Below, piece by piece: positions 1 through 64,000 of a stretch of 64,000 bases of DNA. Both the position numbers and the translations under genes were made by a program. Each line of letters starts with the position of its first letter. Position 1 is the first letter of the stretch. The DNA is taken from the NCBI GenBank assembly GCA_965226235.1, contig OZ245335.1, forward strand, positions 1,580,427-1,644,426, in the 5' to 3' direction. The stretch is from Candidatus Oxydemutatoraceae bacterium. Its GTDB lineage: Bacteria; Pseudomonadota; Gammaproteobacteria; Poriferisulfidales; Oxydemutatoraceae. The notes beneath the pieces were generated by a model that ran no database searches, had not been told where the DNA came from, and saw only the letters and a list, made by a program, of their open reading frames with translations.

Positions 1-250
1 CATTATGGTGTCTATGCGTTGGTCAGCGATCTGATTCAGTGCCGCCGCCGCGCTTGCGACCAGCCCGATGCCGACGGTACCGGAAATGATGACCGGCCAG
101 TGGATTTCCCCCGGAGAGGCCAGAAACATGCTGGCCAGGACGGTAAACAGCATGGTGGCGACCACCCGGGGTTTGCAGATTTCAAGGTAACTTCTGGCAG
201 ATGCGCCGAACTGACCCAGCGGTGTTTCGATACCGGAAGTGGTTTTTGTA
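1..250 (-). CDS. ctaB: protoheme IX farnesyltransferase (heme O synthase), N-terminal part; gene runs off window start
   Basis: Minus-strand ATG at 250. Translation MTPTKTTSGIETPLGQFGASARSYLEICKPRVVATMLF... is a UbiA-family TM N-terminus. Sits immediately downstream of ctaA in the cox cluster. Confidence 0.7.
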
Positions 251-254
251 GGCG

Positions 255-1295
255 TCATTGCGCTCGGAATTCTAACATGCGAACCATCGTGATCAGGCTC
301 AGCAGCAACATCGCGGCTACCGTGGTATGCGCGGTCGCGATGGATAGCGGCAATGACAGCACAACATTGAGTATGCCAAGCAGGATTTGCACAACGAGCA
401 GCGCCAGCGCGGCTTTTACAGCTATCTTCAGCAGGGGCGGCGGGGAACCTGACAGCAGGGCCAGCAGGAAACTACCGAGAACCAGTAACGTCAGCAGCGC
501 ACCGCTCCTGTGGGTCATGTGAATCGTAGTGCGGGCAGTGTTGTCGAGGATGCCGTATTCGTAATTTATGCCGTCAGGCGATGGGTCGACCCGGAAGGCG
601 TCGGCGAAATCCATCGGCGGCAACCATTGTTGCTGGCAGGTGGGGAAGTCTGTGCACGCCAGCGCCGCGTAGTTGCTCGATGTCCAGACCCCGGAGGCGA
701 TCTGAGTCACCAGTATGCCGATGCCGATCAGCAGGATGAGATGCCAGCGTCTTCTCTTCGCAAACTTCGACGCAGCGTTGCCTCTCCAGCGCTCGGGCAT
801 CGCCAGGTACCAGAGCAATGCCAGAATCAGCAAACCGCACAGCAGGTGAGCACTGACGATCAATGGTTTGAGCAGCATCGTTACCGTCCACATACCGAGA
901 ATAATCTGTATGGTGACCAGCCCGGCGAGCAACAGCGGCAGCGCCAATGGTTGTCGAGGGTGGTTGCGACGGATGACGGCGAGCGCGGCGATCAGGAAAA
1001 TGAACAGACTGAGAGCGCCGGCAAGGTATCGATGCAATACTTCTTTCCAGGCCTTGTCCGGGTAGATCGGGGCACCCGGATAATTCTGCGCGGCTCGTTC
1101 GAGTTCCGCGGAGGTCTCCGGCACACCGACCAGCTTGCCGTAACAACCGGGCCAGTCGGGGCAACCAAGCCCGGCGTCGGAGAGCCGTACATAAGCTCCG
1201 AGGCTGATGACGCAGAGGGTGAGCACCGTCGCGATCCGGACCAGCCGGATAAACAGTGCGTGCGACAAGACGTTGTTAGCCGATTCTCGATACAC
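255..1295 (-). CDS. ctaA: heme A synthase (COX15/CtaA family)
   Basis: 346 aa polytopic membrane protein with GCPDWPGCYG motif and conserved His residues. Cox cluster context. Confidence 0.85.
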   Translation of the reverse strand: MYRESANNVLSHALFIRLVRIATVLTLCVISLGAYVRLSDAGLGCPDWPGCYGKLVGVPETSAELERAAQNYPGAPIYPDKAWKEVLHRYLAGALSLFIFLIAALAVIRRNHPRQPLALPLLLAGLVTIQIILGMWTVTMLLKPLIVSAHLLCGLLILALLWYLAMPERWRGNAASKFAKRRRWHLILLIGIGILVTQIASGVWTSSNYAALACTDFPTCQQQWLPPMDFADAFRVDPSPDGINYEYGILDNTARTTIHMTHRSGALLTLLVLGSFLLALLSGSPPPLLKIAVKAALALLVVQILLGILNVVLSLPLSIATAHTTVAAMLLLSLITMVRMLEFRAQ

Positions 1296-1863
1296 GCAAC
1301 AGTTTTTTCAGATCTTTCAATATGCCCTTGGATGTGGCGTTGTCCGGGTAGCGCATCATCAGGTTGCCAAGCGGGTCGATGATGTAAATCCTGTTTTCAG
1401 GATAGGCACGCATTTGTTTTTCCAGCATGCTGACCCGGCTGCCGAGGAAGTACGCGACGGTAAGCTGCGGATGACGCTCAAGCGGCGCGGCCCGCAGAGG
1501 ATCAATCGGCTCGTCCGAGAGATACACGGCTTGCACGCGGGCCATACCCCTGTTCAGCGACAGACGCACCTGTCTGATGATAAACAGATTGGTTTCGCAA
1601 GACAGATTGCAATCGGCGTCACCCCAGTAGAGTAGCGTCCACTTGCCGGTCAACAGGTCGCCGGGCAATTCTTCGCGTTCCCGGGACACGGCATCCAGGG
1701 TAGCGAGTGGCTGCGCCGGGGCAATCAACTCCCCGTAGCTATCGCTCCTGTGCATGAGCAGTTGCGGGTTCAGGTACAGCACTGCCGCGATGATCGGGGG
1801 GCCGAGGAAAGCCAGTGCCAGGCCGGTCAATTTCAGACGGGATAACCCGAGGGAAGGCGTCAT
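1276..1863 (-). CDS. SCO1/SenC-like thioredoxin-fold protein, putative cytochrome oxidase copper chaperone; start chosen at internal Met (MTPSLG...)
   Basis: N-terminal TM helix. YWGDADCNLSC motif resembles the SCO CxxxC copper site. ATGA overlap with the SURF1 stop. The longer ORF extension overlaps SURF1. Confidence 0.45.
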   Translation of the reverse strand: MTPSLGLSRLKLTGLALAFLGPPIIAAVLYLNPQLLMHRSDSYGELIAPAQPLATLDAVSREREELPGDLLTGKWTLLYWGDADCNLSCETNLFIIRQVRLSLNRGMARVQAVYLSDEPIDPLRAAPLERHPQLTVAYFLGSRVSMLEKQMRAYPENRIYIIDPLGNLMMRYPDNATSKGILKDLKKLLRVSRIG

Positions 1864-2573
1864 TTCTTTTTGCGCCTCAGGGTCAGTATGAGAAAGATCG
1901 CGAGTACCGTCGCTGCGAAAGCGAAGCCTTGGAAGGCGTATCCCTTGTGCCTGTTGGGTGAGAGGCTGATTATGTTCCAGTCGCGCGAGTAGCCGTACTG
2001 TGCTGCCGGGTCGAGGCGCACGGTGAACCTGTGCAGGGTTTGATCCAGCCGCCTCTCCAGCAGATCGAAATCCAGGAACTGGATGATTCGAGGCCAACCA
2101 ACCTCACCTTCGTCCATGTCTCCCAGGCTGAAGGCTTGCTTGTGGGGGGCGTAAATCGTGCCCTCCATGCGTATCGGCTCTTCTGGAATCGACACGTCGG
2201 GCAGCGTCTGCCGATCTTCCCCGAGCGGAACCCAGCCGCGATCGACCAGGAGCAGATCGCCACTTTCCAGCTTGAACGGCGTCAGCACGTTGAAGCCGGC
2301 TCGCCCCTGGTGCGTCTGGTTGTCCAGCAGAAACTGCCGATCGGGAACCGGGGTCGCGGTGGCGTGAACTTTCCGATAGCGCCATTGGTCGAGTTCCTCG
2401 ATGTTCCCGGGAAGCGGCACTGCCGATTCCGACGCGCGCTGCCGGTAAGCCTCGAGTATCTGGTTTTTTTCTTCGGCACGGTCCAGTTGCCAGCGGCTGA
2501 ACCCGATGGAAAGGCTGATCAGCAGTAACGCTAACAATCCCCCCAGCACGGTTTGTTTGAGATACAGGTTCAT
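1860..2573 (-). CDS. surf1: SURF1 family cytochrome oxidase assembly protein
   Basis: 237 aa with N- and C-terminal TM helices and SURF1-like periplasmic core. Position between coxC and ctaA. Confidence 0.8.
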   Translation of the reverse strand: MNLYLKQTVLGGLLALLLISLSIGFSRWQLDRAEEKNQILEAYRQRASESAVPLPGNIEELDQWRYRKVHATATPVPDRQFLLDNQTHQGRAGFNVLTPFKLESGDLLLVDRGWVPLGEDRQTLPDVSIPEEPIRMEGTIYAPHKQAFSLGDMDEGEVGWPRIIQFLDFDLLERRLDQTLHRFTVRLDPAAQYGYSRDWNIISLSPNRHKGYAFQGFAFAATVLAIFLILTLRRKKK

Positions 2574-2689
2574 ATCAGGCGATCAAGTCAGGCGATCAAG
2601 TCGGATTCACCCGCAGACAAACCCGGTCGAGTATGATGCCAGTGACACCCCGGAGGGTTGGGGTAGATGGGCCGGGAGGGCCTGACGCC

Positions 2690-2899
2690 ATGCTGTTGAA
2701 ACTGACAGTGATTGTTCTGTTGTTGGTCATTATGGTCAGTCTGGCTTCGGCGCTTTTTTACCTGGTCAAGGACCGAGGCTCCACCAAACGCACGTTGAAA
2801 GCCCTGACGCTACGGATCGCGCTTTCACTCGTGGTGTTCGTGTTATTGCTGGTCGGTTTTGCAACCGGGCTGCTTACCCCGCACGGCGTCGTCCCATAA
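2690..2899 (+). CDS. twin transmembrane helix small protein (DUF2909-like)
   Basis: About 69 aa with two hydrophobic helices. GGGAGGG RBS 10 nt upstream of the ATG at 2690. Typical small gene inside proteobacterial cox clusters. Confidence 0.5.
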   Translation: MLLKLTVIVLLLVIMVSLASALFYLVKDRGSTKRTLKALTLRIALSLVVFVLLLVGFATGLLTPHGVVP

Positions 2900-2925
2900 A
2901 TCTCGCGGGGTACGCGCCTCGGTTT

Positions 2926-3798
2926 CTATAGCCAGTAGACGAAGATGAACAGGCCCAGCCATACAACGTCGACGAAGTGCCAGTACCATGCCGCGGCTTC
3001 GAATGCAAAATGGTTTTGGGGGGTGAAATGCCCCGCGATGCAGCGAAACAGTACCGTAGCCAGCATGATGGCCCCCAGCGTTACGTGCAGTCCGTGAAAC
3101 CCGGTCAGCATGAAGAAGGTCGAGCCGTAGATACCGGAGTTCAGGGTCAGGTTCAGTTCGGTGTAAGCGTGGATGTACTCCTCCGCCTGCAACGCAATAA
3201 ACAGGACGCCGAGCAATACCGTCAACAGTAGCCCTGCGATCAGTTGTGCGCGTTTTGCTGCTTTCAGCGCGTGGTGTGCCCAGGTCACGGTCACCCCGCT
3301 GGATAGCAGGATCATGGTGTTGATCGCGGGTACCCCCCAGGCCGGCATCGGGTTGAACTCTCCGCCGATTCCCTCCGGGCCATTTCCTGTCAGCGGCCAG
3401 ACCGCTTCAAACTTCGGCCACAGGTACAGGTTGGTCGATGCCCCGCTGCCTTCGCCGCCCAGCCAGGGCATCGAATAGATGCGGGCATAGAATAAGGCAC
3501 CGAAAAACGCGGCGAAGAACATAACTTCGGAAAATATGAACCAGAACATACCCCAGCGAAACGAGACATCGACCTGGCTGTTGTAAATACCGGCTTCGCT
3601 TTCGCGGATCACGGTGCCGAACCAGCCGAACAGCATGACCGTCAGGATCAGGCCGCCGGCGGCCATCAGTATCACCCCGAAGGACGCGCCGTTCAGCAGC
3701 GACGCGGCACCGACCATCAACGAGAACAGCGCCACCGATCCGACCAGGGGCCAGTAACTGGGGTTGGGAATATAGTAGGAGGATTGGGCTTCAGACAT
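2926..3798 (-). CDS. coxC: cytochrome c oxidase subunit III
   Basis: 290 aa, 7-TM subunit III-like sequence (…WYWHFVDVVWLGLFIFVYWL). Confidence 0.9.
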   Translation of the reverse strand: MSEAQSSYYIPNPSYWPLVGSVALFSLMVGAASLLNGASFGVILMAAGGLILTVMLFGWFGTVIRESEAGIYNSQVDVSFRWGMFWFIFSEVMFFAAFFGALFYARIYSMPWLGGEGSGASTNLYLWPKFEAVWPLTGNGPEGIGGEFNPMPAWGVPAINTMILLSSGVTVTWAHHALKAAKRAQLIAGLLLTVLLGVLFIALQAEEYIHAYTELNLTLNSGIYGSTFFMLTGFHGLHVTLGAIMLATVLFRCIAGHFTPQNHFAFEAAAWYWHFVDVVWLGLFIFVYWL

Positions 3799-3801
3799 GG
3801 C

Positions 3802-4353
3802 TCAGGTTTTATCCGGTTGGACCTTGTCGGTCGTGTCGAAGAAGGTATAGGCGAGGGAGATCGTGTCGATATGCCGCGGCAGACCTGCGTCGACGACGAA
3901 GCGTACCGGCAACGTTCGTTGCTCTCCCGGATCAAAGCGCTGCTGCGAGAAACAGAAGCACTCGATCTTGTTGAAAAAACCCGCCGCCGCCGCTGGAGCG
4001 ACGCTGGGGACCGCTTGCCCGACGGTCAGCACCGGGTTGTGATTGGTTGCGACGTAATCGATCTCGTAAATCTCGCCGGGTTTGACCAGCAGCTTTTTGA
4101 CGGTTGGAGCAAAACTCCAGTTCATTGACTGGTTCAGGTTGGAGACGAACTCGACGGTGACCAGACGCTGTTCATCTACCTTGCCGGCGCGGGCCTGATT
4201 TTCTGCGATGCTACCCGTTTTCCCGTTGAGTCCGGTGATGTCGCAAAGGATGTCGTACAGCGGGACCAGACCAAAGCCGAAGCCGAACATCGCCAGCGCG
4301 AAAACCGCCAGCTTGAGAGCGGCACCATTCGATTTCTTTTGCATGTCGGTCAT
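3802..4353 (-). CDS. ctaG: cytochrome c oxidase assembly protein Cox11/CtaG
   Basis: 183 aa. N-terminal TM then Cox11 domain with CFCF copper-binding motif (…FNKIECFCF…). Confidence 0.85.
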
Positions 4354-4396
4354 TGGGCCGGGCGGGATAAGAGATGCGTACGTCGGAAAGGAGTGT

Positions 4397-4501
4397 TCAT
4401 CGGCTTGCCATCAGCAGGTAAAAGCCGATGTAGATCGCGAGCGCGACCAAAGCCAGTTGCAGCGCCGTGGCTTTTATCTTGCCCATGTCTTTTTCACCCA
4501 T
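4397..4501 (-). CDS. small hydrophobic protein (34 aa) between coxA and cox11
   Basis: [34 protein letters not shown] has a single TM helix. Fits the gap after coxA. The longer ORF version overlaps coxA. Confidence 0.3.
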
Positions 4502-4551
4502 CAATCCTCGTATCTCCGTCGCACGTTGTTGCTGCGGTCGTCCGGCTCGCG

Positions 4552-6144
4552 CTACTTGACGACGGGGGGCGTCGTAAAGCTGTGATACGGCGGTGGCGAC
4601 GGCAATGTCCATTCGAGTCCCGTGGCGCCGTCCCAGACCTGTGCCGTCGCTTTCTGCTTCTGCTTGCTGCGGATCGTGGCGAACACCAGGTACAGGAACA
4701 GCAACTGCGCGAATCCGAAGCCGAAAGCGCCTACCGACGCGAGCATGTTGTAGTCGGTAAACTGCAGGTTGTAATCAGGTATCCGGCGAGGCATACCGGC
4801 AAGCCCAACGAAGTGCATCGGGAAGAATGTGAGGTTGACGAAGATAGTCGATAGCCAGAAGTGCCACTTGCCGAGGGTTTCGTTATACATGTTGCCGGTC
4901 CACTTGGGCAACCAGTAATAAACAGCGGCCAGGATCGCGAAGATCGACCCGGGCACCAGCACGTAATGAAAGTGCGCGACCACGAAGTAAGTATCGTGGT
5001 ACTGAAAGTCCGCGGGGCTTATGGCCAGCATCAGCCCTGAGAATCCTCCCAGCGTAAACAGCATGATAAAGGCGATGGAAAACAGCATCGGGGTTTCAAA
5101 AGTCAGCGAGCCGCGCCACATGGTAGCTACCCAGTTGAATATCTTGACCCCGGTGGGTACCGCAATGAGCATCGTCGAAAACATGAAAAACAACTGCCCC
5201 GCGAGCGGCATCCCGACGGTGAACATGTGGTGCGCCCAGACGATGAACGACAGAAAAGCGATCGAAGCGGTCGCGTATACCATGGAACTGTAGCCGAACA
5301 GAGGTTTGCGCGAGAACGTCGGCAGGATGCTCGAGATCACACCGAACGACGGCAGGATCAGTATGTACACCTCGGGGTGGCCGAAAAACCAGAAGATGTG
5401 CTGAAACAGGACCGGATCGCCACCGCCGGCGGCGTTGAAGAAACTGGTGCCGAAGAACTTGTCCGTCAGCAGCATGGTGACCCCGCCGGCGAGCACCGGC
5501 ATCACGGCGATCAGCAGATAGGCGGTGATGAGCCAGGTCCATACGAACAGCGGCATTTTCATCAGGTTCATGCCAGGTGCCCGCATGTTGAGGATGGTGG
5601 CGATGATGTTGATCGCCCCCATGATGGAGGCCAGTCCCATGAAGTGAATGGAGAACACCACGAACGGCAACGCGTCGCCGGTTTGCAACGTCAGCGGAGG
5701 GTATAGCGTCCAGCCACCGGCGGGGCCGCCTCCGTCCATGAACAGCGTCCCCAGCAGCATGGTGAATGCAAACGGCAGGATCCAGAAACTCCAGTTGTTA
5801 AGCCGGGGCAGCGCCATGTCGGTGCTGCCGATCATCATCGGGATCAACCAGTTGGCGAGACCGGTGAACGCCGGCATGACGACGCCGAAGATCATCACCA
5901 GCGCGTGCATCGTCGTCATCGAGTTGAAGAACAGCGGGTCGACGAACTGCAGACCGGGTTCGAACAACTCGGCACGGATAACCAGTGCCATGGCACCGCC
6001 GATGAAAAACATGATCATCGCGAACCACAGGTACAGCGTACCGATGTCCTTGTGGTTCGTGGTGAACAGCCAGCGCTTGATTCCGCTGGGGTGGTCTTCG
6101 TGGTGGCCTGTGTGGGCGTGTTTGTCAGTGATTACTGCGCTCAC
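4552..6144 (-). CDS. coxA: cytochrome c oxidase subunit I
   Basis: Heme-copper oxidase subunit I motifs (…WFFGHPEVYILILP…HHMF…). Start proposed at a GTG overlapping the coxB TGA (GTGA). An upstream ATG at 6216 would overlap coxB by 75 nt. Confidence 0.85.
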   Translation of the reverse strand: MSAVITDKHAHTGHHEDHPSGIKRWLFTTNHKDIGTLYLWFAMIMFFIGGAMALVIRAELFEPGLQFVDPLFFNSMTTMHALVMIFGVVMPAFTGLANWLIPMMIGSTDMALPRLNNWSFWILPFAFTMLLGTLFMDGGGPAGGWTLYPPLTLQTGDALPFVVFSIHFMGLASIMGAINIIATILNMRAPGMNLMKMPLFVWTWLITAYLLIAVMPVLAGGVTMLLTDKFFGTSFFNAAGGGDPVLFQHIFWFFGHPEVYILILPSFGVISSILPTFSRKPLFGYSSMVYATASIAFLSFIVWAHHMFTVGMPLAGQLFFMFSTMLIAVPTGVKIFNWVATMWRGSLTFETPMLFSIAFIMLFTLGGFSGLMLAISPADFQYHDTYFVVAHFHYVLVPGSIFAILAAVYYWLPKWTGNMYNETLGKWHFWLSTIFVNLTFFPMHFVGLAGMPRRIPDYNLQFTDYNMLASVGAFGFGFAQLLFLYLVFATIRSKQKQKATAQVWDGATGLEWTLPSPPPYHSFTTPPVVK

Positions 6145-6980
6145 TCGTTTTCCTCGCTGTTGGTGGTTGTCTGATGATGGGATGCGAGCGGCTGTGACTT
6201 CATACCTGCCAGCCACTGCTCATACTCCGCTGGTTCGACCGCGTGTACCACGATCGGCATGAAGCCGTGGCCGCGGCCGCATAATTCGGCGCATTGCCCG
6301 CGATAAACACCGGGCTGATCGATGGTCGCCCACGCTTCGTTGATAAAGCCGGGGATGGCGTCCTTTTTCACCGCCAGATCCGGCACCCACCAGGCGTGGT
6401 TGACGTCGTTCGACGTCATCAGGAAACGCACCTTCCTGCTGGTGGGAAGCACCAGAGGATTATCGACTTCGAGCAGGTAGTTTTCATCCTTTTCCTGCAG
6501 GTTGTAGATTTCTTCCTGCGGAGTTGCAAGGGCACTGTAGAAGCTGATGTCCTCGTCCAGGTAATGATACTTCCACAGCCACTGATAGCCGGTGATCTGG
6601 ATCGTCATATCGGCATCGCCGGTGCTCTCCATCTTCACCAGGGTTTTGGACGCAGGTATCGCCATCGCCACAATGATCAAAAACGGCACCAGGGTCCAGG
6701 CGAATTCAGCGGTTGCGCTTTCGTGAAACTGGGACGCCTCACGCTTTTTGGACTTTCGATGCGCGATGATTGTATACACCATGACGCCATAGACGACCAA
6801 GCCAATGGCTACGCAAATCCAGAAGATCAGCATGTGCAGGCTGAACACCTCCCGGCTGATTTCTGTTACGCCGACGCGCATGTTGTAAGGCTGAAGATCC
6901 GCTCCCGGCAGCGACGACCAGGCCGGGATCAGAAGGGTGGCGGCGATGGCGGCAAAAGCAACGTCAAGCTTTTTCATCAT
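6141..6980 (-). CDS. coxB: cytochrome c oxidase subunit II
   Basis: 279 aa. Signal peptide/TM helices and a CuA centre (…HAWWVPDLAVKKDAIPG…CAELCGRGHGFMP). Confidence 0.9.
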   Translation of the reverse strand: MMKKLDVAFAAIAATLLIPAWSSLPGADLQPYNMRVGVTEISREVFSLHMLIFWICVAIGLVVYGVMVYTIIAHRKSKKREASQFHESATAEFAWTLVPFLIIVAMAIPASKTLVKMESTGDADMTIQITGYQWLWKYHYLDEDISFYSALATPQEEIYNLQEKDENYLLEVDNPLVLPTSRKVRFLMTSNDVNHAWWVPDLAVKKDAIPGFINEAWATIDQPGVYRGQCAELCGRGHGFMPIVVHAVEPAEYEQWLAGMKSQPLASHHQTTTNSEENE

Positions 6981-7007
6981 GCAAGGTACGGGTTACGACA
7001 AATTATT

Positions 7008-7040
7008 CAACTGTCTGGCAACTGTCTGGCAATTGTCTGG
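7008..7040. repeat. 3 x 11-bp direct tandem repeat CAA(C/T)TGTCTGG about 30-60 nt upstream of coxB
   Basis: caactgtctgg caactgtctgg caattgtctgg read directly in the coxB upstream region. Confidence 0.8.
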
Positions 7041-7082
7041 TGCACAGCTACGGCAAGCCGGGAGCATCATACCTTGAGACGC

Positions 7083-7250
7083 CCAGAAATCAAAAATGGG
7101 TGTATGGGTCCACCCCATATGGGACAAACGAGGCAGGTGCTGGGCGAGCATTTGGCAGGGTGTTCGGCAATTGATTCCTTGGTGCGGTCTCTGTCCGTTG
7201 TAGCGATCAAGATAATCTAACAGGCGCTGGTTGAACAGCCGCAGGTCTTC
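7083..7250 (-). mobile_element. IS481-family fragment (3' end, minus orientation): last ~60 codons of transposase plus right terminus
   Basis: Encodes …YEEELLLEDLRLFNQRLLDYLDRYNGQRPHQGINCRTPCQMLAQH…, homologous to the C-terminus of the complete copy at 17843-18852. Terminus TGTATGGGTCCACC…. Confidence 0.7.
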
Positions 7251-7744
7251 GAGCAGCAGCTCCTCCTCGTATATGGGACAAACAGACACGCTTCGGGAGC
7301 ACGCGCCCGATGCGAAGGATTTCACCCACCGCAGGGGATGCCGCCACCGCCCACTGAGTGAACGAGACAGGGCCGTCAACCGGACGAAGTCGAAAGTCAG
7401 GGCCAGGGTGGAACATCCCTTCCTGGTCCTCAAGCAGATCTTTGGCTTCACGAAAGTCCGTTACCGAGGATTGGAGAAGAACGCCACCCGGCTGCTTGTG
7501 GCCTGCGGGTTGGTAAATCTGTATCTGGCACGCCGCCGGTTGTTGTGCGCCACGTAGGATGGGTGCGCCTGAAATCCACCGATTGCGCCAAGAATCACGA
7601 AAAGACCGACAAAACGGGCCAACAAAGGTCGTAAAATCAGCCTGACTTCAGCGCGATCCTGCACTTTCCAACCCGGTGTTCCCCAGTGTTCCATCAAATC
7701 AGGGAAATTGTGTGCCAACGTCGATTGATCAGACTTTCCCTAGC
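7231..7744 (+). mobile_element. IS5-family 3' fragment (transposase C-terminal ~100 aa plus right end); 5'-truncated at junction with the IS481 fragment
   Basis: …VEHPFLVLKQIFGFTKVRYRGLEKNATRLLVACGLVNLYLARRRLL*. Nearly identical to 9166-9925 in inverted orientation. End GGGAAAGTCTGATCAATCGACGTTG. Confidence 0.7.
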
Positions 7745-7759
7745 TGATACGATAAATGA

Positions 7760-9109
7760 ATGGTCCAAGAACCAGAAACCCAGGCACAGTACGGCGCAGA
7801 TTCACGAACGGAGCAAGTGTATTTCACCGTGTGCATGCCGGAGCACGTGGGAATGGCAGACCATCTGAACAGTTACAAAATCTTCAGAAAATTAGGCCTG
7901 TCACTGGGGTACGCCTACTGCCACACACGGTTGACATCGACGCGCCATTTGCTGCCAAATTCCCCTCCCAGATGGATCGGAAAAGTTCGCTTTTTCGAAA
8001 AAGCATGGTATTGGCTATCTGCAAGGCTTGGTAAAGTCATCTCTCGGACCATCTCTCGGACCATCTCCCAGGAGATATACGATTTCCTGGGGCTAAATCA
8101 ATACTTCGCCTCGGATAAAACTTCTCCGGACGCAAGCAGGTTCCCGAAAAAATCATGTTGCCATATAACTTTGTCCGACCAGCTTCTGCAGGAAAACAAC
8201 ATTTCCTCTTACAAAGCGTTGGAGCGTCACATAAAAAACCTCGTCTCCCAAAGAAAAAAGCCCGGCTTTCCTTTGTTGCTTGTCTTGCAAAGAAGTATTC
8301 CCTTAGAGGAGGTTTCCAGGATCCTGCACACCATTCCCGACCCCACAGACCCGTTGGACTTTCGCGCGGCCTATTTTCAGCGGCAAAAAAAACATCCCGT
8401 GCAATCGGGGTTCGCACGCGGGCGCCTGAAAATACTTGCGCACCTGCGTCTGGGTGACCGAGGCGTTGCCTATACGCCTTGGGGAACTTGGATATATAAC
8501 CCGCCAAGATTATACCGGTGGCGGCAATGCCCGAGCGAAAACGATTTTTGGCAAGTCACAGCCACTGATTTCTATCAATTCATGCAGAAGTTGCTTGAAC
8601 ACTTTCCTCCCGACACGACTGACGCACAGATTTTCTCCGACGGGTTCGAGCACACAATCAAGGGCATATGCAGACGGAATTTGATCGTCCCCCCTCTTGC
8701 CTGGACAGAATCCAGGCTTCTGGAGAAAAGCCTGAAATGCCAGCAGCGTTTGCTTGTGTCGCAACTCAAAAGCCTGCCGAACAGCACTTGCTTTATCGGA
8801 GAAAAAAAGAGTCAGCTTTTCAAACTCGTCCATGCGGCAGTCGAAGCCGACCTCTTCATCGCCGCCTTTCCGGGACAGAGTCATTTGCTCACATGTCTGG
8901 CGGATTTTTACAGAGATCGGACGAATATGCCTGTTGTGTTGTTGCTACACAAGCTATCCAGAGTAAAAAACACCAAAAGCATCAACATGGCCAACAATGT
9001 AATGAAGCGGCTTTGTCACATTTTTCCTGAAGGAATACCTGGAATAAACTTTGTCGATATCGACGCGTCCGACTTCCCTGGCCTGACCCGGCAAATACTG
9101 CACCAGTAG
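7760..9109 (+). CDS. hypothetical protein (449 aa), lower-GC orphan ORF; N-terminus/start uncertain
   Basis: Long ORF exactly filling the gap between the two inward-facing IS5 ends. No recognisable motif; ISRTISRTIS repeat near N-terminus. Confidence 0.45.
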   Translation: MVQEPETQAQYGADSRTEQVYFTVCMPEHVGMADHLNSYKIFRKLGLSLGYAYCHTRLTSTRHLLPNSPPRWIGKVRFFEKAWYWLSARLGKVISRTISRTISQEIYDFLGLNQYFASDKTSPDASRFPKKSCCHITLSDQLLQENNISSYKALERHIKNLVSQRKKPGFPLLLVLQRSIPLEEVSRILHTIPDPTDPLDFRAAYFQRQKKHPVQSGFARGRLKILAHLRLGDRGVAYTPWGTWIYNPPRLYRWRQCPSENDFWQVTATDFYQFMQKLLEHFPPDTTDAQIFSDGFEHTIKGICRRNLIVPPLAWTESRLLEKSLKCQQRLLVSQLKSLPNSTCFIGEKKSQLFKLVHAAVEADLFIAAFPGQSHLLTCLADFYRDRTNMPVVLLLHKLSRVKNTKSINMANNVMKRLCHIFPEGIPGINFVDIDASDFPGLTRQILHQ

Positions 9110-9165
9110 AAGTCGGCAGAAGAGACAACCGATCGCAATTGACCCCTTTACCTGTTCCCACATTT

Positions 9166-9925
9166 CAGGGAAAGTCTGATCAATCGACGTTGACACACAA
9201 TTCCCCTGATTTGATGGAACACTGGGGAACACCGGGTTGGAAAGCGCAGGATCGCGCTGAAGTCAGGCTGATTTTACGACCTTTGTTGGCCTGTTTTGTC
9301 GGTCTTTTCGTGATTCCGGGCACAATCGGTGGATTTCAGGCGCACCAATCCTACGTGGCGCACAACAACCGGCGGCGTGCCAGATACAGATTTACCAACC
9401 CGCAGGCCACAAGCAGCCGGGTGGCGTTCTTCTCCAATCCTCGGTAACGAACTTTCGTGAAGCCAAAGATCTGCTTGAGGACCAGGAAGGGATGTTCCAC
9501 CCTGGCCCTGACTTTCGACTTCGTCCGGTTGACGGCCCTGTCCCGTTCACTCAGCGGGCGGTGGCGGCATCCCCTGCGGTGGGTGCAATCCTTTGCATTG
9601 GGCGCGTGCTTGCGAAGCGTGTCTGTTTGTCCCATATAGGCCGAATCACCCCATACCCGGGTTTCACCACCGTGCAGCAACTCACCGAGTACCTGGCTGT
9701 CATGTACATTCGCCGCTGTGGCAACCGCCGAATGAATCAGCTTGCTGTGGCTGTCCACACCGATATGTCCCTTCATGCCGAAATACCACTGGTTGCCTTT
9801 GCGAACCTGACGCATTTCCGGGTCATGGGACTTGTCCTTGTTCTTCGTCGAAGCGGGTGCGGAAATGATCGTGGCCTCCACGATGGTGCCGGTATTCACC
9901 TTCAGGCCATTTTCCGCTGCGGATT
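9166..9925 (-). mobile_element. IS5-family partial copy (DDE transposase lacking N-terminus), minus orientation
   Basis: ORF 9351-10028(-): …FGMKGHIGVDSHSKLIHSAVATAANVHDSQ…VEHPFLVLKQIFGF…ARRRLL. N-terminal ~40 aa replaced by an antisense IS481 sequence. Confidence 0.7.
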
Positions 9926-10190
9926 CCTCGGTGTGGTCGTTGGCCATTATAGCGGTCGAGGTAGTCCAGCAGATGCTGGTTGAATGCCCGTAGATCCTCG
10001 CCCAGAAGGTCTTCTTCATAATCAACAAAGTCTTCCTGCACAGTGCGGTTGAAACGCTCGTTGAAAGCGTTCATTTTCGGGCTTCTCGGGTAGGTATGGC
10101 AGTGGCGCCATCCTTGGCTCGGGCATAGTCGGCAAAGGCGCCCTGGAACTCGCTACCATTGTCCGTGAGTATCTGCTCGATGCGTACAGA
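9925..10190 (-). mobile_element. IS481-family internal/3' fragment (minus)
   Basis: ORF 9823-10074(-) MNAFNERFNRTVQEDFVDYEEDLLGEDLRAFNQHLLDYLDRYNGQRPHRGI… matches the complete IS481 copy. Joined to IS5 on one side and IS3 on the other. Confidence 0.65.
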
Positions 10191-10192
10191 TC

Positions 10193-10352
10193 TGGTGCTG
10201 GATGCCCTGGAGCAGGTGCTGTGTTGCAGAACGCCAACCCAAGGCGTTGTTTACCACGGTGACCGTGGCAATCAGTACCTGTCGCTACGCTACACCGAGC
10301 ATTTGGCTGAGGCTGGTGCAATGGCCTCGGTCGGCACAGTGTCGGGGACTGT
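10193..10352 (+). pseudogene. IS3-family orfB (integrase core) fragment, 5' piece; interrupted by the IS1634 insertion
   Basis: …DLVLDALEQVLCCRTPTQGVVYHGDRGNQYLSLRYTEHLAEAGAMASVGTVSG shows the HxDRGxQY integrase-core signature. Continues at 12437. Confidence 0.6.
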
Positions 10353-12436
10353 TACCCCATCTTTACCAATTTCCCTGAGATTGTGGCTGGATTTTGCACG
10401 ATCGGCGGTTTTTGTGGTTGTAACCTATTGATTTTTGGTGTGTGGCGGTGGAATAGCTGATGTAGTGCCATAATATGAATTATAAGGTTGACACCTCGGC
10501 ACGTTCCCGCTACCATACTCCCCATGTTCGTCCGCCGAACCCTCACCCGCCGTACCGGCGGCCAGGACTACCACTCCCACCGCCTCGTGCACAGCGAGCG
10601 CGACGGCGCCAAGGTGCACCAGCGCACGCTGCTGAACCTCGGCAATTTCGACATCCCCAAGGCACAGTGGCCGGCACTGTGCCGGCGCATCGACGAGATC
10701 TTGAACGGTCAGGCGCCGCTGCTCGACGAGGTGCCGGGCGCCGTCGAGGACGAGGCGCAACGGATCGCCGCGCAACTGCTGGCCCGAAGCCGGGCGGGGG
10801 ACGCGGAGGCGGCGCGCGATCTGGTTACGGTGGATGTGGATACGCTTTCGTTGACGCGCCCACGCAGCGTCGGTGTCGAGCAGGTGGGGCTGTGGGCGAT
10901 CAAGCGGTTGGGTCTGGTGGAATTGTTGGCCGGGCTGGGGGTCAACGCGGCCTTGCGCATGGCGGCGCTGGGTTCGATCGTGGCGCGGTTGGCGTATCCG
11001 GCCTCGGAGCGGGCGACGCACGCCTGGCTTCGGGAGCGCAGCGCGCTGGGGGAGTTGCTCAAGGTGGACTTCGAGACCATGGGGGCTATGCAGTTGTACC
11101 GGGCATCCGATGCGCTGATCAAGCACCGCGAAGCGATCGAGGCGCATCTGTTCGATCGGGCGATAGACCTGTTCGATCTGGCGCCGACGGTGACGCTCTA
11201 CGATTTGACGAACACCTTCTACGAGGGCGAGGCGGCGGATCAGCCCAACGCGCGGCGGGGTCATTCGAAGGAGAAGCGTAGCGATTGCAAGTTGCTGACG
11301 CTGGGGCTGGGGCTGGATGCGGGCGGCTTCGTGCGGCGCTCGCGGGTGTTCGCGGGCAACGTCAAGGAAGACCGGACCCTGCAAGGTATGCTCGAGGCGC
11401 TCGGGGCGCCGCCGGGGTCGCGCGTGGTGCTCGACCGGGGCATCGCCACACAGGCGCAGATCGACTGGCTTGCCGAGCACGGTTACCGCTACATCGTGGT
11501 CAGCCGCGAGCGCCGGCGCCGGTTCGACGCCGAGGCGGCCACGGCCCATCGCACCCGCACGGGCGGCACGGTGCATCTGGAGAAGGTGGCCGATCCCGAT
11601 GGCGGCGAGGTGCGGTTGTACTGTTACTCCGAGGAACGGGCGAACAAGGAACGCGGTATCGCCGAGCTTTTTGCGGCACGCTTCGAGCGGGGTCTCAAAG
11701 CGCTCGACGAGGGGCTGTCGCGGCCGCGCACGCAGAAGAAGCCGGACAAGATCTGGCAGCGCATCGGGCGACTTAAGGAGAAAAGCCGCGGCGTCGGCCA
11801 GCACTACGACATTGAGGTCGAGGCCAACGAGACGGGCGAGCGGGCGGTGGCAGTGCGCTGGCGGAAAAAGCCCGTGACGGGCACGATGCTCACCCATCCC
11901 GGCGTCTATTGTCTGCGCAGCAACGAGATCGACTGGAGCGAGCAGCGGCTGTGGCGCACCTACACCCTGCTCACGGATCTCGAGGCGGTGTTCCGTGCCC
12001 TGAAATCCGAACTGGGCCTGCGCCCCATCCATCACCGCAAGGCGCGCCGCGCCGAGGGGCATCTGTTCATCACGGTAATCGCCTACCAACTCGTCCAGGT
12101 GATCCGCCGGCGCCTGGCCGAGCGCGGCGACGAGCCGATCCGCAGTGCGAGCTGGACGACGCTCAGGCGGATACTCGGCGGGCGCCAACGCGTGACCGCG
12201 ACGTTCAAGCGCGCCGACAGGCGCACCGTGCATGTGCGCAAGGCGACGCGTGCAGAGCCGAAACAACAGGCGATACTCGATGCCTTGGGAATTACTTTAT
12301 CGGCCGGGGGGACGCAGAAGGCGATCGTCTGAGCCGAAATCATCGGGTGCGGCGCGAATGTAGTGCCATACACGCGATTCTAACAACGTAACCCGTTGAG
12401 ATATAAAGATTTATTTTTTTTGTTGGTAAACTTGGG
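10353..12436 (+). mobile_element. IS1634-family insertion sequence (IS4 superfamily), apparently complete, very high GC (~68%)
   Basis: Single long transposase ORF. Element splits the IS3 orfB remnant between …SVGTVSGDCY and YDNALAE…. Imperfect terminal IRs share TTTACCAA. Boundaries +/-20 bp. Confidence 0.65.
10524..12332 (+). CDS. tnp: IS1634-family DDE transposase (603 aa from MFVRRTL…)
   Basis: Motifs …YDLTNTFYEGE…GHSKEKRSDCKLLTLGLGLD…YIVVSRERR… plus C-terminal …RPIHHRKARRAEGHLFITVIAYQL…, typical of IS1634/IS4 transposases. Confidence 0.75.
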   Translation: MFVRRTLTRRTGGQDYHSHRLVHSERDGAKVHQRTLLNLGNFDIPKAQWPALCRRIDEILNGQAPLLDEVPGAVEDEAQRIAAQLLARSRAGDAEAARDLVTVDVDTLSLTRPRSVGVEQVGLWAIKRLGLVELLAGLGVNAALRMAALGSIVARLAYPASERATHAWLRERSALGELLKVDFETMGAMQLYRASDALIKHREAIEAHLFDRAIDLFDLAPTVTLYDLTNTFYEGEAADQPNARRGHSKEKRSDCKLLTLGLGLDAGGFVRRSRVFAGNVKEDRTLQGMLEALGAPPGSRVVLDRGIATQAQIDWLAEHGYRYIVVSRERRRRFDAEAATAHRTRTGGTVHLEKVADPDGGEVRLYCYSEERANKERGIAELFAARFERGLKALDEGLSRPRTQKKPDKIWQRIGRLKEKSRGVGQHYDIEVEANETGERAVAVRWRKKPVTGTMLTHPGVYCLRSNEIDWSEQRLWRTYTLLTDLEAVFRALKSELGLRPIHHRKARRAEGHLFITVIAYQLVQVIRRRLAERGDEPIRSASWTTLRRILGGRQRVTATFKRADRRTVHVRKATRAEPKQQAILDALGITLSAGGTQKAIV

Positions 12437-12700
12437 TTACGACAACGCACTGGCCGAGACGATCATCGGTGTGTACAAGACGGAGGTGATCCGCCGCCGC
12501 GGTCCGTGGCATACGCTCAAGCAAGTGGAACATGCGACCCTGGAATGGGTGGACTGGTTCAACAACCGCAGATTGTTGGGGGCAATTGGCCACGTGTCTC
12601 TTGAGGAGGTGGAAATGGTGTATTGTTACCACTTGACTCAAACAAAACAGTCTCTGGAACTCTTGGGGCGGTTTAAACGCACGGGTTTGCCCCTCTGTGA
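12437..12700 (+). pseudogene. IS3-family orfB fragment, 3' piece (C-terminus of integrase)
   Basis: …YDNALAETIIGVYKTEVIRRRGPWHTLKQVEHATLEWVDWFNNRRLLGAIGHVSLEEVE…, the canonical IS3 OrfB C-terminus. Confidence 0.6.
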
Positions 12701-12719
12701 GCTTCAGCCTTTATTACCG

Positions 12720-13697
12720 ATGCTTGTTAGCAGAGATTTTATTTTTATCCATGTGCCCAAAACCGGCGGCATTTTTATGCGCAACGTGCTTCATGTTCTG
12801 TCAGAAAAAAGCCCGCATTTGTTCCTTCTCGGCTCCAGGCGTGCACCTCCAAACAGATGGCTTGCGTTTCTGCGTAAGTATTACCGCCCCACGCTAAGAA
12901 ACTGGGATTATTCTCTGCACAGGTTGTTCGTAAAAAATCTTTACTGGAGGAAAGATAAGGCAAGCCTGCTGCTGATTCGTTGGCGAGGCGCTAGGCGAAG
13001 GAAATCTGGTTTCAATGTGCAGCATGCGAATTGCGAGTGTATACCCGAAGTTCACCAGCACAAACTGGTACTTTCCATAAAGCGGGATCCGCTTGCATAC
13101 CATGTGTCCTGCTACTGCTTCCGGGGTGGACGCGTATTTTGGTGGAGAAAACGGTACTGGGAACAACAATACCAACGAGCGGTGTCCAAGAGAGAAGTAT
13201 GCAGGATCAATTCCAGGCAAGAGGGCGTTCCTGACTTCGGTGAATTCGTAAGGTTTTTCAACGAAAAGTTCCCTCGCATGCATTTTTTCAGGCATAAGCG
13301 TTGCCGCCTGCCCTCGTCCATCGGGTTTATGAGTTACATTTATATCTGGTATTTTTTCAGGGAGCCTATGAAGGTGCTTTCCAAAACCGATGTGCAACTG
13401 GCCGAGTATTTTGAGAGTCAGCGTTACCGGCAGGACATGTACCGGGTGCACTTTCTTCGCACGGAGCATCTGAACGCCGACATGCACGATTTTCTTTTAA
13501 GCAGAGGTTTTGACCGGGAGGTGCTCAGGTTCATTCCAGCACAGGGAAAAGTCAACGTGAGCGTGGCAACGGACCCTGCAGCCTGGTTTACCTCGGAGCT
13601 CATCGACTACGTTAAGGAGAAGAACCGGATTTACTATCGATATTTCTGGTGTGACGGCAGCGCGGAATCGACGGGAGCGCTCGATGGTCGCGTCTGA
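12720..13697 (+). CDS. sulfotransferase-family protein, paralog 1 (325 aa)
   Basis: 5'-PSB-like motif FIFIHVPKTGG and 3'-PB-like motif KRDPLAYHVS. Trp/Arg/Tyr-rich. C-terminal ~200 aa ~80-90% identical to paralogs 2 and 3. Confidence 0.6.
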   Translation: MLVSRDFIFIHVPKTGGIFMRNVLHVLSEKSPHLFLLGSRRAPPNRWLAFLRKYYRPTLRNWDYSLHRLFVKNLYWRKDKASLLLIRWRGARRRKSGFNVQHANCECIPEVHQHKLVLSIKRDPLAYHVSCYCFRGGRVFWWRKRYWEQQYQRAVSKREVCRINSRQEGVPDFGEFVRFFNEKFPRMHFFRHKRCRLPSSIGFMSYIYIWYFFREPMKVLSKTDVQLAEYFESQRYRQDMYRVHFLRTEHLNADMHDFLLSRGFDREVLRFIPAQGKVNVSVATDPAAWFTSELIDYVKEKNRIYYRYFWCDGSAESTGALDGRV

Positions 13698-13733
13698 CCG
13701 ACCTGTCCCGCGTTTACTTTGGTCATAGCGCCG

Positions 13734-14705
13734 ATGTGGGTGAGTAAGGATTTTGTTTTTATCCATGTGCCCAAAACCGGCGGCAGTTTTGTTCGTTCTA
13801 TTCTGTCAAAAGAAAGCCTGCCTTTGCTCCGTATAAGACATTACCATGGCGGTTTATTGAGCAAGTGGCTGCTAATAAAGGGTGGCGTTTTTTTTACGCA
13901 AGGTGCGGGCAAAAACCTGTACTACCGGAGGAAAAATAAATGGAGTTGGGTGCCGATTCGTTGGGTGGAGGCTGTGCGCAAAGTCCACCGCCGTTTAGTT
14001 TTTATGTGGTCTCCGAGAGGTCCGATGATTCATGCGAATTGCGAGCGTATACCGGAAGCACACCAGCACAAACCGGTGCTTTCCATAAAGCGGGATCCGC
14101 TTGCATACCATGTGTCCTGCTACTGTTATGAGGATGGCACCGTGTTTGGGTGGAAACAAGGGTACTGGCACCAGCAGTATCAGCAAGCGGCGTCCAGGAA
14201 AGAGAAAAACAGGATCAATTCCAGGCAGGAGGAGGTTCCTGACTTCGGTGAATTCGTAAGGTTTTTCAACGAAGAGTCGCCCCGCATGCATTTTTTCAGG
14301 CATGAGCACTGCCGCCTGCCCTCGTCCATCGGGTTTATGAGTTACATTTATATCTGGTATTTTTTCAGGGAGCCTATGAAGGTGCTTTCCAAAACCGATG
14401 CACAACTGGCCGAGTATTTTAAGAGTCAGCGTTACCGGCAGGACATGTACCGGGTGCACTTTCTTCGCACGGAGCATCTGAACGCCGACATGCACGATTT
14501 TCTTTTGAGCGGAGGTTTTGACCGGGAGGTGCTCAGGTCCATTCCAGCGCTGGAAAAAACTAACGTGAGCGTTAAAAAGGATCCCGAGACTTGGTTCACC
14601 CCGGGGCTCATCGACTATATCGAAGAGAAGAACTGGATTTACTATCGGTATTTCTGGCGTGACGACAGCGCGGAATCGACGGGAGCGCTAGATGGTCGCG
14701 TCTGA
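13734..14705 (+). CDS. sulfotransferase-family protein, paralog 2 (ATG at 13734; upstream TTG possible)
   Basis: MWVSKDFVFIHVPKTGGSF…KRDPLAYHVSCYCY… Divergent N-terminal third, conserved C-terminal two-thirds. Confidence 0.6.
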   Translation: MWVSKDFVFIHVPKTGGSFVRSILSKESLPLLRIRHYHGGLLSKWLLIKGGVFFTQGAGKNLYYRRKNKWSWVPIRWVEAVRKVHRRLVFMWSPRGPMIHANCERIPEAHQHKPVLSIKRDPLAYHVSCYCYEDGTVFGWKQGYWHQQYQQAASRKEKNRINSRQEEVPDFGEFVRFFNEESPRMHFFRHEHCRLPSSIGFMSYIYIWYFFREPMKVLSKTDAQLAEYFKSQRYRQDMYRVHFLRTEHLNADMHDFLLSGGFDREVLRSIPALEKTNVSVKKDPETWFTPGLIDYIEEKNWIYYRYFWRDDSAESTGALDGRV

Positions 14706-14741
14706 CCGGCCTGTCCCGCGTTTACTTTGGTCATAGCGCCG

Positions 14742-15761
14742 ATGTGGGTGAGTAAGGATTTTATTTTTATCCATGTGCCCAAAACCGGCGGCAATTTTGT
14801 TCGCGCCGTTCTCGTTCTGTTAGAAAAAAGCCTGCATTTGCCCCGTATCCGCCCTGCTTCTGGCAAGTGGCGTGTTTTTCTAAGTGGGTGGTACTGGCGT
14901 ACCGTGCTGGAAATGTGGCATGCCACGCCGACAGGCTGGCGTGTTTCTCTGCACAGGTCGTTGGCAAAAAGCCTGTACCGGAGAAAAGGCAAAGCGAGCC
15001 TGCTACTGATTCGTTGGTTGTGGACCTTGCGTAGGACGTTCGATCGTCTGTATCCGCAACGGTGGTCTCCGAGGGATCTGATGCTTCATGCGAACTGCGA
15101 GTGTATACCGGAAGCGCACCAGCACAAACCGGTGCTTTCCATAAAGCGGGATCCGCTTGCATACCATGTGTCCTGCTACTGTTATCGGGATGGCGCCGTG
15201 TTTTGGTGGAGAAAACGGTATTGGCACCAACAGTATCAGCAAGCGGCGTCCAGGAAAGAGGAAGACAGGATCAATTCCAGGCAGGAGGAGATTCCTGACT
15301 TCGGTGAATTCGTAAGGTTTTTCAACGAAGAGTTGCCCCGCATGCATTTTTTCAGGCATAAGCGCTGCCGTCTGCCCTCGTCCATCGGGTTTATGAGTTA
15401 CATTTATATCTGGTATTTTTTCAGGGAGCCTATGAAGGTGCTTTCCAAAACCGATGTGCAACTGGCCGAGTATTTTGAGAGTCAGCGTTACCGGCAGGAC
15501 ATGTGCCGGGTACACTTTCTTCGCACGGGGCATCTGAATGCCGATCTGCACGATTTTCTTTTGAGCGGAGGTTTTGACCGGGAGGTGCTCAGGTTCATTC
15601 CAGCGCAGGAAAAAGCTAACGTGAGCGTTAAAAAGGATCCCGAGACTTGGTTCACCCCGGGGCTCATCGACTATATCGAAGAGAAGAACTGGATTTACTA
15701 TCGGTATTTCTGGCGTGACGACAGCGCGGGATCGACGGAGACGCTAGATGGTCGCGTCTGA
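14742..15761 (+). CDS. sulfotransferase-family protein, paralog 3
   Basis: MWVSKDFIFIHVPKTGGNF…KRDPLAYHVSCYCY… Same repeat unit as paralog 2. Confidence 0.6.
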   Translation: MWVSKDFIFIHVPKTGGNFVRAVLVLLEKSLHLPRIRPASGKWRVFLSGWYWRTVLEMWHATPTGWRVSLHRSLAKSLYRRKGKASLLLIRWLWTLRRTFDRLYPQRWSPRDLMLHANCECIPEAHQHKPVLSIKRDPLAYHVSCYCYRDGAVFWWRKRYWHQQYQQAASRKEEDRINSRQEEIPDFGEFVRFFNEELPRMHFFRHKRCRLPSSIGFMSYIYIWYFFREPMKVLSKTDVQLAEYFESQRYRQDMCRVHFLRTGHLNADLHDFLLSGGFDREVLRFIPAQEKANVSVKKDPETWFTPGLIDYIEEKNWIYYRYFWRDDSAGSTETLDGRV

Positions 15762-15797
15762 CCGGCCTGTCCCGCGTTTACTTTGGTCATAGCGCCG

Positions 15798-15990
15798 ATG
15801 TGGGTGAGTAAGGATTTTGTTTTTATCCATGTGCCCAAAACCGGCGGCAATTTTGTTCGCGCCGTTCTGTCAGAAAAAAGCCTGCATTTGCCCCGTATCC
15901 GCCCCTCGCGTCCTGTTTCTGGCAAGTGGCGTGTTTCTCTGCACAGGTCGTTGGCAAAAAGCCTGTACCGGAGAAAAGGCAAAGCGAGCC

Positions 15991-15995
<5 letters not shown>
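15798..15995 (+). pseudogene. sulfotransferase paralog 4, 5' remnant (~65 codons), truncated at the wrbA-block breakpoint
   Basis: MWVSKDFVFIHVPKTGGNFVRAVLSEKSLHLPRIRP…SLAKSLYRRKGKASL then unrelated sequence. Lacks a 23-codon stretch present in paralog 3. Confidence 0.6.
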
Positions 15996-17348
<1,353 letters not shown>

Positions 17349-17356
17349 TCAGCCTG

Positions 17357-17531
17357 GCCACGTGGGCGTGGATCAAGGTTTGTCCGTTGATAGCCATGCC
17401 GCCGCGGCTACAAGCCTTGGTGTCGCTCGGCTACAAGGCTGCCGATGCGCGCAGGGTGATCCGGCAGGCGGCAAAATCGGATGACTCGGTGGAAGACATG
17501 ATCAAAGCCGCGCTGAAAGACAGTCTGTAAC
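17357..17531 (+). pseudogene. ruvA: ruvA 3' remnant (C-terminal domain III only)
   Basis: …RLQALVSLGYKAADARRVIRQAAKSDDSVEDMIKAALKDSL* resembles the RuvA C-terminal domain. No upstream part; a full ruvA starts at 63782. Confidence 0.55.
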
Positions 17532-17573
17532 ATCCGATATGGCCACAAGCGATGGATTTTGACGAGCCAGGCA

Positions 17574-17842
17574 ATGACTGAATCCAACTCTCTGCTGAAC
17601 GCACGCCGCACCCAGGGCGAAATCGGTGCGGACATGCGCGTTCGCCCCGAGCAACTGGATCAATATATCGGCCAGGAGACGGTGTGCGAGCAGATGCGCG
17701 TGTTCATCGAAGCAGCGCGCGGGCGCCAGGTGACCGCGCTCACCTGGCGTTATTTCAATCTTGACCCACCGGACGACCACGCTGCGCCGTCTCCGCCGAG
17801 CCTCTTCTGAAACCGGGTCACCCAGGCGATCTTGCGCCCGGC
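17574..17842 (+). pseudogene. ruvB: ruvB 5' remnant, degraded and truncated by IS481
   Basis: MTESNSLLNARRTQGEIGADMRVRPEQLDQYIGQETVCEQMRVFIEAARGRQ… resembles the RuvB N-terminus. Downstream Walker-A region is frameshifted before the IS481 left end at 17843. Confidence 0.55.
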
Positions 17843-18852
17843 AGGCACGGGATGTATGAGTTCAGAAACAAATGGGAGGCGATGATGGGAACCAATGCCC
17901 AACAGAAACCGGACGCGCCAACATTCTGGAACAATCACGGATTAAATGCCACCCGGGATGCTTTCAAGGTCGGCCGCTCGACGCTGTACCGCTGGCGCAA
18001 AGCTCACCACGAAAGTGGGTTGAGTAGGCTGCATGATCGTAGCAGAGCTCCGCACCAGCGCCGCCGGCGCAACTGGCCACCGGCGCTGTGCGCTGAAATA
18101 CGCCGGCTACGCAACGTTTTTCCGAACCTGGGCAAGGACAAGCTGCACGTACTGTTGCGCCCCTGGTGCGAACGTCACGAGCTGGCCTGCCCCAGTGTGA
18201 GCACCATCGAGCGCTTGATCGGCGATACACCGGACAAGATGCGTCTTGTGCCGACGCGCTTGACGCCGAAAGGCAAGGCCAAATCATTGCGCCGCCAACG
18301 TTTCAAGCAACGGCTGGGCAAAGGCTTCTGCGCGGATTACCCAGGTCACTGCGTCGCATTCGACACAGTAGTGCGCTTCATCGGGCGCACCCGCCGCTAC
18401 CTGCTCACGGCCACCGACCACGCCAGCCGCTTTGCGCTGGCGATCGCGGTTTCCCGTTACGACAGCCAGCACGCCGCACGCTTCGCGGCATTGGTCAAAA
18501 CCCTGTTTCCGGGGCGCATCGAGCAGATACTCACGGACAATGGTAGCGAGTTCCAGGGCGCCTTTGCCGACTATGCCCGAGCGCAGGGATGGCGCCACTG
18601 CCATACCTACCCGAGAAGCCCGAAAATGAACGCTTTCAACGAGCGTTTCAACCGCACTGTGCAGGAAGACTTTGTTGATTATGAAGAAGACCTTCTGGCC
18701 GAGGATCTACGGGCGTTCAACCAGCATCTGCTGGACTACCTCGACTGCTATAATGGCCAACGACCACACCGAGGAATCGACAACCGCACACCCTGTCAAA
18801 TGCTTGCTCAACACTGGCCTCATTTGTCCCAATATGTGGTGGACCCATACAG
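17843..18852 (+). mobile_element. IS481-family insertion sequence, apparently complete (~1.0 kb)
   Basis: Terminal IRs TGTATGAGTTCAGAAACAAATGGGA … TCCCAATATGTGGTGGACCCATACAG. Single transposase ORF. Reference copy for at least 6 fragments elsewhere in the window. Confidence 0.75.
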
Positions 18853-18865
18853 GTGCTTGCCATAG
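17882..18865 (+). CDS. tnp: IS481-family DDE transposase/integrase (stop lies 13 nt beyond the right IR)
   Basis: HTH region (…VGRSTLYRWRKAHHESGLSRLHDRSRAPHQ), rve core (…LLTATDHASRFALAIAV…DNGSEFQ…) and C-terminus …LDCYNGQRPHRGIDNRTP. Confidence 0.75.
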   Translation: MMGTNAQQKPDAPTFWNNHGLNATRDAFKVGRSTLYRWRKAHHESGLSRLHDRSRAPHQRRRRNWPPALCAEIRRLRNVFPNLGKDKLHVLLRPWCERHELACPSVSTIERLIGDTPDKMRLVPTRLTPKGKAKSLRRQRFKQRLGKGFCADYPGHCVAFDTVVRFIGRTRRYLLTATDHASRFALAIAVSRYDSQHAARFAALVKTLFPGRIEQILTDNGSEFQGAFADYARAQGWRHCHTYPRSPKMNAFNERFNRTVQEDFVDYEEDLLAEDLRAFNQHLLDYLDCYNGQRPHRGIDNRTPCQMLAQHWPHLSQYVVDPYRCLP

Positions 18866-19128
18866 GCTACCCAAAATGGATAGAATCTTAGCTCTGCCAA
18901 CCGAGGAATGAAAAATCTGTGTCCTTGACTTGAACCGTTTTATAATTCGATGAGCCAAACCCAGGACCATCGAGCAACGGAAAGCAATGCGCTGAAAAAC
19001 ATGCTGGTTGCAACAGTCTTTAAAGCACCGGGGCCTGCGGATAGTTCCCTTGTAGCCGGCGCGCAGGATTTGATTTATCAAGGGACAGGATTGCAGAGGC
19101 TTGAGAAGCAGCGGCTTCCCAAAAATCC

Positions 19129-20487
19129 ATGCATATGGAATCGATGAGTGTTCCAAAGCACGCCAAGTATCTGGTAGTGGGCGCGGGGGTGCATGGGCTC
19201 AGTACCGCCTATCATCTTGCGACACAGTTCAAGGCTCGCGGTACCGGAAGCGGACGGGATATCCTCGTGCTGGATAAAAACGACATTGGGGCAGGTGCTT
19301 CAGGGATTGCGTGTGGCGTGATTCGCAACAACTATTTCCAGCCAGCCATGCGGGAGCTCATGCAACACAGCGTGGAAGTGTGGGAAAGCGACCTGGAGGC
19401 TTTTCACTATCACCCCGTAGGCTATATTCAGGCGGCCCCCGAAGCGATGCGCGCAGACACCGCCAGCATTTCCAGACAACAAAATGAAATTGGATATGAA
19501 TCCGTATACATCGAAGGCGAAAAGGAATGCGGTAAATACATGCGAAATATTTTCAGCGACTGGCAGGCCAAAAACATTTCCGTGGTCCTGCATGAAAAAC
19601 GCGGCGGTTATGCGAATAACCTGCCTAGCATGAAAGGCCTTGCCGCAAAAGCCGAGCACGAAGGCGTGCGTATTTTGCCGAACACCCAGGTGACGGGGTT
19701 TCGAAGGCATTCCGCAAGCGACGCAATCGAAGGGGTAGAGACGGACCAAGGCACCATTTCATGCGAGTATGTGATTATCGCTGCAGGGCCATGGATAAAA
19801 ACTATCTGGGAAATGCTTGAATTACCTAAGAATATTACAGTCAAGAGCTTAAACGGCACAACCCGTAACAACATGCCGATGTGGGTGTTCTGGTCGTTGC
19901 AGGAAGGCACATTGGGTGTCGATCCCGCCATGCAAAAAATGAATAACGGTGATTTTCCGCCCGTTATACACGTGGATACGGACGCGCCACTGTATTCAGA
20001 TCGCAACGGCAAGTTGATCACAAACAAGCTATGGGGCATTTACTACAAGCCTGATTTCAATTTTGGCGGCGTACAGGGAGGAACCGTACCTTTCAAAATA
20101 GATACGAACCCTGATGAAGTGAACGTGGACCCATACGGGCCTGATTCGCCTGACTATATCGTTGATGAAAGCTTCGCGGAGATGTGGGTTTCAGCCTTGG
20201 CGCATTGTCAAAAAAGATTTGAAGGCACGCTTCCAAGTTATAAAAATGAGGCTTCCGGTGGGATTGGCGCGTTCACGCCGGACAGTTTTCCCGTCTTCGA
20301 TGTTTTTTGTGACAACTGCTACATCATTGCCGACTCCAATCACGGGTACAAAATGATTGGCGTCGGGAAACTGGTTGCCGAGGAAATTGTCGGCGAGCGG
20401 CAAAAATTGCTCGAGCCATTCAGATTTTCCCGCTATGCGGAAGGGAAACTGCACCCGGTATCGAACAGCCCCTACCCGTGGAGCTAG
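19129..20487 (+). CDS. FAD-dependent oxidoreductase, sarcosine-oxidase-beta/DAO family paralog (452 aa)
   Basis: N-terminal dinucleotide-binding motif KYLVVGAGVHGLSTAYHLA, the same signature as the soxB-like gene at 31814. C-terminal extension. First gene of the gmaS-mgsABC block. Confidence 0.65.
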   Translation: MHMESMSVPKHAKYLVVGAGVHGLSTAYHLATQFKARGTGSGRDILVLDKNDIGAGASGIACGVIRNNYFQPAMRELMQHSVEVWESDLEAFHYHPVGYIQAAPEAMRADTASISRQQNEIGYESVYIEGEKECGKYMRNIFSDWQAKNISVVLHEKRGGYANNLPSMKGLAAKAEHEGVRILPNTQVTGFRRHSASDAIEGVETDQGTISCEYVIIAAGPWIKTIWEMLELPKNITVKSLNGTTRNNMPMWVFWSLQEGTLGVDPAMQKMNNGDFPPVIHVDTDAPLYSDRNGKLITNKLWGIYYKPDFNFGGVQGGTVPFKIDTNPDEVNVDPYGPDSPDYIVDESFAEMWVSALAHCQKRFEGTLPSYKNEASGGIGAFTPDSFPVFDVFCDNCYIIADSNHGYKMIGVGKLVAEEIVGERQKLLEPFRFSRYAEGKLHPVSNSPYPWS

Positions 20488-20533
20488 GAAGTCTAGAAAC
20501 AATAAAGCACGCAAATCTCAAGGAGCGAAACAA

Positions 20534-22009
20534 ATGACTACAGATCTGGAAAGACATGTCAATGCAGAGGGACGTAGCGAACTGGTCAAGCAGGTTCGCG
20601 GCATGATCGAGGCCCTGGGGGTCAGATACGTATACTTTCAGTTCGTATCAGTCACCGGTCGTATCGTGGGCAAGGGCATCCCTGCGGATCATTGGGAACG
20701 TCTTGCGGAGAGAGGGTTCCAGCTCGTCTATGGCTCAACGGCCAACCTGTACACCGACCGCCACGGCCACTATATCGGGTATGGCCCGGAAGCATCCGAA
20801 CTGGTGGGGATTCCCGACCCGGAGACCTTCTGCCAGTTGCCGTGGGATAAGCGTCTTGCGCGCGTGTTTTGCACCTGTTTTCGCAACCGCGAAGAAAAAG
20901 AAAACCCTGGAGCACACCTGAGCTCGGACTGCCGCGGCAACCTGCGCATCATCCATGGCGAATTCAAGGCCAGGCACGATGGACTGCACATGCGCATGGG
21001 TACCGAGCCTGAGATGATGTGGCTGAAGAAAGACGAAAGTGGAAATCTCGATGGCGGAGTTACCAAGCCGAACTGCTATCACATTGACCAGTTCGAGGAG
21101 TTGCGTCCAGCTTTCATGAAGGTAATCGAGTATGCCGAGCAAATGGGTTACGACATGATTCAAGGTGACCACGAGGATGCGCCCGGTCAGCTTGAATTGA
21201 ACTGGATGTTCGATGACGTGCTGCGCAACGCGGATCGCCTGACCACCTACAGGCAGATCTGCGCGCAAGTCGCACGCGAACAAAATCTGGTGGCCTGCTT
21301 CATGACAAAGCCGTTCATGGGAGTTTCCGCATCGGGATGCCATCACAACATGTCTTTGTGGAGAGGAGGAAGGTCCGTGGTGAATGATATGCACCAGGAT
21401 CCTATGGGAGGTATGGAGGATGTGTTCAGTTACCTGCAGGATGGTGAAAACACCTTTATGCCCGTCCCCGAAATCGATGAACGCAAACCTGGACCAATCG
21501 GACTTCGGTGCATTGGCGGCGTGAGGGAGCATTTACGGGCGCTGACAGCCATTGGTTCCTGCACCGTGAATTCTTACCGGCGGCTGTGGGATACTGGTTT
21601 CTGGGCGCCTGTTTTCGCAGACTGGGGGTTCCAGAACCGCACTTGCGGTTTGCGCGTTTCCGCTCCGGGGCGGTTCGAATATCGTTCCGTCGATTCCATG
21701 GTTAATCCATATTTAATGGGCGCCGCCTTGCTGAAAGCCTTTGACGATGGCATTATCAGGAACATAGACCCTGGCGAGCCCGAAGAGCGCAATATCTATG
21801 AGGCTATAAAAGAAGGGAAGGGCGTGAAAAAGTTGCCAATGTCCCTGGGTGAAGCCTTGGAGGCGCTGGAACAGGACGAAGTAATCAAGTCGGCCATGCC
21901 CGGTGAAATGTACAAGGTGTTTACTCACTACAAAAATGACGAGTGGGAACGATTCAACCACACGGTTACCAATTGGGACGTAGACACCTATTTGGATTAT
22001 CTGCCGTAA
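20534..22009 (+). CDS. gmaS: glutamine synthetase family protein (type III-like), candidate gamma-glutamylmethylamide synthetase
   Basis: ATG at 20534 with AAGGAG RBS (the tool's ORF begins upstream at 20357). Catalytic-domain motifs (…MGTEPEMMWL…NSYRRL…). Adjacent to mgsABC-like genes. Confidence 0.65.
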   Translation: MTTDLERHVNAEGRSELVKQVRGMIEALGVRYVYFQFVSVTGRIVGKGIPADHWERLAERGFQLVYGSTANLYTDRHGHYIGYGPEASELVGIPDPETFCQLPWDKRLARVFCTCFRNREEKENPGAHLSSDCRGNLRIIHGEFKARHDGLHMRMGTEPEMMWLKKDESGNLDGGVTKPNCYHIDQFEELRPAFMKVIEYAEQMGYDMIQGDHEDAPGQLELNWMFDDVLRNADRLTTYRQICAQVAREQNLVACFMTKPFMGVSASGCHHNMSLWRGGRSVVNDMHQDPMGGMEDVFSYLQDGENTFMPVPEIDERKPGPIGLRCIGGVREHLRALTAIGSCTVNSYRRLWDTGFWAPVFADWGFQNRTCGLRVSAPGRFEYRSVDSMVNPYLMGAALLKAFDDGIIRNIDPGEPEERNIYEAIKEGKGVKKLPMSLGEALEALEQDEVIKSAMPGEMYKVFTHYKNDEWERFNHTVTNWDVDTYLDYLP

Positions 22010-22032
22010 GGTATAACAGGAGGATCAGTTTA

Positions 22033-22971
22033 ATGTGTGGAATTGCCGGAGTGATACATAGAGGCTCGCCTGCCAACATTGGGCAGAAGATGACCTCCAT
22101 GTTGCATGCCTTAAAACACCGCGGCCCTGACTCGGCGGGTTTTGCGCTGTATGGAAACGGCGAGCAGAAAAGCAGGAACATCATGCGCTTCAAGGCTGCG
22201 GAGCGCGATGAACTGAAATCCGGTTTCAATATCCATCATCTGATCGAAGAACGCAAGACCGCAGTCGAAACACGCCTGCGGGAACTTGGTGCCGAGATTA
22301 GATCGATGGATCAGGCAACCGAGTACGCCTACCGGTGCGTGTTCGGTTACGAAGGCGACATGCGCAAGCTGGCCGATTACATTGAAGATGTCGAAGGGAT
22401 TGAAATTCTTTCACTCGGCAATTCACTCGAGCTTATCAAGGATCTGGGCAATGCCCGGGAAGTGGCGTCAGAATACAACCTGGATTCGTTTCAAGGCACT
22501 CACGCGATCGGGCATACGCGGATGGCTACGGAATCGGATGTTGATATTCGCTCGGCGCATCCGTATTGGGCCTATCCATATAACGATATTGCAGTCGTAC
22601 ACAACGGCCAACTGACCAACTACTGGAATTCACGGCGCGCGCTGGAGCACAAGGGGCATCGCTTCAAGTCGAACTGCGACTCCGAGTTAATCGCCGTTTA
22701 CATTGCGGACAAACTCGAGGATGGCACCTCTCTGAAGGATACTATGCACAATTCCGTGGAAGAGTTCGATGGCGTTTTCACCTACCTGGTGGCAACGCAC
22801 GATTCCCTGGGGATGGCCAAAGACACCATGGCCGCAAAGCCCTTGGTACTGTATGAGAGCGATGATTATATTGCGATGGCATCCGAGGAAGTGGCCATTC
22901 GCAGTATTTTCCCGCACGAGATCGACACGACGGACCCCTACGAGGGCGAGGTGCGCGTATGGCACAGCTAA
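22033..22971 (+). CDS. mgsA: class-II glutamine amidotransferase domain protein (glutamate synthase N-terminal domain-like), mgsA-like
   Basis: Starts MCGIAGV… (Ntn Cys1 after Met) with AGGAGG RBS. About 313 aa. Confidence 0.7.
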   Translation: MCGIAGVIHRGSPANIGQKMTSMLHALKHRGPDSAGFALYGNGEQKSRNIMRFKAAERDELKSGFNIHHLIEERKTAVETRLRELGAEIRSMDQATEYAYRCVFGYEGDMRKLADYIEDVEGIEILSLGNSLELIKDLGNAREVASEYNLDSFQGTHAIGHTRMATESDVDIRSAHPYWAYPYNDIAVVHNGQLTNYWNSRRALEHKGHRFKSNCDSELIAVYIADKLEDGTSLKDTMHNSVEEFDGVFTYLVATHDSLGMAKDTMAAKPLVLYESDDYIAMASEEVAIRSIFPHEIDTTDPYEGEVRVWHS

Positions 22972-23798
22972 AACAGTCCTCCCATGAAATGGGCATGCAC
23001 ACCGAGCAGCTTGCCGGACGCAGTCGACGGATATTTTTCTCTCCCACGGAAGAAGAAAACTTTACGAATCCAACTGCCTGCGAGGTGGATTTTGACCGAA
23101 AAACCGAGTTTGATGTTGCCAACATGGAGATCTCTGCCATCAATATCAAGATCAGGGAACTTATGCAGGAGGGATACGGCACGATCACGGTCAAAAATCC
23201 TGGCGCAAAACACTCTCTTGCCGTGGGAATTCTCAACCGCCTGAACTTGGTTTTCGAGGGCAGCCTCGGTTATTTCGGGTGCGGGCTGATCGATGGCCCC
23301 AACGTACATGTCAAAGGTCGTGTCGGATGGTCCTGCGCGGAGAACATGATGTCGGGAACGGTCGTGATTGAAAAAAACGCGGGCTCGACCTTTGGAGCCG
23401 CGCTCCGAGGCGGAGACCTGGTATGCAGAGGCGATGTTGGTAGCCGCACGGGGATCAACCAGAAAGGTGGCACTATCATCGTGGGTGGAAACGTTGGTAT
23501 GAACACGGGATTCATGATGCAACGCGGTCGCATGATATTGCTTGGCGACTCAGGCCCCAACCTGGGCGACTCGATGTACGACGGCATGATTTTCATCGCC
23601 GGAACAATCCAGAGCCTTGGTATCGACGCGGTGGAAGGGGAATTAACGGAAACCGACAAGCAATGGCTCACCAACAAGCTTTCGATCTACGGCATGGAAG
23701 TGCCACGTAGCGTGGAAAATCTCACCAAGATCGTATCCGGGAAACAGCTCTGGAATTATGATAATCTCGAGCCAACCGAGAAAAAGCTGATCCTTTAA
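22959..23798 (+). CDS. mgsB: GXGXG-domain protein (glutamate synthase alpha-subunit C-terminal domain-like), mgsB-like
   Basis: Repeated G-x-G-x-G beta-helix motifs (…KGRVGWSCAENMMSGTVVIEKNAG…RGDVGSRTGINQKGGTIIVGGNVG…). 13-nt overlap with the upstream gene. Confidence 0.7.
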   Translation: MAQLKQSSHEMGMHTEQLAGRSRRIFFSPTEEENFTNPTACEVDFDRKTEFDVANMEISAINIKIRELMQEGYGTITVKNPGAKHSLAVGILNRLNLVFEGSLGYFGCGLIDGPNVHVKGRVGWSCAENMMSGTVVIEKNAGSTFGAALRGGDLVCRGDVGSRTGINQKGGTIIVGGNVGMNTGFMMQRGRMILLGDSGPNLGDSMYDGMIFIAGTIQSLGIDAVEGELTETDKQWLTNKLSIYGMEVPRSVENLTKIVSGKQLWNYDNLEPTEKKLIL

Positions 23799-23820
23799 TT
23801 GAATACACGAAGAGGTTCCC

Positions 23821-25212
23821 ATGGCTACACCAGATAAACAGATCGAGCTTCCAAAAGTACTGGCCGAGACAGAACCCGAGCTCGAGAGGAACCATCATAA
23901 CTTGGGATCGAGCTTTATGTTTACGCCGGATGTCATTAATGACATTCACATTAAAGCCGAGCTTGGACGTTATCGCATGCGCGGATTTTCGCTGTTCAAG
24001 AAAATTCCGACATGGGATGATCTGACATTCCTGCCGGGCACGCTTACCCGGTTCGTGATTGAGGGCTACCGGGAAAAATGCCTGACCAAAACAGTCATCG
24101 GACCGCGCGCCAAACGGCCACTGGAGCTGGATATCCCGGTTTATATCACCGGCATGAGCTTCGGCGCGCTTAGCTACGAGGCGAAAACGGCGCTGGCGCG
24201 TGGCGCGACCATGGCAGGCTCGGCAACCTGTTCAGGCGAAGGCGGCATGATTCCAGACGAGCGCAGATATTCAGAGAAATGGTACTATCAGTGCATTCAA
24301 TCGCGTTACGGATTCAATCCGCATCATCTGCGACTGGCCGACGCAGTAGAGTTCTTTATCGGCCAAGGATGCAAGGTTGGTATGGGAGGTCACCTGATGG
24401 GGCAAAAGGTGACCGATCAGGTCGCCGAGATGCGTTCATTGCCGGCGGGCATTGATCAGCGTTCCCCGGCCCGGCATCCGGACTGGCTCGGCCCGGATGA
24501 TCTGGCATTGAAAATTCAGGAAATTCGAGAGGCCACCAACTGGGAAATACCGATCCAGTTGAAACTGGGGGCCGCGCGTGTCTATGATGACGTGCGCATG
24601 GCCGTTAAAACAGACCCGGACTCCATCTATATAGACGGGATGGAAGGTGGTACCGGTGCCGGCCCGCACCTGGCGACGGAAGATACGGGAGTTCCCGGGA
24701 TTGCCGCAATCCGTCAGGCACGGAAGGCAATTGATGATTTGGGCAAAACCGGGGAAATCTCACTGGTATACGCCGGAGGCATTCGTAACGGCAGCGATGT
24801 CGCAAAAGCGCTGGCTCTGGGCGCGGACGCCATTGCGATCGGACACGCTTCCCTGATCGCGCTGAACTGCAACAAGGATATTCCGGAAGCAGACTTCCCC
24901 CGCGAAGTGGGTGTGCGCCCCGGGCATTGCTATCACTGCCACACAGGCCGCTGCCCGGTAGGCGTCGCAACTCAGGACCCCGAACTGCGTAAGCGACTGA
25001 ATCCCGACGAAGCAGCCGAGCGCGTGTATAACTTCCTGCACACCCTGACGATTGAAGCTCAGTTGTTTGCACGGGCCTGTGCGAAGACAAACATACATTC
25101 GCTGGAACCCGAAGACCTGGCCGCCCTGACGATGGAAGCTTCCGCAATGGCACAGGTGCCCCTGGCAGGAACACAGCACACCGTTGGGCGCCCGGACATG
25201 ACGAGATACTGA
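23821..25212 (+). CDS. mgsC: glutamate synthase FMN-binding domain protein (GltB central domain-like), mgsC-like
   Basis: 463 aa TIM-barrel FMN domain (…YITGMSFGALS…IDGMEGGTGAGP…YAGGIRNGSDVAKALALGADAIAIG) with 4-Cys cluster CYHCHTGRCPVG. Confidence 0.7.
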   Translation: MATPDKQIELPKVLAETEPELERNHHNLGSSFMFTPDVINDIHIKAELGRYRMRGFSLFKKIPTWDDLTFLPGTLTRFVIEGYREKCLTKTVIGPRAKRPLELDIPVYITGMSFGALSYEAKTALARGATMAGSATCSGEGGMIPDERRYSEKWYYQCIQSRYGFNPHHLRLADAVEFFIGQGCKVGMGGHLMGQKVTDQVAEMRSLPAGIDQRSPARHPDWLGPDDLALKIQEIREATNWEIPIQLKLGAARVYDDVRMAVKTDPDSIYIDGMEGGTGAGPHLATEDTGVPGIAAIRQARKAIDDLGKTGEISLVYAGGIRNGSDVAKALALGADAIAIGHASLIALNCNKDIPEADFPREVGVRPGHCYHCHTGRCPVGVATQDPELRKRLNPDEAAERVYNFLHTLTIEAQLFARACAKTNIHSLEPEDLAALTMEASAMAQVPLAGTQHTVGRPDMTRY

Positions 25213-25235
25213 AACAAACGGATTAAGGAGAAAAG

Positions 25236-25625
25236 ATGAGCAAACAAAACGATATCGACCATTTCCTGAAAGCCGATGGCTTAGACAGTGAACGCGAGAA
25301 AATGATCGGGCAGCATATCGGCTACCGGTATGATTCCAACCTTGTTCCGGATTTGAGTCGCGTCACACCGTTCCTTGAAAAATACATGAAGGTCATGGGC
25401 TGGAAAGACCTGAACTGGCTCGAAGACACCCACATGGGTTATGAAGATCAGTATCCGGCGGTTTTTGATCGCAACATCAATGGCTGGGTCAAGATTCCGG
25501 AAAATATCGTGCTGCCCGATAACCAGCAAGACCGCGACATGCTCGCACGAGAGTTATTGGTCAAGTTCCAGATGTCTTCCAGTCACCCGCTGGTCGATTT
25601 GAGGAAAGCGTACGCCAAGTTTTAG
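25236..25625 (+). CDS. hypothetical protein (129 aa) conserved position between mgsC and amt
   Basis: ORF with AGGAG RBS and a 23-nt spacer after mgsC. No recognisable motif. Confidence 0.45.
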   Translation: MSKQNDIDHFLKADGLDSEREKMIGQHIGYRYDSNLVPDLSRVTPFLEKYMKVMGWKDLNWLEDTHMGYEDQYPAVFDRNINGWVKIPENIVLPDNQQDRDMLARELLVKFQMSSSHPLVDLRKAYAKF

Positions 25626-25824
25626 GTGCATGCGAGATGGTCCGGAAAGTTTGCATTGAAGATTCATCACATGCTTTGCCCCACCGGAACAAGGGGGCAG
25701 TGTTTTCCAATCTGGAATGCTTTCGCGACAACCAGCGGAGGGAAGCGCGAAGCACCAGGGAGAAGGAGAAACCAATGGCCTCATGGCCCACAACAAGAAC
25801 CCGCAACACAATAGGAAATCAACA

Positions 25825-27225
25825 ATGATCGATCAACTAAACTCGCTGACTGTCGTCTTTACCGAATTCTACTACTGGATAACGGTGGTATTCATGTTTT
25901 TAATCCACGTGGGATTCTGCATGTATGAGGTGGGCGCTTCGAGACATAAGAACCATTTGCACACCTTGATGAAAAACATCATGATTATCCCCTTGGTCAC
26001 GATCACGTTCTTTTTCTTTGGCTGGTGGATTTATTTTGCGTTCCCGTACGGACCAGGAATCATGGGGGGCATTCAAAGTGCGGCACATGCTACTCCTTGG
26101 AGCGAGCTAATGGGCCCACACATGGGTGGTCCTCCCGCACAGGAAGCACTGAGCGCCGGCGACACCGCATACTGGGCACACCTGAACGGCGTTTTCTGGG
26201 CTGCGTTCCTGCTATTCTCCTGGACCGCAGCATCCATTGTATCCGGCTCTGTAATCGAGCGAATAAAATCAAGTGGATTCTGGATCCTGGCGGTGCTGAT
26301 AGGCTCCTTTCTGTGGATTGTCGACGCAGCCTGGGGCTGGCACTGGGACGGGTGGATGGTACACAAGCTGGGCTACCATGATGCCTATGCGTCTGGCGTA
26401 ATTCATGCCATCGCGGGCGGCTTCGCCCTGGGCGTGCTACTGATCCTGGGTCCCCGGATAGGAAAATTTCGCAAGGACGGGTCTGCGCGCAAGATCCTTC
26501 CGCACAACCCGTGGCTGGTGTGCATAGGGATCTTTTTGATCTACACGGGCTTCTGGGGATTTTACGCAGCGTGTAACGTGCCGATCATTGATTTCTTTGG
26601 CAGTGACATGCTGGATGTGGAAGACAAAACCCTGTTTACCGCAACCAACATCTATCTGGGGCCGACCACACTGTCTGCGATCACCGTTAACTTCCTGATC
26701 TCCCTGTCAGGCGGCCTGCTGGCTGGATACGTTGTTTCCAAGGGCGATCCATTCTGGACATTTTCCGGAGGGCTTGCGGGGCTCATTGCAGCTTCAGCTG
26801 GAAACGACCTGTATCATCCCCTCCAGGCATTTATCATCTCCATTGTCGGCGTGTTCATTGCGTACAACATGCACCATTGGGTAGAACGCACCTTCAAGGT
26901 CGACGACGCAGTGGGCGCCGTCGCGGTTCACGGATATGCCGGGTTCTTCGGTGTGGTGATATGCGGATTCGTGCTGTGGGGTTACCCGGCTTCCCCTTTT
27001 GAAGGATACGCGACCATTACACCCTGGGGGCAATTCGCAGGCGCGCTCATCATGTTCTTCGTGCTGGGATTTTTTCCTGGTCTGGTCGCAGCTAAAATCC
27101 TGGATAGAGTAGGGTTGTTGCGTGTTCCCAGGGAAGTCGAGTTGAGCGGCCTTGATATCACTGCAAGCGTAGAAGCCGAAGAGGCTGAGGCGGACCTCGA
27201 GAACGCGCTGGAGGCAAAAACATAG
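25825..27225 (+). CDS. amt: Amt/MEP-family ammonium/methylammonium transporter (466 aa from ATG 25825)
   Basis: 11-TM Amt-like sequence (…HAIAGGFALGVLLILGPRIGKF…VHGYAGFFGVV…). The tool's ORF starts upstream in a non-membrane leader. Confidence 0.7.
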   Translation: MIDQLNSLTVVFTEFYYWITVVFMFLIHVGFCMYEVGASRHKNHLHTLMKNIMIIPLVTITFFFFGWWIYFAFPYGPGIMGGIQSAAHATPWSELMGPHMGGPPAQEALSAGDTAYWAHLNGVFWAAFLLFSWTAASIVSGSVIERIKSSGFWILAVLIGSFLWIVDAAWGWHWDGWMVHKLGYHDAYASGVIHAIAGGFALGVLLILGPRIGKFRKDGSARKILPHNPWLVCIGIFLIYTGFWGFYAACNVPIIDFFGSDMLDVEDKTLFTATNIYLGPTTLSAITVNFLISLSGGLLAGYVVSKGDPFWTFSGGLAGLIAASAGNDLYHPLQAFIISIVGVFIAYNMHHWVERTFKVDDAVGAVAVHGYAGFFGVVICGFVLWGYPASPFEGYATITPWGQFAGALIMFFVLGFFPGLVAAKILDRVGLLRVPREVELSGLDITASVEAEEAEADLENALEAKT

Positions 27226-27274
27226 TGTTGCAACGGCGATACAGACAGTTAAAATCACTAATAGGAACAAGCAT

Positions 27275-27493
27275 ATGTCAACACACGTAGAAAGCTTTGC
27301 AAACCTAGATCAAATAGGCCGCATCTATCCAATGGGAGGCAGTGAAGGTCTACTGGTTGTAATCGGTGTCGCGATCTGGATTATCTGGCATATCTGGCAG
27401 ACCCGCATCGAAAACAACGAACATCGAAAAAGCATCGAAAATGCCAAAAACTGGCTTCCGGTGCGGGAGAAGTCGGCCTTGAAGAGAGACTGA
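27275..27493 (+). CDS. small membrane protein (72 aa), hypothetical
   Basis: One hydrophobic helix (LLVVIGVAIWIIWHIW). Placed 50 nt after amt. Confidence 0.3.
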   Translation: MSTHVESFANLDQIGRIYPMGGSEGLLVVIGVAIWIIWHIWQTRIENNEHRKSIENAKNWLPVREKSALKRD

Positions 27494-27867
27494 ACCGAAA
27501 CAGAAAAAGCTTCGTGCCGAAGCAAAAGCGATTACCGGGGCTCAGGCCACCACGGTAACCGGTAGAGGCTGGGGGAGGGCAACCTCCCATGTGAAGCAAT
27601 TACGTGAACCGGGACCGGGTACGCGAAAGCGAAGAAGCTACCGGCAGAAAGCCCGTTTAGTCAAGCCACGCTGAAAGAGGTAGCACCGGGAGAGCAGGGT
27701 AGCGGATATATTGATGCGCCGTACCCACCCCGGCTGTATAGGATCCGCATCTCACACCCCCAGAGGGAAACATCTCCTCGTGGATTCCGTGCCCCACAGC
27801 CTTCAAGGCTTCCATTGCTTGTTCTTGTCAATCAGGCGGGTATCGGTATTGCACACGATGGGCAACT

Positions 27868-28860
27868 GTATGAGTTCAGAAACATATGGGACAACTGGGC
27901 TGATCTGAAAAGGAAGCCGACATGCTGATGCAGCACATCGGCTTGCGCGTCCGAGGTTTCTATAAAATCGCCCGTTTATCTGACAAATGGGAGGCGATGA
28001 TGGGAACCAATTCCCAACAGAAACCGGAGGCGCCAACATTCCGGAACAATCACGGATTGAATGCCCCCACGGGATGCTTTCAAGGTCGGTCGCTCGACGC
28101 TGTATCGCTGGCGCAAAGCTCACCACGAAGGCGGGTTGAGTAGGCTGCATGCTCGCAGCAGAGCTCCGCACCAGCGCGCGCCCGCCGACGCAACTGGCCA
28201 CCGGCGCTGTGTGCTGAAATACGCGAGTGTGCGAAATACGCCGGCTACGTAACGTTTTTCCGAACCTGGGCAAGGATAAGCTGTAGGTGCTGTTGGTGCA
28301 TTGGTGTGCGCGCCAGGGGCTTGGCCTGTCTCGGTGCGAGCACCATCCGGGCGCTTAATCGCAGATACACCGGACAAGATGCGTCTTGTGCCGACGAGTT
28401 TGACGCCGAAAGGCAAGGCCAAACCGTTGTGCAGCCAACGTTTCAAACAACGGCTGGGCAAAGGCTTCTGCGCGGATTAGCCAGGTCACTGCGTCGCATT
28501 CGACACGGTAGTGCGCTTTATCGGGCGCACCCGCCGCTATCTGCTCACGGCCACCGACCACGCCAGCCGCTTTGCCTTGGCGATCGCGGTGCAACGCCAT
28601 GACAGCCAGCATGCCGCACGCTTCACGGCGTTGGTCAAAACTCTGTTTCCGGGGCGCATACCTCAGATACTTACCGATAACGGCAACGAGTTTCAGGGGG
28701 CCTTCGCAGACTATGCCTGGGCGCAGGGCATATCGCCACTGCCACACCTACCTGAGAAACCCGAAAATGAACGCTTTTAACGAGCAGTTTTAACTGCACT
28801 GTGCAGGAAGACTTTGTGGATATATGAAGAAGACCTTCTGGCCGAGGATCTACGGTCGTT
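27868..28860 (+). pseudogene. IS481-family copy, degenerate (multiple frameshifts/stops); left end carries a ~105-bp insertion
   Basis: Collinear with the complete copy (…MMGTNSQQKPEAPTF…STLYRWRKAHHEGGLSRLH…LLTATDHASRFALAIAV…) but in broken frames. Left end TGTATGAGTTCAGAAACATATGGGAC + extra 105 bp. Confidence 0.65.
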
Positions 28861-29034
28861 CAACCAAGCACCTGCCGGGCTACCTCACCAAGGACTAAAT
28901 AACCGAACACCCTGCCAGATGCTTGCTCAATGAATCCAGGTAAGAATTAATAATTCCATATCTTTCAAACAGCTGCAACGGCTACCTCGTTCGAATTAAA
29001 TGATCGTGTCATGGACGCGCCATACAATAAGGTT

Positions 29035-30144
29035 TCAACCGAGCACGGACCTCTTCTGTTTGGTCGGGTCAAGGAAGGGAATCTCTGCGGTAGTGGCCGT
29101 GCACGATACGTTCTCGCCTTTGATTTCCAGCTTGATTCCAGCTTGGGCGAGGTCAGGGCGAAGTTGAGCCATTGCGAGTGATTTATTCAAAACGGGCGAA
29201 AACACCGGAGCCGTGATCACGCCGACTTTCTCTCCACCCTGCAAAACATCCGCATCAGCGTCCACTGCCTCGTCACAATCGGCAATGACACCAAATGTCC
29301 TGATTTTCTCTTTGCCTTTGGATTGCATCACGGCTTCCTTACCTCGATAGCTGGCCGCTTTCTTCTTGCTCACCGCGAATCCCAGTCCGACTTCCCAGGG
29401 CGTGTTGTCTTCCATCATGTCGTATGGGTAAAACAACAGGCCCGCTTCGACCCGAATAGCGTCGATGCAGTTAAATGAGCAAGGGATGATACCAACCGCC
29501 TTACCCTCTTCGAGAATGGCATCCCATATTGGGACGACATCGTCGGCCTTCGCAAAAATTTCATAGCCACGCTCGCCGGAGTAGCCCGTACGTGAAATCA
29601 GGCACTGACGACCGAACAAAACAGCGGGTATCTGATGAAAATACCTCAGGTTCGGTATGTCGGCAGTTGTGTGCTGGCTAAGAAACCTGACCGATTTGGG
29701 ACCCTGTAGCGAGATATCATGCAGATCGTCATCGAAGATGATCGTGACTTCCTTGCCTTCTGCCGTTTTTTGCAACTGTTTCATACCCGTACCGCCTCCA
29801 TGCACCATCATCACGTGATTGGGAGACATATGAAACATGATGCAATCATCGGTAATACGCCCCTCCGCATTCAGAATAATGGCGTATGTCGATCTGCCGG
29901 GGTACACGGCCGACATGTCACGCGTACACACGTGATCGACAACCGCAAGCGCGTCGCTCCCCACGATATGGACCTTTTTCAGACCCGAGACATCGAACAA
30001 ACCCGCGGCGTTGCGTACAGCGAGGTGTTCACCCCGCACATCCTGGTCGTACTCCCACGGTACATCCATGCCGTTCCAATCGCCAAGCTCCGAGCCCAGC
30101 GCACAGTGGCGGGATTCCAATGCTGAATGTCTTGTAACTGCCAT
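29035..30144 (-). CDS. aminomethyltransferase (GcvT/glycine-cleavage T-protein) family, folate-binding
   Basis: 369 aa: …AAGLFDVSGLKKVHIVGSDAL… GcvT-like N-terminal signature. GGAGG RBS. Monocistronic, divergent from the HAD gene. Confidence 0.6.
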   Translation of the reverse strand: MAVTRHSALESRHCALGSELGDWNGMDVPWEYDQDVRGEHLAVRNAAGLFDVSGLKKVHIVGSDALAVVDHVCTRDMSAVYPGRSTYAIILNAEGRITDDCIMFHMSPNHVMMVHGGGTGMKQLQKTAEGKEVTIIFDDDLHDISLQGPKSVRFLSQHTTADIPNLRYFHQIPAVLFGRQCLISRTGYSGERGYEIFAKADDVVPIWDAILEEGKAVGIIPCSFNCIDAIRVEAGLLFYPYDMMEDNTPWEVGLGFAVSKKKAASYRGKEAVMQSKGKEKIRTFGVIADCDEAVDADADVLQGGEKVGVITAPVFSPVLNKSLAMAQLRPDLAQAGIKLEIKGENVSCTATTAEIPFLDPTKQKRSVLG

Positions 30145-30806
30145 CTTGTTCCTCCTGGAAAATACTACGCATCTATGGATGGAGTGTTACCTGTTTTGCT
30201 GCTGAAAACAAATCCGAACGACTCTCTCGATCGATATCTGCTCATTACCGGAAAAGTTGCGAGCCTGATGTAATTCTAATCGATTAGCCGGGAAGTACCG
30301 CATTTTCCTCACAACGCTCCTCAACCGCACGTCATGAAACGAAGCCGCTCCAGGCGCAAAATAACCCGCCCCGGGAATCCGGGCGGGGAAAATCATAAAG
30401 AGCCGGGTGAAACAGTTAGCCAGGAAATTTCACCGATGGGGTAGAAAGAGGCTGCCTCTTATGGCATAACAGTTGTTTAAACAAGCAGTTAGGTCAACCG
30501 ACCAAGGAGGCAACCTTGAAGGCACAGTGTACTTTCACCGCTGGGCAGACGATCCGTGACAGGTCGATTCGATGGCGGCCGGATCAGTTCGGACGGAGGT
30601 AGACGGGGGGAGTACCGTTGCGCGAGGTCGACAGGCGCATCGGCCTGACGGCACGGGCGATCGCGACACCAGATGCCCGGATACCGGCTACAGACACGTA
30701 ATCAGCTGTGTTCAACGGGAAACTGCATCGCAATCATGAATCGGTGACGGATGCGGGTTAGAATCAAGCTTGGTTCAATCGGATGGCTGCACTGATATAT
30801 GCCATG

Positions 30807-31559
30807 ATCAAAGGTGTACTATTGGATTTAAGCGGAGTCCTGTATGTAGGAAGCCAGCTTCTACCAGGGGCTCTGGATGCGATGCAGCATCTGGGCAGAA
30901 ACAATTTGCCGGTCCGCTTTATCACGAACACTACTCGCAGCACCCGCGGCGCAATCCTGGAAAAGCTTGCAAACATGGGTTTACACGTTGCCCAGGTCGA
31001 ACTGTTCACTGCCGCCATAGCCGCGTGCAATTACATCAAGAGAAAAAATCTTTCCCCTTACCTGTTGCTGCATGCCAACCTCGTTCCGGAGTTTTCAGAG
31101 TTCGACCAGCAAAAATTCGACTCGGTGTTGCTGGGAGACGCCGGAACAGGCTTCACCTATGAAAAGTTGAACGAGGCGTTTCGCTTGCTGTTTGACGGGG
31201 CGCCCCTGTTTGCCATGGGAGATAATCTCTATTTCAAGGAGGAGGATGGCTTCAGCCTGGATGCAGGACCTTTCGTGCACGCGCTGGAAACGGCAAGTGG
31301 GGTCAAGGCGACCGTGCTCGGGAAACCCGCAAAAGAGTTCTTCCTGGAAGCCATCCGGGATTTCCGCTGTTCGCCTGGCGAGGTCGTGATGGTCGGGGAT
31401 GACGTCGAGGCCGATATAAACGGTGCTTCCGCCGTCGGGCTTCAGGCAATCCTTGTCAAGACAGGAAAATATCGAAGCGGCGACGACCAGCGTGTTCGCG
31501 GTTCTGGTGTGCGTATAGCGGAACATATCGCTCAGGCTGTAGAATGGATTACCCGGTAA
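30807..31559 (+). CDS. HAD-superfamily hydrolase, subfamily IIA (phosphatase-like)
   Basis: Motif I LLDLSGVLY, motif II ITNTT, and C-terminal …MVGDDVEADINGA…. Start may be 30783 or 30807. Confidence 0.6.
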   Translation: MKGVLLDLSGVLYVGSQLLPGALDAMQHLGRNNLPVRFITNTTRSTRGAILEKLANMGLHVAQVELFTAAIAACNYIKRKNLSPYLLLHANLVPEFSEFDQQKFDSVLLGDAGTGFTYEKLNEAFRLLFDGAPLFAMGDNLYFKEEDGFSLDAGPFVHALETASGVKATVLGKPAKEFFLEAIRDFRCSPGEVVMVGDDVEADINGASAVGLQAILVKTGKYRSGDDQRVRGSGVRIAEHIAQAVEWITR

Positions 31560-31813
31560 GGGTCGTGCCCAATCAGAAACTGGTTGCCGACTGATATAGC
31601 TTTATGGTTCTACGATGCTTTTATCCACCAGCCATTTCCCGCTTGGGGGCTAACCCGGTATCATCCGTGCGTCACTCCGGAGACCAGTTCGCCTTGCCAC
31701 ATCGAAAACCAGGAATGTCGAAGTCGGGGTTTATTACCCGATCTGTAATACGCCCAGCGGGGAATCGAGCGACCGAAAGCAATCCGGTAGCCTGTCAATA
31801 AGAGGAACTTTCC

Positions 31814-33055
31814 ATGCCATGGAGTTTGTTAAAATACGGCTTCGCCGTCAGGTACCCGGCCCGCCGGGATATCCCTGCTCCACGCGATCTGAAAAAATCC
31901 TACGATGTCGTCATTATCGGAGCCGGAGGACACGGTCTGTCCACCGCCTATCATCTGGCGCGTTATCACGGTATCACGAATGTCGTCGTGCTGGATAAAG
32001 GGTATGTAGGCGGCGGCAACACCGCACGCAACACAACGGTGATTCGCTCGAACTATATCTCGCCCGAGGCGGTTGCGTTTTACAAGGCCTCCGTGGAGAT
32101 GTTCAAAAATCTATCCAACGAGCTGGGATATAACCAGATGTACTCCCAGCGCGGCCAGCTGACCCTCGCTCACTCTGATGCCAGCGTACGCGCATTTACG
32201 CTACGTGCGGAAGTCAACAAACACTTGGGAGTCCGATCCGAGATGGTGGATCGAAGACAGATCCGTGAGATCGTGCCGTGCCTAAATATGGACAAAAACA
32301 TGCGCTTCCCGATCCAGGCAGGCCTGTGGCACCGTGATGGCGGCACGTCGCGGCATGATGCCGTTGCCTGGGGATACGCGATGCGAGCGGCGCAAATGGG
32401 CGTCGAAATTCATCAACGGACCGAAGTCACCGGCATACAGGTTGACGCAGGCAGGGTCGTGGCAGTGCAAACAGATCGTGGCACCGTCAAGTGCAACCAT
32501 GCCGTCCAGGCTGTTGCCGGCATGAGTTCGGTGGTTGCGAAAATGGCCGGGATCCGGTTGCCGATACGAAGCTATCCTTTGCAGGCGATGGTTACGCAGC
32601 CGGTCAAGTCCTTCCTTGATCCTCTGGTCAGTTCCGCGGGGCTGCATGTCTATGTCTCGCAGACAGCACGCGGGGAATTTGTCATCGGTGGGGGTTCGGA
32701 TCCATACGAACTGTATTCGACACGCTCAACCCTGGACCTCAAGGAAACGCTCATTGCGCACACGCTTGAGTTGTTCCCGTTCATTGCCGAGTTGAAACTG
32801 CTGCGGCAATGGGCAGGCATTACAGATATGACTCCAGACTACAGTCCCATCATGGGTGCCAGCCCGGTGAAAAATTACTGGCTGGATGCCGGATGGGGCA
32901 CCTGGGGGTTCAAGGCTACACCCATTTCAGGGAAATGCATGGCGGAGACGCTCGCGAACGAAAAAACAGCCCCGCTGATCCAGCCGTTTGGGCTCGACCG
33001 GTTCAAGACCTTCAAGCTGACCAACGAGGCGGGAGCTACCGCCGCAAGTCATTAG
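31814..33055 (+). CDS. soxB: sarcosine oxidase beta-subunit family FAD oxidoreductase (N-methylglutamate dehydrogenase subunit A-like)
   Basis: 413 aa, YDVVIIGAGGHGLSTAYHLA. Followed by delta, alpha and gamma homologs in sox order. Confidence 0.7.
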   Translation: MPWSLLKYGFAVRYPARRDIPAPRDLKKSYDVVIIGAGGHGLSTAYHLARYHGITNVVVLDKGYVGGGNTARNTTVIRSNYISPEAVAFYKASVEMFKNLSNELGYNQMYSQRGQLTLAHSDASVRAFTLRAEVNKHLGVRSEMVDRRQIREIVPCLNMDKNMRFPIQAGLWHRDGGTSRHDAVAWGYAMRAAQMGVEIHQRTEVTGIQVDAGRVVAVQTDRGTVKCNHAVQAVAGMSSVVAKMAGIRLPIRSYPLQAMVTQPVKSFLDPLVSSAGLHVYVSQTARGEFVIGGGSDPYELYSTRSTLDLKETLIAHTLELFPFIAELKLLRQWAGITDMTPDYSPIMGASPVKNYWLDAGWGTWGFKATPISGKCMAETLANEKTAPLIQPFGLDRFKTFKLTNEAGATAASH

Positions 33056-33065
33056 GGACACACGC

Positions 33066-33341
33066 ATGAAAATAATGAACTGTCCACTGAATGGCCCGCG
33101 AAATATCTCGGAATTCATCTGCTTTGGCGAAGTTTCCAGGATGCCAGACCCTCAAAGCACCAATGACGACGAATGGGCGGATTTTATCTGGATGTCGAAC
33201 AATACCGCGGGCGTGGTTCGGGAGTGGTGGTGCCATACCGTAACGGCGTACTGGTTCATTGCGGAACGCAACACAATCACAGACGAGATCCTGAGAACCT
33301 ACCCCGCGAGCGATATCTTTAACGAACGGATTGATTTCTGA
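33066..33341 (+). CDS. soxD: sarcosine oxidase delta-subunit family protein
   Basis: 91 aa: MKIMNCPLNGPRNISEFICFGEV…, the SoxD Zn-ribbon-like start. Confidence 0.65.
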   Translation: MKIMNCPLNGPRNISEFICFGEVSRMPDPQSTNDDEWADFIWMSNNTAGVVREWWCHTVTAYWFIAERNTITDEILRTYPASDIFNERIDF

Positions 33342-33374
33342 ATTCTCTATAAGTATATTTATCAAATAATTGTA

Positions 33375-36299
33375 ATGAAAACTTCTCTCAATCGGTTACC
33401 TTCTCCTGCAGGAATACTGGTCAATCACGAGAAGCCGGTAAGCTTCAGTTTTGAAGGTAGGCAATGTACAGGGCTGGCTGGAGACACCATCGCAAGTGCC
33501 TTGGCTGCAAACGACATCTGGCTGCTGTCGCGTTCATTCAAGTACCACCGCCCACGCGGGATACTGTCAATGGCAGGGCTCGAGGCAAATACCCTCGTGC
33601 AGGTCGAGCACGAGCCCAATGTAGCTGCCGACAGGCGAAAAATCACCCCGGGACTCGAGGTGACCGGTCAGAATTACGTCGGTAGCCTGGTCAACGACCG
33701 ATCTGCAAAAATAGCCTTGGCAAGCCGATTTCTTCCGGTAGGATTTTACTACAAGGCATTTTTCCGTCCCCGGGGGGTGTGGCAGAATCTCTGGGAGCCC
33801 ATCATCCGGAAACGTGCAGGACTTGGGCAAGTACATCTCGATTCCCCGCGCGATTACTACGACAAAAAATACCTGTTTTACGAAGTCGCAGTCATCGGCG
33901 GCGGGCCGGCCGGCATGAGTGCCGCTTTGAGCGCGGCCAACTCGGGCGCAGAAGTTCTTCTCATCGAGCAGGAAGCCGTGCTTGGTGGCTCACTCAATTA
34001 CGGCCGGTTTGACGCGGAAGGCAAGCTGGCGCCTGAACTGCGCACTGAACTCGCCACCGCGGTCGAAAACCACCTCAACATCGAGGTCATGACAGACGCT
34101 GTCTGCAATGGATGGTTCGCCGATAACTGGCTGCCTGTTATCCGCGATCGTCGCATGTACAAGCTGCGCGCGAAGGAATTGATACTCGCCACGGGAAAAA
34201 TGGAACAACCTGCAATTTTTCACAACAACGACCTTCCGGGCGTATTGCTGGGGACAGCTGCACAGCGATTGATTCGCCTGTACGGCGTCCGTCCGGGCAA
34301 ACAGGCCGTAGTTCTCACAGCTGGCGACGATGGTTATGCAACGGCACTGGAGTTGCTGGAAAACGGCGTGCATGTCGCGGCTGTCGCTGATCTGCGCGAA
34401 ACTTTTGACGCAACGCCCCTGTACGAGAAAGTGCGCGCCAGCGATATACCCGTCCACACGGCGTGCGCGGTCTACGAAGCGCTTCCGGACAAGCACACGT
34501 GCCACATACGTGCCGTGGAGTTACGCAGGATCAAGGGCAAGGGACAATGTGGCGACAGGGTGCAACAGTACGACTGCGACCTGCTTTGCGTATCTACGGG
34601 GTTCATGCCTGCCTTCCAGCTTGCGCTACAAGCCGGTGGCAAACTGTCATACGATGACGAGGCGTCCATGTTTTCGATTACAGGGTTGCCTGCCGGCGCA
34701 CATCTGGCGGGTGCAATCAATGGAGAAAATCAGCTCGGTGCGATAACCGAGTCCGGCACGCGTGCCGGACAAACCGCATCTGAGAAACTGGGATTTACCG
34801 TGCCGGGCGATGCTCCTCCAAAGCGGATATTTCCCACTTCCTACACCAGCGCTAATCACCCCTGGCCTGTTTTTCCACACCCCCGGAACAAGGAGTTCAT
34901 AGACCTGGATGAGGATTTGCAATACCAGGATATCGTGCACGCGTGCCAGGACGGATATGCCGAACTCGAATTGGTGAAGCGCTATTCGACGGTCGGCATG
35001 GGGCCTTCACAGGGTCGCCACTCGGCGCTGGCTACCGCGCGCCTGGTTGCGGACATAACTCGGCGCAGCGTGTCGGAAATCGGTGTCACGACAGCCCGTC
35101 CTCCGCTTTGCGCGGAGAAACTGGCCGTGATCGCGGGACGCAGTTTCGAGCCTGAGCAACTGACCGCAATACACCATCGTCACCTGGCAGCGGGCGCACA
35201 GATGATGGTTGTCGGAACATGGTGGCGACCTGCCTACTACGGTCCTCCCGAGCACTGCGATCAGTGCATTCGTGAAGAAAACCTGCAAATTCGTAACAAT
35301 GTCGGCGTAATCGATGTATCGACCCTGGGGGGACTGGAAATTTGGGGGCCGGACGCCGCAGAATTCATAAACCGCATATATACCTTTTCCTACTCTAAGC
35401 AAAAGACGGGCACATCCCGGTACCTGCTGATGACGAACTCCGCCGGGATGATCACCGATGACGGGATTGCGTGCAGGTTTGGCGATGAACATTTTTATGT
35501 CACCGCAACAACCGGCGGCGTGAATAACGTTCACCGAATGATGCTATGGTGGAACGCGCAATGGTGCCTCGACGTCGTTATAAACAATGTCACGGCGGCA
35601 TACGCGGGCATAAACCTGGCAGGCCCCCAATCCCGGGCGGTCTTGCAACAGGTGTGCAGCGACACCGACCTCTCTCCCGAGGGATTTCCTTACCTGGCGG
35701 TACGTACCGGCGTCGTAGCCGGTATTCCGGCGCGCTTGCTCCGCGTGGGCTTTGTAGGAGAACTGGGCTATGAAATACATGTGCCGTCCTCACAGGGTGA
35801 GGCGTTGTGGGACACGTTGCTGGACGCAGGACAGGGATATGGAATCAAGCCGGTGGGTATCGGGGCACAGCGCCTGTTACGCCTGGAGAAAGGCCACCTG
35901 ATTGTCGGTCAGGATACCGACGCCATGACGACCCCACAGGGAGCCTGCTTGGCGTGGGCAATATCCAGAAACAAACCATTTTTCGTGGGAAAGCGGTCTT
36001 TGCAGATCACCGAACGCCATCCGTCAAACCGCAAACTCGTGGGCTTTTCGACTGAAGCCGCAGAGCATGAAGCGCCGCAAGAGTCGAACCTGATACTCGA
36101 CGGCGATTCCATTGCCGGACATATTACTTCGGTCGGATACTCCCCTACCTTGAAGAAAATTGTCGGAATGGGGTATGCCCGGGCTGACACCGAGCCAGGT
36201 ATGTCGATATGTATCAAGCTGAAGAACGGCAACATTCATACTGCCCAGGTCGTGGAGCTGCCGTTTTACGATCCGGAAAACAACCGCCAGAAAATGTAG
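33375..36299 (+). CDS. soxA: sarcosine oxidase alpha-subunit family protein (NAD/FAD-binding N-terminus + GcvT-like folate-binding C-terminus)
   Basis: 974 aa. Rossmann motif VAVIGGGPAGMSAALSAA. C-terminal aminomethyltransferase-like domain. Confidence 0.7.
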   Translation: MKTSLNRLPSPAGILVNHEKPVSFSFEGRQCTGLAGDTIASALAANDIWLLSRSFKYHRPRGILSMAGLEANTLVQVEHEPNVAADRRKITPGLEVTGQNYVGSLVNDRSAKIALASRFLPVGFYYKAFFRPRGVWQNLWEPIIRKRAGLGQVHLDSPRDYYDKKYLFYEVAVIGGGPAGMSAALSAANSGAEVLLIEQEAVLGGSLNYGRFDAEGKLAPELRTELATAVENHLNIEVMTDAVCNGWFADNWLPVIRDRRMYKLRAKELILATGKMEQPAIFHNNDLPGVLLGTAAQRLIRLYGVRPGKQAVVLTAGDDGYATALELLENGVHVAAVADLRETFDATPLYEKVRASDIPVHTACAVYEALPDKHTCHIRAVELRRIKGKGQCGDRVQQYDCDLLCVSTGFMPAFQLALQAGGKLSYDDEASMFSITGLPAGAHLAGAINGENQLGAITESGTRAGQTASEKLGFTVPGDAPPKRIFPTSYTSANHPWPVFPHPRNKEFIDLDEDLQYQDIVHACQDGYAELELVKRYSTVGMGPSQGRHSALATARLVADITRRSVSEIGVTTARPPLCAEKLAVIAGRSFEPEQLTAIHHRHLAAGAQMMVVGTWWRPAYYGPPEHCDQCIREENLQIRNNVGVIDVSTLGGLEIWGPDAAEFINRIYTFSYSKQKTGTSRYLLMTNSAGMITDDGIACRFGDEHFYVTATTGGVNNVHRMMLWWNAQWCLDVVINNVTAAYAGINLAGPQSRAVLQQVCSDTDLSPEGFPYLAVRTGVVAGIPARLLRVGFVGELGYEIHVPSSQGEALWDTLLDAGQGYGIKPVGIGAQRLLRLEKGHLIVGQDTDAMTTPQGACLAWAISRNKPFFVGKRSLQITERHPSNRKLVGFSTEAAEHEAPQESNLILDGDSIAGHITSVGYSPTLKKIVGMGYARADTEPGMSICIKLKNGNIHTAQVVELPFYDPENNRQKM

Positions 36300-36303
36300 T
36301 CGA

Positions 36304-37035
36304 GTGCAAACCCCGTTACAACAAGTGCGTCCTGAGGATTTCAAGACGCGAAGCCCCCTCTACAGAACCCTATTGGCGGCCGGCGCGCGGTTTGGAAGCT
36401 ATATGGACACCGCTTGTGCGATGGACTATGGCGGAAGCGAAGAGCAGGAAATATCCCAGGCTAGACAACTGGGCCTGGCTGATTTAACGCCGTTGCCAAG
36501 AACGGGGTTCAAAGGACGGGAAGCGATCCGATGGTTAAGGTCGCAAGGTTTGGAAATCGGCCAGCGTAGCAACCAGACCTACCTTCAGTCAAACGGCATG
36601 CTGGTTGTGCGAATTGCCGATTCTGAAATCATGATCCTGAACAGTTTGAGCAGTCGCGACAATCAATTGGCAAACCTGGAGAAGGAACACGCGCGCGGCC
36701 ATTCTGCAGGGTGTTATTCCGTACCTCGCTTCGACACATCGGCTTGGTTGATGGTTACCGGCCAGTGTGCGAGTGAAATGTTCGCAAAAATCTGCGGTGT
36801 GGACTTGCGTGCGGGAAAATTTCCTCCGGAAGCCATCGCGCAGACCTCGATTGCACGCACGAACGGTATCGTCATTCGCAACGGCCTGGGTGAAGTGCCT
36901 GCTTTCCACCTGCTGTTCGATAGCGCATCAGCCGATTACATGTGGTCCTGCTTGACGGATGCCTGTAGAGAATTCAAAGGAGCGCCAGTCGGATATGCCG
37001 CGCTGTCGCGGATTGTGGTGCCGCAAACTGTATGA
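36304..37035 (+). CDS. soxG: sarcosine oxidase gamma-subunit family protein
   Basis: 243 aa in the expected position after soxA. 5-nt gap from the soxA stop. Confidence 0.6.
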   Translation: MQTPLQQVRPEDFKTRSPLYRTLLAAGARFGSYMDTACAMDYGGSEEQEISQARQLGLADLTPLPRTGFKGREAIRWLRSQGLEIGQRSNQTYLQSNGMLVVRIADSEIMILNSLSSRDNQLANLEKEHARGHSAGCYSVPRFDTSAWLMVTGQCASEMFAKICGVDLRAGKFPPEAIAQTSIARTNGIVIRNGLGEVPAFHLLFDSASADYMWSCLTDACREFKGAPVGYAALSRIVVPQTV

Positions 37036-37039
37036 GTCC

Positions 37040-37260
37040 AACACATATGGGACAAATGAGGCCAGTGTTGAGCGAGCATTTGACAGGGTGTGCGGTTGCC
37101 GATTCCTCGGTGTGGTCGTTGGCCATTATAGCGGTCGAGGTGGTCCAGCAGATGCTGGTTGAACGCCCGTAGACCCTCGGCCAGAAGGTCTTCTTCATAA
37201 TCAACAAAGTCTTCCTGCACAGTGCGGTTGAAACGCTCGTCGAAAGCTTCAACGCTCGGT
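37040..37260 (-). mobile_element. IS481-family 3'-end fragment (minus)
   Basis: ORF 36936-37274(-): …FNRTVQEDFVDYEEDLLAEGLRAFNQHLLDHLDRYNGQRPHRGIGNRTPCQMLAQHWPHLSHMCW…. Terminus TGTATGAGTCCAACACATATGGGAC. Confidence 0.65.
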
Positions 37261-37289
37261 TTAGAGGCAGGCAATTTGCATCAGCCAGC

Positions 37290-37470
37290 ACTTGGTTCCA
37301 AGGTCTATACGAAGCCAGGCAACTGACCGAAGACTGGCTGGTACCGCCACTGCAACCAGATAAGATTGCATCGCTCGCTGAGTTACTTACGCTCCCAGCT
37401 CAAGCGGCTTGCCAAGATGTTTTTTTTCAGTCCAAGTGGACCGGACCGTTATCAACGGGGAAGATCAGTG
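37290..37470 (+). mobile_element. IS3-family (IS407-like) 3'-end remnant
   Basis: Aligns with 39300-39490 (…gaagccaggcaactga(c/t)cga(a/g)gactgg… agatgttttttt…caagtggacc…gggaagatca). Confidence 0.5.
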
Positions 37471-37559
37471 TGTCAGACAACCGCGGGCCAGCTTGGGCCC
37501 GCGTATTGTCGTTCAAGCATTCTTCCTAAAAAGAGCGTGAAATGCTGAACACGATCCGT

Positions 37560-38313
37560 TCTTTCGTTGTCAGATGTCAGAAGGCCCATGATCATCATCG
37601 GTATCGTGGTAACGAAGATCCAAGTTGAACTCACCGGCGGCTTTGGTCAGACCGACTTCCCAGTGCGAATACGAATATCCGTCGGGCCCGGTCCGCCGGG
37701 GCTCGCCTTGTCACCCTCAACATCCTGATAGCCCACTGCAAAGTCAATCCCCATGTCGTTGGGTAAAGGCAACGCAAGCGAGCCTTTGACATAATAACCG
37801 TCACCGTCTTCCAGTGTGAAATCAGGCGAGTACGCTGCAAACAGGCTCACATAGGCAGACTGGATGGTGTAGCCGAGGGTTCCCCAGAATTCCCATTGAT
37901 CAGTTTTCAACACCACCTTCACCGTCTTCATCCAACACCACCTCCACATCCACACCCGAGTCTTCTGCGCTGGGGAAGTTGAAATAGATGAGCATGAAAT
38001 CGTAATCGAGTCCTCCGGCAGTGGAGTCTGCATACCCTATATAGTAATCAAGCTCTACCGAACTATTAGGCAACTCGATATTGGAAGCCCATACGCCGGC
38101 ATACCAGGTGTTGTAGCCCCAATCAAAACTACCTTGAATAGCGGGGTCCTCGCTGGTAAACGATACGCCGCGGAAAACATAATCGCTCGTCAAGGTAAGC
38201 GTATTGCTGAAGTTCTCTTTTGCAAATGCACCTTCCGCAGAAGCGATTCCGGTGTAACTTAAAGACAGCAATAGAACGGCTATTGCAGCTGGTTTATAAG
38301 TTTGGTATTTCAC
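37560..38313 (-). pseudogene. outer-membrane beta-barrel/porin-like protein (TIGR02001-like), split over three frames
   Basis: Signal peptide MKYQTYKPAAIAVLLLSLSYTGIASA and beta-strand-rich sequence with aromatic C-terminus. Continuity requires frameshifts between ORFs 37900-38313, 37647-38033 and further downstream. Confidence 0.45.
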
Positions 38314-38486
38314 TGTAGTCTCTCCCTTTCCATAGGTATGGAGTAGTTATTAGGAGCATAATCTTATGTACCGCTCATTAGCGCAATTCCACTCGCGGAT
38401 TAACACTAAATAGGTAGAATCGACAAAAACCAACAAGTGGTTGGTGGAAAAAAGTGGCCAGCAGAGTCTGATACGGCCTGGGTTTG

Positions 38487-38790
38487 TTAGACACTTTCCT
38501 GATTCATTAAATATCGTTGTTCATAGACCGTTGGTGCAACGCGATCATTATGCGTATGTCGGCGCTTCGGGTTGTAGAACATCTCGATATAGTTAAACAT
38601 AGATTGCCGTGCGTCTGCACGGCTTTTGTACTTTATTCTTCTGATCTTCTCTTTCTTCAGGTTGGCAAAGAAGCTCTCTGCCACTGCATTGTCATGACAG
38701 TTGCCACGACGACTCATACTGGCTTGTATATTCAGTGCCTTGAGTAACTTCTTACACCGACCGCTTGTATATTGTGAACCTTGATCTACC
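38487..38790 (-). pseudogene. IS3-family orfB C-terminal fragment (minus)
   Basis: …VDQGSQYTSGRCKKLLKALNIQASMSRRGNCHDNAVAESFFANLKKEKI… integrase-core signature. Confidence 0.6.
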
Positions 38791-39490
38791 GGTACCCGCG
38801 TTACGGTTATCTGCTGCTGCACCGGTTACTGAGGAACGAAGGCTTGGTCGTCAACCGCAAGCGCACATACCGTGTGTACGTACAGTTGGGGCTGCAGGTG
38901 CGTACACAGCGGCGCAAAAAGCTACGGCGTCCGCGGGTGGCGATGCCGCTACCCACGCGAGTAAACGAGCGGTGGTCAGTGGATTTCGTGTCCGACCAAT
39001 TAGCCAACGGTCGGCGGTTTCGTATTCTCAACCTGGTGGATGATTTTTCCAGGCAGTGCGTGGGGCAGATCGTCGACACCTCAATTTCCGGTGCTCGTTT
39101 GGCACGCTATCCGGATCAACCTGGCGAGCGTCAGCCATTGCCCAAAACCCTGGTGTGTGATAACGGGACGGAACTGACCAGCAAAGCGATGTTTTTCTGG
39201 AGTGCCCGGAGCGGCACGCTACTGCATTTCATTCAGCCTGGGAAACCCACGCAGAATGCTTTCGTGGAAAGTTTCAACGCCCGGCTTAGAGACAACTGCC
39301 TCAACCAGCACTGGTTCCGGAACCTACACGAAGCCAGGCAACTGATCGAGGACTGGCGCCGCCACTACAACCAGCAACGACCGCATAGCTCGCTGGGCTA
39401 CGCCACCCCAGCCGAGTACGCAGCACGAGCAGCCTGATAAGATGTTTTTTTCTCATTTCAAGTGGACCTGTATCAGGGGGAAGATCACTT
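38790..39490 (+). mobile_element. IS3-family (IS407-group-like) 5'-truncated copy: orfB only plus right end
   Basis: ORF 38781-39437: …WSVDFVSDQLANGRRFRILNLVDDFSRQCVG…CDNGTELTS…FVESFNARLRDNCLNQHWF…QQRPHSSLGYATPAEYAA. No orfA upstream. Confidence 0.65.
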
Positions 39491-40129
39491 GCCAAACCCA
39501 TGATTCAAGGCCAACACAGCAGCTTCGAGTCTTGAATGAACGTTGAGCTTTCTTAACAGATTTCTCACATGAACCTTTACGGTGCCATCCTTTATATCCA
39601 GTTTATGCGCAATGAATTTATTGCTCTTGCCGCCAGCAATTAATTCTAAAATCTCTGTTTCCCTCTGTGTAAGCGAGGCGTTTTGGTTATGACGGATAGA
39701 GCTTGCCAATTTTTCGGATAAATTCTGATCGAGCACCGTTTGGCCAGCCATTACACTTTGTAGTTTTGATTGCAATACTTCCGGTTCCATATCTTTTAAC
39801 AAATAACCATCGGCTCCATTACGCAGAGCATTGACCAGATCTTCTTCTGCATCGGAAACGGTTAATACAACCACCTTCGAATTGATGCCGTGTTTCTTTA
39901 ACTCGATTAATGTTCTGATGCCACTCATTCCATCCATATTCAGATCCAGTAAAATCAAATCGGGCTTATGTTTTAAAGCCAGCTCGATTCCCTCCTGCCC
40001 TGACTGGGCTTCACCGACAAGTTTAAATTCATCACCCATGCCGTCAATGAGCTGTGCAACACCTTTGCGAAAGAGTGGATGATCGTCAATGATCAAAACG
40101 GAATTTTCTGCCCGCATCGGAAATCTCAC
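39485..40129 (-). CDS. response regulator, NarL/FixJ family (REC + LuxR-type HTH)
   Basis: …VLIIDDHPLFRKG…LILLDLNMDGMSG…; C-terminal …LTQRETEILELIAGGKSNKFIAHKLDIKDGTVKVHVRNLLRKL. GTG at 40129 overlaps the kinase stop (GTGA); ATG at 40117 is an alternative. Confidence 0.75.
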   Translation of the reverse strand: MRFPMRAENSVLIIDDHPLFRKGVAQLIDGMGDEFKLVGEAQSGQEGIELALKHKPDLILLDLNMDGMSGIRTLIELKKHGINSKVVVLTVSDAEEDLVNALRNGADGYLLKDMEPEVLQSKLQSVMAGQTVLDQNLSEKLASSIRHNQNASLTQRETEILELIAGGKSNKFIAHKLDIKDGTVKVHVRNLLRKLNVHSRLEAAVLALNHGFGK

Positions 40130-41328
40130 TTTAAACCTGGTGAATATTCTTTATGGTTTTTTGTTTGAAAAGTCACTGTTATTCGTGTTCCTCCAAGCTG
40201 ACTGGTCTGCACACGAAATTTACCTCCCAGTTCATGTGCCCGCTGCTGCATGATAATCAATCCATGACGATGTGTTTTAGCCTGTATATTTTTCATGCCT
40301 ACCCCATCGTCATCAACACTAATGCATATCAATCCATGATTTGAAATGCATAACGTCACTTCAGCACAACTGGCATGCGAATGTCTTACGACATTTGAAA
40401 TTGCTTCGCGGATGATTTGCAAAACGTGAATTTCCTCATCAACAGCCAAATCCATGCGAGACAACCTGTTATCCAGGCTGACTGCTACATTGCTGCGATT
40501 TTCAAACTCCTCTACGGAATCTTCCAGCGCATGAGCAAGGTCACGACTTTTTAGCACCAATCTGGAAGTAGTAATCAATTCACGTAACTGGTTGTATGTA
40601 ACATTGAGATTTGCTCGCAACTCTTCAACGATGCCATTGACTGCATTGATATTACTGTCACTGTTTAGTGGGTTAACTTTCAGTAGTGACTGCAGACGAC
40701 TTACCTGTATTTTCAGATATGAAAGAGATTGGGCCAGGGAATCGTGCAGTTCTCTCGCTATTAAAGCTCTTTCTTCGTGCAGGGCAAGTCGCTTGCTCAT
40801 ATCCAGATATTGTGAGCTTGATAAAATCCCATTCAATGCACATTTTATGGATTCTATTTCCATTACAGAAATTCTGTTTGACACGGATCGGGGAATTTTC
40901 AAGACAAGTATTCCATAAGGATTCTGATTGCTGTCGCTCAAGCGGATAATTTTAATATCGTATAAACTGCTCGATGCTTGGCTATCTGCTTGGCTATATG
41001 AATGCAATGTGTCGTAATTCGCAGCGATTGAGATATGGCCTAAATGATCATTTAGCACATCCCGCTCCGATTCGTCGGTAATGGCTACAAGCTCATTTCC
41101 ACCAGATTCCTTGGTGATGAAAATTGCGCTCGTAACGGCATGGGTTACGGATTCAATTTCTTTTAACAACGTCAGGAACGGGGCAACGGAACCGGGGGCT
41201 TCAACTATATCCCGTAGCACGGCATTGAGGAAATGAAGGTGTTTGTGTTCGCCGGGATATTCTAAAAATTCCGGACAGGGAACTTCCTGGCCGGCAGCGC
41301 GCTTTTTATTTTTCTTGGGCCAGAACAA
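40126..41328 (-). CDS. sensor histidine kinase, NarX/NarQ-like HisKA_3 + HATPase_c core, cytoplasmic (no TM), with N-terminal GAF-like domain
   Basis: H-box ELHDSLAQSLSYLKIQ. ATPase motifs …QIIREAISNVVRHS…DDGVGM…GHGLIIMQQRAHELGG. No hydrophobic segments. Confidence 0.7.
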   Translation of the reverse strand: MFWPKKNKKRAAGQEVPCPEFLEYPGEHKHLHFLNAVLRDIVEAPGSVAPFLTLLKEIESVTHAVTSAIFITKESGGNELVAITDESERDVLNDHLGHISIAANYDTLHSYSQADSQASSSLYDIKIIRLSDSNQNPYGILVLKIPRSVSNRISVMEIESIKCALNGILSSSQYLDMSKRLALHEERALIARELHDSLAQSLSYLKIQVSRLQSLLKVNPLNSDSNINAVNGIVEELRANLNVTYNQLRELITTSRLVLKSRDLAHALEDSVEEFENRSNVAVSLDNRLSRMDLAVDEEIHVLQIIREAISNVVRHSHASCAEVTLCISNHGLICISVDDDGVGMKNIQAKTHRHGLIIMQQRAHELGGKFRVQTSQLGGTRITVTFQTKNHKEYSPGLK

Positions 41329-41399
41329 GTTTGTTTTATGTGTAAAATTAAGAAACGCTTGGAAGAATGCAGTGCATTTTTGTAGCTACCCGATACTAT

Positions 41400-41600
41400 C
41401 TAATTGCCGGCGCGTATCAATATTTGATGAGTGCCAGCAGCCTTTGCGGTGAGTAAAGGCCTTTGCATGGGACGCATGTTCCCGAAACGTGTTCCTTTAC
41501 CCCGTATGGCCGAATCGCTCCATACTCGGGTCTCGTCACCGTGCAGCAAGTTCCCCGGAACCGGGCTGTCATGCGCATTCGCCGCCGTGACAATCATTGA
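41400..41600 (-). mobile_element. IS5-family transposase internal fragment
   Basis: …IVTAANAHDSPVPGNLLHGDETRVWSDSA… matches …ATAANVHDSQVLGELLHGGETRVWGDSAY of the IS5 copy at 9351-10028. Confidence 0.55.
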
Positions 41601-41657
41601 GTTGTATCAGCCTGATTCGGCTGTCCACACCGATTTTTACTCTGACATTGCGCCTCT

Positions 41658-42620
41658 TTACTCGAAATGAGTGCGCAACTCTTCGCTGATTGAGAAAATA
41701 TCTGCAATAACCCCGTAGCGTGCAATATTGAATATTGAAGCTTCGGCATCCGTATTGACTGCAATAATATTAGGTACATGTTTCATGCCCGCCATGTGCT
41801 GTACGGAACCGGAAATTCCCATCGCAATATAAATATTGCAACTGCTTACGGTCTTGCCTGACTGCCCTACCTGGCGGGATTTTGGTAGCCAGCCATTGTC
41901 CGCAATGGGGCGTGAGCAGCCAAGGGTGAAATCTATCAAGTCTGCCAGTTCCTGGAATTGTTCAACATTGTCTTCTTCGCTGATTCCACGCCCTATTGAC
42001 AGAATGTGTTCCGCTTGGGTGATGTCTACATCGCCGCCGGATTCAGGTTCTATAAATTCCAAATGTCTGGTATGCATCTGTGTTTCAGGCAGAGCGAAGG
42101 AGTTTACTTTCGGACGTGCAGTCCCTTCGACAGGCTTGAAGACGTTAATACGGATGGTGACCAAAACTGTTTTTTTGCCGGGAAAGTCCACTTCCACATG
42201 CATTTTTTCGGCATATGCGGCACGAGTTGCTACCAGTTCATCTCCGTCGTAGTGGATGGCAAATACATCGCTGGCAAAACCAAAGCCGCCTTTTGCCGCT
42301 ACCACCGGGGCGTATCCCCACGCATCCACACTATGCGGCATCAGGATGACCGCCGGCATACGCTCGCGTGCAAGTGCCAGTACTGCTGACTCATAAATAT
42401 CCGGCTGAAAATTCTCGGTAGGTGTTTCAATGGTAATGACCTCATCCACACCGGTTACACTGACCGGTTCCACAAACCTGTCCGGGTCTTTACCCAGTAT
42501 GACCACGGATAATTGCTGTTCATTTTGAGACTTGAGCATGGAAGCTACACGGATAACTTCCAGCGTTGCCACGCTAAGTTCGCCCTGTCGGTGATCTGCA
42601 AGTACCAGTATCCCGCTCAT
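41658..42620 (-). CDS. etfA: electron transfer flavoprotein, alpha subunit
   Basis: 320 aa. FAD-binding C-terminal domain (…IYIAMGISGSVQHMAGMKHVPNIIAVNTDAEASIF…). Confidence 0.85.
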   Translation of the reverse strand: MSGILVLADHRQGELSVATLEVIRVASMLKSQNEQQLSVVILGKDPDRFVEPVSVTGVDEVITIETPTENFQPDIYESAVLALARERMPAVILMPHSVDAWGYAPVVAAKGGFGFASDVFAIHYDGDELVATRAAYAEKMHVEVDFPGKKTVLVTIRINVFKPVEGTARPKVNSFALPETQMHTRHLEFIEPESGGDVDITQAEHILSIGRGISEEDNVEQFQELADLIDFTLGCSRPIADNGWLPKSRQVGQSGKTVSSCNIYIAMGISGSVQHMAGMKHVPNIIAVNTDAEASIFNIARYGVIADIFSISEELRTHFE

Positions 42621-43414
42621 GGTGCCTCTCCTTTTAATTCTTTGATGATTTCGGCCATACGTGCCGCCTGTTCTGCTGCAGTGCCTTCAATCAATTCCGC
42701 CTGACCTTTTTCAGGAATGAACATCCGGCGTAAACGAAAAGCAGAACCCGCCTCGCCCACATCGTTGTCACTCAAGCCCAGATCGGTATGGGTCAGTTCT
42801 TCAACCGGTTTAGCCCTGGCTTGTTTGATGCCACGTAGCGATCCATAACGGGGTTCGTTAATCCCGAGCTGAATTGTCAGTACAGCCGGGCAGTCCACTG
42901 CAAGCACCTCTTCCAGTCCTCCTTCCAGTTCACGCCGTACTTTGGCAGTAGAATCTCCCGCAGAGTATTCGAGGCTCGAGACCACTGCAACATGCGACCA
43001 ACCAAGCTCTGCAGCGATTGCGATGCCAGTGCTTGCATGGGCATGATCTGCAGACAGAGTACCTGCAAATACCATGTCAACATGCTCCTTGATGGCAACT
43101 CTTGCAATTACCTTTCCGATCACAAGTGAATCAGAACCTTTCAATTCATCACTCCAGACACGAATGCCACGTTCACCGCCCTTGGCCAGGCATTTACGCA
43201 GGCCATCTTCGGCCTCTTTCGGACCCACGGTAACCGGAATGATTTCCACTCCTTCATGTGCTTCCATGATCTGCAGTGCGGTTTCGTAGGAATAGTCATC
43301 CCATTCATTGAGTTCGTAATCAAGGTAATCAGGATCGGCATCTTTGCCGTCCTCACGCACCTCAAAATCCTCATCAAGCGTTGCAATCTGTTTAATGGCT
43401 ATCAGTATTTTCAT
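42617..43414 (-). CDS. etfB: electron transfer flavoprotein, beta subunit
   Basis: 265 aa: MKILIAIKQI…VTVGPKEAEDGLRKCLAKG… ETF-beta signature. 4-nt overlap with etfA. Confidence 0.85.
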   Translation of the reverse strand: MKILIAIKQIATLDEDFEVREDGKDADPDYLDYELNEWDDYSYETALQIMEAHEGVEIIPVTVGPKEAEDGLRKCLAKGGERGIRVWSDELKGSDSLVIGKVIARVAIKEHVDMVFAGTLSADHAHASTGIAIAAELGWSHVAVVSSLEYSAGDSTAKVRRELEGGLEEVLAVDCPAVLTIQLGINEPRYGSLRGIKQARAKPVEELTHTDLGLSDNDVGEAGSAFRLRRMFIPEKGQAELIEGTAAEQAARMAEIIKELKGEAP

Positions 43415-43469
43415 TAAAATTGGCTCGGAAGGTTGAACCTACATTATAATTTTTTATATCTTGAAAAAA

Positions 43470-44846
43470 TTATAGTTGCCTGGACAAATATCGGGCCAGT
43501 CTGGTGGTAGCCATGAATCGTACCCGAGCCTCCGGGTCGTGAAGCAAACGCCATAAATCATCCACTGCCAGATTAGGATGCTGTGCCAGCATAAAGCGGT
43601 TAAGGGGGTAAGGGTCTTCGAGCAGCCTTTGCAGAACCGGGTATGTTGAGCTTTTATTGAGAAGCACGGCACGTCGCACATCCTTGTTCGGATGTCCGGC
43701 AATATATTTTACTATCTCGCCGGGGGTGTTCGGGTTTCTGCCAACCGATGAAATCACATCCAGGTCCGTTTCGCCTGCAAGTTTGCGAATGGTTTTTTCA
43801 GAGGCATCGGTACGTGATGCCACGCCTGCCCTCACCCATGCACACGAGTCCTTTGCAAGTTCATCGATAAGCGCAGGCGGACATGCGGGGTTGCGCGCCA
43901 CCCCTCGCCGAACTTCCATGACCGAATCACAGGCTAACGCCGCCAGGCATTCCTGTGGTGTGTCTGTATTGCGTGCAATCCACCGGCGCACCCAGGAATC
44001 GTCATCGTTGGCCAGACGCTTGATTAAACCGGTTGCAAGCCTTGGCTTGCGTGCCTGAGCACGTCTCACTTGCCTGGAAGGGTCGCTCAACACCTCATTC
44101 AGCCGAGCACCGGGTAGCACTGAACTACGGGTTGCAGCAACGCGTACCTGTGCATTAGGGTCAGAAAGCAAAATAGATGAAAGTTCAATCGGGATGCCTG
44201 GGTTGCCCGCCAGCATCCTTCGTAGCAATGAAGAGTCGCTGCACAGTGCAGTAGACATTAAATCCACAGGACATTGCGCATGTGCTGCAATCTCGGCTTG
44301 CAAGTATTTATCTTCGCACTGCCATAATTGATGCAATATTGCTCCATCGGCATTAGGGTTTTTGGCTATCTCTTTTTTTTGTAGCATGCTGGTATTTTCC
44401 AGCATTGCCTTGAGTACGGTCGTCCCGGTATTTTTGTTCTTGCAAAGAGCCTGTTTAAGCCTGTCGGATTGATGCCAAGGCATCTGTGCAAGCACATGCT
44501 GACCGGCACCCGGATTCGATGCGACGGCGATTAAAACCTCTAAAGTGCCCTCTGATAGCGCAGACAGCACTTTGTCAGGAATAGACGGATGGCGTAGTGC
44601 ACATATTCTGACTTTTGCATCTCTATCATGGGCCAGGCGTTCCAACACGCTTGAAGGTGTATAAGGTGCGCGTGCAAATTGAAGTTTGCGTTTTTTCGTA
44701 GTGAGCAGCATGCCCTCCACTTGCTCACGTGCCCCGGATTCAACAAAAGGATGCAATGCCGCAGCGCAATACGGATCGCCGTGGTCCAGTGTATGTTGAA
44801 CCAACTCATCCAAGGGGGCATCTGCTATTACGCAAGTGTGCTGCAA
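43470..44846 (-). CDS. leucine-rich-repeat-variant (LRV)/HEAT-like repeat protein
   Basis: 458 aa with many tandem ~23-aa units …VRxxVARNPxxPxxLIxxLAxDxxxxVR… (e.g. VRRGVARNPACPPALIDELAKDSCAWVRAGVASR). Confidence 0.6.
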   Translation of the reverse strand: MQHTCVIADAPLDELVQHTLDHGDPYCAAALHPFVESGAREQVEGMLLTTKKRKLQFARAPYTPSSVLERLAHDRDAKVRICALRHPSIPDKVLSALSEGTLEVLIAVASNPGAGQHVLAQMPWHQSDRLKQALCKNKNTGTTVLKAMLENTSMLQKKEIAKNPNADGAILHQLWQCEDKYLQAEIAAHAQCPVDLMSTALCSDSSLLRRMLAGNPGIPIELSSILLSDPNAQVRVAATRSSVLPGARLNEVLSDPSRQVRRAQARKPRLATGLIKRLANDDDSWVRRWIARNTDTPQECLAALACDSVMEVRRGVARNPACPPALIDELAKDSCAWVRAGVASRTDASEKTIRKLAGETDLDVISSVGRNPNTPGEIVKYIAGHPNKDVRRAVLLNKSSTYPVLQRLLEDPYPLNRFMLAQHPNLAVDDLWRLLHDPEARVRFMATTRLARYLSRQL

Positions 44847-44882
44847 CCGGATTGCTTAAGAAGCAATATCATCCAAACCTCG

Positions 44883-47006
44883 TTAACTGGCGGCATTGAA
44901 GTCCATGCACTCTGCCACCAGTTCGATGAGTTCTTTTATTTTGAAGTCGTTTTCGTGCCCCGTGGATTTTACCGCATCCTCAAACATGTTCATGCATTTT
45001 GGGCAGTTCACTACAACTACGTCCAAATCGTCAATCCGTGCAGCTTCCTGCATACGATGTTCCGAAGGCTTGTCTTTATCAGCAGGATCAGCCATCCAGA
45101 TACGCCCGCCGCCAGCCCCACAGCAAAATGAGTTATCGCGTGAACGTTCCATTTCCACCAGCTCCGCACCCAAAAACTTGATCGCATCGCGCGGCGCATC
45201 GTAACCTTTGTTCAGCCGGCCTAGATGACACGGATCATGATAGGTAACGCGACAGTCCAGTTTTTCAGTCAGTTTAATCTGGCCTGATTCAAGCATGCGT
45301 TGAATCAAGGTGCTGGCATGTTCTATTGCAAAGTGACCTTCAAATTGCGGGTATTCATTTTTAATAGTGTTAAACGAATGCGGATCGGTGGTCACGATCC
45401 TGTTGAATTCACACCCTTGTAAGGTATCAATGTTGGTTTCTGCAAGATGTTCGTAAAGCCCCTCTTCCCCCACACGGCGTACATCATTGCCCGCATTCAT
45501 TTCCGCTTCATACAGAATGCCAAAATCTACACCGCTGGCATGCAGAATTTTGGCGAATAACCGGGATACTTTCTGATAGCGTGGATCAAATGAGGCGAAA
45601 TCACCTACAAACCAAAGGATATCTACGGCTTCTTTGCGCGCATCTTTGATTTTAAAATCCAGCTTTTTTGTCCATGCAGGCCGTTTACGTTTGTTTTCAC
45701 CGAAGGCGTTGCCTTTTTTCTCAATCTGCTGCAGTGCCGTTTGCACGGTAGAGTCCATATCGCCTTGCTCGACCAGGGCACGACGCATTTCCACGATGAT
45801 CGGGACGTGTTCCACTCCTACCGGACAGATCTCGACACATGCCGCACAAGCACGACAAGCCCACAGTGTTTCTGAACGCACCTGGTGTACGTTGTTTCCG
45901 ATGGCCGCCAAGGCGGTGTTATCTGGCAGGGATGCGTGCTCCAGTGTGCTGGCCGCCAGTTCGCGCAAGGTCAGGATCACATCTCGAGGAGACAGCGCAA
46001 AGCCGGTCGCATTCGCCGGACACGCTTCATGGCAGCGTCCACACATGGTACAGGCATCTGCCTGCAGCAGATATTTCCAACTGAGGTCCGTAATTTTGTT
46101 ATAGCCAATGGTCTCACCTCCCAGATCCGCTTTCGGCAGGCATGCTGCCGGCCGCTCATCACGCATTGCCAAAGACACCATCGCAGTGAAGATGTGTTTG
46201 ACCTTGGTAAACGGGATCAAGGCAATGAAGGCAAAGGCCAGCAGCCCGTGAAACCACCACAGGTAAAGCCGTAAAACCCCACCTCCATCAGCCGATACGC
46301 CTGCACCTTGCAGCAGATATGCGAGCAGTGTCCCTACAGGTGACCACCATCGATACTCCCACACAGTCGAATCGCCCTGCAACCATACCAATCGCGCGGC
46401 TTCCAGCATAAAGCCGGTAATTCCAATCAAGATGAGCGTCCACAAAAAAGCCCAGTCTTCCGTACGATACCAACTGCGATCATAGTCAGGTTCGTCTTCC
46501 GTGCGATCCGGTCGCGCGTACTCGAGTTTTGGCGGTTTTAACCACTTGCGCCGATACATCATATAAATCAGTCCTGTTATCAACGCAATACCGGCTGCAT
46601 CCAGAATTAACGAGAACCACAGATAGAAGGATCCGTACCAGAACGTGAAGCCGATCAGGGGTTCGAGAATGTCGTATTCAAGGGTAATGGTTGCGGTACC
46701 GATGAATAACAATGTAAAACCGAAAAAGATGAGTGCGTGGGTATGCCCGGCAGCGGCATCACGGCGCTTGATGGTGCGATGGGTCAAGACATCCTTGACC
46801 ATATTTACTATACCGTTGCCTGACGCACTGAACTGCACAGGCGTTCCACGCCGGTACTTGCGCACCTGCACGTAGCAGCCGTATACAAAGATTGCGATGG
46901 TCAGGATTGTGGCAATATAAAAAGACACCATCATCCAGGCAGGAAAATCCTGAAACAGAATGCGGGTAATCTGTTCGGCGGCATGATACGAATCATTCAT
47001 ATTCAT
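44883..47006 (-). CDS. membrane-anchored Fe-S oxidoreductase (N-terminal polytopic membrane domain + two 4Fe-4S ferredoxin motifs + C-terminal CCG cysteine-rich domains, HdrD/GlpC-like)
   Basis: CxxCxxCxxxCP motifs CTMCGRCHEACP and CRACAACVEICP. CCG motifs …DPCHLGR… and …FCCGAGGG…. About 5 TM helices at the N-terminus. Start between 47045 (GTG) and 47000 uncertain. Confidence 0.65.
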   Translation of the reverse strand: MNMNDSYHAAEQITRILFQDFPAWMMVSFYIATILTIAIFVYGCYVQVRKYRRGTPVQFSASGNGIVNMVKDVLTHRTIKRRDAAAGHTHALIFFGFTLLFIGTATITLEYDILEPLIGFTFWYGSFYLWFSLILDAAGIALITGLIYMMYRRKWLKPPKLEYARPDRTEDEPDYDRSWYRTEDWAFLWTLILIGITGFMLEAARLVWLQGDSTVWEYRWWSPVGTLLAYLLQGAGVSADGGGVLRLYLWWFHGLLAFAFIALIPFTKVKHIFTAMVSLAMRDERPAACLPKADLGGETIGYNKITDLSWKYLLQADACTMCGRCHEACPANATGFALSPRDVILTLRELAASTLEHASLPDNTALAAIGNNVHQVRSETLWACRACAACVEICPVGVEHVPIIVEMRRALVEQGDMDSTVQTALQQIEKKGNAFGENKRKRPAWTKKLDFKIKDARKEAVDILWFVGDFASFDPRYQKVSRLFAKILHASGVDFGILYEAEMNAGNDVRRVGEEGLYEHLAETNIDTLQGCEFNRIVTTDPHSFNTIKNEYPQFEGHFAIEHASTLIQRMLESGQIKLTEKLDCRVTYHDPCHLGRLNKGYDAPRDAIKFLGAELVEMERSRDNSFCCGAGGGRIWMADPADKDKPSEHRMQEAARIDDLDVVVVNCPKCMNMFEDAVKSTGHENDFKIKELIELVAECMDFNAAS

Positions 47007-47041
47007 CAGCCGATCTTGTTTGTATCCGTGTAGATGGGTTA

Positions 47042-47068
47042 CCACGGACCCTCTCGGTGGGTCCGTGG
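47042..47068 (-). other. perfect 10-bp stem / 7-nt loop hairpin in the tmd - Fe-S oxidoreductase intergenic region
   Basis: ccacggaccc tctcggt gggtccgtgg read directly. No U-tract, so not a canonical terminator. Confidence 0.6.
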
Positions 47069-47132
47069 TGATACGGATTCGTCGCGGACAACATACCCAA
47101 GCCCATTATTATCTGGCTTGAGGAAGTTGTTT

Positions 47133-49340
<2,208 letters not shown>

Positions 49341-49949
49341 CTACAAACATAATGAGCCGGGCAGTGTTCAGTTACTGACGTAACGCTTATGGCGTTCCCG
49401 CCGAAAGAGACCACCACCGGCTTGACAGCCTAAGGAGGACTCTTTGAGTGCGGTCAACTCGCATGTGGCAGGTTACGGCATTTAAAGAACATTTTTCAAC
49501 TATAAAAAATAATGTCCTTGAGCGATGGGCGAGTCAATGCGACTTAGGTTATACCTATAAAGCGGTATTCATTGGAACTCCATTTGCTGAATAGGTGGAC
49601 TTCGCCTGTTTCATAGGGGAATTACGGCAGGGAATTCGGCGATCCGCTCCTGTCCAATTAGATGGGAACAGTCCGGGCGAGGTTCACCTCAAGCAGTTCC
49701 AGCACCCTTACCTGTACCGGTGTCGGTCGGGTCGGCAGGTGGAATGCAACGGCCCACTCTTCCTTCTTCCTTGTCGGTCGCCGAGCCGCCCGACTTTTTC
49801 GGCAAGCCGACTTCATTGTAGGTCAGGGTGGCGAGATCCCGTATCAAGGTTTGGAGACTATGCACAGGGAGGTCGTCGAAAGATCTTTCTAGATACTGCC
49901 CCGCTTGGGCTTGGGACGAGATGCAGGCCGCCTTTTGCACCGGCGTCTC

Positions 49950-50230
49950 TCGCAAGGCACGGGCTTTGCTCCCTCCCGACCCTCACCCTCAAACAGCATC
50001 GAAGCCAATGCGCGCCGCAGATGTCATTACACATTACCAGACATCAGGGGTTCGGCAGCGGCTACCGCTCGCCGAGATGATCCAGATAACGCTTCAACCG
50101 CACGTACCGCACCGAAGCTCCAGATACCTGGCTGTTCGGGGATCTGGACGAAGTGCGAGAAACCACTTGGACCTGGATGCTCGAGTACAACGAGGAGCAA
50201 GACTATGACAGCCTGGGTAGGATGACATCC
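49950..50230 (-). mobile_element. IS3-family (IS407-like) degenerate remnant in the tmd-SBP intergenic region
   Basis: Contains the recurring gatccagataacgc… (encodes …RYLDH… of orfB on the minus strand) and a …EYNEEQ..SLG… C-terminus-like stretch. Confidence 0.35.
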
Positions 50231-50487
50231 ATCAAGGCACTTGAAAACATCAGATCCCCTACTTTTGCACTGTCAACTTTACAGAGAGGCTTACAAGATT
50301 ACTACCACTAAAGAGTTACTTCAGATGGGTCATTGACGGAAATTGGCTGACAGACAATTATCTCTCCTTGGAGATATTGGGCTATTCACGTACAGACTAC
50401 TTTAGTAAACCCAAGTTCAATATGTCTGCAAATTTTAGACTTTAAAGCTGATTTCATAGGACTTAGCGCGAACCGGAGGGTTGGAAT

Positions 50488-51762
50488 ATGGGAATTACAC
50501 GTCGAGGCTTTTTAAAAGCGACTGTAGCTGGAACTGCTGCAGGAGCTGTCGGGCTAACGCCCAGCTTTTTGCTGGCGGGCGAAAAAATAGTCAAAATCGG
50601 AATGAATATACCGATGACTGGCGATTATGCGCCTTGGGGATTGCCTGGCATGTATGGTTGCAACATTGTTGCTAACGCGATTAACGCCAAGGGAGGAATC
50701 AAGGTAGGGGGTGACACCTACAAGATTGAAATTGCGAGTTACGACCACGGATACGACACCGAAAAGGCCATACAGGGTTATAAAAAGCTCGTATTGGAAG
50801 ATGGAGTGAAAATGGTCATGATGCTTGGTGGTTCCACCGTGGCATCGGTATTGCCTTGGGCACACCGACAGAAAATGCTCACCAATACACTCCTGCCAAG
50901 CGATATCACGCCTGATACCCCGTACCTGACTGCACTTTGTGAAACCCATCCCGTGTATAACGTTACGGGTGTCGAGTGGCTGGCAGAGAATTTTCCGAAT
51001 GCAGAAACTGCAGTTATTGTCACCACGGATGATATCGAATATGGCAAGCAGTCCGCTGCCACGTATAAAGCGGCCTTTGAAGTTGCAGGTATCGAGGTGC
51101 TTGATACCAATTTCCATGGTTTTGATGTGACAGACTTTGCTCCCATTGTGAGCTCGTTGCTGGCCAAAAAGCCTGACATCTTCTGCATGGCAACCGACGT
51201 GTACACCACATCGCTGGTTGAACAACTGTACCACCAGGGATTTAAGGGCAAGGTGGTTTCCTGCACACTGGATGGGTACCAGGATGTTATCGCCAAAACA
51301 AGCCAGGAGTTTGTAGATGGCATCATCTTCCAGTTCCCGGACTTTGACGACCCTGCGCTGGAGTCAAATAGCCAGGTGTATTTCCCCAACCCGTCGCCTG
51401 GTGCATTTGATGCCGCATTCAAGAAAGATCACGCAGGTGAATGGTCGGCAGTAGCTTGGGAGTATCCTTCCATCCTGCAACTCTGGGCGGATGCGGCAGA
51501 AACCGCAGGCAGCATTGAGCCCATGGATGTCCTGGAGACACTCAAGGCAAACCGGACACCACCGCATGCCTTTGGTCCCGGTCACTGGTGGGGCAAGGAT
51601 CTATGGGGCCAGGACAATGCCGTAGTGGGTGACTGGCCTGTCGTCACCATGCAGGGCGGACAGGCCCGCATCGTTGAATTCAGAAACGTGCACACCTGGC
51701 TGGAAAAGCACAACGGTGTGTTGAAAAAGCACATGCGGGCTCTAGACCTGAGGACAACCTGA
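50488..51762 (+). CDS. ABC transporter substrate-binding protein, Liv/amide-urea-binding family, Tat/Sec signal
   Basis: MGITRRGFLKATVAGTAAGAVGL… then periplasmic-binding fold type I. RBS GGAGGG. Confidence 0.7.
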   Translation: MGITRRGFLKATVAGTAAGAVGLTPSFLLAGEKIVKIGMNIPMTGDYAPWGLPGMYGCNIVANAINAKGGIKVGGDTYKIEIASYDHGYDTEKAIQGYKKLVLEDGVKMVMMLGGSTVASVLPWAHRQKMLTNTLLPSDITPDTPYLTALCETHPVYNVTGVEWLAENFPNAETAVIVTTDDIEYGKQSAATYKAAFEVAGIEVLDTNFHGFDVTDFAPIVSSLLAKKPDIFCMATDVYTTSLVEQLYHQGFKGKVVSCTLDGYQDVIAKTSQEFVDGIIFQFPDFDDPALESNSQVYFPNPSPGAFDAAFKKDHAGEWSAVAWEYPSILQLWADAAETAGSIEPMDVLETLKANRTPPHAFGPGHWWGKDLWGQDNAVVGDWPVVTMQGGQARIVEFRNVHTWLEKHNGVLKKHMRALDLRTT

Positions 51763-51799
51763 GGGGGCTAGAAACATATTGGACAACTGGCCTGACATG

Positions 51800-52620
51800 A
51801 GTTGATCCAGCATGAGCTAATCCAGCATGTCGGCTTTCGTATTAAAGGTTTCCATGACATCACCCGTTGGTTCAACCAATGGGTGGTGGTCATGGGAACG
51901 AATGCCCAGCAGAAACTGGATGCGCTGACATTCTCAGCCGTGCGACCTTGTATCGCTGGCGCAAACCATATCGGGAAGCCAGTGCGAATAGTCCACACAA
52001 CCATAGCAACGCTTCGCAACGCCGGTTGCACATTGCTTTCCAAATCTGGAAAGGGGCAAATTGCATGTGCTGTTACAGCCTTGATGCAAACGTTGCGAGA
52101 CGGTACGTCCCAGCGTGCACCTCAACGTGAGCACCGCCCGGGCAGTTGATTGGCAACATGCCGGACAAAATGCGCTACGCGCCGATGCATCCGACCTCGA
52201 AAGGCAAGCGCAAACCGTTGCGCCGACAGCGTTTCAAGCAACGTCCGGGTAAATCTTTCCGTGGAAGCTAGTTCCAGGGTGAGTTTGCGGTGAGTTTGCC
52301 GAATATGCCAAAGCCGAAGGATGGTGCCATTGCCATACCTCCCGCGTAGCCCGGGAATGAATGCCCTCGACGAACGCTTCAACCGCACGATTCAGGAAGG
52401 ATTCGTCGATTATGAACGGGGATCTACCAGGACCTACCGCGCAATGATCTGCAGGCGTTCAACCATCATTTTGCTGGATTACCTGGATCGCTATAATAAC
52501 CAGCGATCATACCGAGGATTCGACCAGCCGCCCCCCTGCCAAATACTTACAAAACGCCTGCCTGATTTGTCCATATGTGGTGCCCGCATACAAAGTCTGG
52601 CTTTATGCAATAACAACTGA
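51800..52620 (+). pseudogene. IS481-family highly degenerate remnant between SBP gene and permease genes
   Basis: Fragments …LYRWRKPYREA… and …MNALDERFNRTIQEGFVDYE…LDYLDRYNNQRSYRGFDQPPPCQIL… echo IS481 N- and C-terminal regions. Many stops. Confidence 0.55.
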
Positions 52621-52637
52621 ATACTACGGAGAGCCTC

Positions 52638-53507
52638 TTGGAGCTTTTTCTTCTGTCTGTCGTCAACGGTCTTATTCAGGGTGGGTTCTTCGTACTTTGG
52701 GCCGTTGGCTTTGTGTTGATATTCGGTGTCATGGGCGTGGTCAATTTTGCCCATGGCGAACTGGTGATGGTGGGTGCATACACTATCTGGTTACTGCATG
52801 CGCAAAACAATATGCCGTTCTTGATGGCCCTGATCGTCGCCATTCTTGTCGTAACGATAATCGGTTTGCTCATGGAGCGCTTCCTGTTTCGTCCCAAACG
52901 AGACGATCCTTTGGGCGGATTGATCTGTTCAATCGGGGTGCTGTTTATCTTGCAGGTAATTGCGCACGTGGTAGGCGGTACCGGACCCTCAAAACAGGTT
53001 GCGCCTCCGTTTGAGGGCACATTCATATTGTTTGAGTTCCTGCGTATCCCCTATCAACGGCTGTTTGCCATCGGTGTAGCTGTCTCGGTTCTAGCGATAC
53101 TGTGGTATTTTCTAACGCGCACCAAATTGGGCTGGTCATTGCGTGCCATAGCACTGGATCGGGATGCGGCAGCCCTTCAAGGCATTAATATCAATCGTAC
53201 TTCCATGATCGCCATTGCAATAGGCGCTGCCCTGGCGGGTCTGGCGGGAGGCCTGATCGCCCCTCTGACGAATATCAATCCTCATATGGGACACAATGTC
53301 ATCATTACGGCTTTCATCGTCACCATCGTGGGGGGGATCGGTAGTTTGTCGGGGGCTGTAATGGCCGGTATTCTGTATGCCATGTTTCATACCTTTATTA
53401 CCGCCTATATCAGCGGCACGGTTGCAACGATTTGCGGATTGCTCATTATGGTGGTGGTCCTGATCTTTAAACCTACGGGCATCATGGGCAAGCAGGTGAG
53501 CGAATGA
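52638..53507 (+). CDS. branched-chain-amino-acid-type ABC transporter permease (LivH-like)
   Basis: 289 aa, 8 TM, LivH-family signature. Confidence 0.75.
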   Translation: MELFLLSVVNGLIQGGFFVLWAVGFVLIFGVMGVVNFAHGELVMVGAYTIWLLHAQNNMPFLMALIVAILVVTIIGLLMERFLFRPKRDDPLGGLICSIGVLFILQVIAHVVGGTGPSKQVAPPFEGTFILFEFLRIPYQRLFAIGVAVSVLAILWYFLTRTKLGWSLRAIALDRDAAALQGININRTSMIAIAIGAALAGLAGGLIAPLTNINPHMGHNVIITAFIVTIVGGIGSLSGAVMAGILYAMFHTFITAYISGTVATICGLLIMVVVLIFKPTGIMGKQVSE

Positions 53508-53511
53508 AATC

Positions 53512-54546
53512 GTGAATGGCAGAATCAAGAAAACGGCCGGCTTGATCGCCCTGTTGATCGGCCTTTCAATCCTGCCGCATTTCCTGAAATTCCATCATCA
53601 GGATCTGATGATTTTTCTGGTCATCAACGTGCTGGTGGTGGCCAGCTACCGGTTGGTCACGCTGACCGGAGAGTGGTCATTGATCCACATCATCATGATG
53701 GGTGTGGGGGCCTATACCACGGCCTTGCTGACCAAGCACTTCGATTTCTCTTTCTGGCTCTCACTGCCGCTTGCAGGAGGCGTTGCAGGTATCGTTGCGG
53801 CATTGCTCTCTTTTCCTCTTTTCCGTACCAGCCAGTTCTATTTTCTGATCGGATCGTTTGCGGTCGGGGAAGCCATTCGGCTGTGCTGGATATATTTTGT
53901 AAAGCCGTTCGGGGGTTCAAGCGGTTTAAGCAATATTCCGCCACCGAAGCTGGGTAGTTTCGAGTTCATTGATCCCATCCCCTATTACTACCTGTGTCTG
54001 GCTGTGGTAACCGTCTGCCTGGCCGTTTTGTACCGTATTGAAGAATCCCGCATCGGTCTGACGTTGCACGCGGTGCACTGGAAGGCGCCACTGGCCGAAT
54101 CCGTCGGAGTGAACACCTGGCGTTACCGTTCGCTTGCCTTCATAGTGGGTTCCTTGTTTGTCGGCATCGCAGGGGGCCTGAAAGTTCACTATCTTGGCAC
54201 CATTACCCCACACCAGTTCGGTATCGGTGCCATGGTGTTTGTCTTGGTCTGGGTCATCGTCGGCGGATACAGCAAATTTTACGGACCGATTCTGGGAGTG
54301 ACCGTATTGACTGTCCTGGACGAATCTTTCCGCAGTTTCGAAGACATACGCCCGGCTATTTATGGCACGATCCTGATTTTCTCAATTATGTTTTTGCCTG
54401 CAGGTCTTGAGAGTGTGCCGGTCAAAGTCCGGAGCTGGCTGGGTATGGGCATGTCGGAGGATGGGGAAAAGCTAACCTTTGGAGCTGGCGGCAATAGACT
54501 GGAACAGGAAAGAACCTCGCTCTGGTGGCTGTTCCGCAAGCCCTAG
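53512..54546 (+). CDS. branched-chain-amino-acid-type ABC transporter permease (LivM-like)
   Basis: 344 aa polytopic permease immediately after the LivH-like gene. Confidence 0.7.
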   Translation: MNGRIKKTAGLIALLIGLSILPHFLKFHHQDLMIFLVINVLVVASYRLVTLTGEWSLIHIIMMGVGAYTTALLTKHFDFSFWLSLPLAGGVAGIVAALLSFPLFRTSQFYFLIGSFAVGEAIRLCWIYFVKPFGGSSGLSNIPPPKLGSFEFIDPIPYYYLCLAVVTVCLAVLYRIEESRIGLTLHAVHWKAPLAESVGVNTWRYRSLAFIVGSLFVGIAGGLKVHYLGTITPHQFGIGAMVFVLVWVIVGGYSKFYGPILGVTVLTVLDESFRSFEDIRPAIYGTILIFSIMFLPAGLESVPVKVRSWLGMGMSEDGEKLTFGAGGNRLEQERTSLWWLFRKP

Positions 54547-54582
54547 TATTCATGCAGAAATAATCCATTCAGGTGGCATTAG

Positions 54583-55338
54583 GTGGCGATACTTGAAATT
54601 AAAAATGTAACCAAGCAGTTCGATGGCTTGACTGCCTTGGACGATGTCAGTTTTCAGGTAGAAGAGGGTGAAATACGTGGCCTGATTGGACCCAACGGCG
54701 CCGGTAAAAGCACCATGTTCAAGAATATTGCAGGATTTTACACGCCCACCAAAGGCGAGATCATCTATCAGGGACAAAATGTTGCAGGTAAGAAGCCCAG
54801 CACCGTATCGAAACTTGGCATCGTACGCACTTTCCAGGAGACGACCCTGTTCCAGGAACTAACGGTATTTGAAAATGCCCTGGTGGGTTGCCATATACGT
54901 GCACGTTCCAATATCTTTGCTGCGATTTTTGGTACGGACAGGGAAAAGCAAAGCAGTGCCGAGCAAAAGACCCTGAAAGTGCTGGAATTCATGGGCCTTA
55001 CTGACCGCAAGGATCAACTGGCCTCAGCCCTCCCCTTGGGCTCACAACGCGCCTTGGCCATTGCCATCGCCCTGAACACGGAGTTGAAAATCCTGCTGAT
55101 GGATGAACCGTTTGCAGGCATGAACCCGGAAGAAACCAATCGCATGATGGAACTGACCAAAAAAGTACGTGAGTCGGGAGTGACCATTGTACTGGTGGAA
55201 CATGACATGAAAGCAGTGATGGGGCTGTGCGACTATCTTACGGTGTTGAAATTTGGTCACTTGCTGGCAGAAGGTACCCCGGAAGAAATCCGCAACAACG
55301 AAAAAGTGATCGAAGCTTATCTGGGCAAGGCGGACTAG
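54583..55338 (+). CDS. ABC transporter ATP-binding protein (LivG-like)
   Basis: Walker A GPNGAGKST, signature and Walker B LLMDEP. Confidence 0.8.
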   Translation: MAILEIKNVTKQFDGLTALDDVSFQVEEGEIRGLIGPNGAGKSTMFKNIAGFYTPTKGEIIYQGQNVAGKKPSTVSKLGIVRTFQETTLFQELTVFENALVGCHIRARSNIFAAIFGTDREKQSSAEQKTLKVLEFMGLTDRKDQLASALPLGSQRALAIAIALNTELKILLMDEPFAGMNPEETNRMMELTKKVRESGVTIVLVEHDMKAVMGLCDYLTVLKFGHLLAEGTPEEIRNNEKVIEAYLGKAD

Positions 55339-55339
55339 T

Positions 55340-56047
55340 ATGCTTTTGCAAATCAAGGACATCCATGTGTATTACCAGAAAGTGGCTGCACTCAAAGGCG
55401 TTTCCATGGAGCTGGGAGAATCCGATTTTGTCACCCTGATCGGCTCCAACGGTGCTGGCAAAAGTACGACATTACGTACAATCTCCGGACTTGAACATCC
55501 AAGCTCAGGGGAAATTCTTTTTGACGGAAATAGAATCGATCGTTTCACTGCTGACAGGATATTAAAGCTGGGGATTGCCCATGTTCCCGAAGGACGTCGT
55601 GTATTCAAAGGGCTCACCGCATATGAGAATTTGCAGCTGGGTGCGTTTGTTCGAGACGACAAAAAACAGATTGCAAAGGACATCGAAGAGGTGTTCGACC
55701 GCTTTCCACGTTTGCGGAAATGTAAAAATCAGTTGGCTAAAACCATGAGTGGCGGTGAACAGCAGATGCTGGCAATCGGCCGGGCCCTGATGTCCGATCC
55801 GCGCGTGCTGTTGCTGGATGAGCCATCCTTGGGTCTGGCACCTGTAATTGTGCATGAAATTGCGAAAATCCTGACAGAGATAAACCGGAAAGGGGTGAGT
55901 ATAGTGCTGGTCGAACAGAATGCGGAACTTGCCCTGGAGCTTGCACAGCATGGCTACGTGCTGGAAACGGGATCCGTCGCGCTGGAAGGCAAGGCCAAGG
56001 AACTCATGGATAACGACCATGTACGCAAGGCATATCTGGGGATATGA
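55340..56047 (+). CDS. ABC transporter ATP-binding protein (LivF-like)
   Basis: Walker A GSNGAGKST, signature LSGGEQQ, Walker B LLLDEP. Confidence 0.8.
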   Translation: MLLQIKDIHVYYQKVAALKGVSMELGESDFVTLIGSNGAGKSTTLRTISGLEHPSSGEILFDGNRIDRFTADRILKLGIAHVPEGRRVFKGLTAYENLQLGAFVRDDKKQIAKDIEEVFDRFPRLRKCKNQLAKTMSGGEQQMLAIGRALMSDPRVLLLDEPSLGLAPVIVHEIAKILTEINRKGVSIVLVEQNAELALELAQHGYVLETGSVALEGKAKELMDNDHVRKAYLGI

Positions 56048-56099
56048 AATCATGAATGTGCGGTGAACGCATACAACAAAAGTGTTTTCCAATCTGGAA

Positions 56100-56530
56100 A
56101 CGAGCCTGAAGAGAGCAGTTTTATTTACGTCTCGGCTTGCACTCAGTCGGCGTGGTTTCGGGTTTTGTTAAAGCACTGAAACAGTTTATCCCGGGCCTCG
56201 TTGAGCATCCGGGCAGCTTCATTATCACTGTGTTGCATCGCGATCTCTGATACGGCCTGAGTATACCCGACACTTTTCATGGTAAATAATGTAACGTAAC
56301 TATGAGAGGTAAACGATGGGCAAAGGCATTCTGCGTGGGTTTGCCAGACTGAATAAATACAGTGCCGTGCCGCTACGGGCACTCCAGAGAAACATGGCTT
56401 TACTGGTCAACTCCGTCCCGTTATCGCGCACCAAGGTTTTGGGTAGTTGCTGATGCTCGCCAGGCTGATCCAGATAACGCACCAGACGAGCACCGGAAAT
56501 GGAGGTGTTACGATCTGCCCCGCGCACTGC
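56100..56530 (-). mobile_element. IS3-family (IS407-like) remnant
   Basis: ORF 56300-56527(-) …SISGARLVRYLDQPGEHQQLPKTLVRDNGTELTSKAMFLWSARSGT… matches orfB of the 38790-39437 copy. Confidence 0.5.
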
Positions 56531-56602
56531 CTGGAAAAATCCTCACTACACCTGGACCGGATTACAGGGGAAAGGTCGTTGCGCGTGAAACGCAACGGTA
56601 AA

Positions 56603-57562
56603 ATGCACAGGCAACGGGAGATCATAAGCCGGCGTTGCCTGCTGCTGTGTTGCACGGCGCTGGTATGCTTCGCCTCGTCTGGGGCGGCGCATGGCATCCG
56701 CGACAACGTTCCGCGCATTGCCGTGATGTCAGCCTTCGCGCCGGAGATGTCCGCCCTGAAAGAAGAGTTGGGCAACACAGTAGTGCACTCGATAAACGGC
56801 GTTGAATTCTCCGTCGGCACATTGCAGCAGCACGATGTCGTGTTGCTTCTGACCGGCATCAGCGTCGTCAACGCTGCTATGACAGCGCAACTCGCGCTCG
56901 ACAGATTCAACATCCGGTGGATTCTGTTCTCGGGCATTGCCGGCGGCGTCGATCCAGAGTTGAACCTTGGCGATGTCGTCATAGCGGACCGCTGGGGGCA
57001 GTATCTCGAAATGCTTTTCGCCCGTGAAGTCAACGGCGGGTGGAGCAAACCGGCGTTCTTCAAGTATCCCTTCGGCAACTTCGGCATGATGTTCCCGCGA
57101 GCCGTTGACGTACGACAAGCCGGGGCCGAACCGCAAACCCGCTTCTGGTTTCCGGTCAACGAAACCCTGCTGGACAATGCCCGCGCCGCAGCCACGGGAG
57201 TCATACTCGAGCAGTGCACGGCGCATGACATGTGTCTCGAGCAATCGCCCCGGATCGTAATTGGCGGCTCGGGGGTATCCGGCGGCGCTTTTGTTGATAA
57301 CGCCGCTTTTCGCGACTACACCTTCAAGACCTTTGGCGCGCGCGTGCTGGATATGGAGAGCGCCGCCGTAGCGCATGTCGCCTGGTCAAACCAGACGCCA
57401 TTTATCGCCATCCGTAGCCTGTCCGACCTGGCGGGCGGGGAGGCGCATGAAAACCAGATGGAGATTTTCCTGCGCCTTGCAGCAAAAAACGCAGCCAGCG
57501 TCGTCAAGGCACTGCTGCGGGCAACACCCCGGGAGGCCAACCTCATTCAATCCCGCGATTGA
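56603..57562 (+). CDS. secreted nucleoside phosphorylase/nucleosidase family (PNP_UDP_1-like) protein
   Basis: Signal peptide (RRCLLLCCTALVCFASSGAAHG) then …IAVMSAFAPEMSAL…LLTGISVVNAAMTAQLAL…FSGIAGGV…, MTA/SAH-nucleosidase-like. High GC. Confidence 0.55.
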   Translation: MHRQREIISRRCLLLCCTALVCFASSGAAHGIRDNVPRIAVMSAFAPEMSALKEELGNTVVHSINGVEFSVGTLQQHDVVLLLTGISVVNAAMTAQLALDRFNIRWILFSGIAGGVDPELNLGDVVIADRWGQYLEMLFAREVNGGWSKPAFFKYPFGNFGMMFPRAVDVRQAGAEPQTRFWFPVNETLLDNARAAATGVILEQCTAHDMCLEQSPRIVIGGSGVSGGAFVDNAAFRDYTFKTFGARVLDMESAAVAHVAWSNQTPFIAIRSLSDLAGGEAHENQMEIFLRLAAKNAASVVKALLRATPREANLIQSRD

Positions 57563-57606
57563 CCGGACCCGCCGCCGCTATTGCTTCGTGATCTCGGAGT
57601 TTCGCC

Positions 57607-58089
57607 ATGCCCGACGGTGCTTCGGTCCATGCCTCAGCTTGCCAGTCGGTGAATTCGCGGTTCGACGAGCACCGTCTAGTACAGCCTTACGCTACACCCC
57701 GACTAAGTAACTCTCCTCTGGAGGCCGAAGAGGTGCTGGGGCATTACCGGGGCCTGTGGCAGGTGGAGGAGGCATTCCGGGTCAGCAAGCACGACCTTCG
57801 GGTGCGACCGATCTTTCACTGGACACCCGCGCGCATCCAGGCGCATCTGGCGATCACGTTCATGGCCCTGCTGTGCGTGCGGCATCTGGCCTACCGTGTC
57901 GAGCTTCAGTCTCGCCGCCTTTCCCCGGAAGCTATCCGCACGGCTCTGCTCCATGTCCAGTCCAGCGTGCTGGAGCATCTGGGCACAGGACGGCGCTATG
58001 TCATTCCTTCCTCGGTGAGCCGGGAGGCGGAGAAGATCTACCAGGTGATGGGTTTGAAGCATTCCCGGGTTCCGTTCGAACTCGTCTGA
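57607..58089 (+). pseudogene. IS4-superfamily (IS1634/IS4-like) transposase C-terminal fragment
   Basis: …YRGLWQVEEAFRVSKHDLRVRPIFHWTPARIQAHLAITFMALL… conserved C-terminal block of IS4-type DDE transposases. No N-terminal part. Confidence 0.55.
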
Positions 58090-58186
58090 TAGTTCTACAG
58101 GGCTCAAGCCCTGCATTGTAGTGCCTTGCTGGAAATTAAACTCCAATGAAATCAATCATTTGACTCATTCAACCGTCGAAGTCAGG

Positions 58187-58293
58187 AGGCGATTTCATAG
58201 AAACCTCGCACGCGGAAGCCGATGTGTTGCATCAACATGTCGGCTTCCTTTTTACATCAGACCATCTGTCCCATTTGTTTCTGAACTCATACA
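58187..58293 (-). mobile_element. IS481 left-end fragment (extended-variant left end with hairpin), abutting the B-copy wrbA segment
   Basis: Reverse complement TGTATGAGTTCAGAAACAAATGGGACAGATGGTCTGATGTAAAAAGGAAGCCGACATGTTGATGCAACACATCGGCTTCC… collinear with 27868-27990. Confidence 0.65.
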
Positions 58294-58406
58294 CCGGGTA
58301 GGCGTCAAGAGAAGATGGAGCCTTTCTCAACCGGGGGCTGGTCGCGAGCGCGTGTGGATGTATTATTCAGGGAGATGCCCCAGAACCTGCCTGGTACCAC
58401 CTGCAA

Positions 58407-59004
<598 letters not shown>

Positions 59005-59345
59005 GGGAGCCCCCTGGCGCGGGGAAGAAACCTGCGCCCGGCTGGCGGTGCACACCGGCAGCCATGCCGAACATCCCTCGGGCGCGTGATCGCGGTAGCG
59101 CAGGCTCGCGCGCACACCTCCTCCAGGTTCTGGCACACCCGCGCAACACGGGATCAGTATCAGGCGAGCGTGGGGCGGCTTTGCAACAACGCTCGGCGGA
59201 CACCCTCACCAACAAAATCCCGGGTTGTCCCATAGGTGGTAAACTCCTACACCCGGTTGCATTGCACTATGACGGCAACAATAATCCGCAGGGGAATGGT
59301 TCCTTGCGGGACGGTTTTCTGCACGTGACAGGAGGAATCTGAAAC

Positions 59346-59660
59346 ATGGAACTGACAGTCCAGCAATTTGAACAGTTTGACAACCGCCTTGGGCAATTTG
59401 ACAATCGCCTTGAGCAATTTGACAATCGCCTTGAGCAATTTGACAACCGCCTTGAGCAATTTGACAATCGCCTGCAGGCTGTTGAACAAGGGCAACGAGA
59501 CCTTGAGCGCGAGGTCGTTGGCGTCAAGCAGGATCTCTCGCGTGAGATCGTTGCTTCCCAGGCCCGGATCATCCAGTGGGTGGTCGGTCTGTTCCTGGGC
59601 TCGACGGTGGTCGTCGCGACGCTCTCCGGCGTCTATATCTCGGTGCTGCTCGCGCGATAA
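59346..59660 (+). CDS. small coiled-coil/C-terminal-TM protein, paralog B (5 x (E/G)QFDNRL heptads, 1 x EQGQRDL)
   Basis: [57 protein letters not shown]… Otherwise >95% identical to 16947-17219. Confidence 0.55.
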   Translation: MELTVQQFEQFDNRLGQFDNRLEQFDNRLEQFDNRLEQFDNRLQAVEQGQRDLEREVVGVKQDLSREIVASQARIIQWVVGLFLGSTVVVATLSGVYISVLLAR

Positions 59661-59880
59661 CACTTGCGGCCGGAGGCCGCGCCTATTAGTTGACATGACG
59701 CCCCGCATCCGCGGGACGTTGTTTATTTGGTTCAAGACGGATCCGACCAACGGCACCAAAATTCGGATAAGCGGTCGGAACCTGGACTTTCAGCCTGGCG
59801 GCGCCTTGCTCTATGTGGTGGCGCAGTACAAAGGTGTGTCAACCCAATCCAAAGGTGTTCCTGCTTTCCATGCGCGTCGG

Positions 59881-59886
59881 TATAAT
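59881..59886 (+). promoter_or_regulatory. candidate -10 hexamer TATAAT upstream of fmdB-aspS (weak -35 TTCCTG at 17-nt spacing)
   Basis: …ttcctgctttccatgcgcgtcggtataatgcaacc… 9 nt before the fmdB ATG region. Sequence-only guess. Confidence 0.25.
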
Positions 59887-59894
59887 GCAACCGT

Positions 59895-60257
59895 ATGCCT
59901 ATTTATGAATATCAATGCGCCGTCTGCGGAGCGCGTCACGAGGCCTTGCAGAAACTCAATGCGCCACTATTGCGCGATTGCCCGGAATGCGGCAGACCCG
60001 ACCTGGTCAAGCTGGTGACGGTGGCGGGCTTTCGCCTGGCTGGCAGCGGCTGGTACGAGACCGATTTCAAGACCGGGGACAAGCGCAATCTGGCGACAGG
60101 TTCCGACGCGCGACCCGATGCCGGTAAAGACCCTGCCCCCGGCAAGGAATCCGCCGCGAGCGGAGGGTCCACCGCCGACAAAAATCAGAAGAAGCCTGAG
60201 AAGAAGCCTGAATCGAAACCGGCAGGTCGACCTGTCTCTCCTGCAGCAAGCGAATAG
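59895..60257 (+). CDS. FmdB-family zinc-ribbon protein
   Basis: [21 protein letters not shown]…[17 protein letters not shown]… two CxxC pairs and a low-complexity K/P/E-rich tail. Confidence 0.65.
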
Positions 60258-60306
60258 CGCCTCCGACAGTAATCTGATGATGCCTGGCCGGTTTGCGCCC
60301 TCGTCG

Positions 60307-62082
60307 ATGCGTACCCATTATTGTGGAGAGATCGGTGACGCGATGCTCGGTCAGGAGGTGGCGGTCTGTGGCTGGGTCAATCGACGCCGCGACCATGGCG
60401 GCATTATTTTTATTGATTTGCGTGATCGGGAAGGCATCGTGCAGGTGGTCGCCAACCCCGATACGCCCGCGGTGTTCTCGGTCGCCGATCGGGTGCGTAG
60501 CGAGTTTGTCGTGCGCGTGCGCGGAGAGATCAGGCTACGCCCGGAGAATACGGAAAACCCTGCGCTGAAGACCGGCCGGGTTGAAATCGTCGCCGCGGTG
60601 TTCGAGATTCTCAACGTTGCCCGCCCGCCCCCTGTGCAGATCGACGACAGCAACGTCGGCGATGAAGTACGCCTCGCCTATCGGTATATCGACCTGCGAC
60701 GCCCGGCGATGCAACGCAATCTTGGGACGCGCGCGCGCGCGACTCGAGAGTTGCGCGCGTTTCTCGATGATCATGGCTTTATCGACATCGAGACGCCGAT
60801 GCTGACCCGTTCGACGCCCGAAGGTGCCCGCGACTATCTGGTTCCGAGTCGCACGCACGCAGGTGCCTTCTTCGCGTTGCCGCAGTCGCCGCAGTTGTTC
60901 AAGCAGTTGTTGATGATGGGCGGGTTCGATCGCTATTACCAGGTGGTTCGTTGCTTTCGCGATGAAGACCTGCGCGCCGACCGGCAGCCAGAATTCACGC
61001 AACTCGATATCGAGATGTCTTTCGTCGACGAGGATTTCGTCATGCGGCTGGTGGAGCGGATGATCCGCTTGTTGTTCGAGCGCGTTGTCGGCGTGGCATT
61101 GCCGGATCCATTTCCATGCGTTTCCCATGATGAAGCGATGCGGCGCTATGCCAGCGACCGCCCCGACCTGCGTATCCCGCTTGAGATTGTCCCCATCGAG
61201 GACCTGATGCGCGGGGTTGATTTCAAGGTGTTTTCCGCCCATGCCACGGCACCCGACAGCCGCGTCGTCGCCCTTCGCGTTCCCGGCGGCGGCAGGCTCA
61301 CGCGCGGGGCAATCGACGAGTACACTGCGTACGTCAGCAACTTTGGCGCGCGCGGTCTGGCCTATATCAAGTGCGGCGAACTTGCGCGCGCGCGCGCAGG
61401 TCTGCAATCGCCGATTCTCAAGTTCATGCCCGACGATGTGATCGCGAAGCTGCTCGAGCGCACCGGCGCAGCCGATGGCGACATGATTTTTTTCGGCGCA
61501 GGCAAGCGAGAGACGGTCAACGAATCCATGGGCGCATTGCGGGTGCGTCTCGGTCACGACCTGAAGCTGGTCGAAGCGGCGTGGTGCCCTCTGTGGGTCG
61601 TTGACTTCCCGCTGTTCGAGTTTGACGACAAAGCGCAGCGCTGGACTTCGCTGCACCACCCGTTTACCGCGCCGACCGACGCGCAGGTATTGCTGTCCGG
61701 GGAGCCTGCCGCCTGCCGCGCGCGCGCCTATGACCTCGTGATCAACGGCGTCGAACTCGGCGGCGGCTCCATCCGCATTCACGATCCAGCGACGCAGCGT
61801 GCGGTGTTTGACATCCTGGACCCAGAGGAGCACGAACTCGAAGAGAAGTTCGGGTTTCTGCTGCGCGCGCTCGAATATGGGTGCCCTCCGCATGGGGGTA
61901 TCGCGTTTGGCCTCGATCGGCTGGTGATGCTGTTGACCGGGAGCGCATCGATACGCGACGTCATCGCTTTTCCCAAAACCCAGAATGCGCATTGTCCTCT
62001 GACCGACGCGCCCGCGCGCGTGCCGTCAGAGCAACTGCGAGAAGCAGGTATACGCCTTGCCCAGTCCCACGACAAGAAATGA
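60307..62082 (+). CDS. aspS: aspartate--tRNA ligase
   Basis: 591 aa from [32 protein letters not shown]…; class-II motifs (…[23 protein letters not shown]…GGGSIRIHD…). The tool's ORF starts upstream at 60118. Confidence 0.9.
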
Positions 62083-62509
62083 GTCACGCTACAAGCGCCC
62101 CGAGTCGGTGCTGGTCGTCGTGTACACTGCTGACAGGCGGGTGCTGCTGTTGCGCCGCAAGGAACCACCGAGCTTCTGGCAGTCGGTTGCAGGCAGTCTC
62201 GAATGGGGCGAAGACCCGCAACAGGCCATGGTGCGCGAACTACGCGAGGAAACCGGTATCGAAAGCAAGGAAGTCGTGGACTGTTACGTGTTGAACAGGT
62301 TTCTGATCTATCCTATGTGGCGAGACCGCTATGCGCCCGGTGTCGTGGAGGGCCTCGAATACGTGTTCAGGCTCAAGCTCGACACTATATGCGAGATTAC
62401 GCTCAACGAGCGGGAGCACGCGGAATACCAGTGGGTGTCTCGCCGCGAAGCACTGGAGCGAGTGAGTTCTTATACCAATTTCGAGGCGATCGAGCAGTGG
62501 GTTTTCTGA
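62057..62509 (+). CDS. nudB: Nudix hydrolase, dihydroneopterin triphosphate diphosphatase-like (NudB)
   Basis: …[57 protein letters not shown]… Nudix box; NudB-like ends. Start uncertain (overlaps the aspS end). Confidence 0.65.
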
Positions 62510-62536
62510 ACTCGACAATCATCAAAAGGATGTAGC

Positions 62537-63277
62537 GTGTCCGGGCACAGCAAGTGGGCCAACATCCAGCACCGCAAGAAAGCCCAGGACGCGAGGCGCG
62601 GCAAGCTGTTCACGCGGTTGATTCGCGAAATCACTATCGCCGCCCGTCTCGGTGGGCATGAGCCGGGCGCCAACCCGCGCCTGCGGTTGGCACTCGACAA
62701 GGCGGCCGCGGCCAACCTGGGCAGGGAGCCCATCGACCGCGCAATCAAGCGTGGTGCCGGTCTGGTGGAAGGCCGGCCTTACGAAAGCGTGCAATATGAA
62801 GGATACGGTCCGGCTGGCACGGCCGTTCTCGTCGACTGCGCTACGGACAACCGCAACCGCACCGTCGCAGAAGTACGCAACGTGTTTACACGCCACGGCG
62901 GCAGCCTGGGAGAGAACGGCTCGGTCGCCTACCTGTTCGAGCGGCGAGGCGTGCTGGGCTATGGGCAGGCGGACGAAGACACGATACTCGAAGCGGCGCT
63001 CGAAGTGGGCGCCGACGATGTGGTCGGCAAAGACGGCGCGGTGTGGGTCTTTACTGTCCCGGAGCAACTGTTCGAGATTGGACAGGCCATGGGGGCCAGC
63101 GGGTTCGCGCCCGATGAATCGGAGCTGGGCATGGTTCCAACTTCGCTGATCGAGATCGGCGGTGAAGATGCCGACCGGCTGGTGCGGATGCTCGACTCGC
63201 TGGAAGAACTCGAAGATGTGCAGAACATTTACTGCAACGCCAACCTGTCGGATACCCCTTGGCTGCCGTGGCGATGA
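62537..63277 (+). CDS. yebC: YebC/PmpR-family transcriptional regulator
   Basis: MSGHSKWANIQHRKKAQDARRGKLFTRLIREITIAARLGG… canonical YebC N-terminus. Confidence 0.85.
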   Translation: MSGHSKWANIQHRKKAQDARRGKLFTRLIREITIAARLGGHEPGANPRLRLALDKAAAANLGREPIDRAIKRGAGLVEGRPYESVQYEGYGPAGTAVLVDCATDNRNRTVAEVRNVFTRHGGSLGENGSVAYLFERRGVLGYGQADEDTILEAALEVGADDVVGKDGAVWVFTVPEQLFEIGQAMGASGFAPDESELGMVPTSLIEIGGEDADRLVRMLDSLEELEDVQNIYCNANLSDTPWLPWR

Positions 63278-63284
63278 TTGCAAC

Positions 63285-63785
63285 ATGCAACGCATTTTAG
63301 GCATAGACCCGGGACTCGTTGCGACCGGTTACGCCCTGATCGAAAGCGACGCAGGTGCCGTACGCCTGGTTTGTAGCAATGTCATCGCAGCGCCGAATGG
63401 TCAGACGTTGCCCGTGCGCCTCGGCGTGATCTTCAATGGCCTGAGCGCGGTCATCGAATCCTACCGCCCCGAGGCAGCCTCCATAGAAACCGTGTTCATG
63501 CACAAGGACGCATCGGCGGCGCTCAAGCTCGGGCAGGCCCGCGGTGTCGCCGTTTGCGCGAACGTGATCCACGGCGTGGCCGTGTATGAATACGACACCC
63601 GCGTGGTCAAGAAAACCATCGTCGGCAAGGGCAACGCCAGCAAGCAGCAAGTGCAGTTCATGGTCGCGCGTCTGCTGCAAGTAGCCGAGCGCCAGCGTAG
63701 CGACGAAGCGGACGCGATGGCGCTTGCCCTGTGCCACATTTTTACGCACGGCGCGAAGACCCGGCTGGAGCGGGCAATGCCATGA
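63285..63785 (+). CDS. ruvC: crossover junction endodeoxyribonuclease RuvC
   Basis: [20 protein letters not shown]… RNase-H-like fold with catalytic D/E residues. 166 aa. Confidence 0.85.
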
Positions 63786-64000
63786 TTTCACGGCTGGTCG
63801 GCGAGCTTGTACTGAAGAGTCCACCGCATCTGATTGTCGACGTCAACGGCGTCGGTTATGAAATGCAGGCTCCGATGTCGACCTTCTACAGCCTTCCCGA
63901 GACCGGCCAGCACGTCACCCTGCTCACGCATCTGCAGGTGCGCGATGATGCACACCTGCTGTACGCGTTTGTCTCGGAGTATGACCGCAGCCTGTTCCGT
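63782..64000 (+). CDS. ruvA: Holliday junction DNA helicase RuvA, N-terminal part (runs off window end)
   Basis: [63 protein letters not shown]… ATG overlaps the ruvC stop. Confidence 0.8.

Follow-up and report, generated by a model that had tools for sequence, protein, structure and literature searches.

A recombining tandem array of predicted sulfotransferase genes in a sponge-associated gammaproteobacterium

Introduction

The Pfam family PF03567 (Sulfotransfer_2) comprises carbohydrate sulfotransferases, for example the heparan sulfate 2-O- and 6-O-sulfotransferases, together with the bacterial 'sulfotransferase family 2', and PF00685 holds the cytosolic sulfotransferases (SULT1/SULT2 and the plant SOTs). 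In solved sulfotransferases, the stretch between the helix of the 5'-phosphosulfate-binding (PSB) loop and the catalytic histidine contributes to the acceptor site. Several sulfotransferase genes can occur in one locus, as in the xss (synechan) cluster of Synechocystis, in which members of PF00685, PF03567 and PF13469 serve the synthesis of sulfated extracellular polysaccharide; these enzymes belong to different subfamilies, and their genes are interleaved with those for glycosyltransferases, Wzx/Wzy and regulators (PMC8205485). Here we describe a tandem array of sulfotransferase-like genes in a 64-kb window (the whole stretch of DNA that was analysed) of the 2.1-Mb chromosome of a Candidatus Oxydemutatoraceae bacterium. 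The array belongs to a gene subfamily whose native hosts form a small clade of Gammaproteobacteria, sulfur oxidisers that live with sponges and are related to Ca. Porisulfidus.

Results

The array proteins were assigned to the sulfotransferases through intermediate relatives. Scans of all copies against Pfam and NCBIfam returned no match at E ≤ 1, including to PF03567 and PF13469, the models that the preliminary description had named for direct confirmation of a sulfotransferase family, and phmmer and hmmsearch with a single copy or with close-subfamily profiles found no match in the PDB. A family profile (A3) retrieved 1545 relatives at E ≤ 1e-3, mostly full-length proteins of 250-290 aa, and hhalign linked the close subfamily (A5) to the distant family (A6) with a probability of 100% and E = 4e-59 over 260 columns. 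Among 53 family members, none of which matched NCBIfam, 29 matched PF03567 (E ≤ 0.01) and 19 matched PF00685, many of these matches being weak; one distant relative, the L092 protein, scored 25.6 bits with PF03567 (cutoff 22), a gathering threshold not reached by the window proteins (E > 1). The distant-family profile matched solved sulfotransferases in the PDB with E = 4.4e-8.

All four units encode FIHVPKTGG(I/S/N)F as the 5'-PSB loop, in which PKTGG aligns to PKSGTT of SULT1C3/SULT2A1; conservation across the 53 sequences is 90% or more at P13, K14 and G16. Histidine 100 (in HANCE), the putative catalytic base, is invariant in the same set and aligns to the histidine of the K-T-H-L motif of the cytosolic enzymes, and the 3'-phosphate-binding (3'-PB) motif KRDPLAYHVS aligns to RNPKDCLVS (RNPxDxxVS), with R120 and P122 invariant and S128 at least 90% conserved. 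HVPKTGG and KRDPLAYHVS were present in every full copy, as first reported, and the noted richness in Trp, Arg and Tyr was borne out by measurement (W 3-5%, R 9-12%, Y 5-6%). A usable AF2 model was obtained only from the 53-sequence alignment, a nine-sequence alignment giving a pLDDT of 42; the model has the sulfotransferase alpha/beta fold, and every top structural neighbour in Foldseek is a PAPS sulfotransferase, at weak scores (E 0.03, TM-score 0.25-0.3). This transitive profile and fold evidence indirectly supports membership of the PAPS-sulfotransferase superfamily, the part of the original family assignment that stood, whereas a direct Pfam match did not materialise. Judged from sequence, the array genes are best explained as part of a superfamily branch that is very divergent, has not been curated and lies closest to the carbohydrate-sulfotransferase type of PF03567, and their products are predicted to use PAPS.

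ORF listing, protein and DNA alignment and self-BLAST agreed on the layout given in the preliminary description: three intact sulfotransferase-like genes and a 5' stub, head to tail on the + strand, with a conserved junction between units. Copy 1 (12720-13697, + strand, 325 aa) is the most divergent unit and has no conserved inter-unit junction upstream, copy 2 (13734-14705, + strand) encodes 323 aa, or 328 aa from a TTG at 13719, and served as the query for the structure model, and copy 3 (14742-15761, + strand) encodes 339 aa, or 344 aa from the TTG, and carries in its variable segment the direct repeat GKWRV…TGWRV. The stub, the 5' part of a further unit, extends on the + strand from 15798 to approximately 15990-16000, where homology is lost, and retains about 67 codons; it is a net 20 codons shorter than copy 3, which fits the earlier proposal that 23 codons were deleted between the two direct repeats (GKWRV and TGWRV). 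The first junction (13698-13733, + strand) contains TTTGGTCATA and recurs, identical or nearly so, at 14706-14741 and 15762-15797; it measures 36 nt from stop codon to ATG, or 21 nt to the upstream TTG, and TTTGGTCATA also lies upstream of the single-copy ortholog in strain L001. DNA identity between units is 81-87% over 1.1-1.9 kb, far beyond chance. Because only 36 nt separate the units and a promoter/terminator scan gave no signal above shuffle expectation, the units are probably co-transcribed; no clear Shine-Dalgarno sequence precedes their start codons. Long antisense ORFs (166-197 aa) occur inside each unit, and we dismissed them as genes, since it is the + strand frame that is conserved in homologs of 40-65% identity.

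The flanks correspond to the IS debris and the wrbA block between which the array had been described as wedged, and its surroundings are crowded with gene remnants, segmentally duplicated stretches and IS elements. On the upstream side lies a complete IS element (10355-12436, + strand, GC approximately 67%), whose ORF for a 614-aa transposase (10488-12332) matches DDE_Tnp_1 in Pfam and which, by BLAST against strains L003 and L004, is shared with L003 and missing from L004. A C-terminal fragment of an IS3-family integrase core (rve_2/rve_3; 12396-12600, + strand) follows, with a frame that stays open, without a stop, into copy 1. The 'fusion' ORF of 425-433 aa in the public annotation (P0003) is this fragment read through into copy 1, and the 425-aa integrase-fusion protein is most likely an artefact of the two lying in frame; a megablast against plasmids matched only the IS3 fragment. 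On the downstream side, a wrbA-like (FMN_red) block (15988-17358, - strand) truncates the array at a junction with approximately 14 bp of microhomology to the stub, and is a segmental duplicate, inverted and 90-98% identical, of 58293-59799. We rejected horizontal acquisition of the array, whose GC3 of 0.58-0.62 equals that of neighbouring housekeeping genes: the GC content of the array is low because of its amino-acid composition, and the high GC on either side belongs to the IS element and to the wrbA block.

Differences between copies are concentrated in one segment, between the PSB-loop helix and the catalytic histidine, which spans 12792-13022 in copy 1 (residues 25-101), 13806-14030 in copy 2 (residues 25-99) and 14814-15086 in copy 3 (residues 25-115), all on the + strand, and was modelled with low confidence in copy 2 (pLDDT ~50). 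The C-terminal 224 residues are 82-89% identical between copies, in line with the 80-90% over some 200 residues reported originally. The variable part lies in the N-terminal third, as had been claimed, but to call it unrelated between copies was too strong: residues 25 to approximately 100 show 29-45% identity (at alignable positions only) with many in-frame indels, only residues ~25-70 are unalignable, and the remainder (…K.LY.RK.K…IRW…) is clearly homologous. The variable segment is unconserved throughout the wider family; P0004, a paralog, and several orthologs (among them P0005, P0019 and P0020) either lack it or have a short version.

The comparison of N- and C-terminal substitution rates, suggested at the outset as a check for diversification, gave a dN/dS of 0.44-0.71 for the variable part between copies, with no window above 1, so positive selection on this segment was rejected as shown by these values. 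Synonymous divergence between copies is also several-fold higher there (dS 0.6-1.3, versus 0.08-0.31 in the C-terminal part). For the C-terminal part, dN/dS is 0.62 between copies 2 and 3, and values of 0.19-0.31 against orthologs show long-term purifying selection on the latter. Along the gene, the nearest neighbour among copies changes between 75-nt windows, boundaries between converted and unconverted DNA are sharp, polymorphisms between strains match alleles carried by other copies, and copy 4 of strain L003 is a copy-3/copy-2/copy-3 mosaic. The patchy neighbour switching and the mosaic fourth copy point to gene conversion rather than positive selection; the contrast between the two parts of the gene is consequently explained at least as well by conversion of the 3' two-thirds, with the indel-rich insertion escaping. 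Among the Pfam-scanned ORFs of the window there was no reverse transcriptase or invertase, only IS transposases, and variation in the array consists mainly of indels and ordinary substitutions. A programmed diversification system, which would call for a reverse transcriptase with a template repeat (DGR) or a site-specific recombinase with inverted repeats (invertible/phase-variable cassette) and for substitutions that leave the length unchanged, is not supported by these ORFs or by variation of this kind.

Array length, which the preliminary description had marked for comparison across strains, proved variable: among near-identical strains the count is 3.2, ~3.8 or 4.2 units, so that even 99% identity between strains goes with arrays of different length. 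The stub described here is orthologous to the fifth unit, also a stub, of strain L004, and the present strain therefore lacks the fourth unit of L003 and L004. In the sister strains L003 and L004, represented by 9x and 11x contigs, the distal units (4 and 5) appear as pseudogenes, with frameshifts or truncations. Fewer than 15 sequences of the close subfamily are known, all from sponge metagenomes; a scan of genome contigs with the protein found no relative, and a scan of JGI metagenomes found only distant relatives, 23-24% identical.

No partner biosynthetic or PAPS genes occur in the 64-kb window, in agreement with the earlier account, and neither ATP sulfurylase nor APS kinase is encoded among its Pfam-scanned ORFs. 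Unrelated housekeeping genes, not glycan clusters, surround the array and five close relatives, and two distant relatives lie in polysaccharide clusters of the Wzy or Wzm/Wzt type, with glycosyltransferases and other sulfotransferases. Because of the position of these distant relatives, a glycan is the best guess for the acceptor, which is most likely a glycan or a lipid-linked sugar.

Discussion

We consider it probable that a gene for a predicted cytoplasmic, PAPS-dependent sulfotransferase was amplified in tandem in this lineage alone, and that the resulting array evolves by unequal crossing-over and gene conversion. Unequal crossing-over would generate the copy-number variation among near-identical strains, and gene conversion would keep the units alike in their first ~24 codons, their 3' two-thirds and the junction. 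Between the catalytic histidine and the helix that binds the 5'-phosphosulfate, the insertion prone to indels (residues ~25-70, reaching as far as ~100) would be too diverged for conversion. The distal units would be in decay, and, given the state of units 4 and 5 in sister strains, the array as a whole may be eroding.

The array may also be a redundant, recombination-made by-product of an IS-ridden, eroding symbiont genome, neutral and shrinking, with a tolerant loop and copies that are alike or failing, which we regard as possible though doubtful. Such an origin is consistent with the pseudogenised distal units, with the array length differing between 99%-identical strains, with the dN/dS between copies 2 and 3 and in the variable part, with a segment that is modelled poorly and is short or missing in P0004, P0005, P0019 and P0020, and with the density of IS elements, duplications and remnants. 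Against neutrality, frames stay open through 75-91 indel-rich codons in three copies in all three strains, every catalytic motif is intact in all three copies, the orthologs are under purifying selection, and a fourth intact paralog, P0004, has been retained elsewhere on the same chromosome.

Preserved frames, sharp conversion boundaries and the location of the variable segment in the stretch that forms part of the acceptor site in solved enzymes would also suit the view put forward originally, of a substrate-specificity diversification cassette in which each copy serves one acceptor or position through a hypervariable lid, and selection resists homogenisation. We find this unlikely: dN/dS exceeds 1 nowhere, high dS in the variable segment favours age or escape from conversion over accelerated amino-acid change, the segment is unconserved family-wide, sister strains have pseudogenes as their distal units, and contact with the active site is only putative where the model is unreliable. 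Differences in specificity between copies are thus conceivable but unproven. In a bolder version, which we hold to be quite unlikely, the array would be a recombination-driven specificity repertoire, through which co-resident symbiont strains, by shuffling, gaining or losing units with different acceptor-lid insertions, would vary the sulfation of a surface glycan or glycolipid read by the sponge host. PAPS would then cost little, since sulfur oxidation yields APS as an intermediate of catabolism, and the array would be to sulfation what O-antigen or antigenic variation is to other surface structures. That the proteins keep the fold and motifs but use another nucleotide-linked donor, or have a binding or regulatory role, would accord with the missing direct family match, the additional W/R-rich segments of the subfamily, its surplus of about 40-80 residues and the lack of PAPS genes in the window, but is very improbable given the conservation of the PSB lysine, the catalytic histidine and the 3'-PB arginine and serine and the exclusively PAPS-sulfotransferase top structural neighbours.

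As an expansion of a gene family, the amplification that we favour is real, yet of a fairly ordinary kind. Through its analysis, a protein family missed by all curated models can be placed in a function class, which affects about 1500 clusters at 50% identity; the array is also a clear example, on a small scale, of how concerted evolution and copy-number polymorphism show themselves in a host-restricted symbiont. Should a surface glycan be what the enzymes sulfate, they could, speculatively, bear on the display of host-like sulfated sugars by sponge symbionts.

Like PF03567 enzymes, the window proteins begin with a strand, after which come a 5'-PSB loop of the (H/I)PKTGG type, a catalytic histidine and an R-x-P-x5-S 3'-PB motif, but they differ in a hypervariable insertion of 45-60 residues, in a highly conserved W/Y/F-rich C-terminal half (IGFMSYIYIWYFF, IYYRYFW) and in being encoded by orphan genes outside any glycan cluster. 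With the cytosolic sulfotransferases they share a profile-to-sequence match (E 4e-8 to 1e-6) over the PSB loop, histidine and 3'-PB motif, and the top Foldseek matches are of the PF00685 type, but the sequence alignment is limited to the N-terminal ~120 residues, TM-scores are low and no C-terminal RKGxxGDWK motif was identified. Distant relatives occur in multi-sulfotransferase polysaccharide clusters of the xss type, whereas the units of the array arose recently from a single gene, as tandem paralogs, and have no glycan genes in their vicinity. The array also resembles tandem paralog arrays under concerted evolution, with which it shares patchy identity, neighbour switching, mosaics, copy-number polymorphism and decaying end units, and whose ordinary mechanism of unequal crossing-over and gene conversion it follows with nothing distinctive.

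A tandem array of divergent sulfotransferase-like genes

Three intact genes and a partial unit lie head to tail on the + strand at 12.7-16.0 kb: copy 1 (12720-13697, 325 aa), copy 2 (13734-14705, 323 aa), copy 3 (14742-15761, 339 aa) and a stub that starts at 15798 and whose homology is gone by ~15990-16000. The array noticed in the preliminary description is real; its units are 81-87% identical in pairwise comparison across >1 kb and share an identical 36-nt inter-unit junction. Upstream of copy 1 there is no such junction, its place being taken by an IS3-type integrase fragment (12396-12600) in frame with the gene, which explains the 425-aa "fusion" protein P0003 in public data; P0003 and the public proteins P0012 and P0017 are identical to the translations encoded in the window's DNA. 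The motif TTTGGTCATA, 9-18 nt 5' of the start codon, is common to the array junctions (13709-13733) and to a single-copy ortholog from another species (contig L001, ~9976-10000), and is kept although coding-region dS is ~0.8. No Shine-Dalgarno sequence is evident, and the motif may represent a conserved translation or regulatory element.

The same description had assigned the genes to the sulfotransferases, an assignment that is right and visible to remote methods only. Pfam and NCBIfam scans of the copies returned zero matches at E<=1, so that the Pfam sulfotransferase search it had suggested is, taken literally, negative; PDB sequence searches with one copy or with close-subfamily profiles likewise gave zero matches, and a word-indexed homology search found just nine clusters out of 5.8 billion. 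An exhaustive profile search recovered 1545 relatives at E<=1e-3 (637 at E<=1e-10), mainly full-length proteins of 250-290 aa, and hhalign joined the close subfamily to the distant members with 100% probability (E = 4e-59, 260 columns). Among 53 sampled family members, 29 match PF03567 and 19 match PF00685, and the distant-member profile matches solved sulfotransferases at E = 4.4e-8. In this alignment PKTGG falls on the 5'-phosphosulfate-binding loop and His100, which is invariant, on the catalytic His; RDPLAYHVS matches the 3'-phosphate-binding motif RNPxDxxVS. Because of the profile search, the hhalign result, the Pfam matches of relatives and the motif alignment, we consider it very probable that the array proteins belong to the sulfotransferase superfamily, within which they form an uncurated, very divergent branch.

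Variation and probable gene conversion among the copies

The copies are conserved over residues 1-24 and again over the whole stretch that starts at the catalytic His (82-89% amino-acid identity), whereas residues 25 to ~100 are only 29-45% identical and carry numerous in-frame indels; "hypervariable N-terminal third" was an apt description. This variable segment is not conserved across the wider family either: the paralog P0004, encoded elsewhere on the same chromosome, and the orthologs P0005, P0019 and P0020 lack the first half of it (about 45-60 residues), and the second half is semi-conserved and W/R-rich (…IRW.W..RR.L..L.P.W…), modeled at low confidence as a long helix. Acceptor lid, membrane-binding helix and tolerant loop are all candidate roles.

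The preliminary description had further proposed a cassette that diversifies substrate specificity, which is not demonstrated by these data. Nei-Gojobori estimates give no sign of positive selection in the variable segment (dS 0.6-1.3, dN 0.44-0.60, dN/dS 0.44-0.71) or in the C-terminal part (dS 0.08-0.31, dN/dS 0.25-0.62), and synonymous divergence is several-fold greater in the former. Identity is patchy along the units, and the nearest neighbor changes along the alignment, copy 1 agreeing with copy 3 in columns 676-750 and with copy 2 in columns 751-825, and copy 2 agreeing with copy 3 in columns 901-975, where copy 1 is just 75% identical. The fourth unit of the sister strain represented by contig L003 is copy-3-like, then copy-2-like, then copy-3-like again, and several inter-strain polymorphisms equal the allele of another copy. 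Patterns of this kind are marks that gene conversion leaves. On the simplest interpretation, the 3' two-thirds and the junction evolve in concert, together with the first 24 codons, and the central insertion is too diverged for conversion; the usual dynamics of a tandem array, in a symbiont genome prone to recombination, account for the pattern.

Strain differences and the right end of the array

We compared the window with L003 and L004, contigs that share an ENA sample and match it at 99.2-99.8% identity; array length varies among the three, a check that had been proposed earlier. L004 carries units 1-3, a full-length fourth unit nearly identical to copy 3 but for a 2-bp insertion, and then a stub the same as the window's; L003 carries units 1-3 and the mosaic fourth unit, which bears a 1-bp insertion and a 3' deletion. 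From the unit order in L004, the stub, previously called copy 4, therefore corresponds to the fifth unit of L004, and the window strain has lost one whole unit.

A 1.4-kb wrbA block stands at the right end of the array, with a second, inverted copy at 58.3-59.8 kb, and the stub meets the block at about 14 bp of microhomology; this end was created by joining to a copy of the block. The inverted segmental duplication (15988-17358 versus 58293-59799, 90-98% identical) contains a gene for a wrbA-like FMN reductase along with a small coiled-coil/TM ORF, and one of its copies truncates the array. A 90-aa ORF (16947-17219, +) with a hydrophobic C-terminal helix holds two 21-bp (7-codon) tandem duplications (FEQFDNRL x2 and QGQRDLE x2; 16969-17011 and 17025-17067); the paralogous copy at about 59.3-59.8 kb is not of the same length (549 versus 507 bp aligned), a difference that points to a variable number of repeats.

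Mobile elements and other genes of the window

An IS of 2.1 kb (10355-12436, GC 67%) encoding a 614-aa DDE_Tnp_1 transposase is present in the window and L003 and missing from L004, which is elsewhere 99.8% identical; it is a recent, polymorphic insertion. A 472-bp inverted repeat (7270-7741 versus 9167-9638, 96.6% identical) surrounds a 449-aa ORF (7760-9109) that was negative in a Pfam scan and also occurs in L004; an IS5-like DDE transposase gene (9351-10028) extends into the right arm, and the arrangement looks composite-transposon-like, with an unassigned cargo or transposase. An 83-aa ORF (17559-17810, +) resembling the RuvB N-terminus, whose equivalent in L003 and L004 matches RuvB_N weakly, is probably a gene remnant; it adjoins an IS481-type integrase gene (17852-18865). 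Gene content 3' of the latter differs, with Glycos_transf_2 and GtrA genes in L004 (15288-16675) versus DAO/GS-like genes in L003 and the window (from 19129), which indicates IS-associated rearrangement between co-resident strains.

The window also encodes cytochrome oxidase, IS elements, ETF, a Liv-type ABC transporter, aspS, and methylated-amine and sarcosine catabolism. The methylated-amine cluster (19129-25212, 29035-37035 and 41658-49325) comprises an N-methylglutamate-pathway-like GS-like/GATase/GXGXG/Glu_synthase set, an ammonium transporter, GcvT, heterotetrameric sarcosine-oxidase-like genes, ETF alpha/beta and a trimethylamine-dehydrogenase-like OYE/Pyr_redox protein, and fits a symbiont living on host-derived methylamines. 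Among the Pfam-scanned ORFs of the 64-kb window there are no PAPS or glycan genes, in agreement with the earlier remark that no partner biosynthetic genes are nearby.

Origin and possible acceptor

The COX1 of the window shares 86% identity with its counterpart in MAGs of the sponge symbiont Ca. Porisulfidus (PMC12988363). Close relatives of the array gene are confined to similar genomes of 1.7-2.4 Mb in the same ENA assembly series, some with dsr genes near the gene; there the gene has one copy or two, at unrelated housekeeping positions. Two of these relatives were cut short by gene callers and are in fact intact. C-terminal dN/dS against orthologs is 0.19-0.31, and the array genes have the same GC3 as their neighbors; it follows that the family is native and under constraint and that its amplification is recent. 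Repeated genes lacking Pfam matches lie near the orthologs in related symbionts, namely five tandem 32-aa ORFs spaced by ~247 bp (contig L002, 11963-13048) and pairs or triplets of 284-369-aa ORFs (L005, 13341-17583; L086, 9079-12733).

Distant family members reside in Wzy- or Wzm/Wzt-type polysaccharide clusters together with glycosyltransferases and other sulfotransferases, and because of this setting we would guess that the acceptor is a glycan; these clusters are comparable to known sulfated-EPS clusters (PMC8205485).

Follow-up and report, generated by a model that had tools for sequence, protein, structure and literature searches.

The window analysed here, a 64,000-nucleotide stretch of contig OZ245335.1 from a Candidatus Oxydemutatoraceae bacterium, carries at 19129-37035 a set of genes that the original prediction assigned to the N-methylglutamate (NMG) pathway of methylamine oxidation. 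Are these genes the orthologues of canonical gmaS and mgsABC, or do they belong to another lineage? The listed genes are all present on the strands and essentially at the coordinates noted earlier, and all open reading frames are intact (Table 1). Two details of the list changed: the Amt gene does not directly follow mgsC, since the 129-aa ORF lies between C' and Amt, and u72, a conserved ORF downstream of Amt, had been missing. A TTG codon at 20357 was rejected as the start of the GS-like gene in favour of 20534. We refer to DAO452, GS490-A'-B'-C'-u129 and Amt-u72 as the module, which lies within a methylated-amine island riddled with insertion sequences (IS).

Table 1. Features of the window discussed in the text (positions within the 64,000 nucleotides).
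Feature	Position	Strand	Match or remark
Intact IS481-family transposase, left boundary	17852-18865	+	NCBIfam transpos_IS481 1.5e-53; Pfam rve, HTH_32
DAO452 (FAD amine-oxidoreductase)	19129-20487	+	Pfam DAO
GS490 (predicted GmaS-like glutamate-alkylamine ligase)	20534-22009	+	491 aa
A' (class-II (Ntn) glutamine-amidotransferase subunit, MgsA-like)	22033-22971	+	GATase_6, GATase_7
B' (GXGXG subunit, MgsB-like)	22959-23798	+	Pfam GXGXG
C' (FMN glutamate-synthase-domain subunit, MgsC-like)	23821-25212	+	Glu_synthase
u129 (129-aa orphan protein)	25236-25625	+	
Divergent Amt-family channel, SAR11_1310-type	25825-27225	+	Ammonium_transp; likely start 25825, 466 aa
u72 (72-aa single-helix membrane protein)	27275-27493	+	tblastn homologues
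Degenerate IS481-family remnant splitting the island	~27967-28930	+	tblastn 63% identity, residues 35-320 of intact copy
DmmD-like tetrahydrofolate-binding aminomethyltransferase (predicted)	29035-30144	-	Identity to DmmD
HAD-IIA hydrolase	30783-31559	+	TIGR01458
soxB/D/A/G-like operon	31814-37035	+	Genes 31814-33055, 33066-33341, 33375-36299, 36304-37035
IS481 remnant, right boundary	37050-37280	-	82% identity over 77 aa to intact transposase
Trimethylamine dehydrogenase (TMADH) island	41658-49325	-	TMADH 47133-49325; Fe-S oxidoreductase 44883-47045; unknown gene 43470-44846; ETF beta + alpha 41658-43414

GS490 is 73-91% identical across phyla and forms a monophyletic clade in 100/100 bootstrap replicates, with GmaS as the sister group in 67/100. 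The gmaS candidate does have a GmaS-type amine site: all seven amine-pocket residues defined in RhGmaS (K30', Y147, Q175, D177, E179, E186 and N188; PMC7948447) are kept in 13/13 GS490-family sequences, and Trp takes the place of the flap residue Glu327 and Cys that of Tyr179, both as in GmaS, while E. coli GlnA differs at both positions. In contrast, orthology to gmaS did not hold, as the window protein reached only 171-191 bits against solved GmaS, compared to 585 bits for the second GS of SAR11, and its score against TIGR03105 (306 bits) was below the cut-off of 469.6. The ligase is also ~50 aa longer than canonical GmaS, with two insertions (one of ~26-33 aa and an enlarged Asp50' loop), and it departs from RhGmaS by Y174I and H237N. 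These results suggest that GS490 belongs to a separate clade of GmaS-like glutamate-alkylamine ligases.

The three synthase-like subunits gave a similar picture. A' starts with MCGIAG, which provides Cys1, and shares 31-32% identity with canonical MgsA and 55-72% with its module homologues. The B' start overlaps the A' stop by 13 nt, and B' has 279 aa compared to 226-227 aa in canonical MgsB, with an N-terminal extension of ~50 aa. C' (Glu_synthase, 2.8e-91) is 79-90% identical across phyla, and its identity of 54% to NMG synthase subunit C (P. aminophilus MgsC), compared to ~30% to GltB, agrees with the predicted NMG synthase-like trio. However, the P. aminophilus mgsABC-gmaS products are closer to the second SAR11 set (47/61/74/53%) than to the window set (32/38/54/30%), which argues against orthology to mgsABC. 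The motif ALNC...CYHCHTGRCPVGVATQ of C' aligns with the cysteines of the GltB [3Fe-4S] cluster; C..C....C is kept in 61/61 C' family members, whereas 8/9 canonical MgsC proteins have D...YDDWHEGxD instead. Most canonical NMG synthases lack these Fe-S ligands; having kept them, C' may pass electrons to or from a partner. Directly after C' lies u129 (54/56 loci), which has 68 invariant columns in an alignment of 25 sequences. It has no Pfam or NCBIfam match and no remote homologue among 1.84 billion representatives, and its AF2 model (pLDDT 77) has no fold match in the PDB; u129 probably assists the synthase as an accessory subunit.

The three GltB-type [3Fe-4S] cysteines of C', the linked Amt gene and the annotations glnT and gltB2 in SAR11 would all fit an alternative route of ammonium assimilation, in which a GlnT-type glutamine synthetase and a split archaeal-type GOGAT, whose folds the window proteins share, work with an ammonium channel and with DAO452 as redox partner. 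We consider this very unlikely. The catalytic Glu327 and Tyr179 are replaced as in GmaS, C' is closest to NMG synthase, a GltD-like subunit is missing, and the module is syntenic with Tdm, TMADH and sox genes rather than with nitrogen-regulation genes. Moreover, SAR11 has separate glnA and gltBD that respond to nitrogen limitation while module proteins drop: in nitrogen-limited HTCC1062 the DAO-like protein alone rose, whereas Amt, the FMN subunit and the GS-like protein fell or vanished (PMC3870248), so that simple co-regulation of the genes does not hold.

DAO452, the 129-aa ORF and Amt had been regarded as unusual additions, but they turned out to be conserved members of the lineage and, together with u72, are four extra conserved partners compared to the canonical NMG set. 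DAO452 carries the motif GAGVHGLSTAYHLA (window SoxB, GAGGHGLSTAYHLA), and Pfam DAO covers only its residues 14-231. Its best PDB matches are SoxB and DMGDH (1e-14 to 1e-8), it shares 27% identity over 232 aa with the window SoxB, and its homologues are 58-70% identical over 99% of the length. DAO452 is thus a distant relative of SoxB, DMGDH and DMGO and the counterpart of the SAR11_1304-type 'monomeric sarcosine oxidase'. In 44/74 loci its gene immediately precedes that of the GS; about half of the non-SAR11 loci have no adjacent DAO452, and several of these have Tdm. The Amt protein matches Ammonium_transp (7.9e-54) and keeps both pore histidines, its best PDB match (Ks-Amt5) reaches only 3e-27, and homologues of 61-76% identity are found in 38 loci. 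The u72 gene always comes after Amt: tblastn detected homologues immediately 3' of it in 26 or more loci, SAR11 ones among them, and gene callers also predicted u72 in L001 and L084.

The gene order GS490-A'-B'-C'-u129 recurs in 54/56 independent loci with enough flanking sequence, and is therefore conserved far above chance. Carriers include SAR11, SAR324, Arenicellales, sponge symbionts, Acidimicrobiia and soil bacteria (such as Dongiaceae, Eremiobacterota and Burkholderiaceae). The window module has the arrangement of SAR11_1304-1310 of 'Ca. Pelagibacter ubique' HTCC1062 (annotated as sox, glnT, gltB2, hypothetical and amt), the HTCC1062 tags being matched through published annotation and gene order rather than sequence; the SAR11 loci L057-L081 have the same gene order and families, with 58-82% identity to the window proteins. 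The window copy differs in that it lies in an uncultured genome of ~2.1 Mb, is linked to TMADH and not to Tdm and TmoXWV, and is joined by a DmmD-like gene, a soxBDAG-like operon and flanking IS elements. With canonical gmaS-mgsABC-mgdABCD (Methyloversatilis, Methylocella, Ruegeria and Paracoccus aminophilus pAMI6) the window set shares the domain set, the GmaS-type pocket, the flap Trp, the amidotransferase Cys1 and the linkage to tdm and tmm. However, in SAR11 the module does not replace the canonical genes but adjoins canonical gmaS, to which mgsABC may or may not be joined; canonical genes accompany the module in L027, L047, L052, L062 and L067 as well. Judged from sequence, the set is NMG-pathway-like, as predicted, and represents a separate, very conserved paralogous lineage rather than gmaS and mgsABC orthologues. 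Our search of the literature found no function assigned to this lineage.

The methylated-amine context that had been proposed was supported by the neighbouring genes. Tdm adjoins the module in every SAR11 locus and in 13/38 of the other full-length loci, Tmm is found in 5 loci, and sox-like operons in 12/38. The window TMADH, encoded 10 kb from the module, scored 1268 bits against PDB 1djn, and a TMADH of 82% identity adjoins the module in L035. All subunits of the soxBDAG-like enzyme scored below the sarcosine-oxidase cut-offs (491.6 against 529, 62.9 against 116.5 and 824 against 1164). The operon shares 42/37/33% identity with a sox-like one flanking mgsABC-gmaS in P. aminophilus, and orthologues of 55-73% identity adjoin the module in L018, L029, L030, L032, L034, L042 and L084, making it a candidate N-methylglutamate dehydrogenase. 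The amine handled could also be ethylamine, ethanolamine, hydroxylamine or an unknown marine amine, with only a loose link to methylated amines: ethylamine and hydroxylamine are well accepted by GmaS-type pockets, 13/38 non-SAR11 full-length loci have no Tdm, TMADH or sox neighbour, and the module occurs in the soil bacteria named above. This seems improbable, since a C1-amine neighbour is present in 10/10 SAR11 and 25/38 non-SAR11 full-length loci, and genes of other amine pathways do not recur.

The GcvT-like gene does lie divergent from the HAD-IIA gene, as described, but it is DmmD-like and not a generic folate enzyme: its product is 49.7% identical to Rhizobium leguminosarum DmmD over 374 aa (2e-120), and it matches true GcvT in the PDB more weakly (198 bits) and falls below the GcvT cut-off. 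A 42% homologue is encoded directly upstream of GS490 in L014. The heme-dependent oxidative N-demethylase DmmDABC has the same place in its pathway, downstream of a dimethylamine (DMA) producer; however, no DmmA, DmmB or DmmC homologue was found in the window or in the 81 related loci, which cover 10 kb on either side of the module. This leads to another explanation, a dedicated DMA route that replaces DmmDABC. Here GS490 would ligate DMA to glutamate, A'B'C' would convert gamma-glutamyl-dimethylamide to N,N-dimethylglutamate, DAO452 would yield N-methylglutamate, and the soxBDAG-like enzyme would complete the route. The DMA producers Tdm and TMADH are frequent neighbours in these DmmABC-less loci, whereas canonical clusters such as R. 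leguminosarum pPR2 retain dmmDABC next to tdm and gmaS. In the window and in L014, a DmmD-like gene adjoins the module without DmmABC. SAR11 has no dmmDABC but uses TMAO as a nitrogen source for growth (PMC5520151, PMC8918994), and in its genomes the module is flanked by tdm and canonical gmaS, which argues for a function not redundant with the canonical genes. DAO452 is also akin to dimethylglycine-demethylating flavoenzymes. On the other hand, the seven pocket residues are identical to those of RhGmaS, an enzyme with a ~600-fold higher Km for DMA than for monomethylamine (MMA), half of the modules have no adjacent DAO452, and outside SAR11 Dmm genes could sit beyond the 10 kb. We therefore regard this route as unlikely.

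The explanation that we favour, with modest confidence, is that a widespread, very conserved NMG-pathway paralogue is present in the window, complete and intact, and serves a methylated-amine route that is a variant of the gamma-glutamyl/N-methylglutamate type. As expected from orthology to the solved enzyme, TMADH would convert trimethylamine to dimethylamine and formaldehyde. A demethylating flavoprotein, most plausibly DAO452, may then remove one methyl group from a secondary or tertiary methylamine, with the DmmD-like tetrahydrofolate (THF) protein as the presumed C1 acceptor; this is the weakest step. Because the GmaS amine pocket is fully conserved, GS490 would use ATP to ligate a small alkylamine, most likely MMA, to glutamate. 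In A'B'C', probably with u129, Cys1 of A' would split the gamma-glutamyl amide to free the amine, which would then be fixed at the FMN site of C' on the 2-oxoglutarate-derived imine to give N-methylated glutamate. The soxBDAG-like enzyme would pass the N-methyl group to methylene-THF, and Amt-u72 may carry methylammonium in or ammonium out. If so, the lineage may help explain the use of dimethylamine by SAR11 and other carriers. Several observations sit uneasily with this paralogous NMG-type route. In SAR11 the conserved MMA pocket makes the module seem to duplicate canonical GmaS, an oddity in genomes that are streamlined; the NMG synthase reaction, being redox-neutral, has no use for the Fe-S cluster; the module proteins of HTCC1062 respond to nitrogen limitation in opposite ways, as noted above; the bootstrap for the sister relation to GmaS is only 67%; and DAO452 is missing beside about half of the non-SAR11 modules.

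At least six IS481-family sequences, whether copies or remnants, lie in the window, along with other transposase fragments. The boundary IS sequences and the dead IS481 that splits the island were confirmed; in the dead copy (27967-28930) the frames are broken with no long ORF, and overlapping ORFs have no Pfam match. The number of IS481 copies, one of them between the module and the sox-like operon, could mean that the island is a decaying, functionless remnant in this genome. This is hardly credible, given that the module proteins are full-length without frameshifts, with 95-100% of the homologue length aligned, and that the same gene order, free of the IS, is kept in a closed genome with an 89% identical GS-like protein. 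The HAD-IIA gene (241 bits against TIGR01458) had been counted as part of the set, but its synteny is not conserved (1/82 loci, with no homologue in any other locus), and it is probably an incidental neighbour.

ORF listing together with Pfam and NCBIfam scans recovered every gene named in the original prediction, which had read this region as an N-methylglutamate (NMG) pathway gene set with extras, among them a DAO-like gene, a 129-aa ORF and an Amt-family transporter gene. Synteny in related loci shows that these three are conserved members of one module, which comprises the FAD oxidoreductase DAO452, the GS-like ligase GS490, the GATase/GXGXG/FMN trio A', B' and C', the 129-aa protein u129, the Amt and the 72-aa protein u72. 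The Amt gene follows u129 and not, as had been proposed, the mgsC-like gene, and u72 was absent from the predicted gene list. A homology search with GS490 returned thousands of proteins of 489-492 aa with 80-91% identity, and a scan in which each species was represented by one genome found 80 loci with 73-81% identity, which span Pelagibacteraceae, SAR324, Arenicellales, Poriferihabitaceae and other sponge symbionts, Acidimicrobiia, Thalassospiraceae, Dongiaceae, Hyphomicrobium, Burkholderiaceae and one Eremiobacterota MAG. When the window proteins were compared with the related loci by tblastn, the order GS490-A'-B'-C'-u129 was conserved in 54 of the 56 loci whose downstream sequence was long enough, the gene immediately before GS490 was DAO452 in 44 of 74 loci (14/14 from SAR11 and 30/60 others), and the divergent Amt was present in 38 loci. 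At least 26 other loci, SAR11 included, have a u72 homologue directly 3' of the module-type Amt. The HAD-IIA gene, by contrast, does not belong to the module: no homologue of its protein was found in any other locus.

Features of the window, in window positions
Feature	Position	Strand	Remarks
IS481-family remnant	7122-7235	-
IS481-family remnant	9922-10338	-
Other transposase genes or fragments (DDE_Tnp_1, rve/IS3-like)	10488-12332, 12396-13697, 38781-39437
FMN_red ORF, 389 aa	16149-17318	-
IS481-family transposase	17852-18865		intact
DAO452, FAD oxidoreductase	19129-20487		Pfam DAO match limited to residues 14-231
GS490, GS-like	from 20534 (real start)		491 aa
A', Ntn-amidotransferase	22033-22971		N-terminus MCGIAG (Cys1)
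B', GXGXG protein	22959-23798		13-nt overlap with A' gene
C', FMN glutamate-synthase domain	23821-25212
u129, 129-aa ORF	25236-25625		no family match
u129-Amt spacer	25626-25824		200 nt
Amt-family gene	from 25825 (likely start)		start agreed by two independent gene calls
u72, 72-aa ORF	27275-27493	+	membrane protein, one hydrophobic helix; directly after Amt
IS481-family copy	~27967-28930		broken
GcvT-like (DmmD-like) gene	29035-30144	-	divergent from HAD-IIA gene
HAD-IIA gene	30783-31559
soxB/D/A/G-like tetrad	31814-37035
IS481 remnant	37050-37280		77 aa
Histidine kinase and LuxR-type response regulator	39485-41328	-	beside TMADH island
TMADH island	41658-49325	-	TMADH, 720-aa membrane Fe-S/CCG oxidoreductase, 458-aa protein (no family match), ETF beta and alpha
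Urea/Liv-type ABC transporter	50488-56047	+	adjoins TMADH island; TAT-signal binding protein, two permeases, two ATPases
IS481-family remnant	51874-52572	+
FMN_red partial copy	58292-59001	+
FMN_red partial copy	59250-59759	-

The trio has the MgsABC-type layout (an Ntn-GATase with Cys1, a GXGXG protein and an FMN domain) and is adjacent to a GS-like ligase, and these genes had been taken for mgsABC and gmaS. The results show that they are paralogues of these genes and not orthologues. GS490 scored 306.4 bits against the NCBIfam model TIGR03105 ('type III glutamate-ammonia ligase'), under its cut-off of 469.6 bits, and it matched the GmaS structures 7cql and 9qur with 171 and 191 bits and an archaeal GS with 206 bits, so that GmaS was no better a match. 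In the SAR11 locus L058, the module adjoins another trio and another GS of the canonical mgsABC-gmaS type (set 2), the order being tmoXWV, tdm, DAO, GS490, A'B'C', u129, amt, second trio, second GS; this second GS reached 585 bits with the GmaS structure 7cql. MgsA/B/C and GmaS encoded on plasmid pAMI6 of the methylotroph Paracoccus aminophilus share 47/61/74/53% identity with SAR11 set 2 but only 32/38/54/30% with the window set. GS490 is 26-35% identical to the GmaS clade, and in a neighbor-joining tree on distances the GS490 and GmaS clades were each monophyletic in 100/100 bootstrap replicates and were sisters in 67/100. The module ligase clade is 74-90% identical internally, compared to 53-89% in the canonical ligase clade. 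The module trio and the canonical trio co-occur in L058, L065 and L073. Among PLSDB plasmids the C' lineage was not found, as all 475 matches were less than 60% identical and were canonical MgsC. Taken together, these results show that there are two deep paralogous systems and that the window carries the non-canonical one. The NMG reading holds for the kind of chemistry, but neither for orthology to gmaS/mgsABC nor for what counts as extra.

The order DAO-GS490-A'-B'-C'-u129-Amt-u72 in the window is of the SAR11_1304-1310 type, with at least 58% identity to SAR11 proteins. In the published annotation, SAR11_1304 is a monomeric sarcosine oxidase, 1305 is glnT, 1308 is gltB2, 1309 is hypothetical and 1310 is amt, while the genes taken as NMG synthase and GmaS are 1313-1316 (PMC3160333, PMC3870248). 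The module matches SAR11_1304-1310, the locus tags being paired by gene order and published annotation and not by sequence. In eight SAR11 loci (L057, L063, L066, L068, L069, L079-L081), canonical gmaS lies directly after Amt with no canonical mgsABC in the locus, and the module trio is the sole NMG-synthase-like enzyme seen there. A third GATase/GXGXG/FMN trio, with four cysteines (CIA-CMQCHVGQC) and 36-43% identity to that of the window, adjoins the module in L026 (1941-5000, minus strand), L052 (5261-8200, minus strand) and L059 (2739-5700, minus strand), next to the module's Amt gene in L026 and L059; the split glutamate-synthase-like enzymes around these loci therefore fall into three or more deep lineages.

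The proposed methylamine pocket of RhGmaS consists of K30', Y147, Q175, D177, E179, E186 and N188 (PMC7948447). All seven residues are retained in GS490 and are identical in 13/13 GS490 and 9/9 GmaS sequences. In the same sequences the flap Glu327 is replaced by Trp and Tyr179 by Cys, and E. coli GlnA differs from GS490 at most pocket and flap positions. Since these residues of the GS ammonium site are replaced in all GS490 sequences, it is unlikely that the module serves ammonium assimilation as a glutamine synthetase/GOGAT pair. In GS490, the GmaS residues Y174 and H237 are replaced by Ile and Asn, the region of the Mn-binding His is followed by a long insertion, and the Asp50' loop is enlarged; because of the loop insertion, which HMMER and MAFFT place differently, the call for Asp50' is ambiguous. 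The retained pocket, flap Trp and Cys argue that GS490 is GmaS-like in its chemistry, that is, a predicted alkylamine ligase which by descent lies outside the GmaS family, and the conserved pocket favours monomethylamine as the probable substrate.

When C' was aligned to GltB, the segment ALNC...C-YH-C-HTGR-C-PVGVATQ spanned the three [3Fe-4S] cysteines; across the C' family, three closely spaced cysteines (C..C....C) are present in 61/61 sequences and the ALNC cysteine in 60/61. At those positions canonical MgsC has D...YDDWHEGxD in eight of nine sequences, including those of P. aminophilus and R. leguminosarum, and one SAR11 set-2 MgsC keeps the cysteines. That MgsC lacks the GltB Fe-S cysteines, which fits a redox-neutral reaction, is a criterion we inferred here from these 8/9 sequences and not a published definition; C', with its cysteines retained, does not share the trait. 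NMG synthase catalyses a redox-neutral reaction, in which an Fe-S cluster has no evident function; the predicted cluster of C' hints that the enzyme may exchange electrons with a partner.

The predicted conservation of u129 was borne out by 68 invariant columns among 25 sequences. No Pfam or NCBIfam family matched u129, an exhaustive search of 1.84 billion representatives found no relatives beyond its own family (286 clusters, each with an identity of 45% or more), and its AF2 model (pLDDT 77) matched no PDB fold with E<1. From its synteny, u129 is probably an accessory subunit. DAO452 shares the GAGxHGLSTAYHLA motif with the window SoxB, as the original prediction had noted, and is only distant kin of SoxB, DMGDH and DMGO. 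We considered that DAO452 might be a truncated or fused pseudogene and rejected this because its homologues align across 99% of the length. The Amt, rightly described as divergent, is an outlier that has both pore histidines and whose best PDB match is Kuenenia Amt5 (3e-27); it may have u72 as a small partner subunit. For SAR11, a study reported a candidate structured RNA upstream of amt (PMC2704228), and the u129-Amt spacer measures 117-144 nt there and 40-65 nt in L018, L028 and L084. A conserved structured RNA in the window spacer was rejected, given a folding z-score of -0.74 and the 40-65 nt in close relatives; Rfam found no family in the whole window.

The neighboring genes point to methylated amines. 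A TMADH orthologue (1268 bits against PDB 1djn) lies 10 kb downstream of the module, and in a Burkholderiaceae MAG (L035) a TMADH 82% identical to it flanks the module. Every SAR11 locus has Tdm beside the module, as do 13 of the 38 other full-length loci; sox-like operons are found in 12 of these 38, and Tmm occurs in five loci. Weak homologues (29-30% identity) of the binding protein of the ABC transporter were seen near the module in L002 and L070. With R. leguminosarum pPR2 DmmDABC as queries, the window GcvT-like protein was 49.7% identical to DmmD over 374 aa (2e-120), compared to 198 bits against B. subtilis GcvT and 29% identity to Tdm, and it is thus nearer to DmmD than to GcvT or the Tdm C-domain. 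In L014, a homologue of this protein (42%) is encoded directly upstream of GS490. DmmA, DmmB and DmmC had no match at E<=1e-5 in the window or any related locus. The sox-like tetrad, a candidate N-methylglutamate dehydrogenase, has the beta-delta-alpha-gamma order with SoxB, SoxD and SoxA domains, and its 243-aa gamma-like subunit has only a weak GCV_T match. It falls under the soxB, soxD and soxA cut-offs (491.6<529.45, 62.9<116.5 and 824.4<1164) and is 42/37/33% identical, with no gamma match, to the sox-like operon adjoining P. aminophilus mgsABC-gmaS. Several loci have orthologues with 55-73% identity next to the module, as has the closed genome of a near relative (GS-like protein 89% identical).

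A variant gamma-glutamyl/N-methylglutamate-type route for methylated amines is the best-supported reading. TMADH or Tdm would produce dimethylamine (DMA); a flavoprotein, probably DAO452, would carry out a demethylation, the C1 unit being captured by the DmmD-like protein; GS490 would join the small amine to glutamate; A'B'C', probably with u129, would make the N-methylated glutamate; the sox-like enzyme would take off the methyl group; and Amt-u72 would move methylammonium or ammonium. This widespread module is a probable variant of a known pathway, and it differs from canonical gmaS-mgsABC by four extra conserved partners and the kept Fe-S ligands. Since gmaS and mgsABC serve as methylamine-use markers, automated annotation would put the module genes under those names, and the module is very abundant in metagenomes, with 7971 cluster representatives for u129 alone.

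SAR11 is without dmmDABC (PMC5520151), HTCC1062 grows with TMAO as nitrogen source, for which an unknown isoenzyme was proposed (PMC8918994), and under N limitation SAR11_1304, speculated to be an amine demethylase, is strongly induced and 1305, 1308 and 1310 are lower or undetected (PMC3870248). Our literature search found no functional assignment for the module lineage. The module sits at this unexplained gap, DMA conversion without DmmDABC, which underlies a published hypothesis on oceanic DMA emission, and it offers concrete candidate enzymes. We keep alive the alternative that the module acts directly on DMA: DmmABC is wholly absent from the window and the loci, the DmmD-like gene is an orphan, and canonical gmaS co-occurs with the module in SAR11, whereas the GmaS-type pocket of GS490 speaks for monomethylamine. 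We consider it rather unlikely that the module is the missing DMA-catabolic route in SAR11 and in the many other bacteria, marine or from soil, that have Tdm, Tmm or TMADH without DmmDABC, whether via DAO452 as a flavin DMA dehydrogenase helped by the DmmD-like THF protein or via gamma-glutamyl-dimethylamide and N,N-dimethylglutamate, with the Fe-S A'B'C'-u129 as a redox-coupled relative of NMG synthase; if this were true, the proposed oceanic 'DMA bottleneck' would need revision.

The gene cluster is split by a dead IS481 and has IS copies at both ends, as predicted. All genes are full-length, and it is therefore unlikely that the island has decayed. The IS debris in the window is unusually rich for a genome of ~2.1 Mb. 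In addition, partial copies of the FMN_red ORF, nearly identical to it (81-97%), lie on both strands at a distance of ~41 kb, which suggests a duplicated or rearranged segment.
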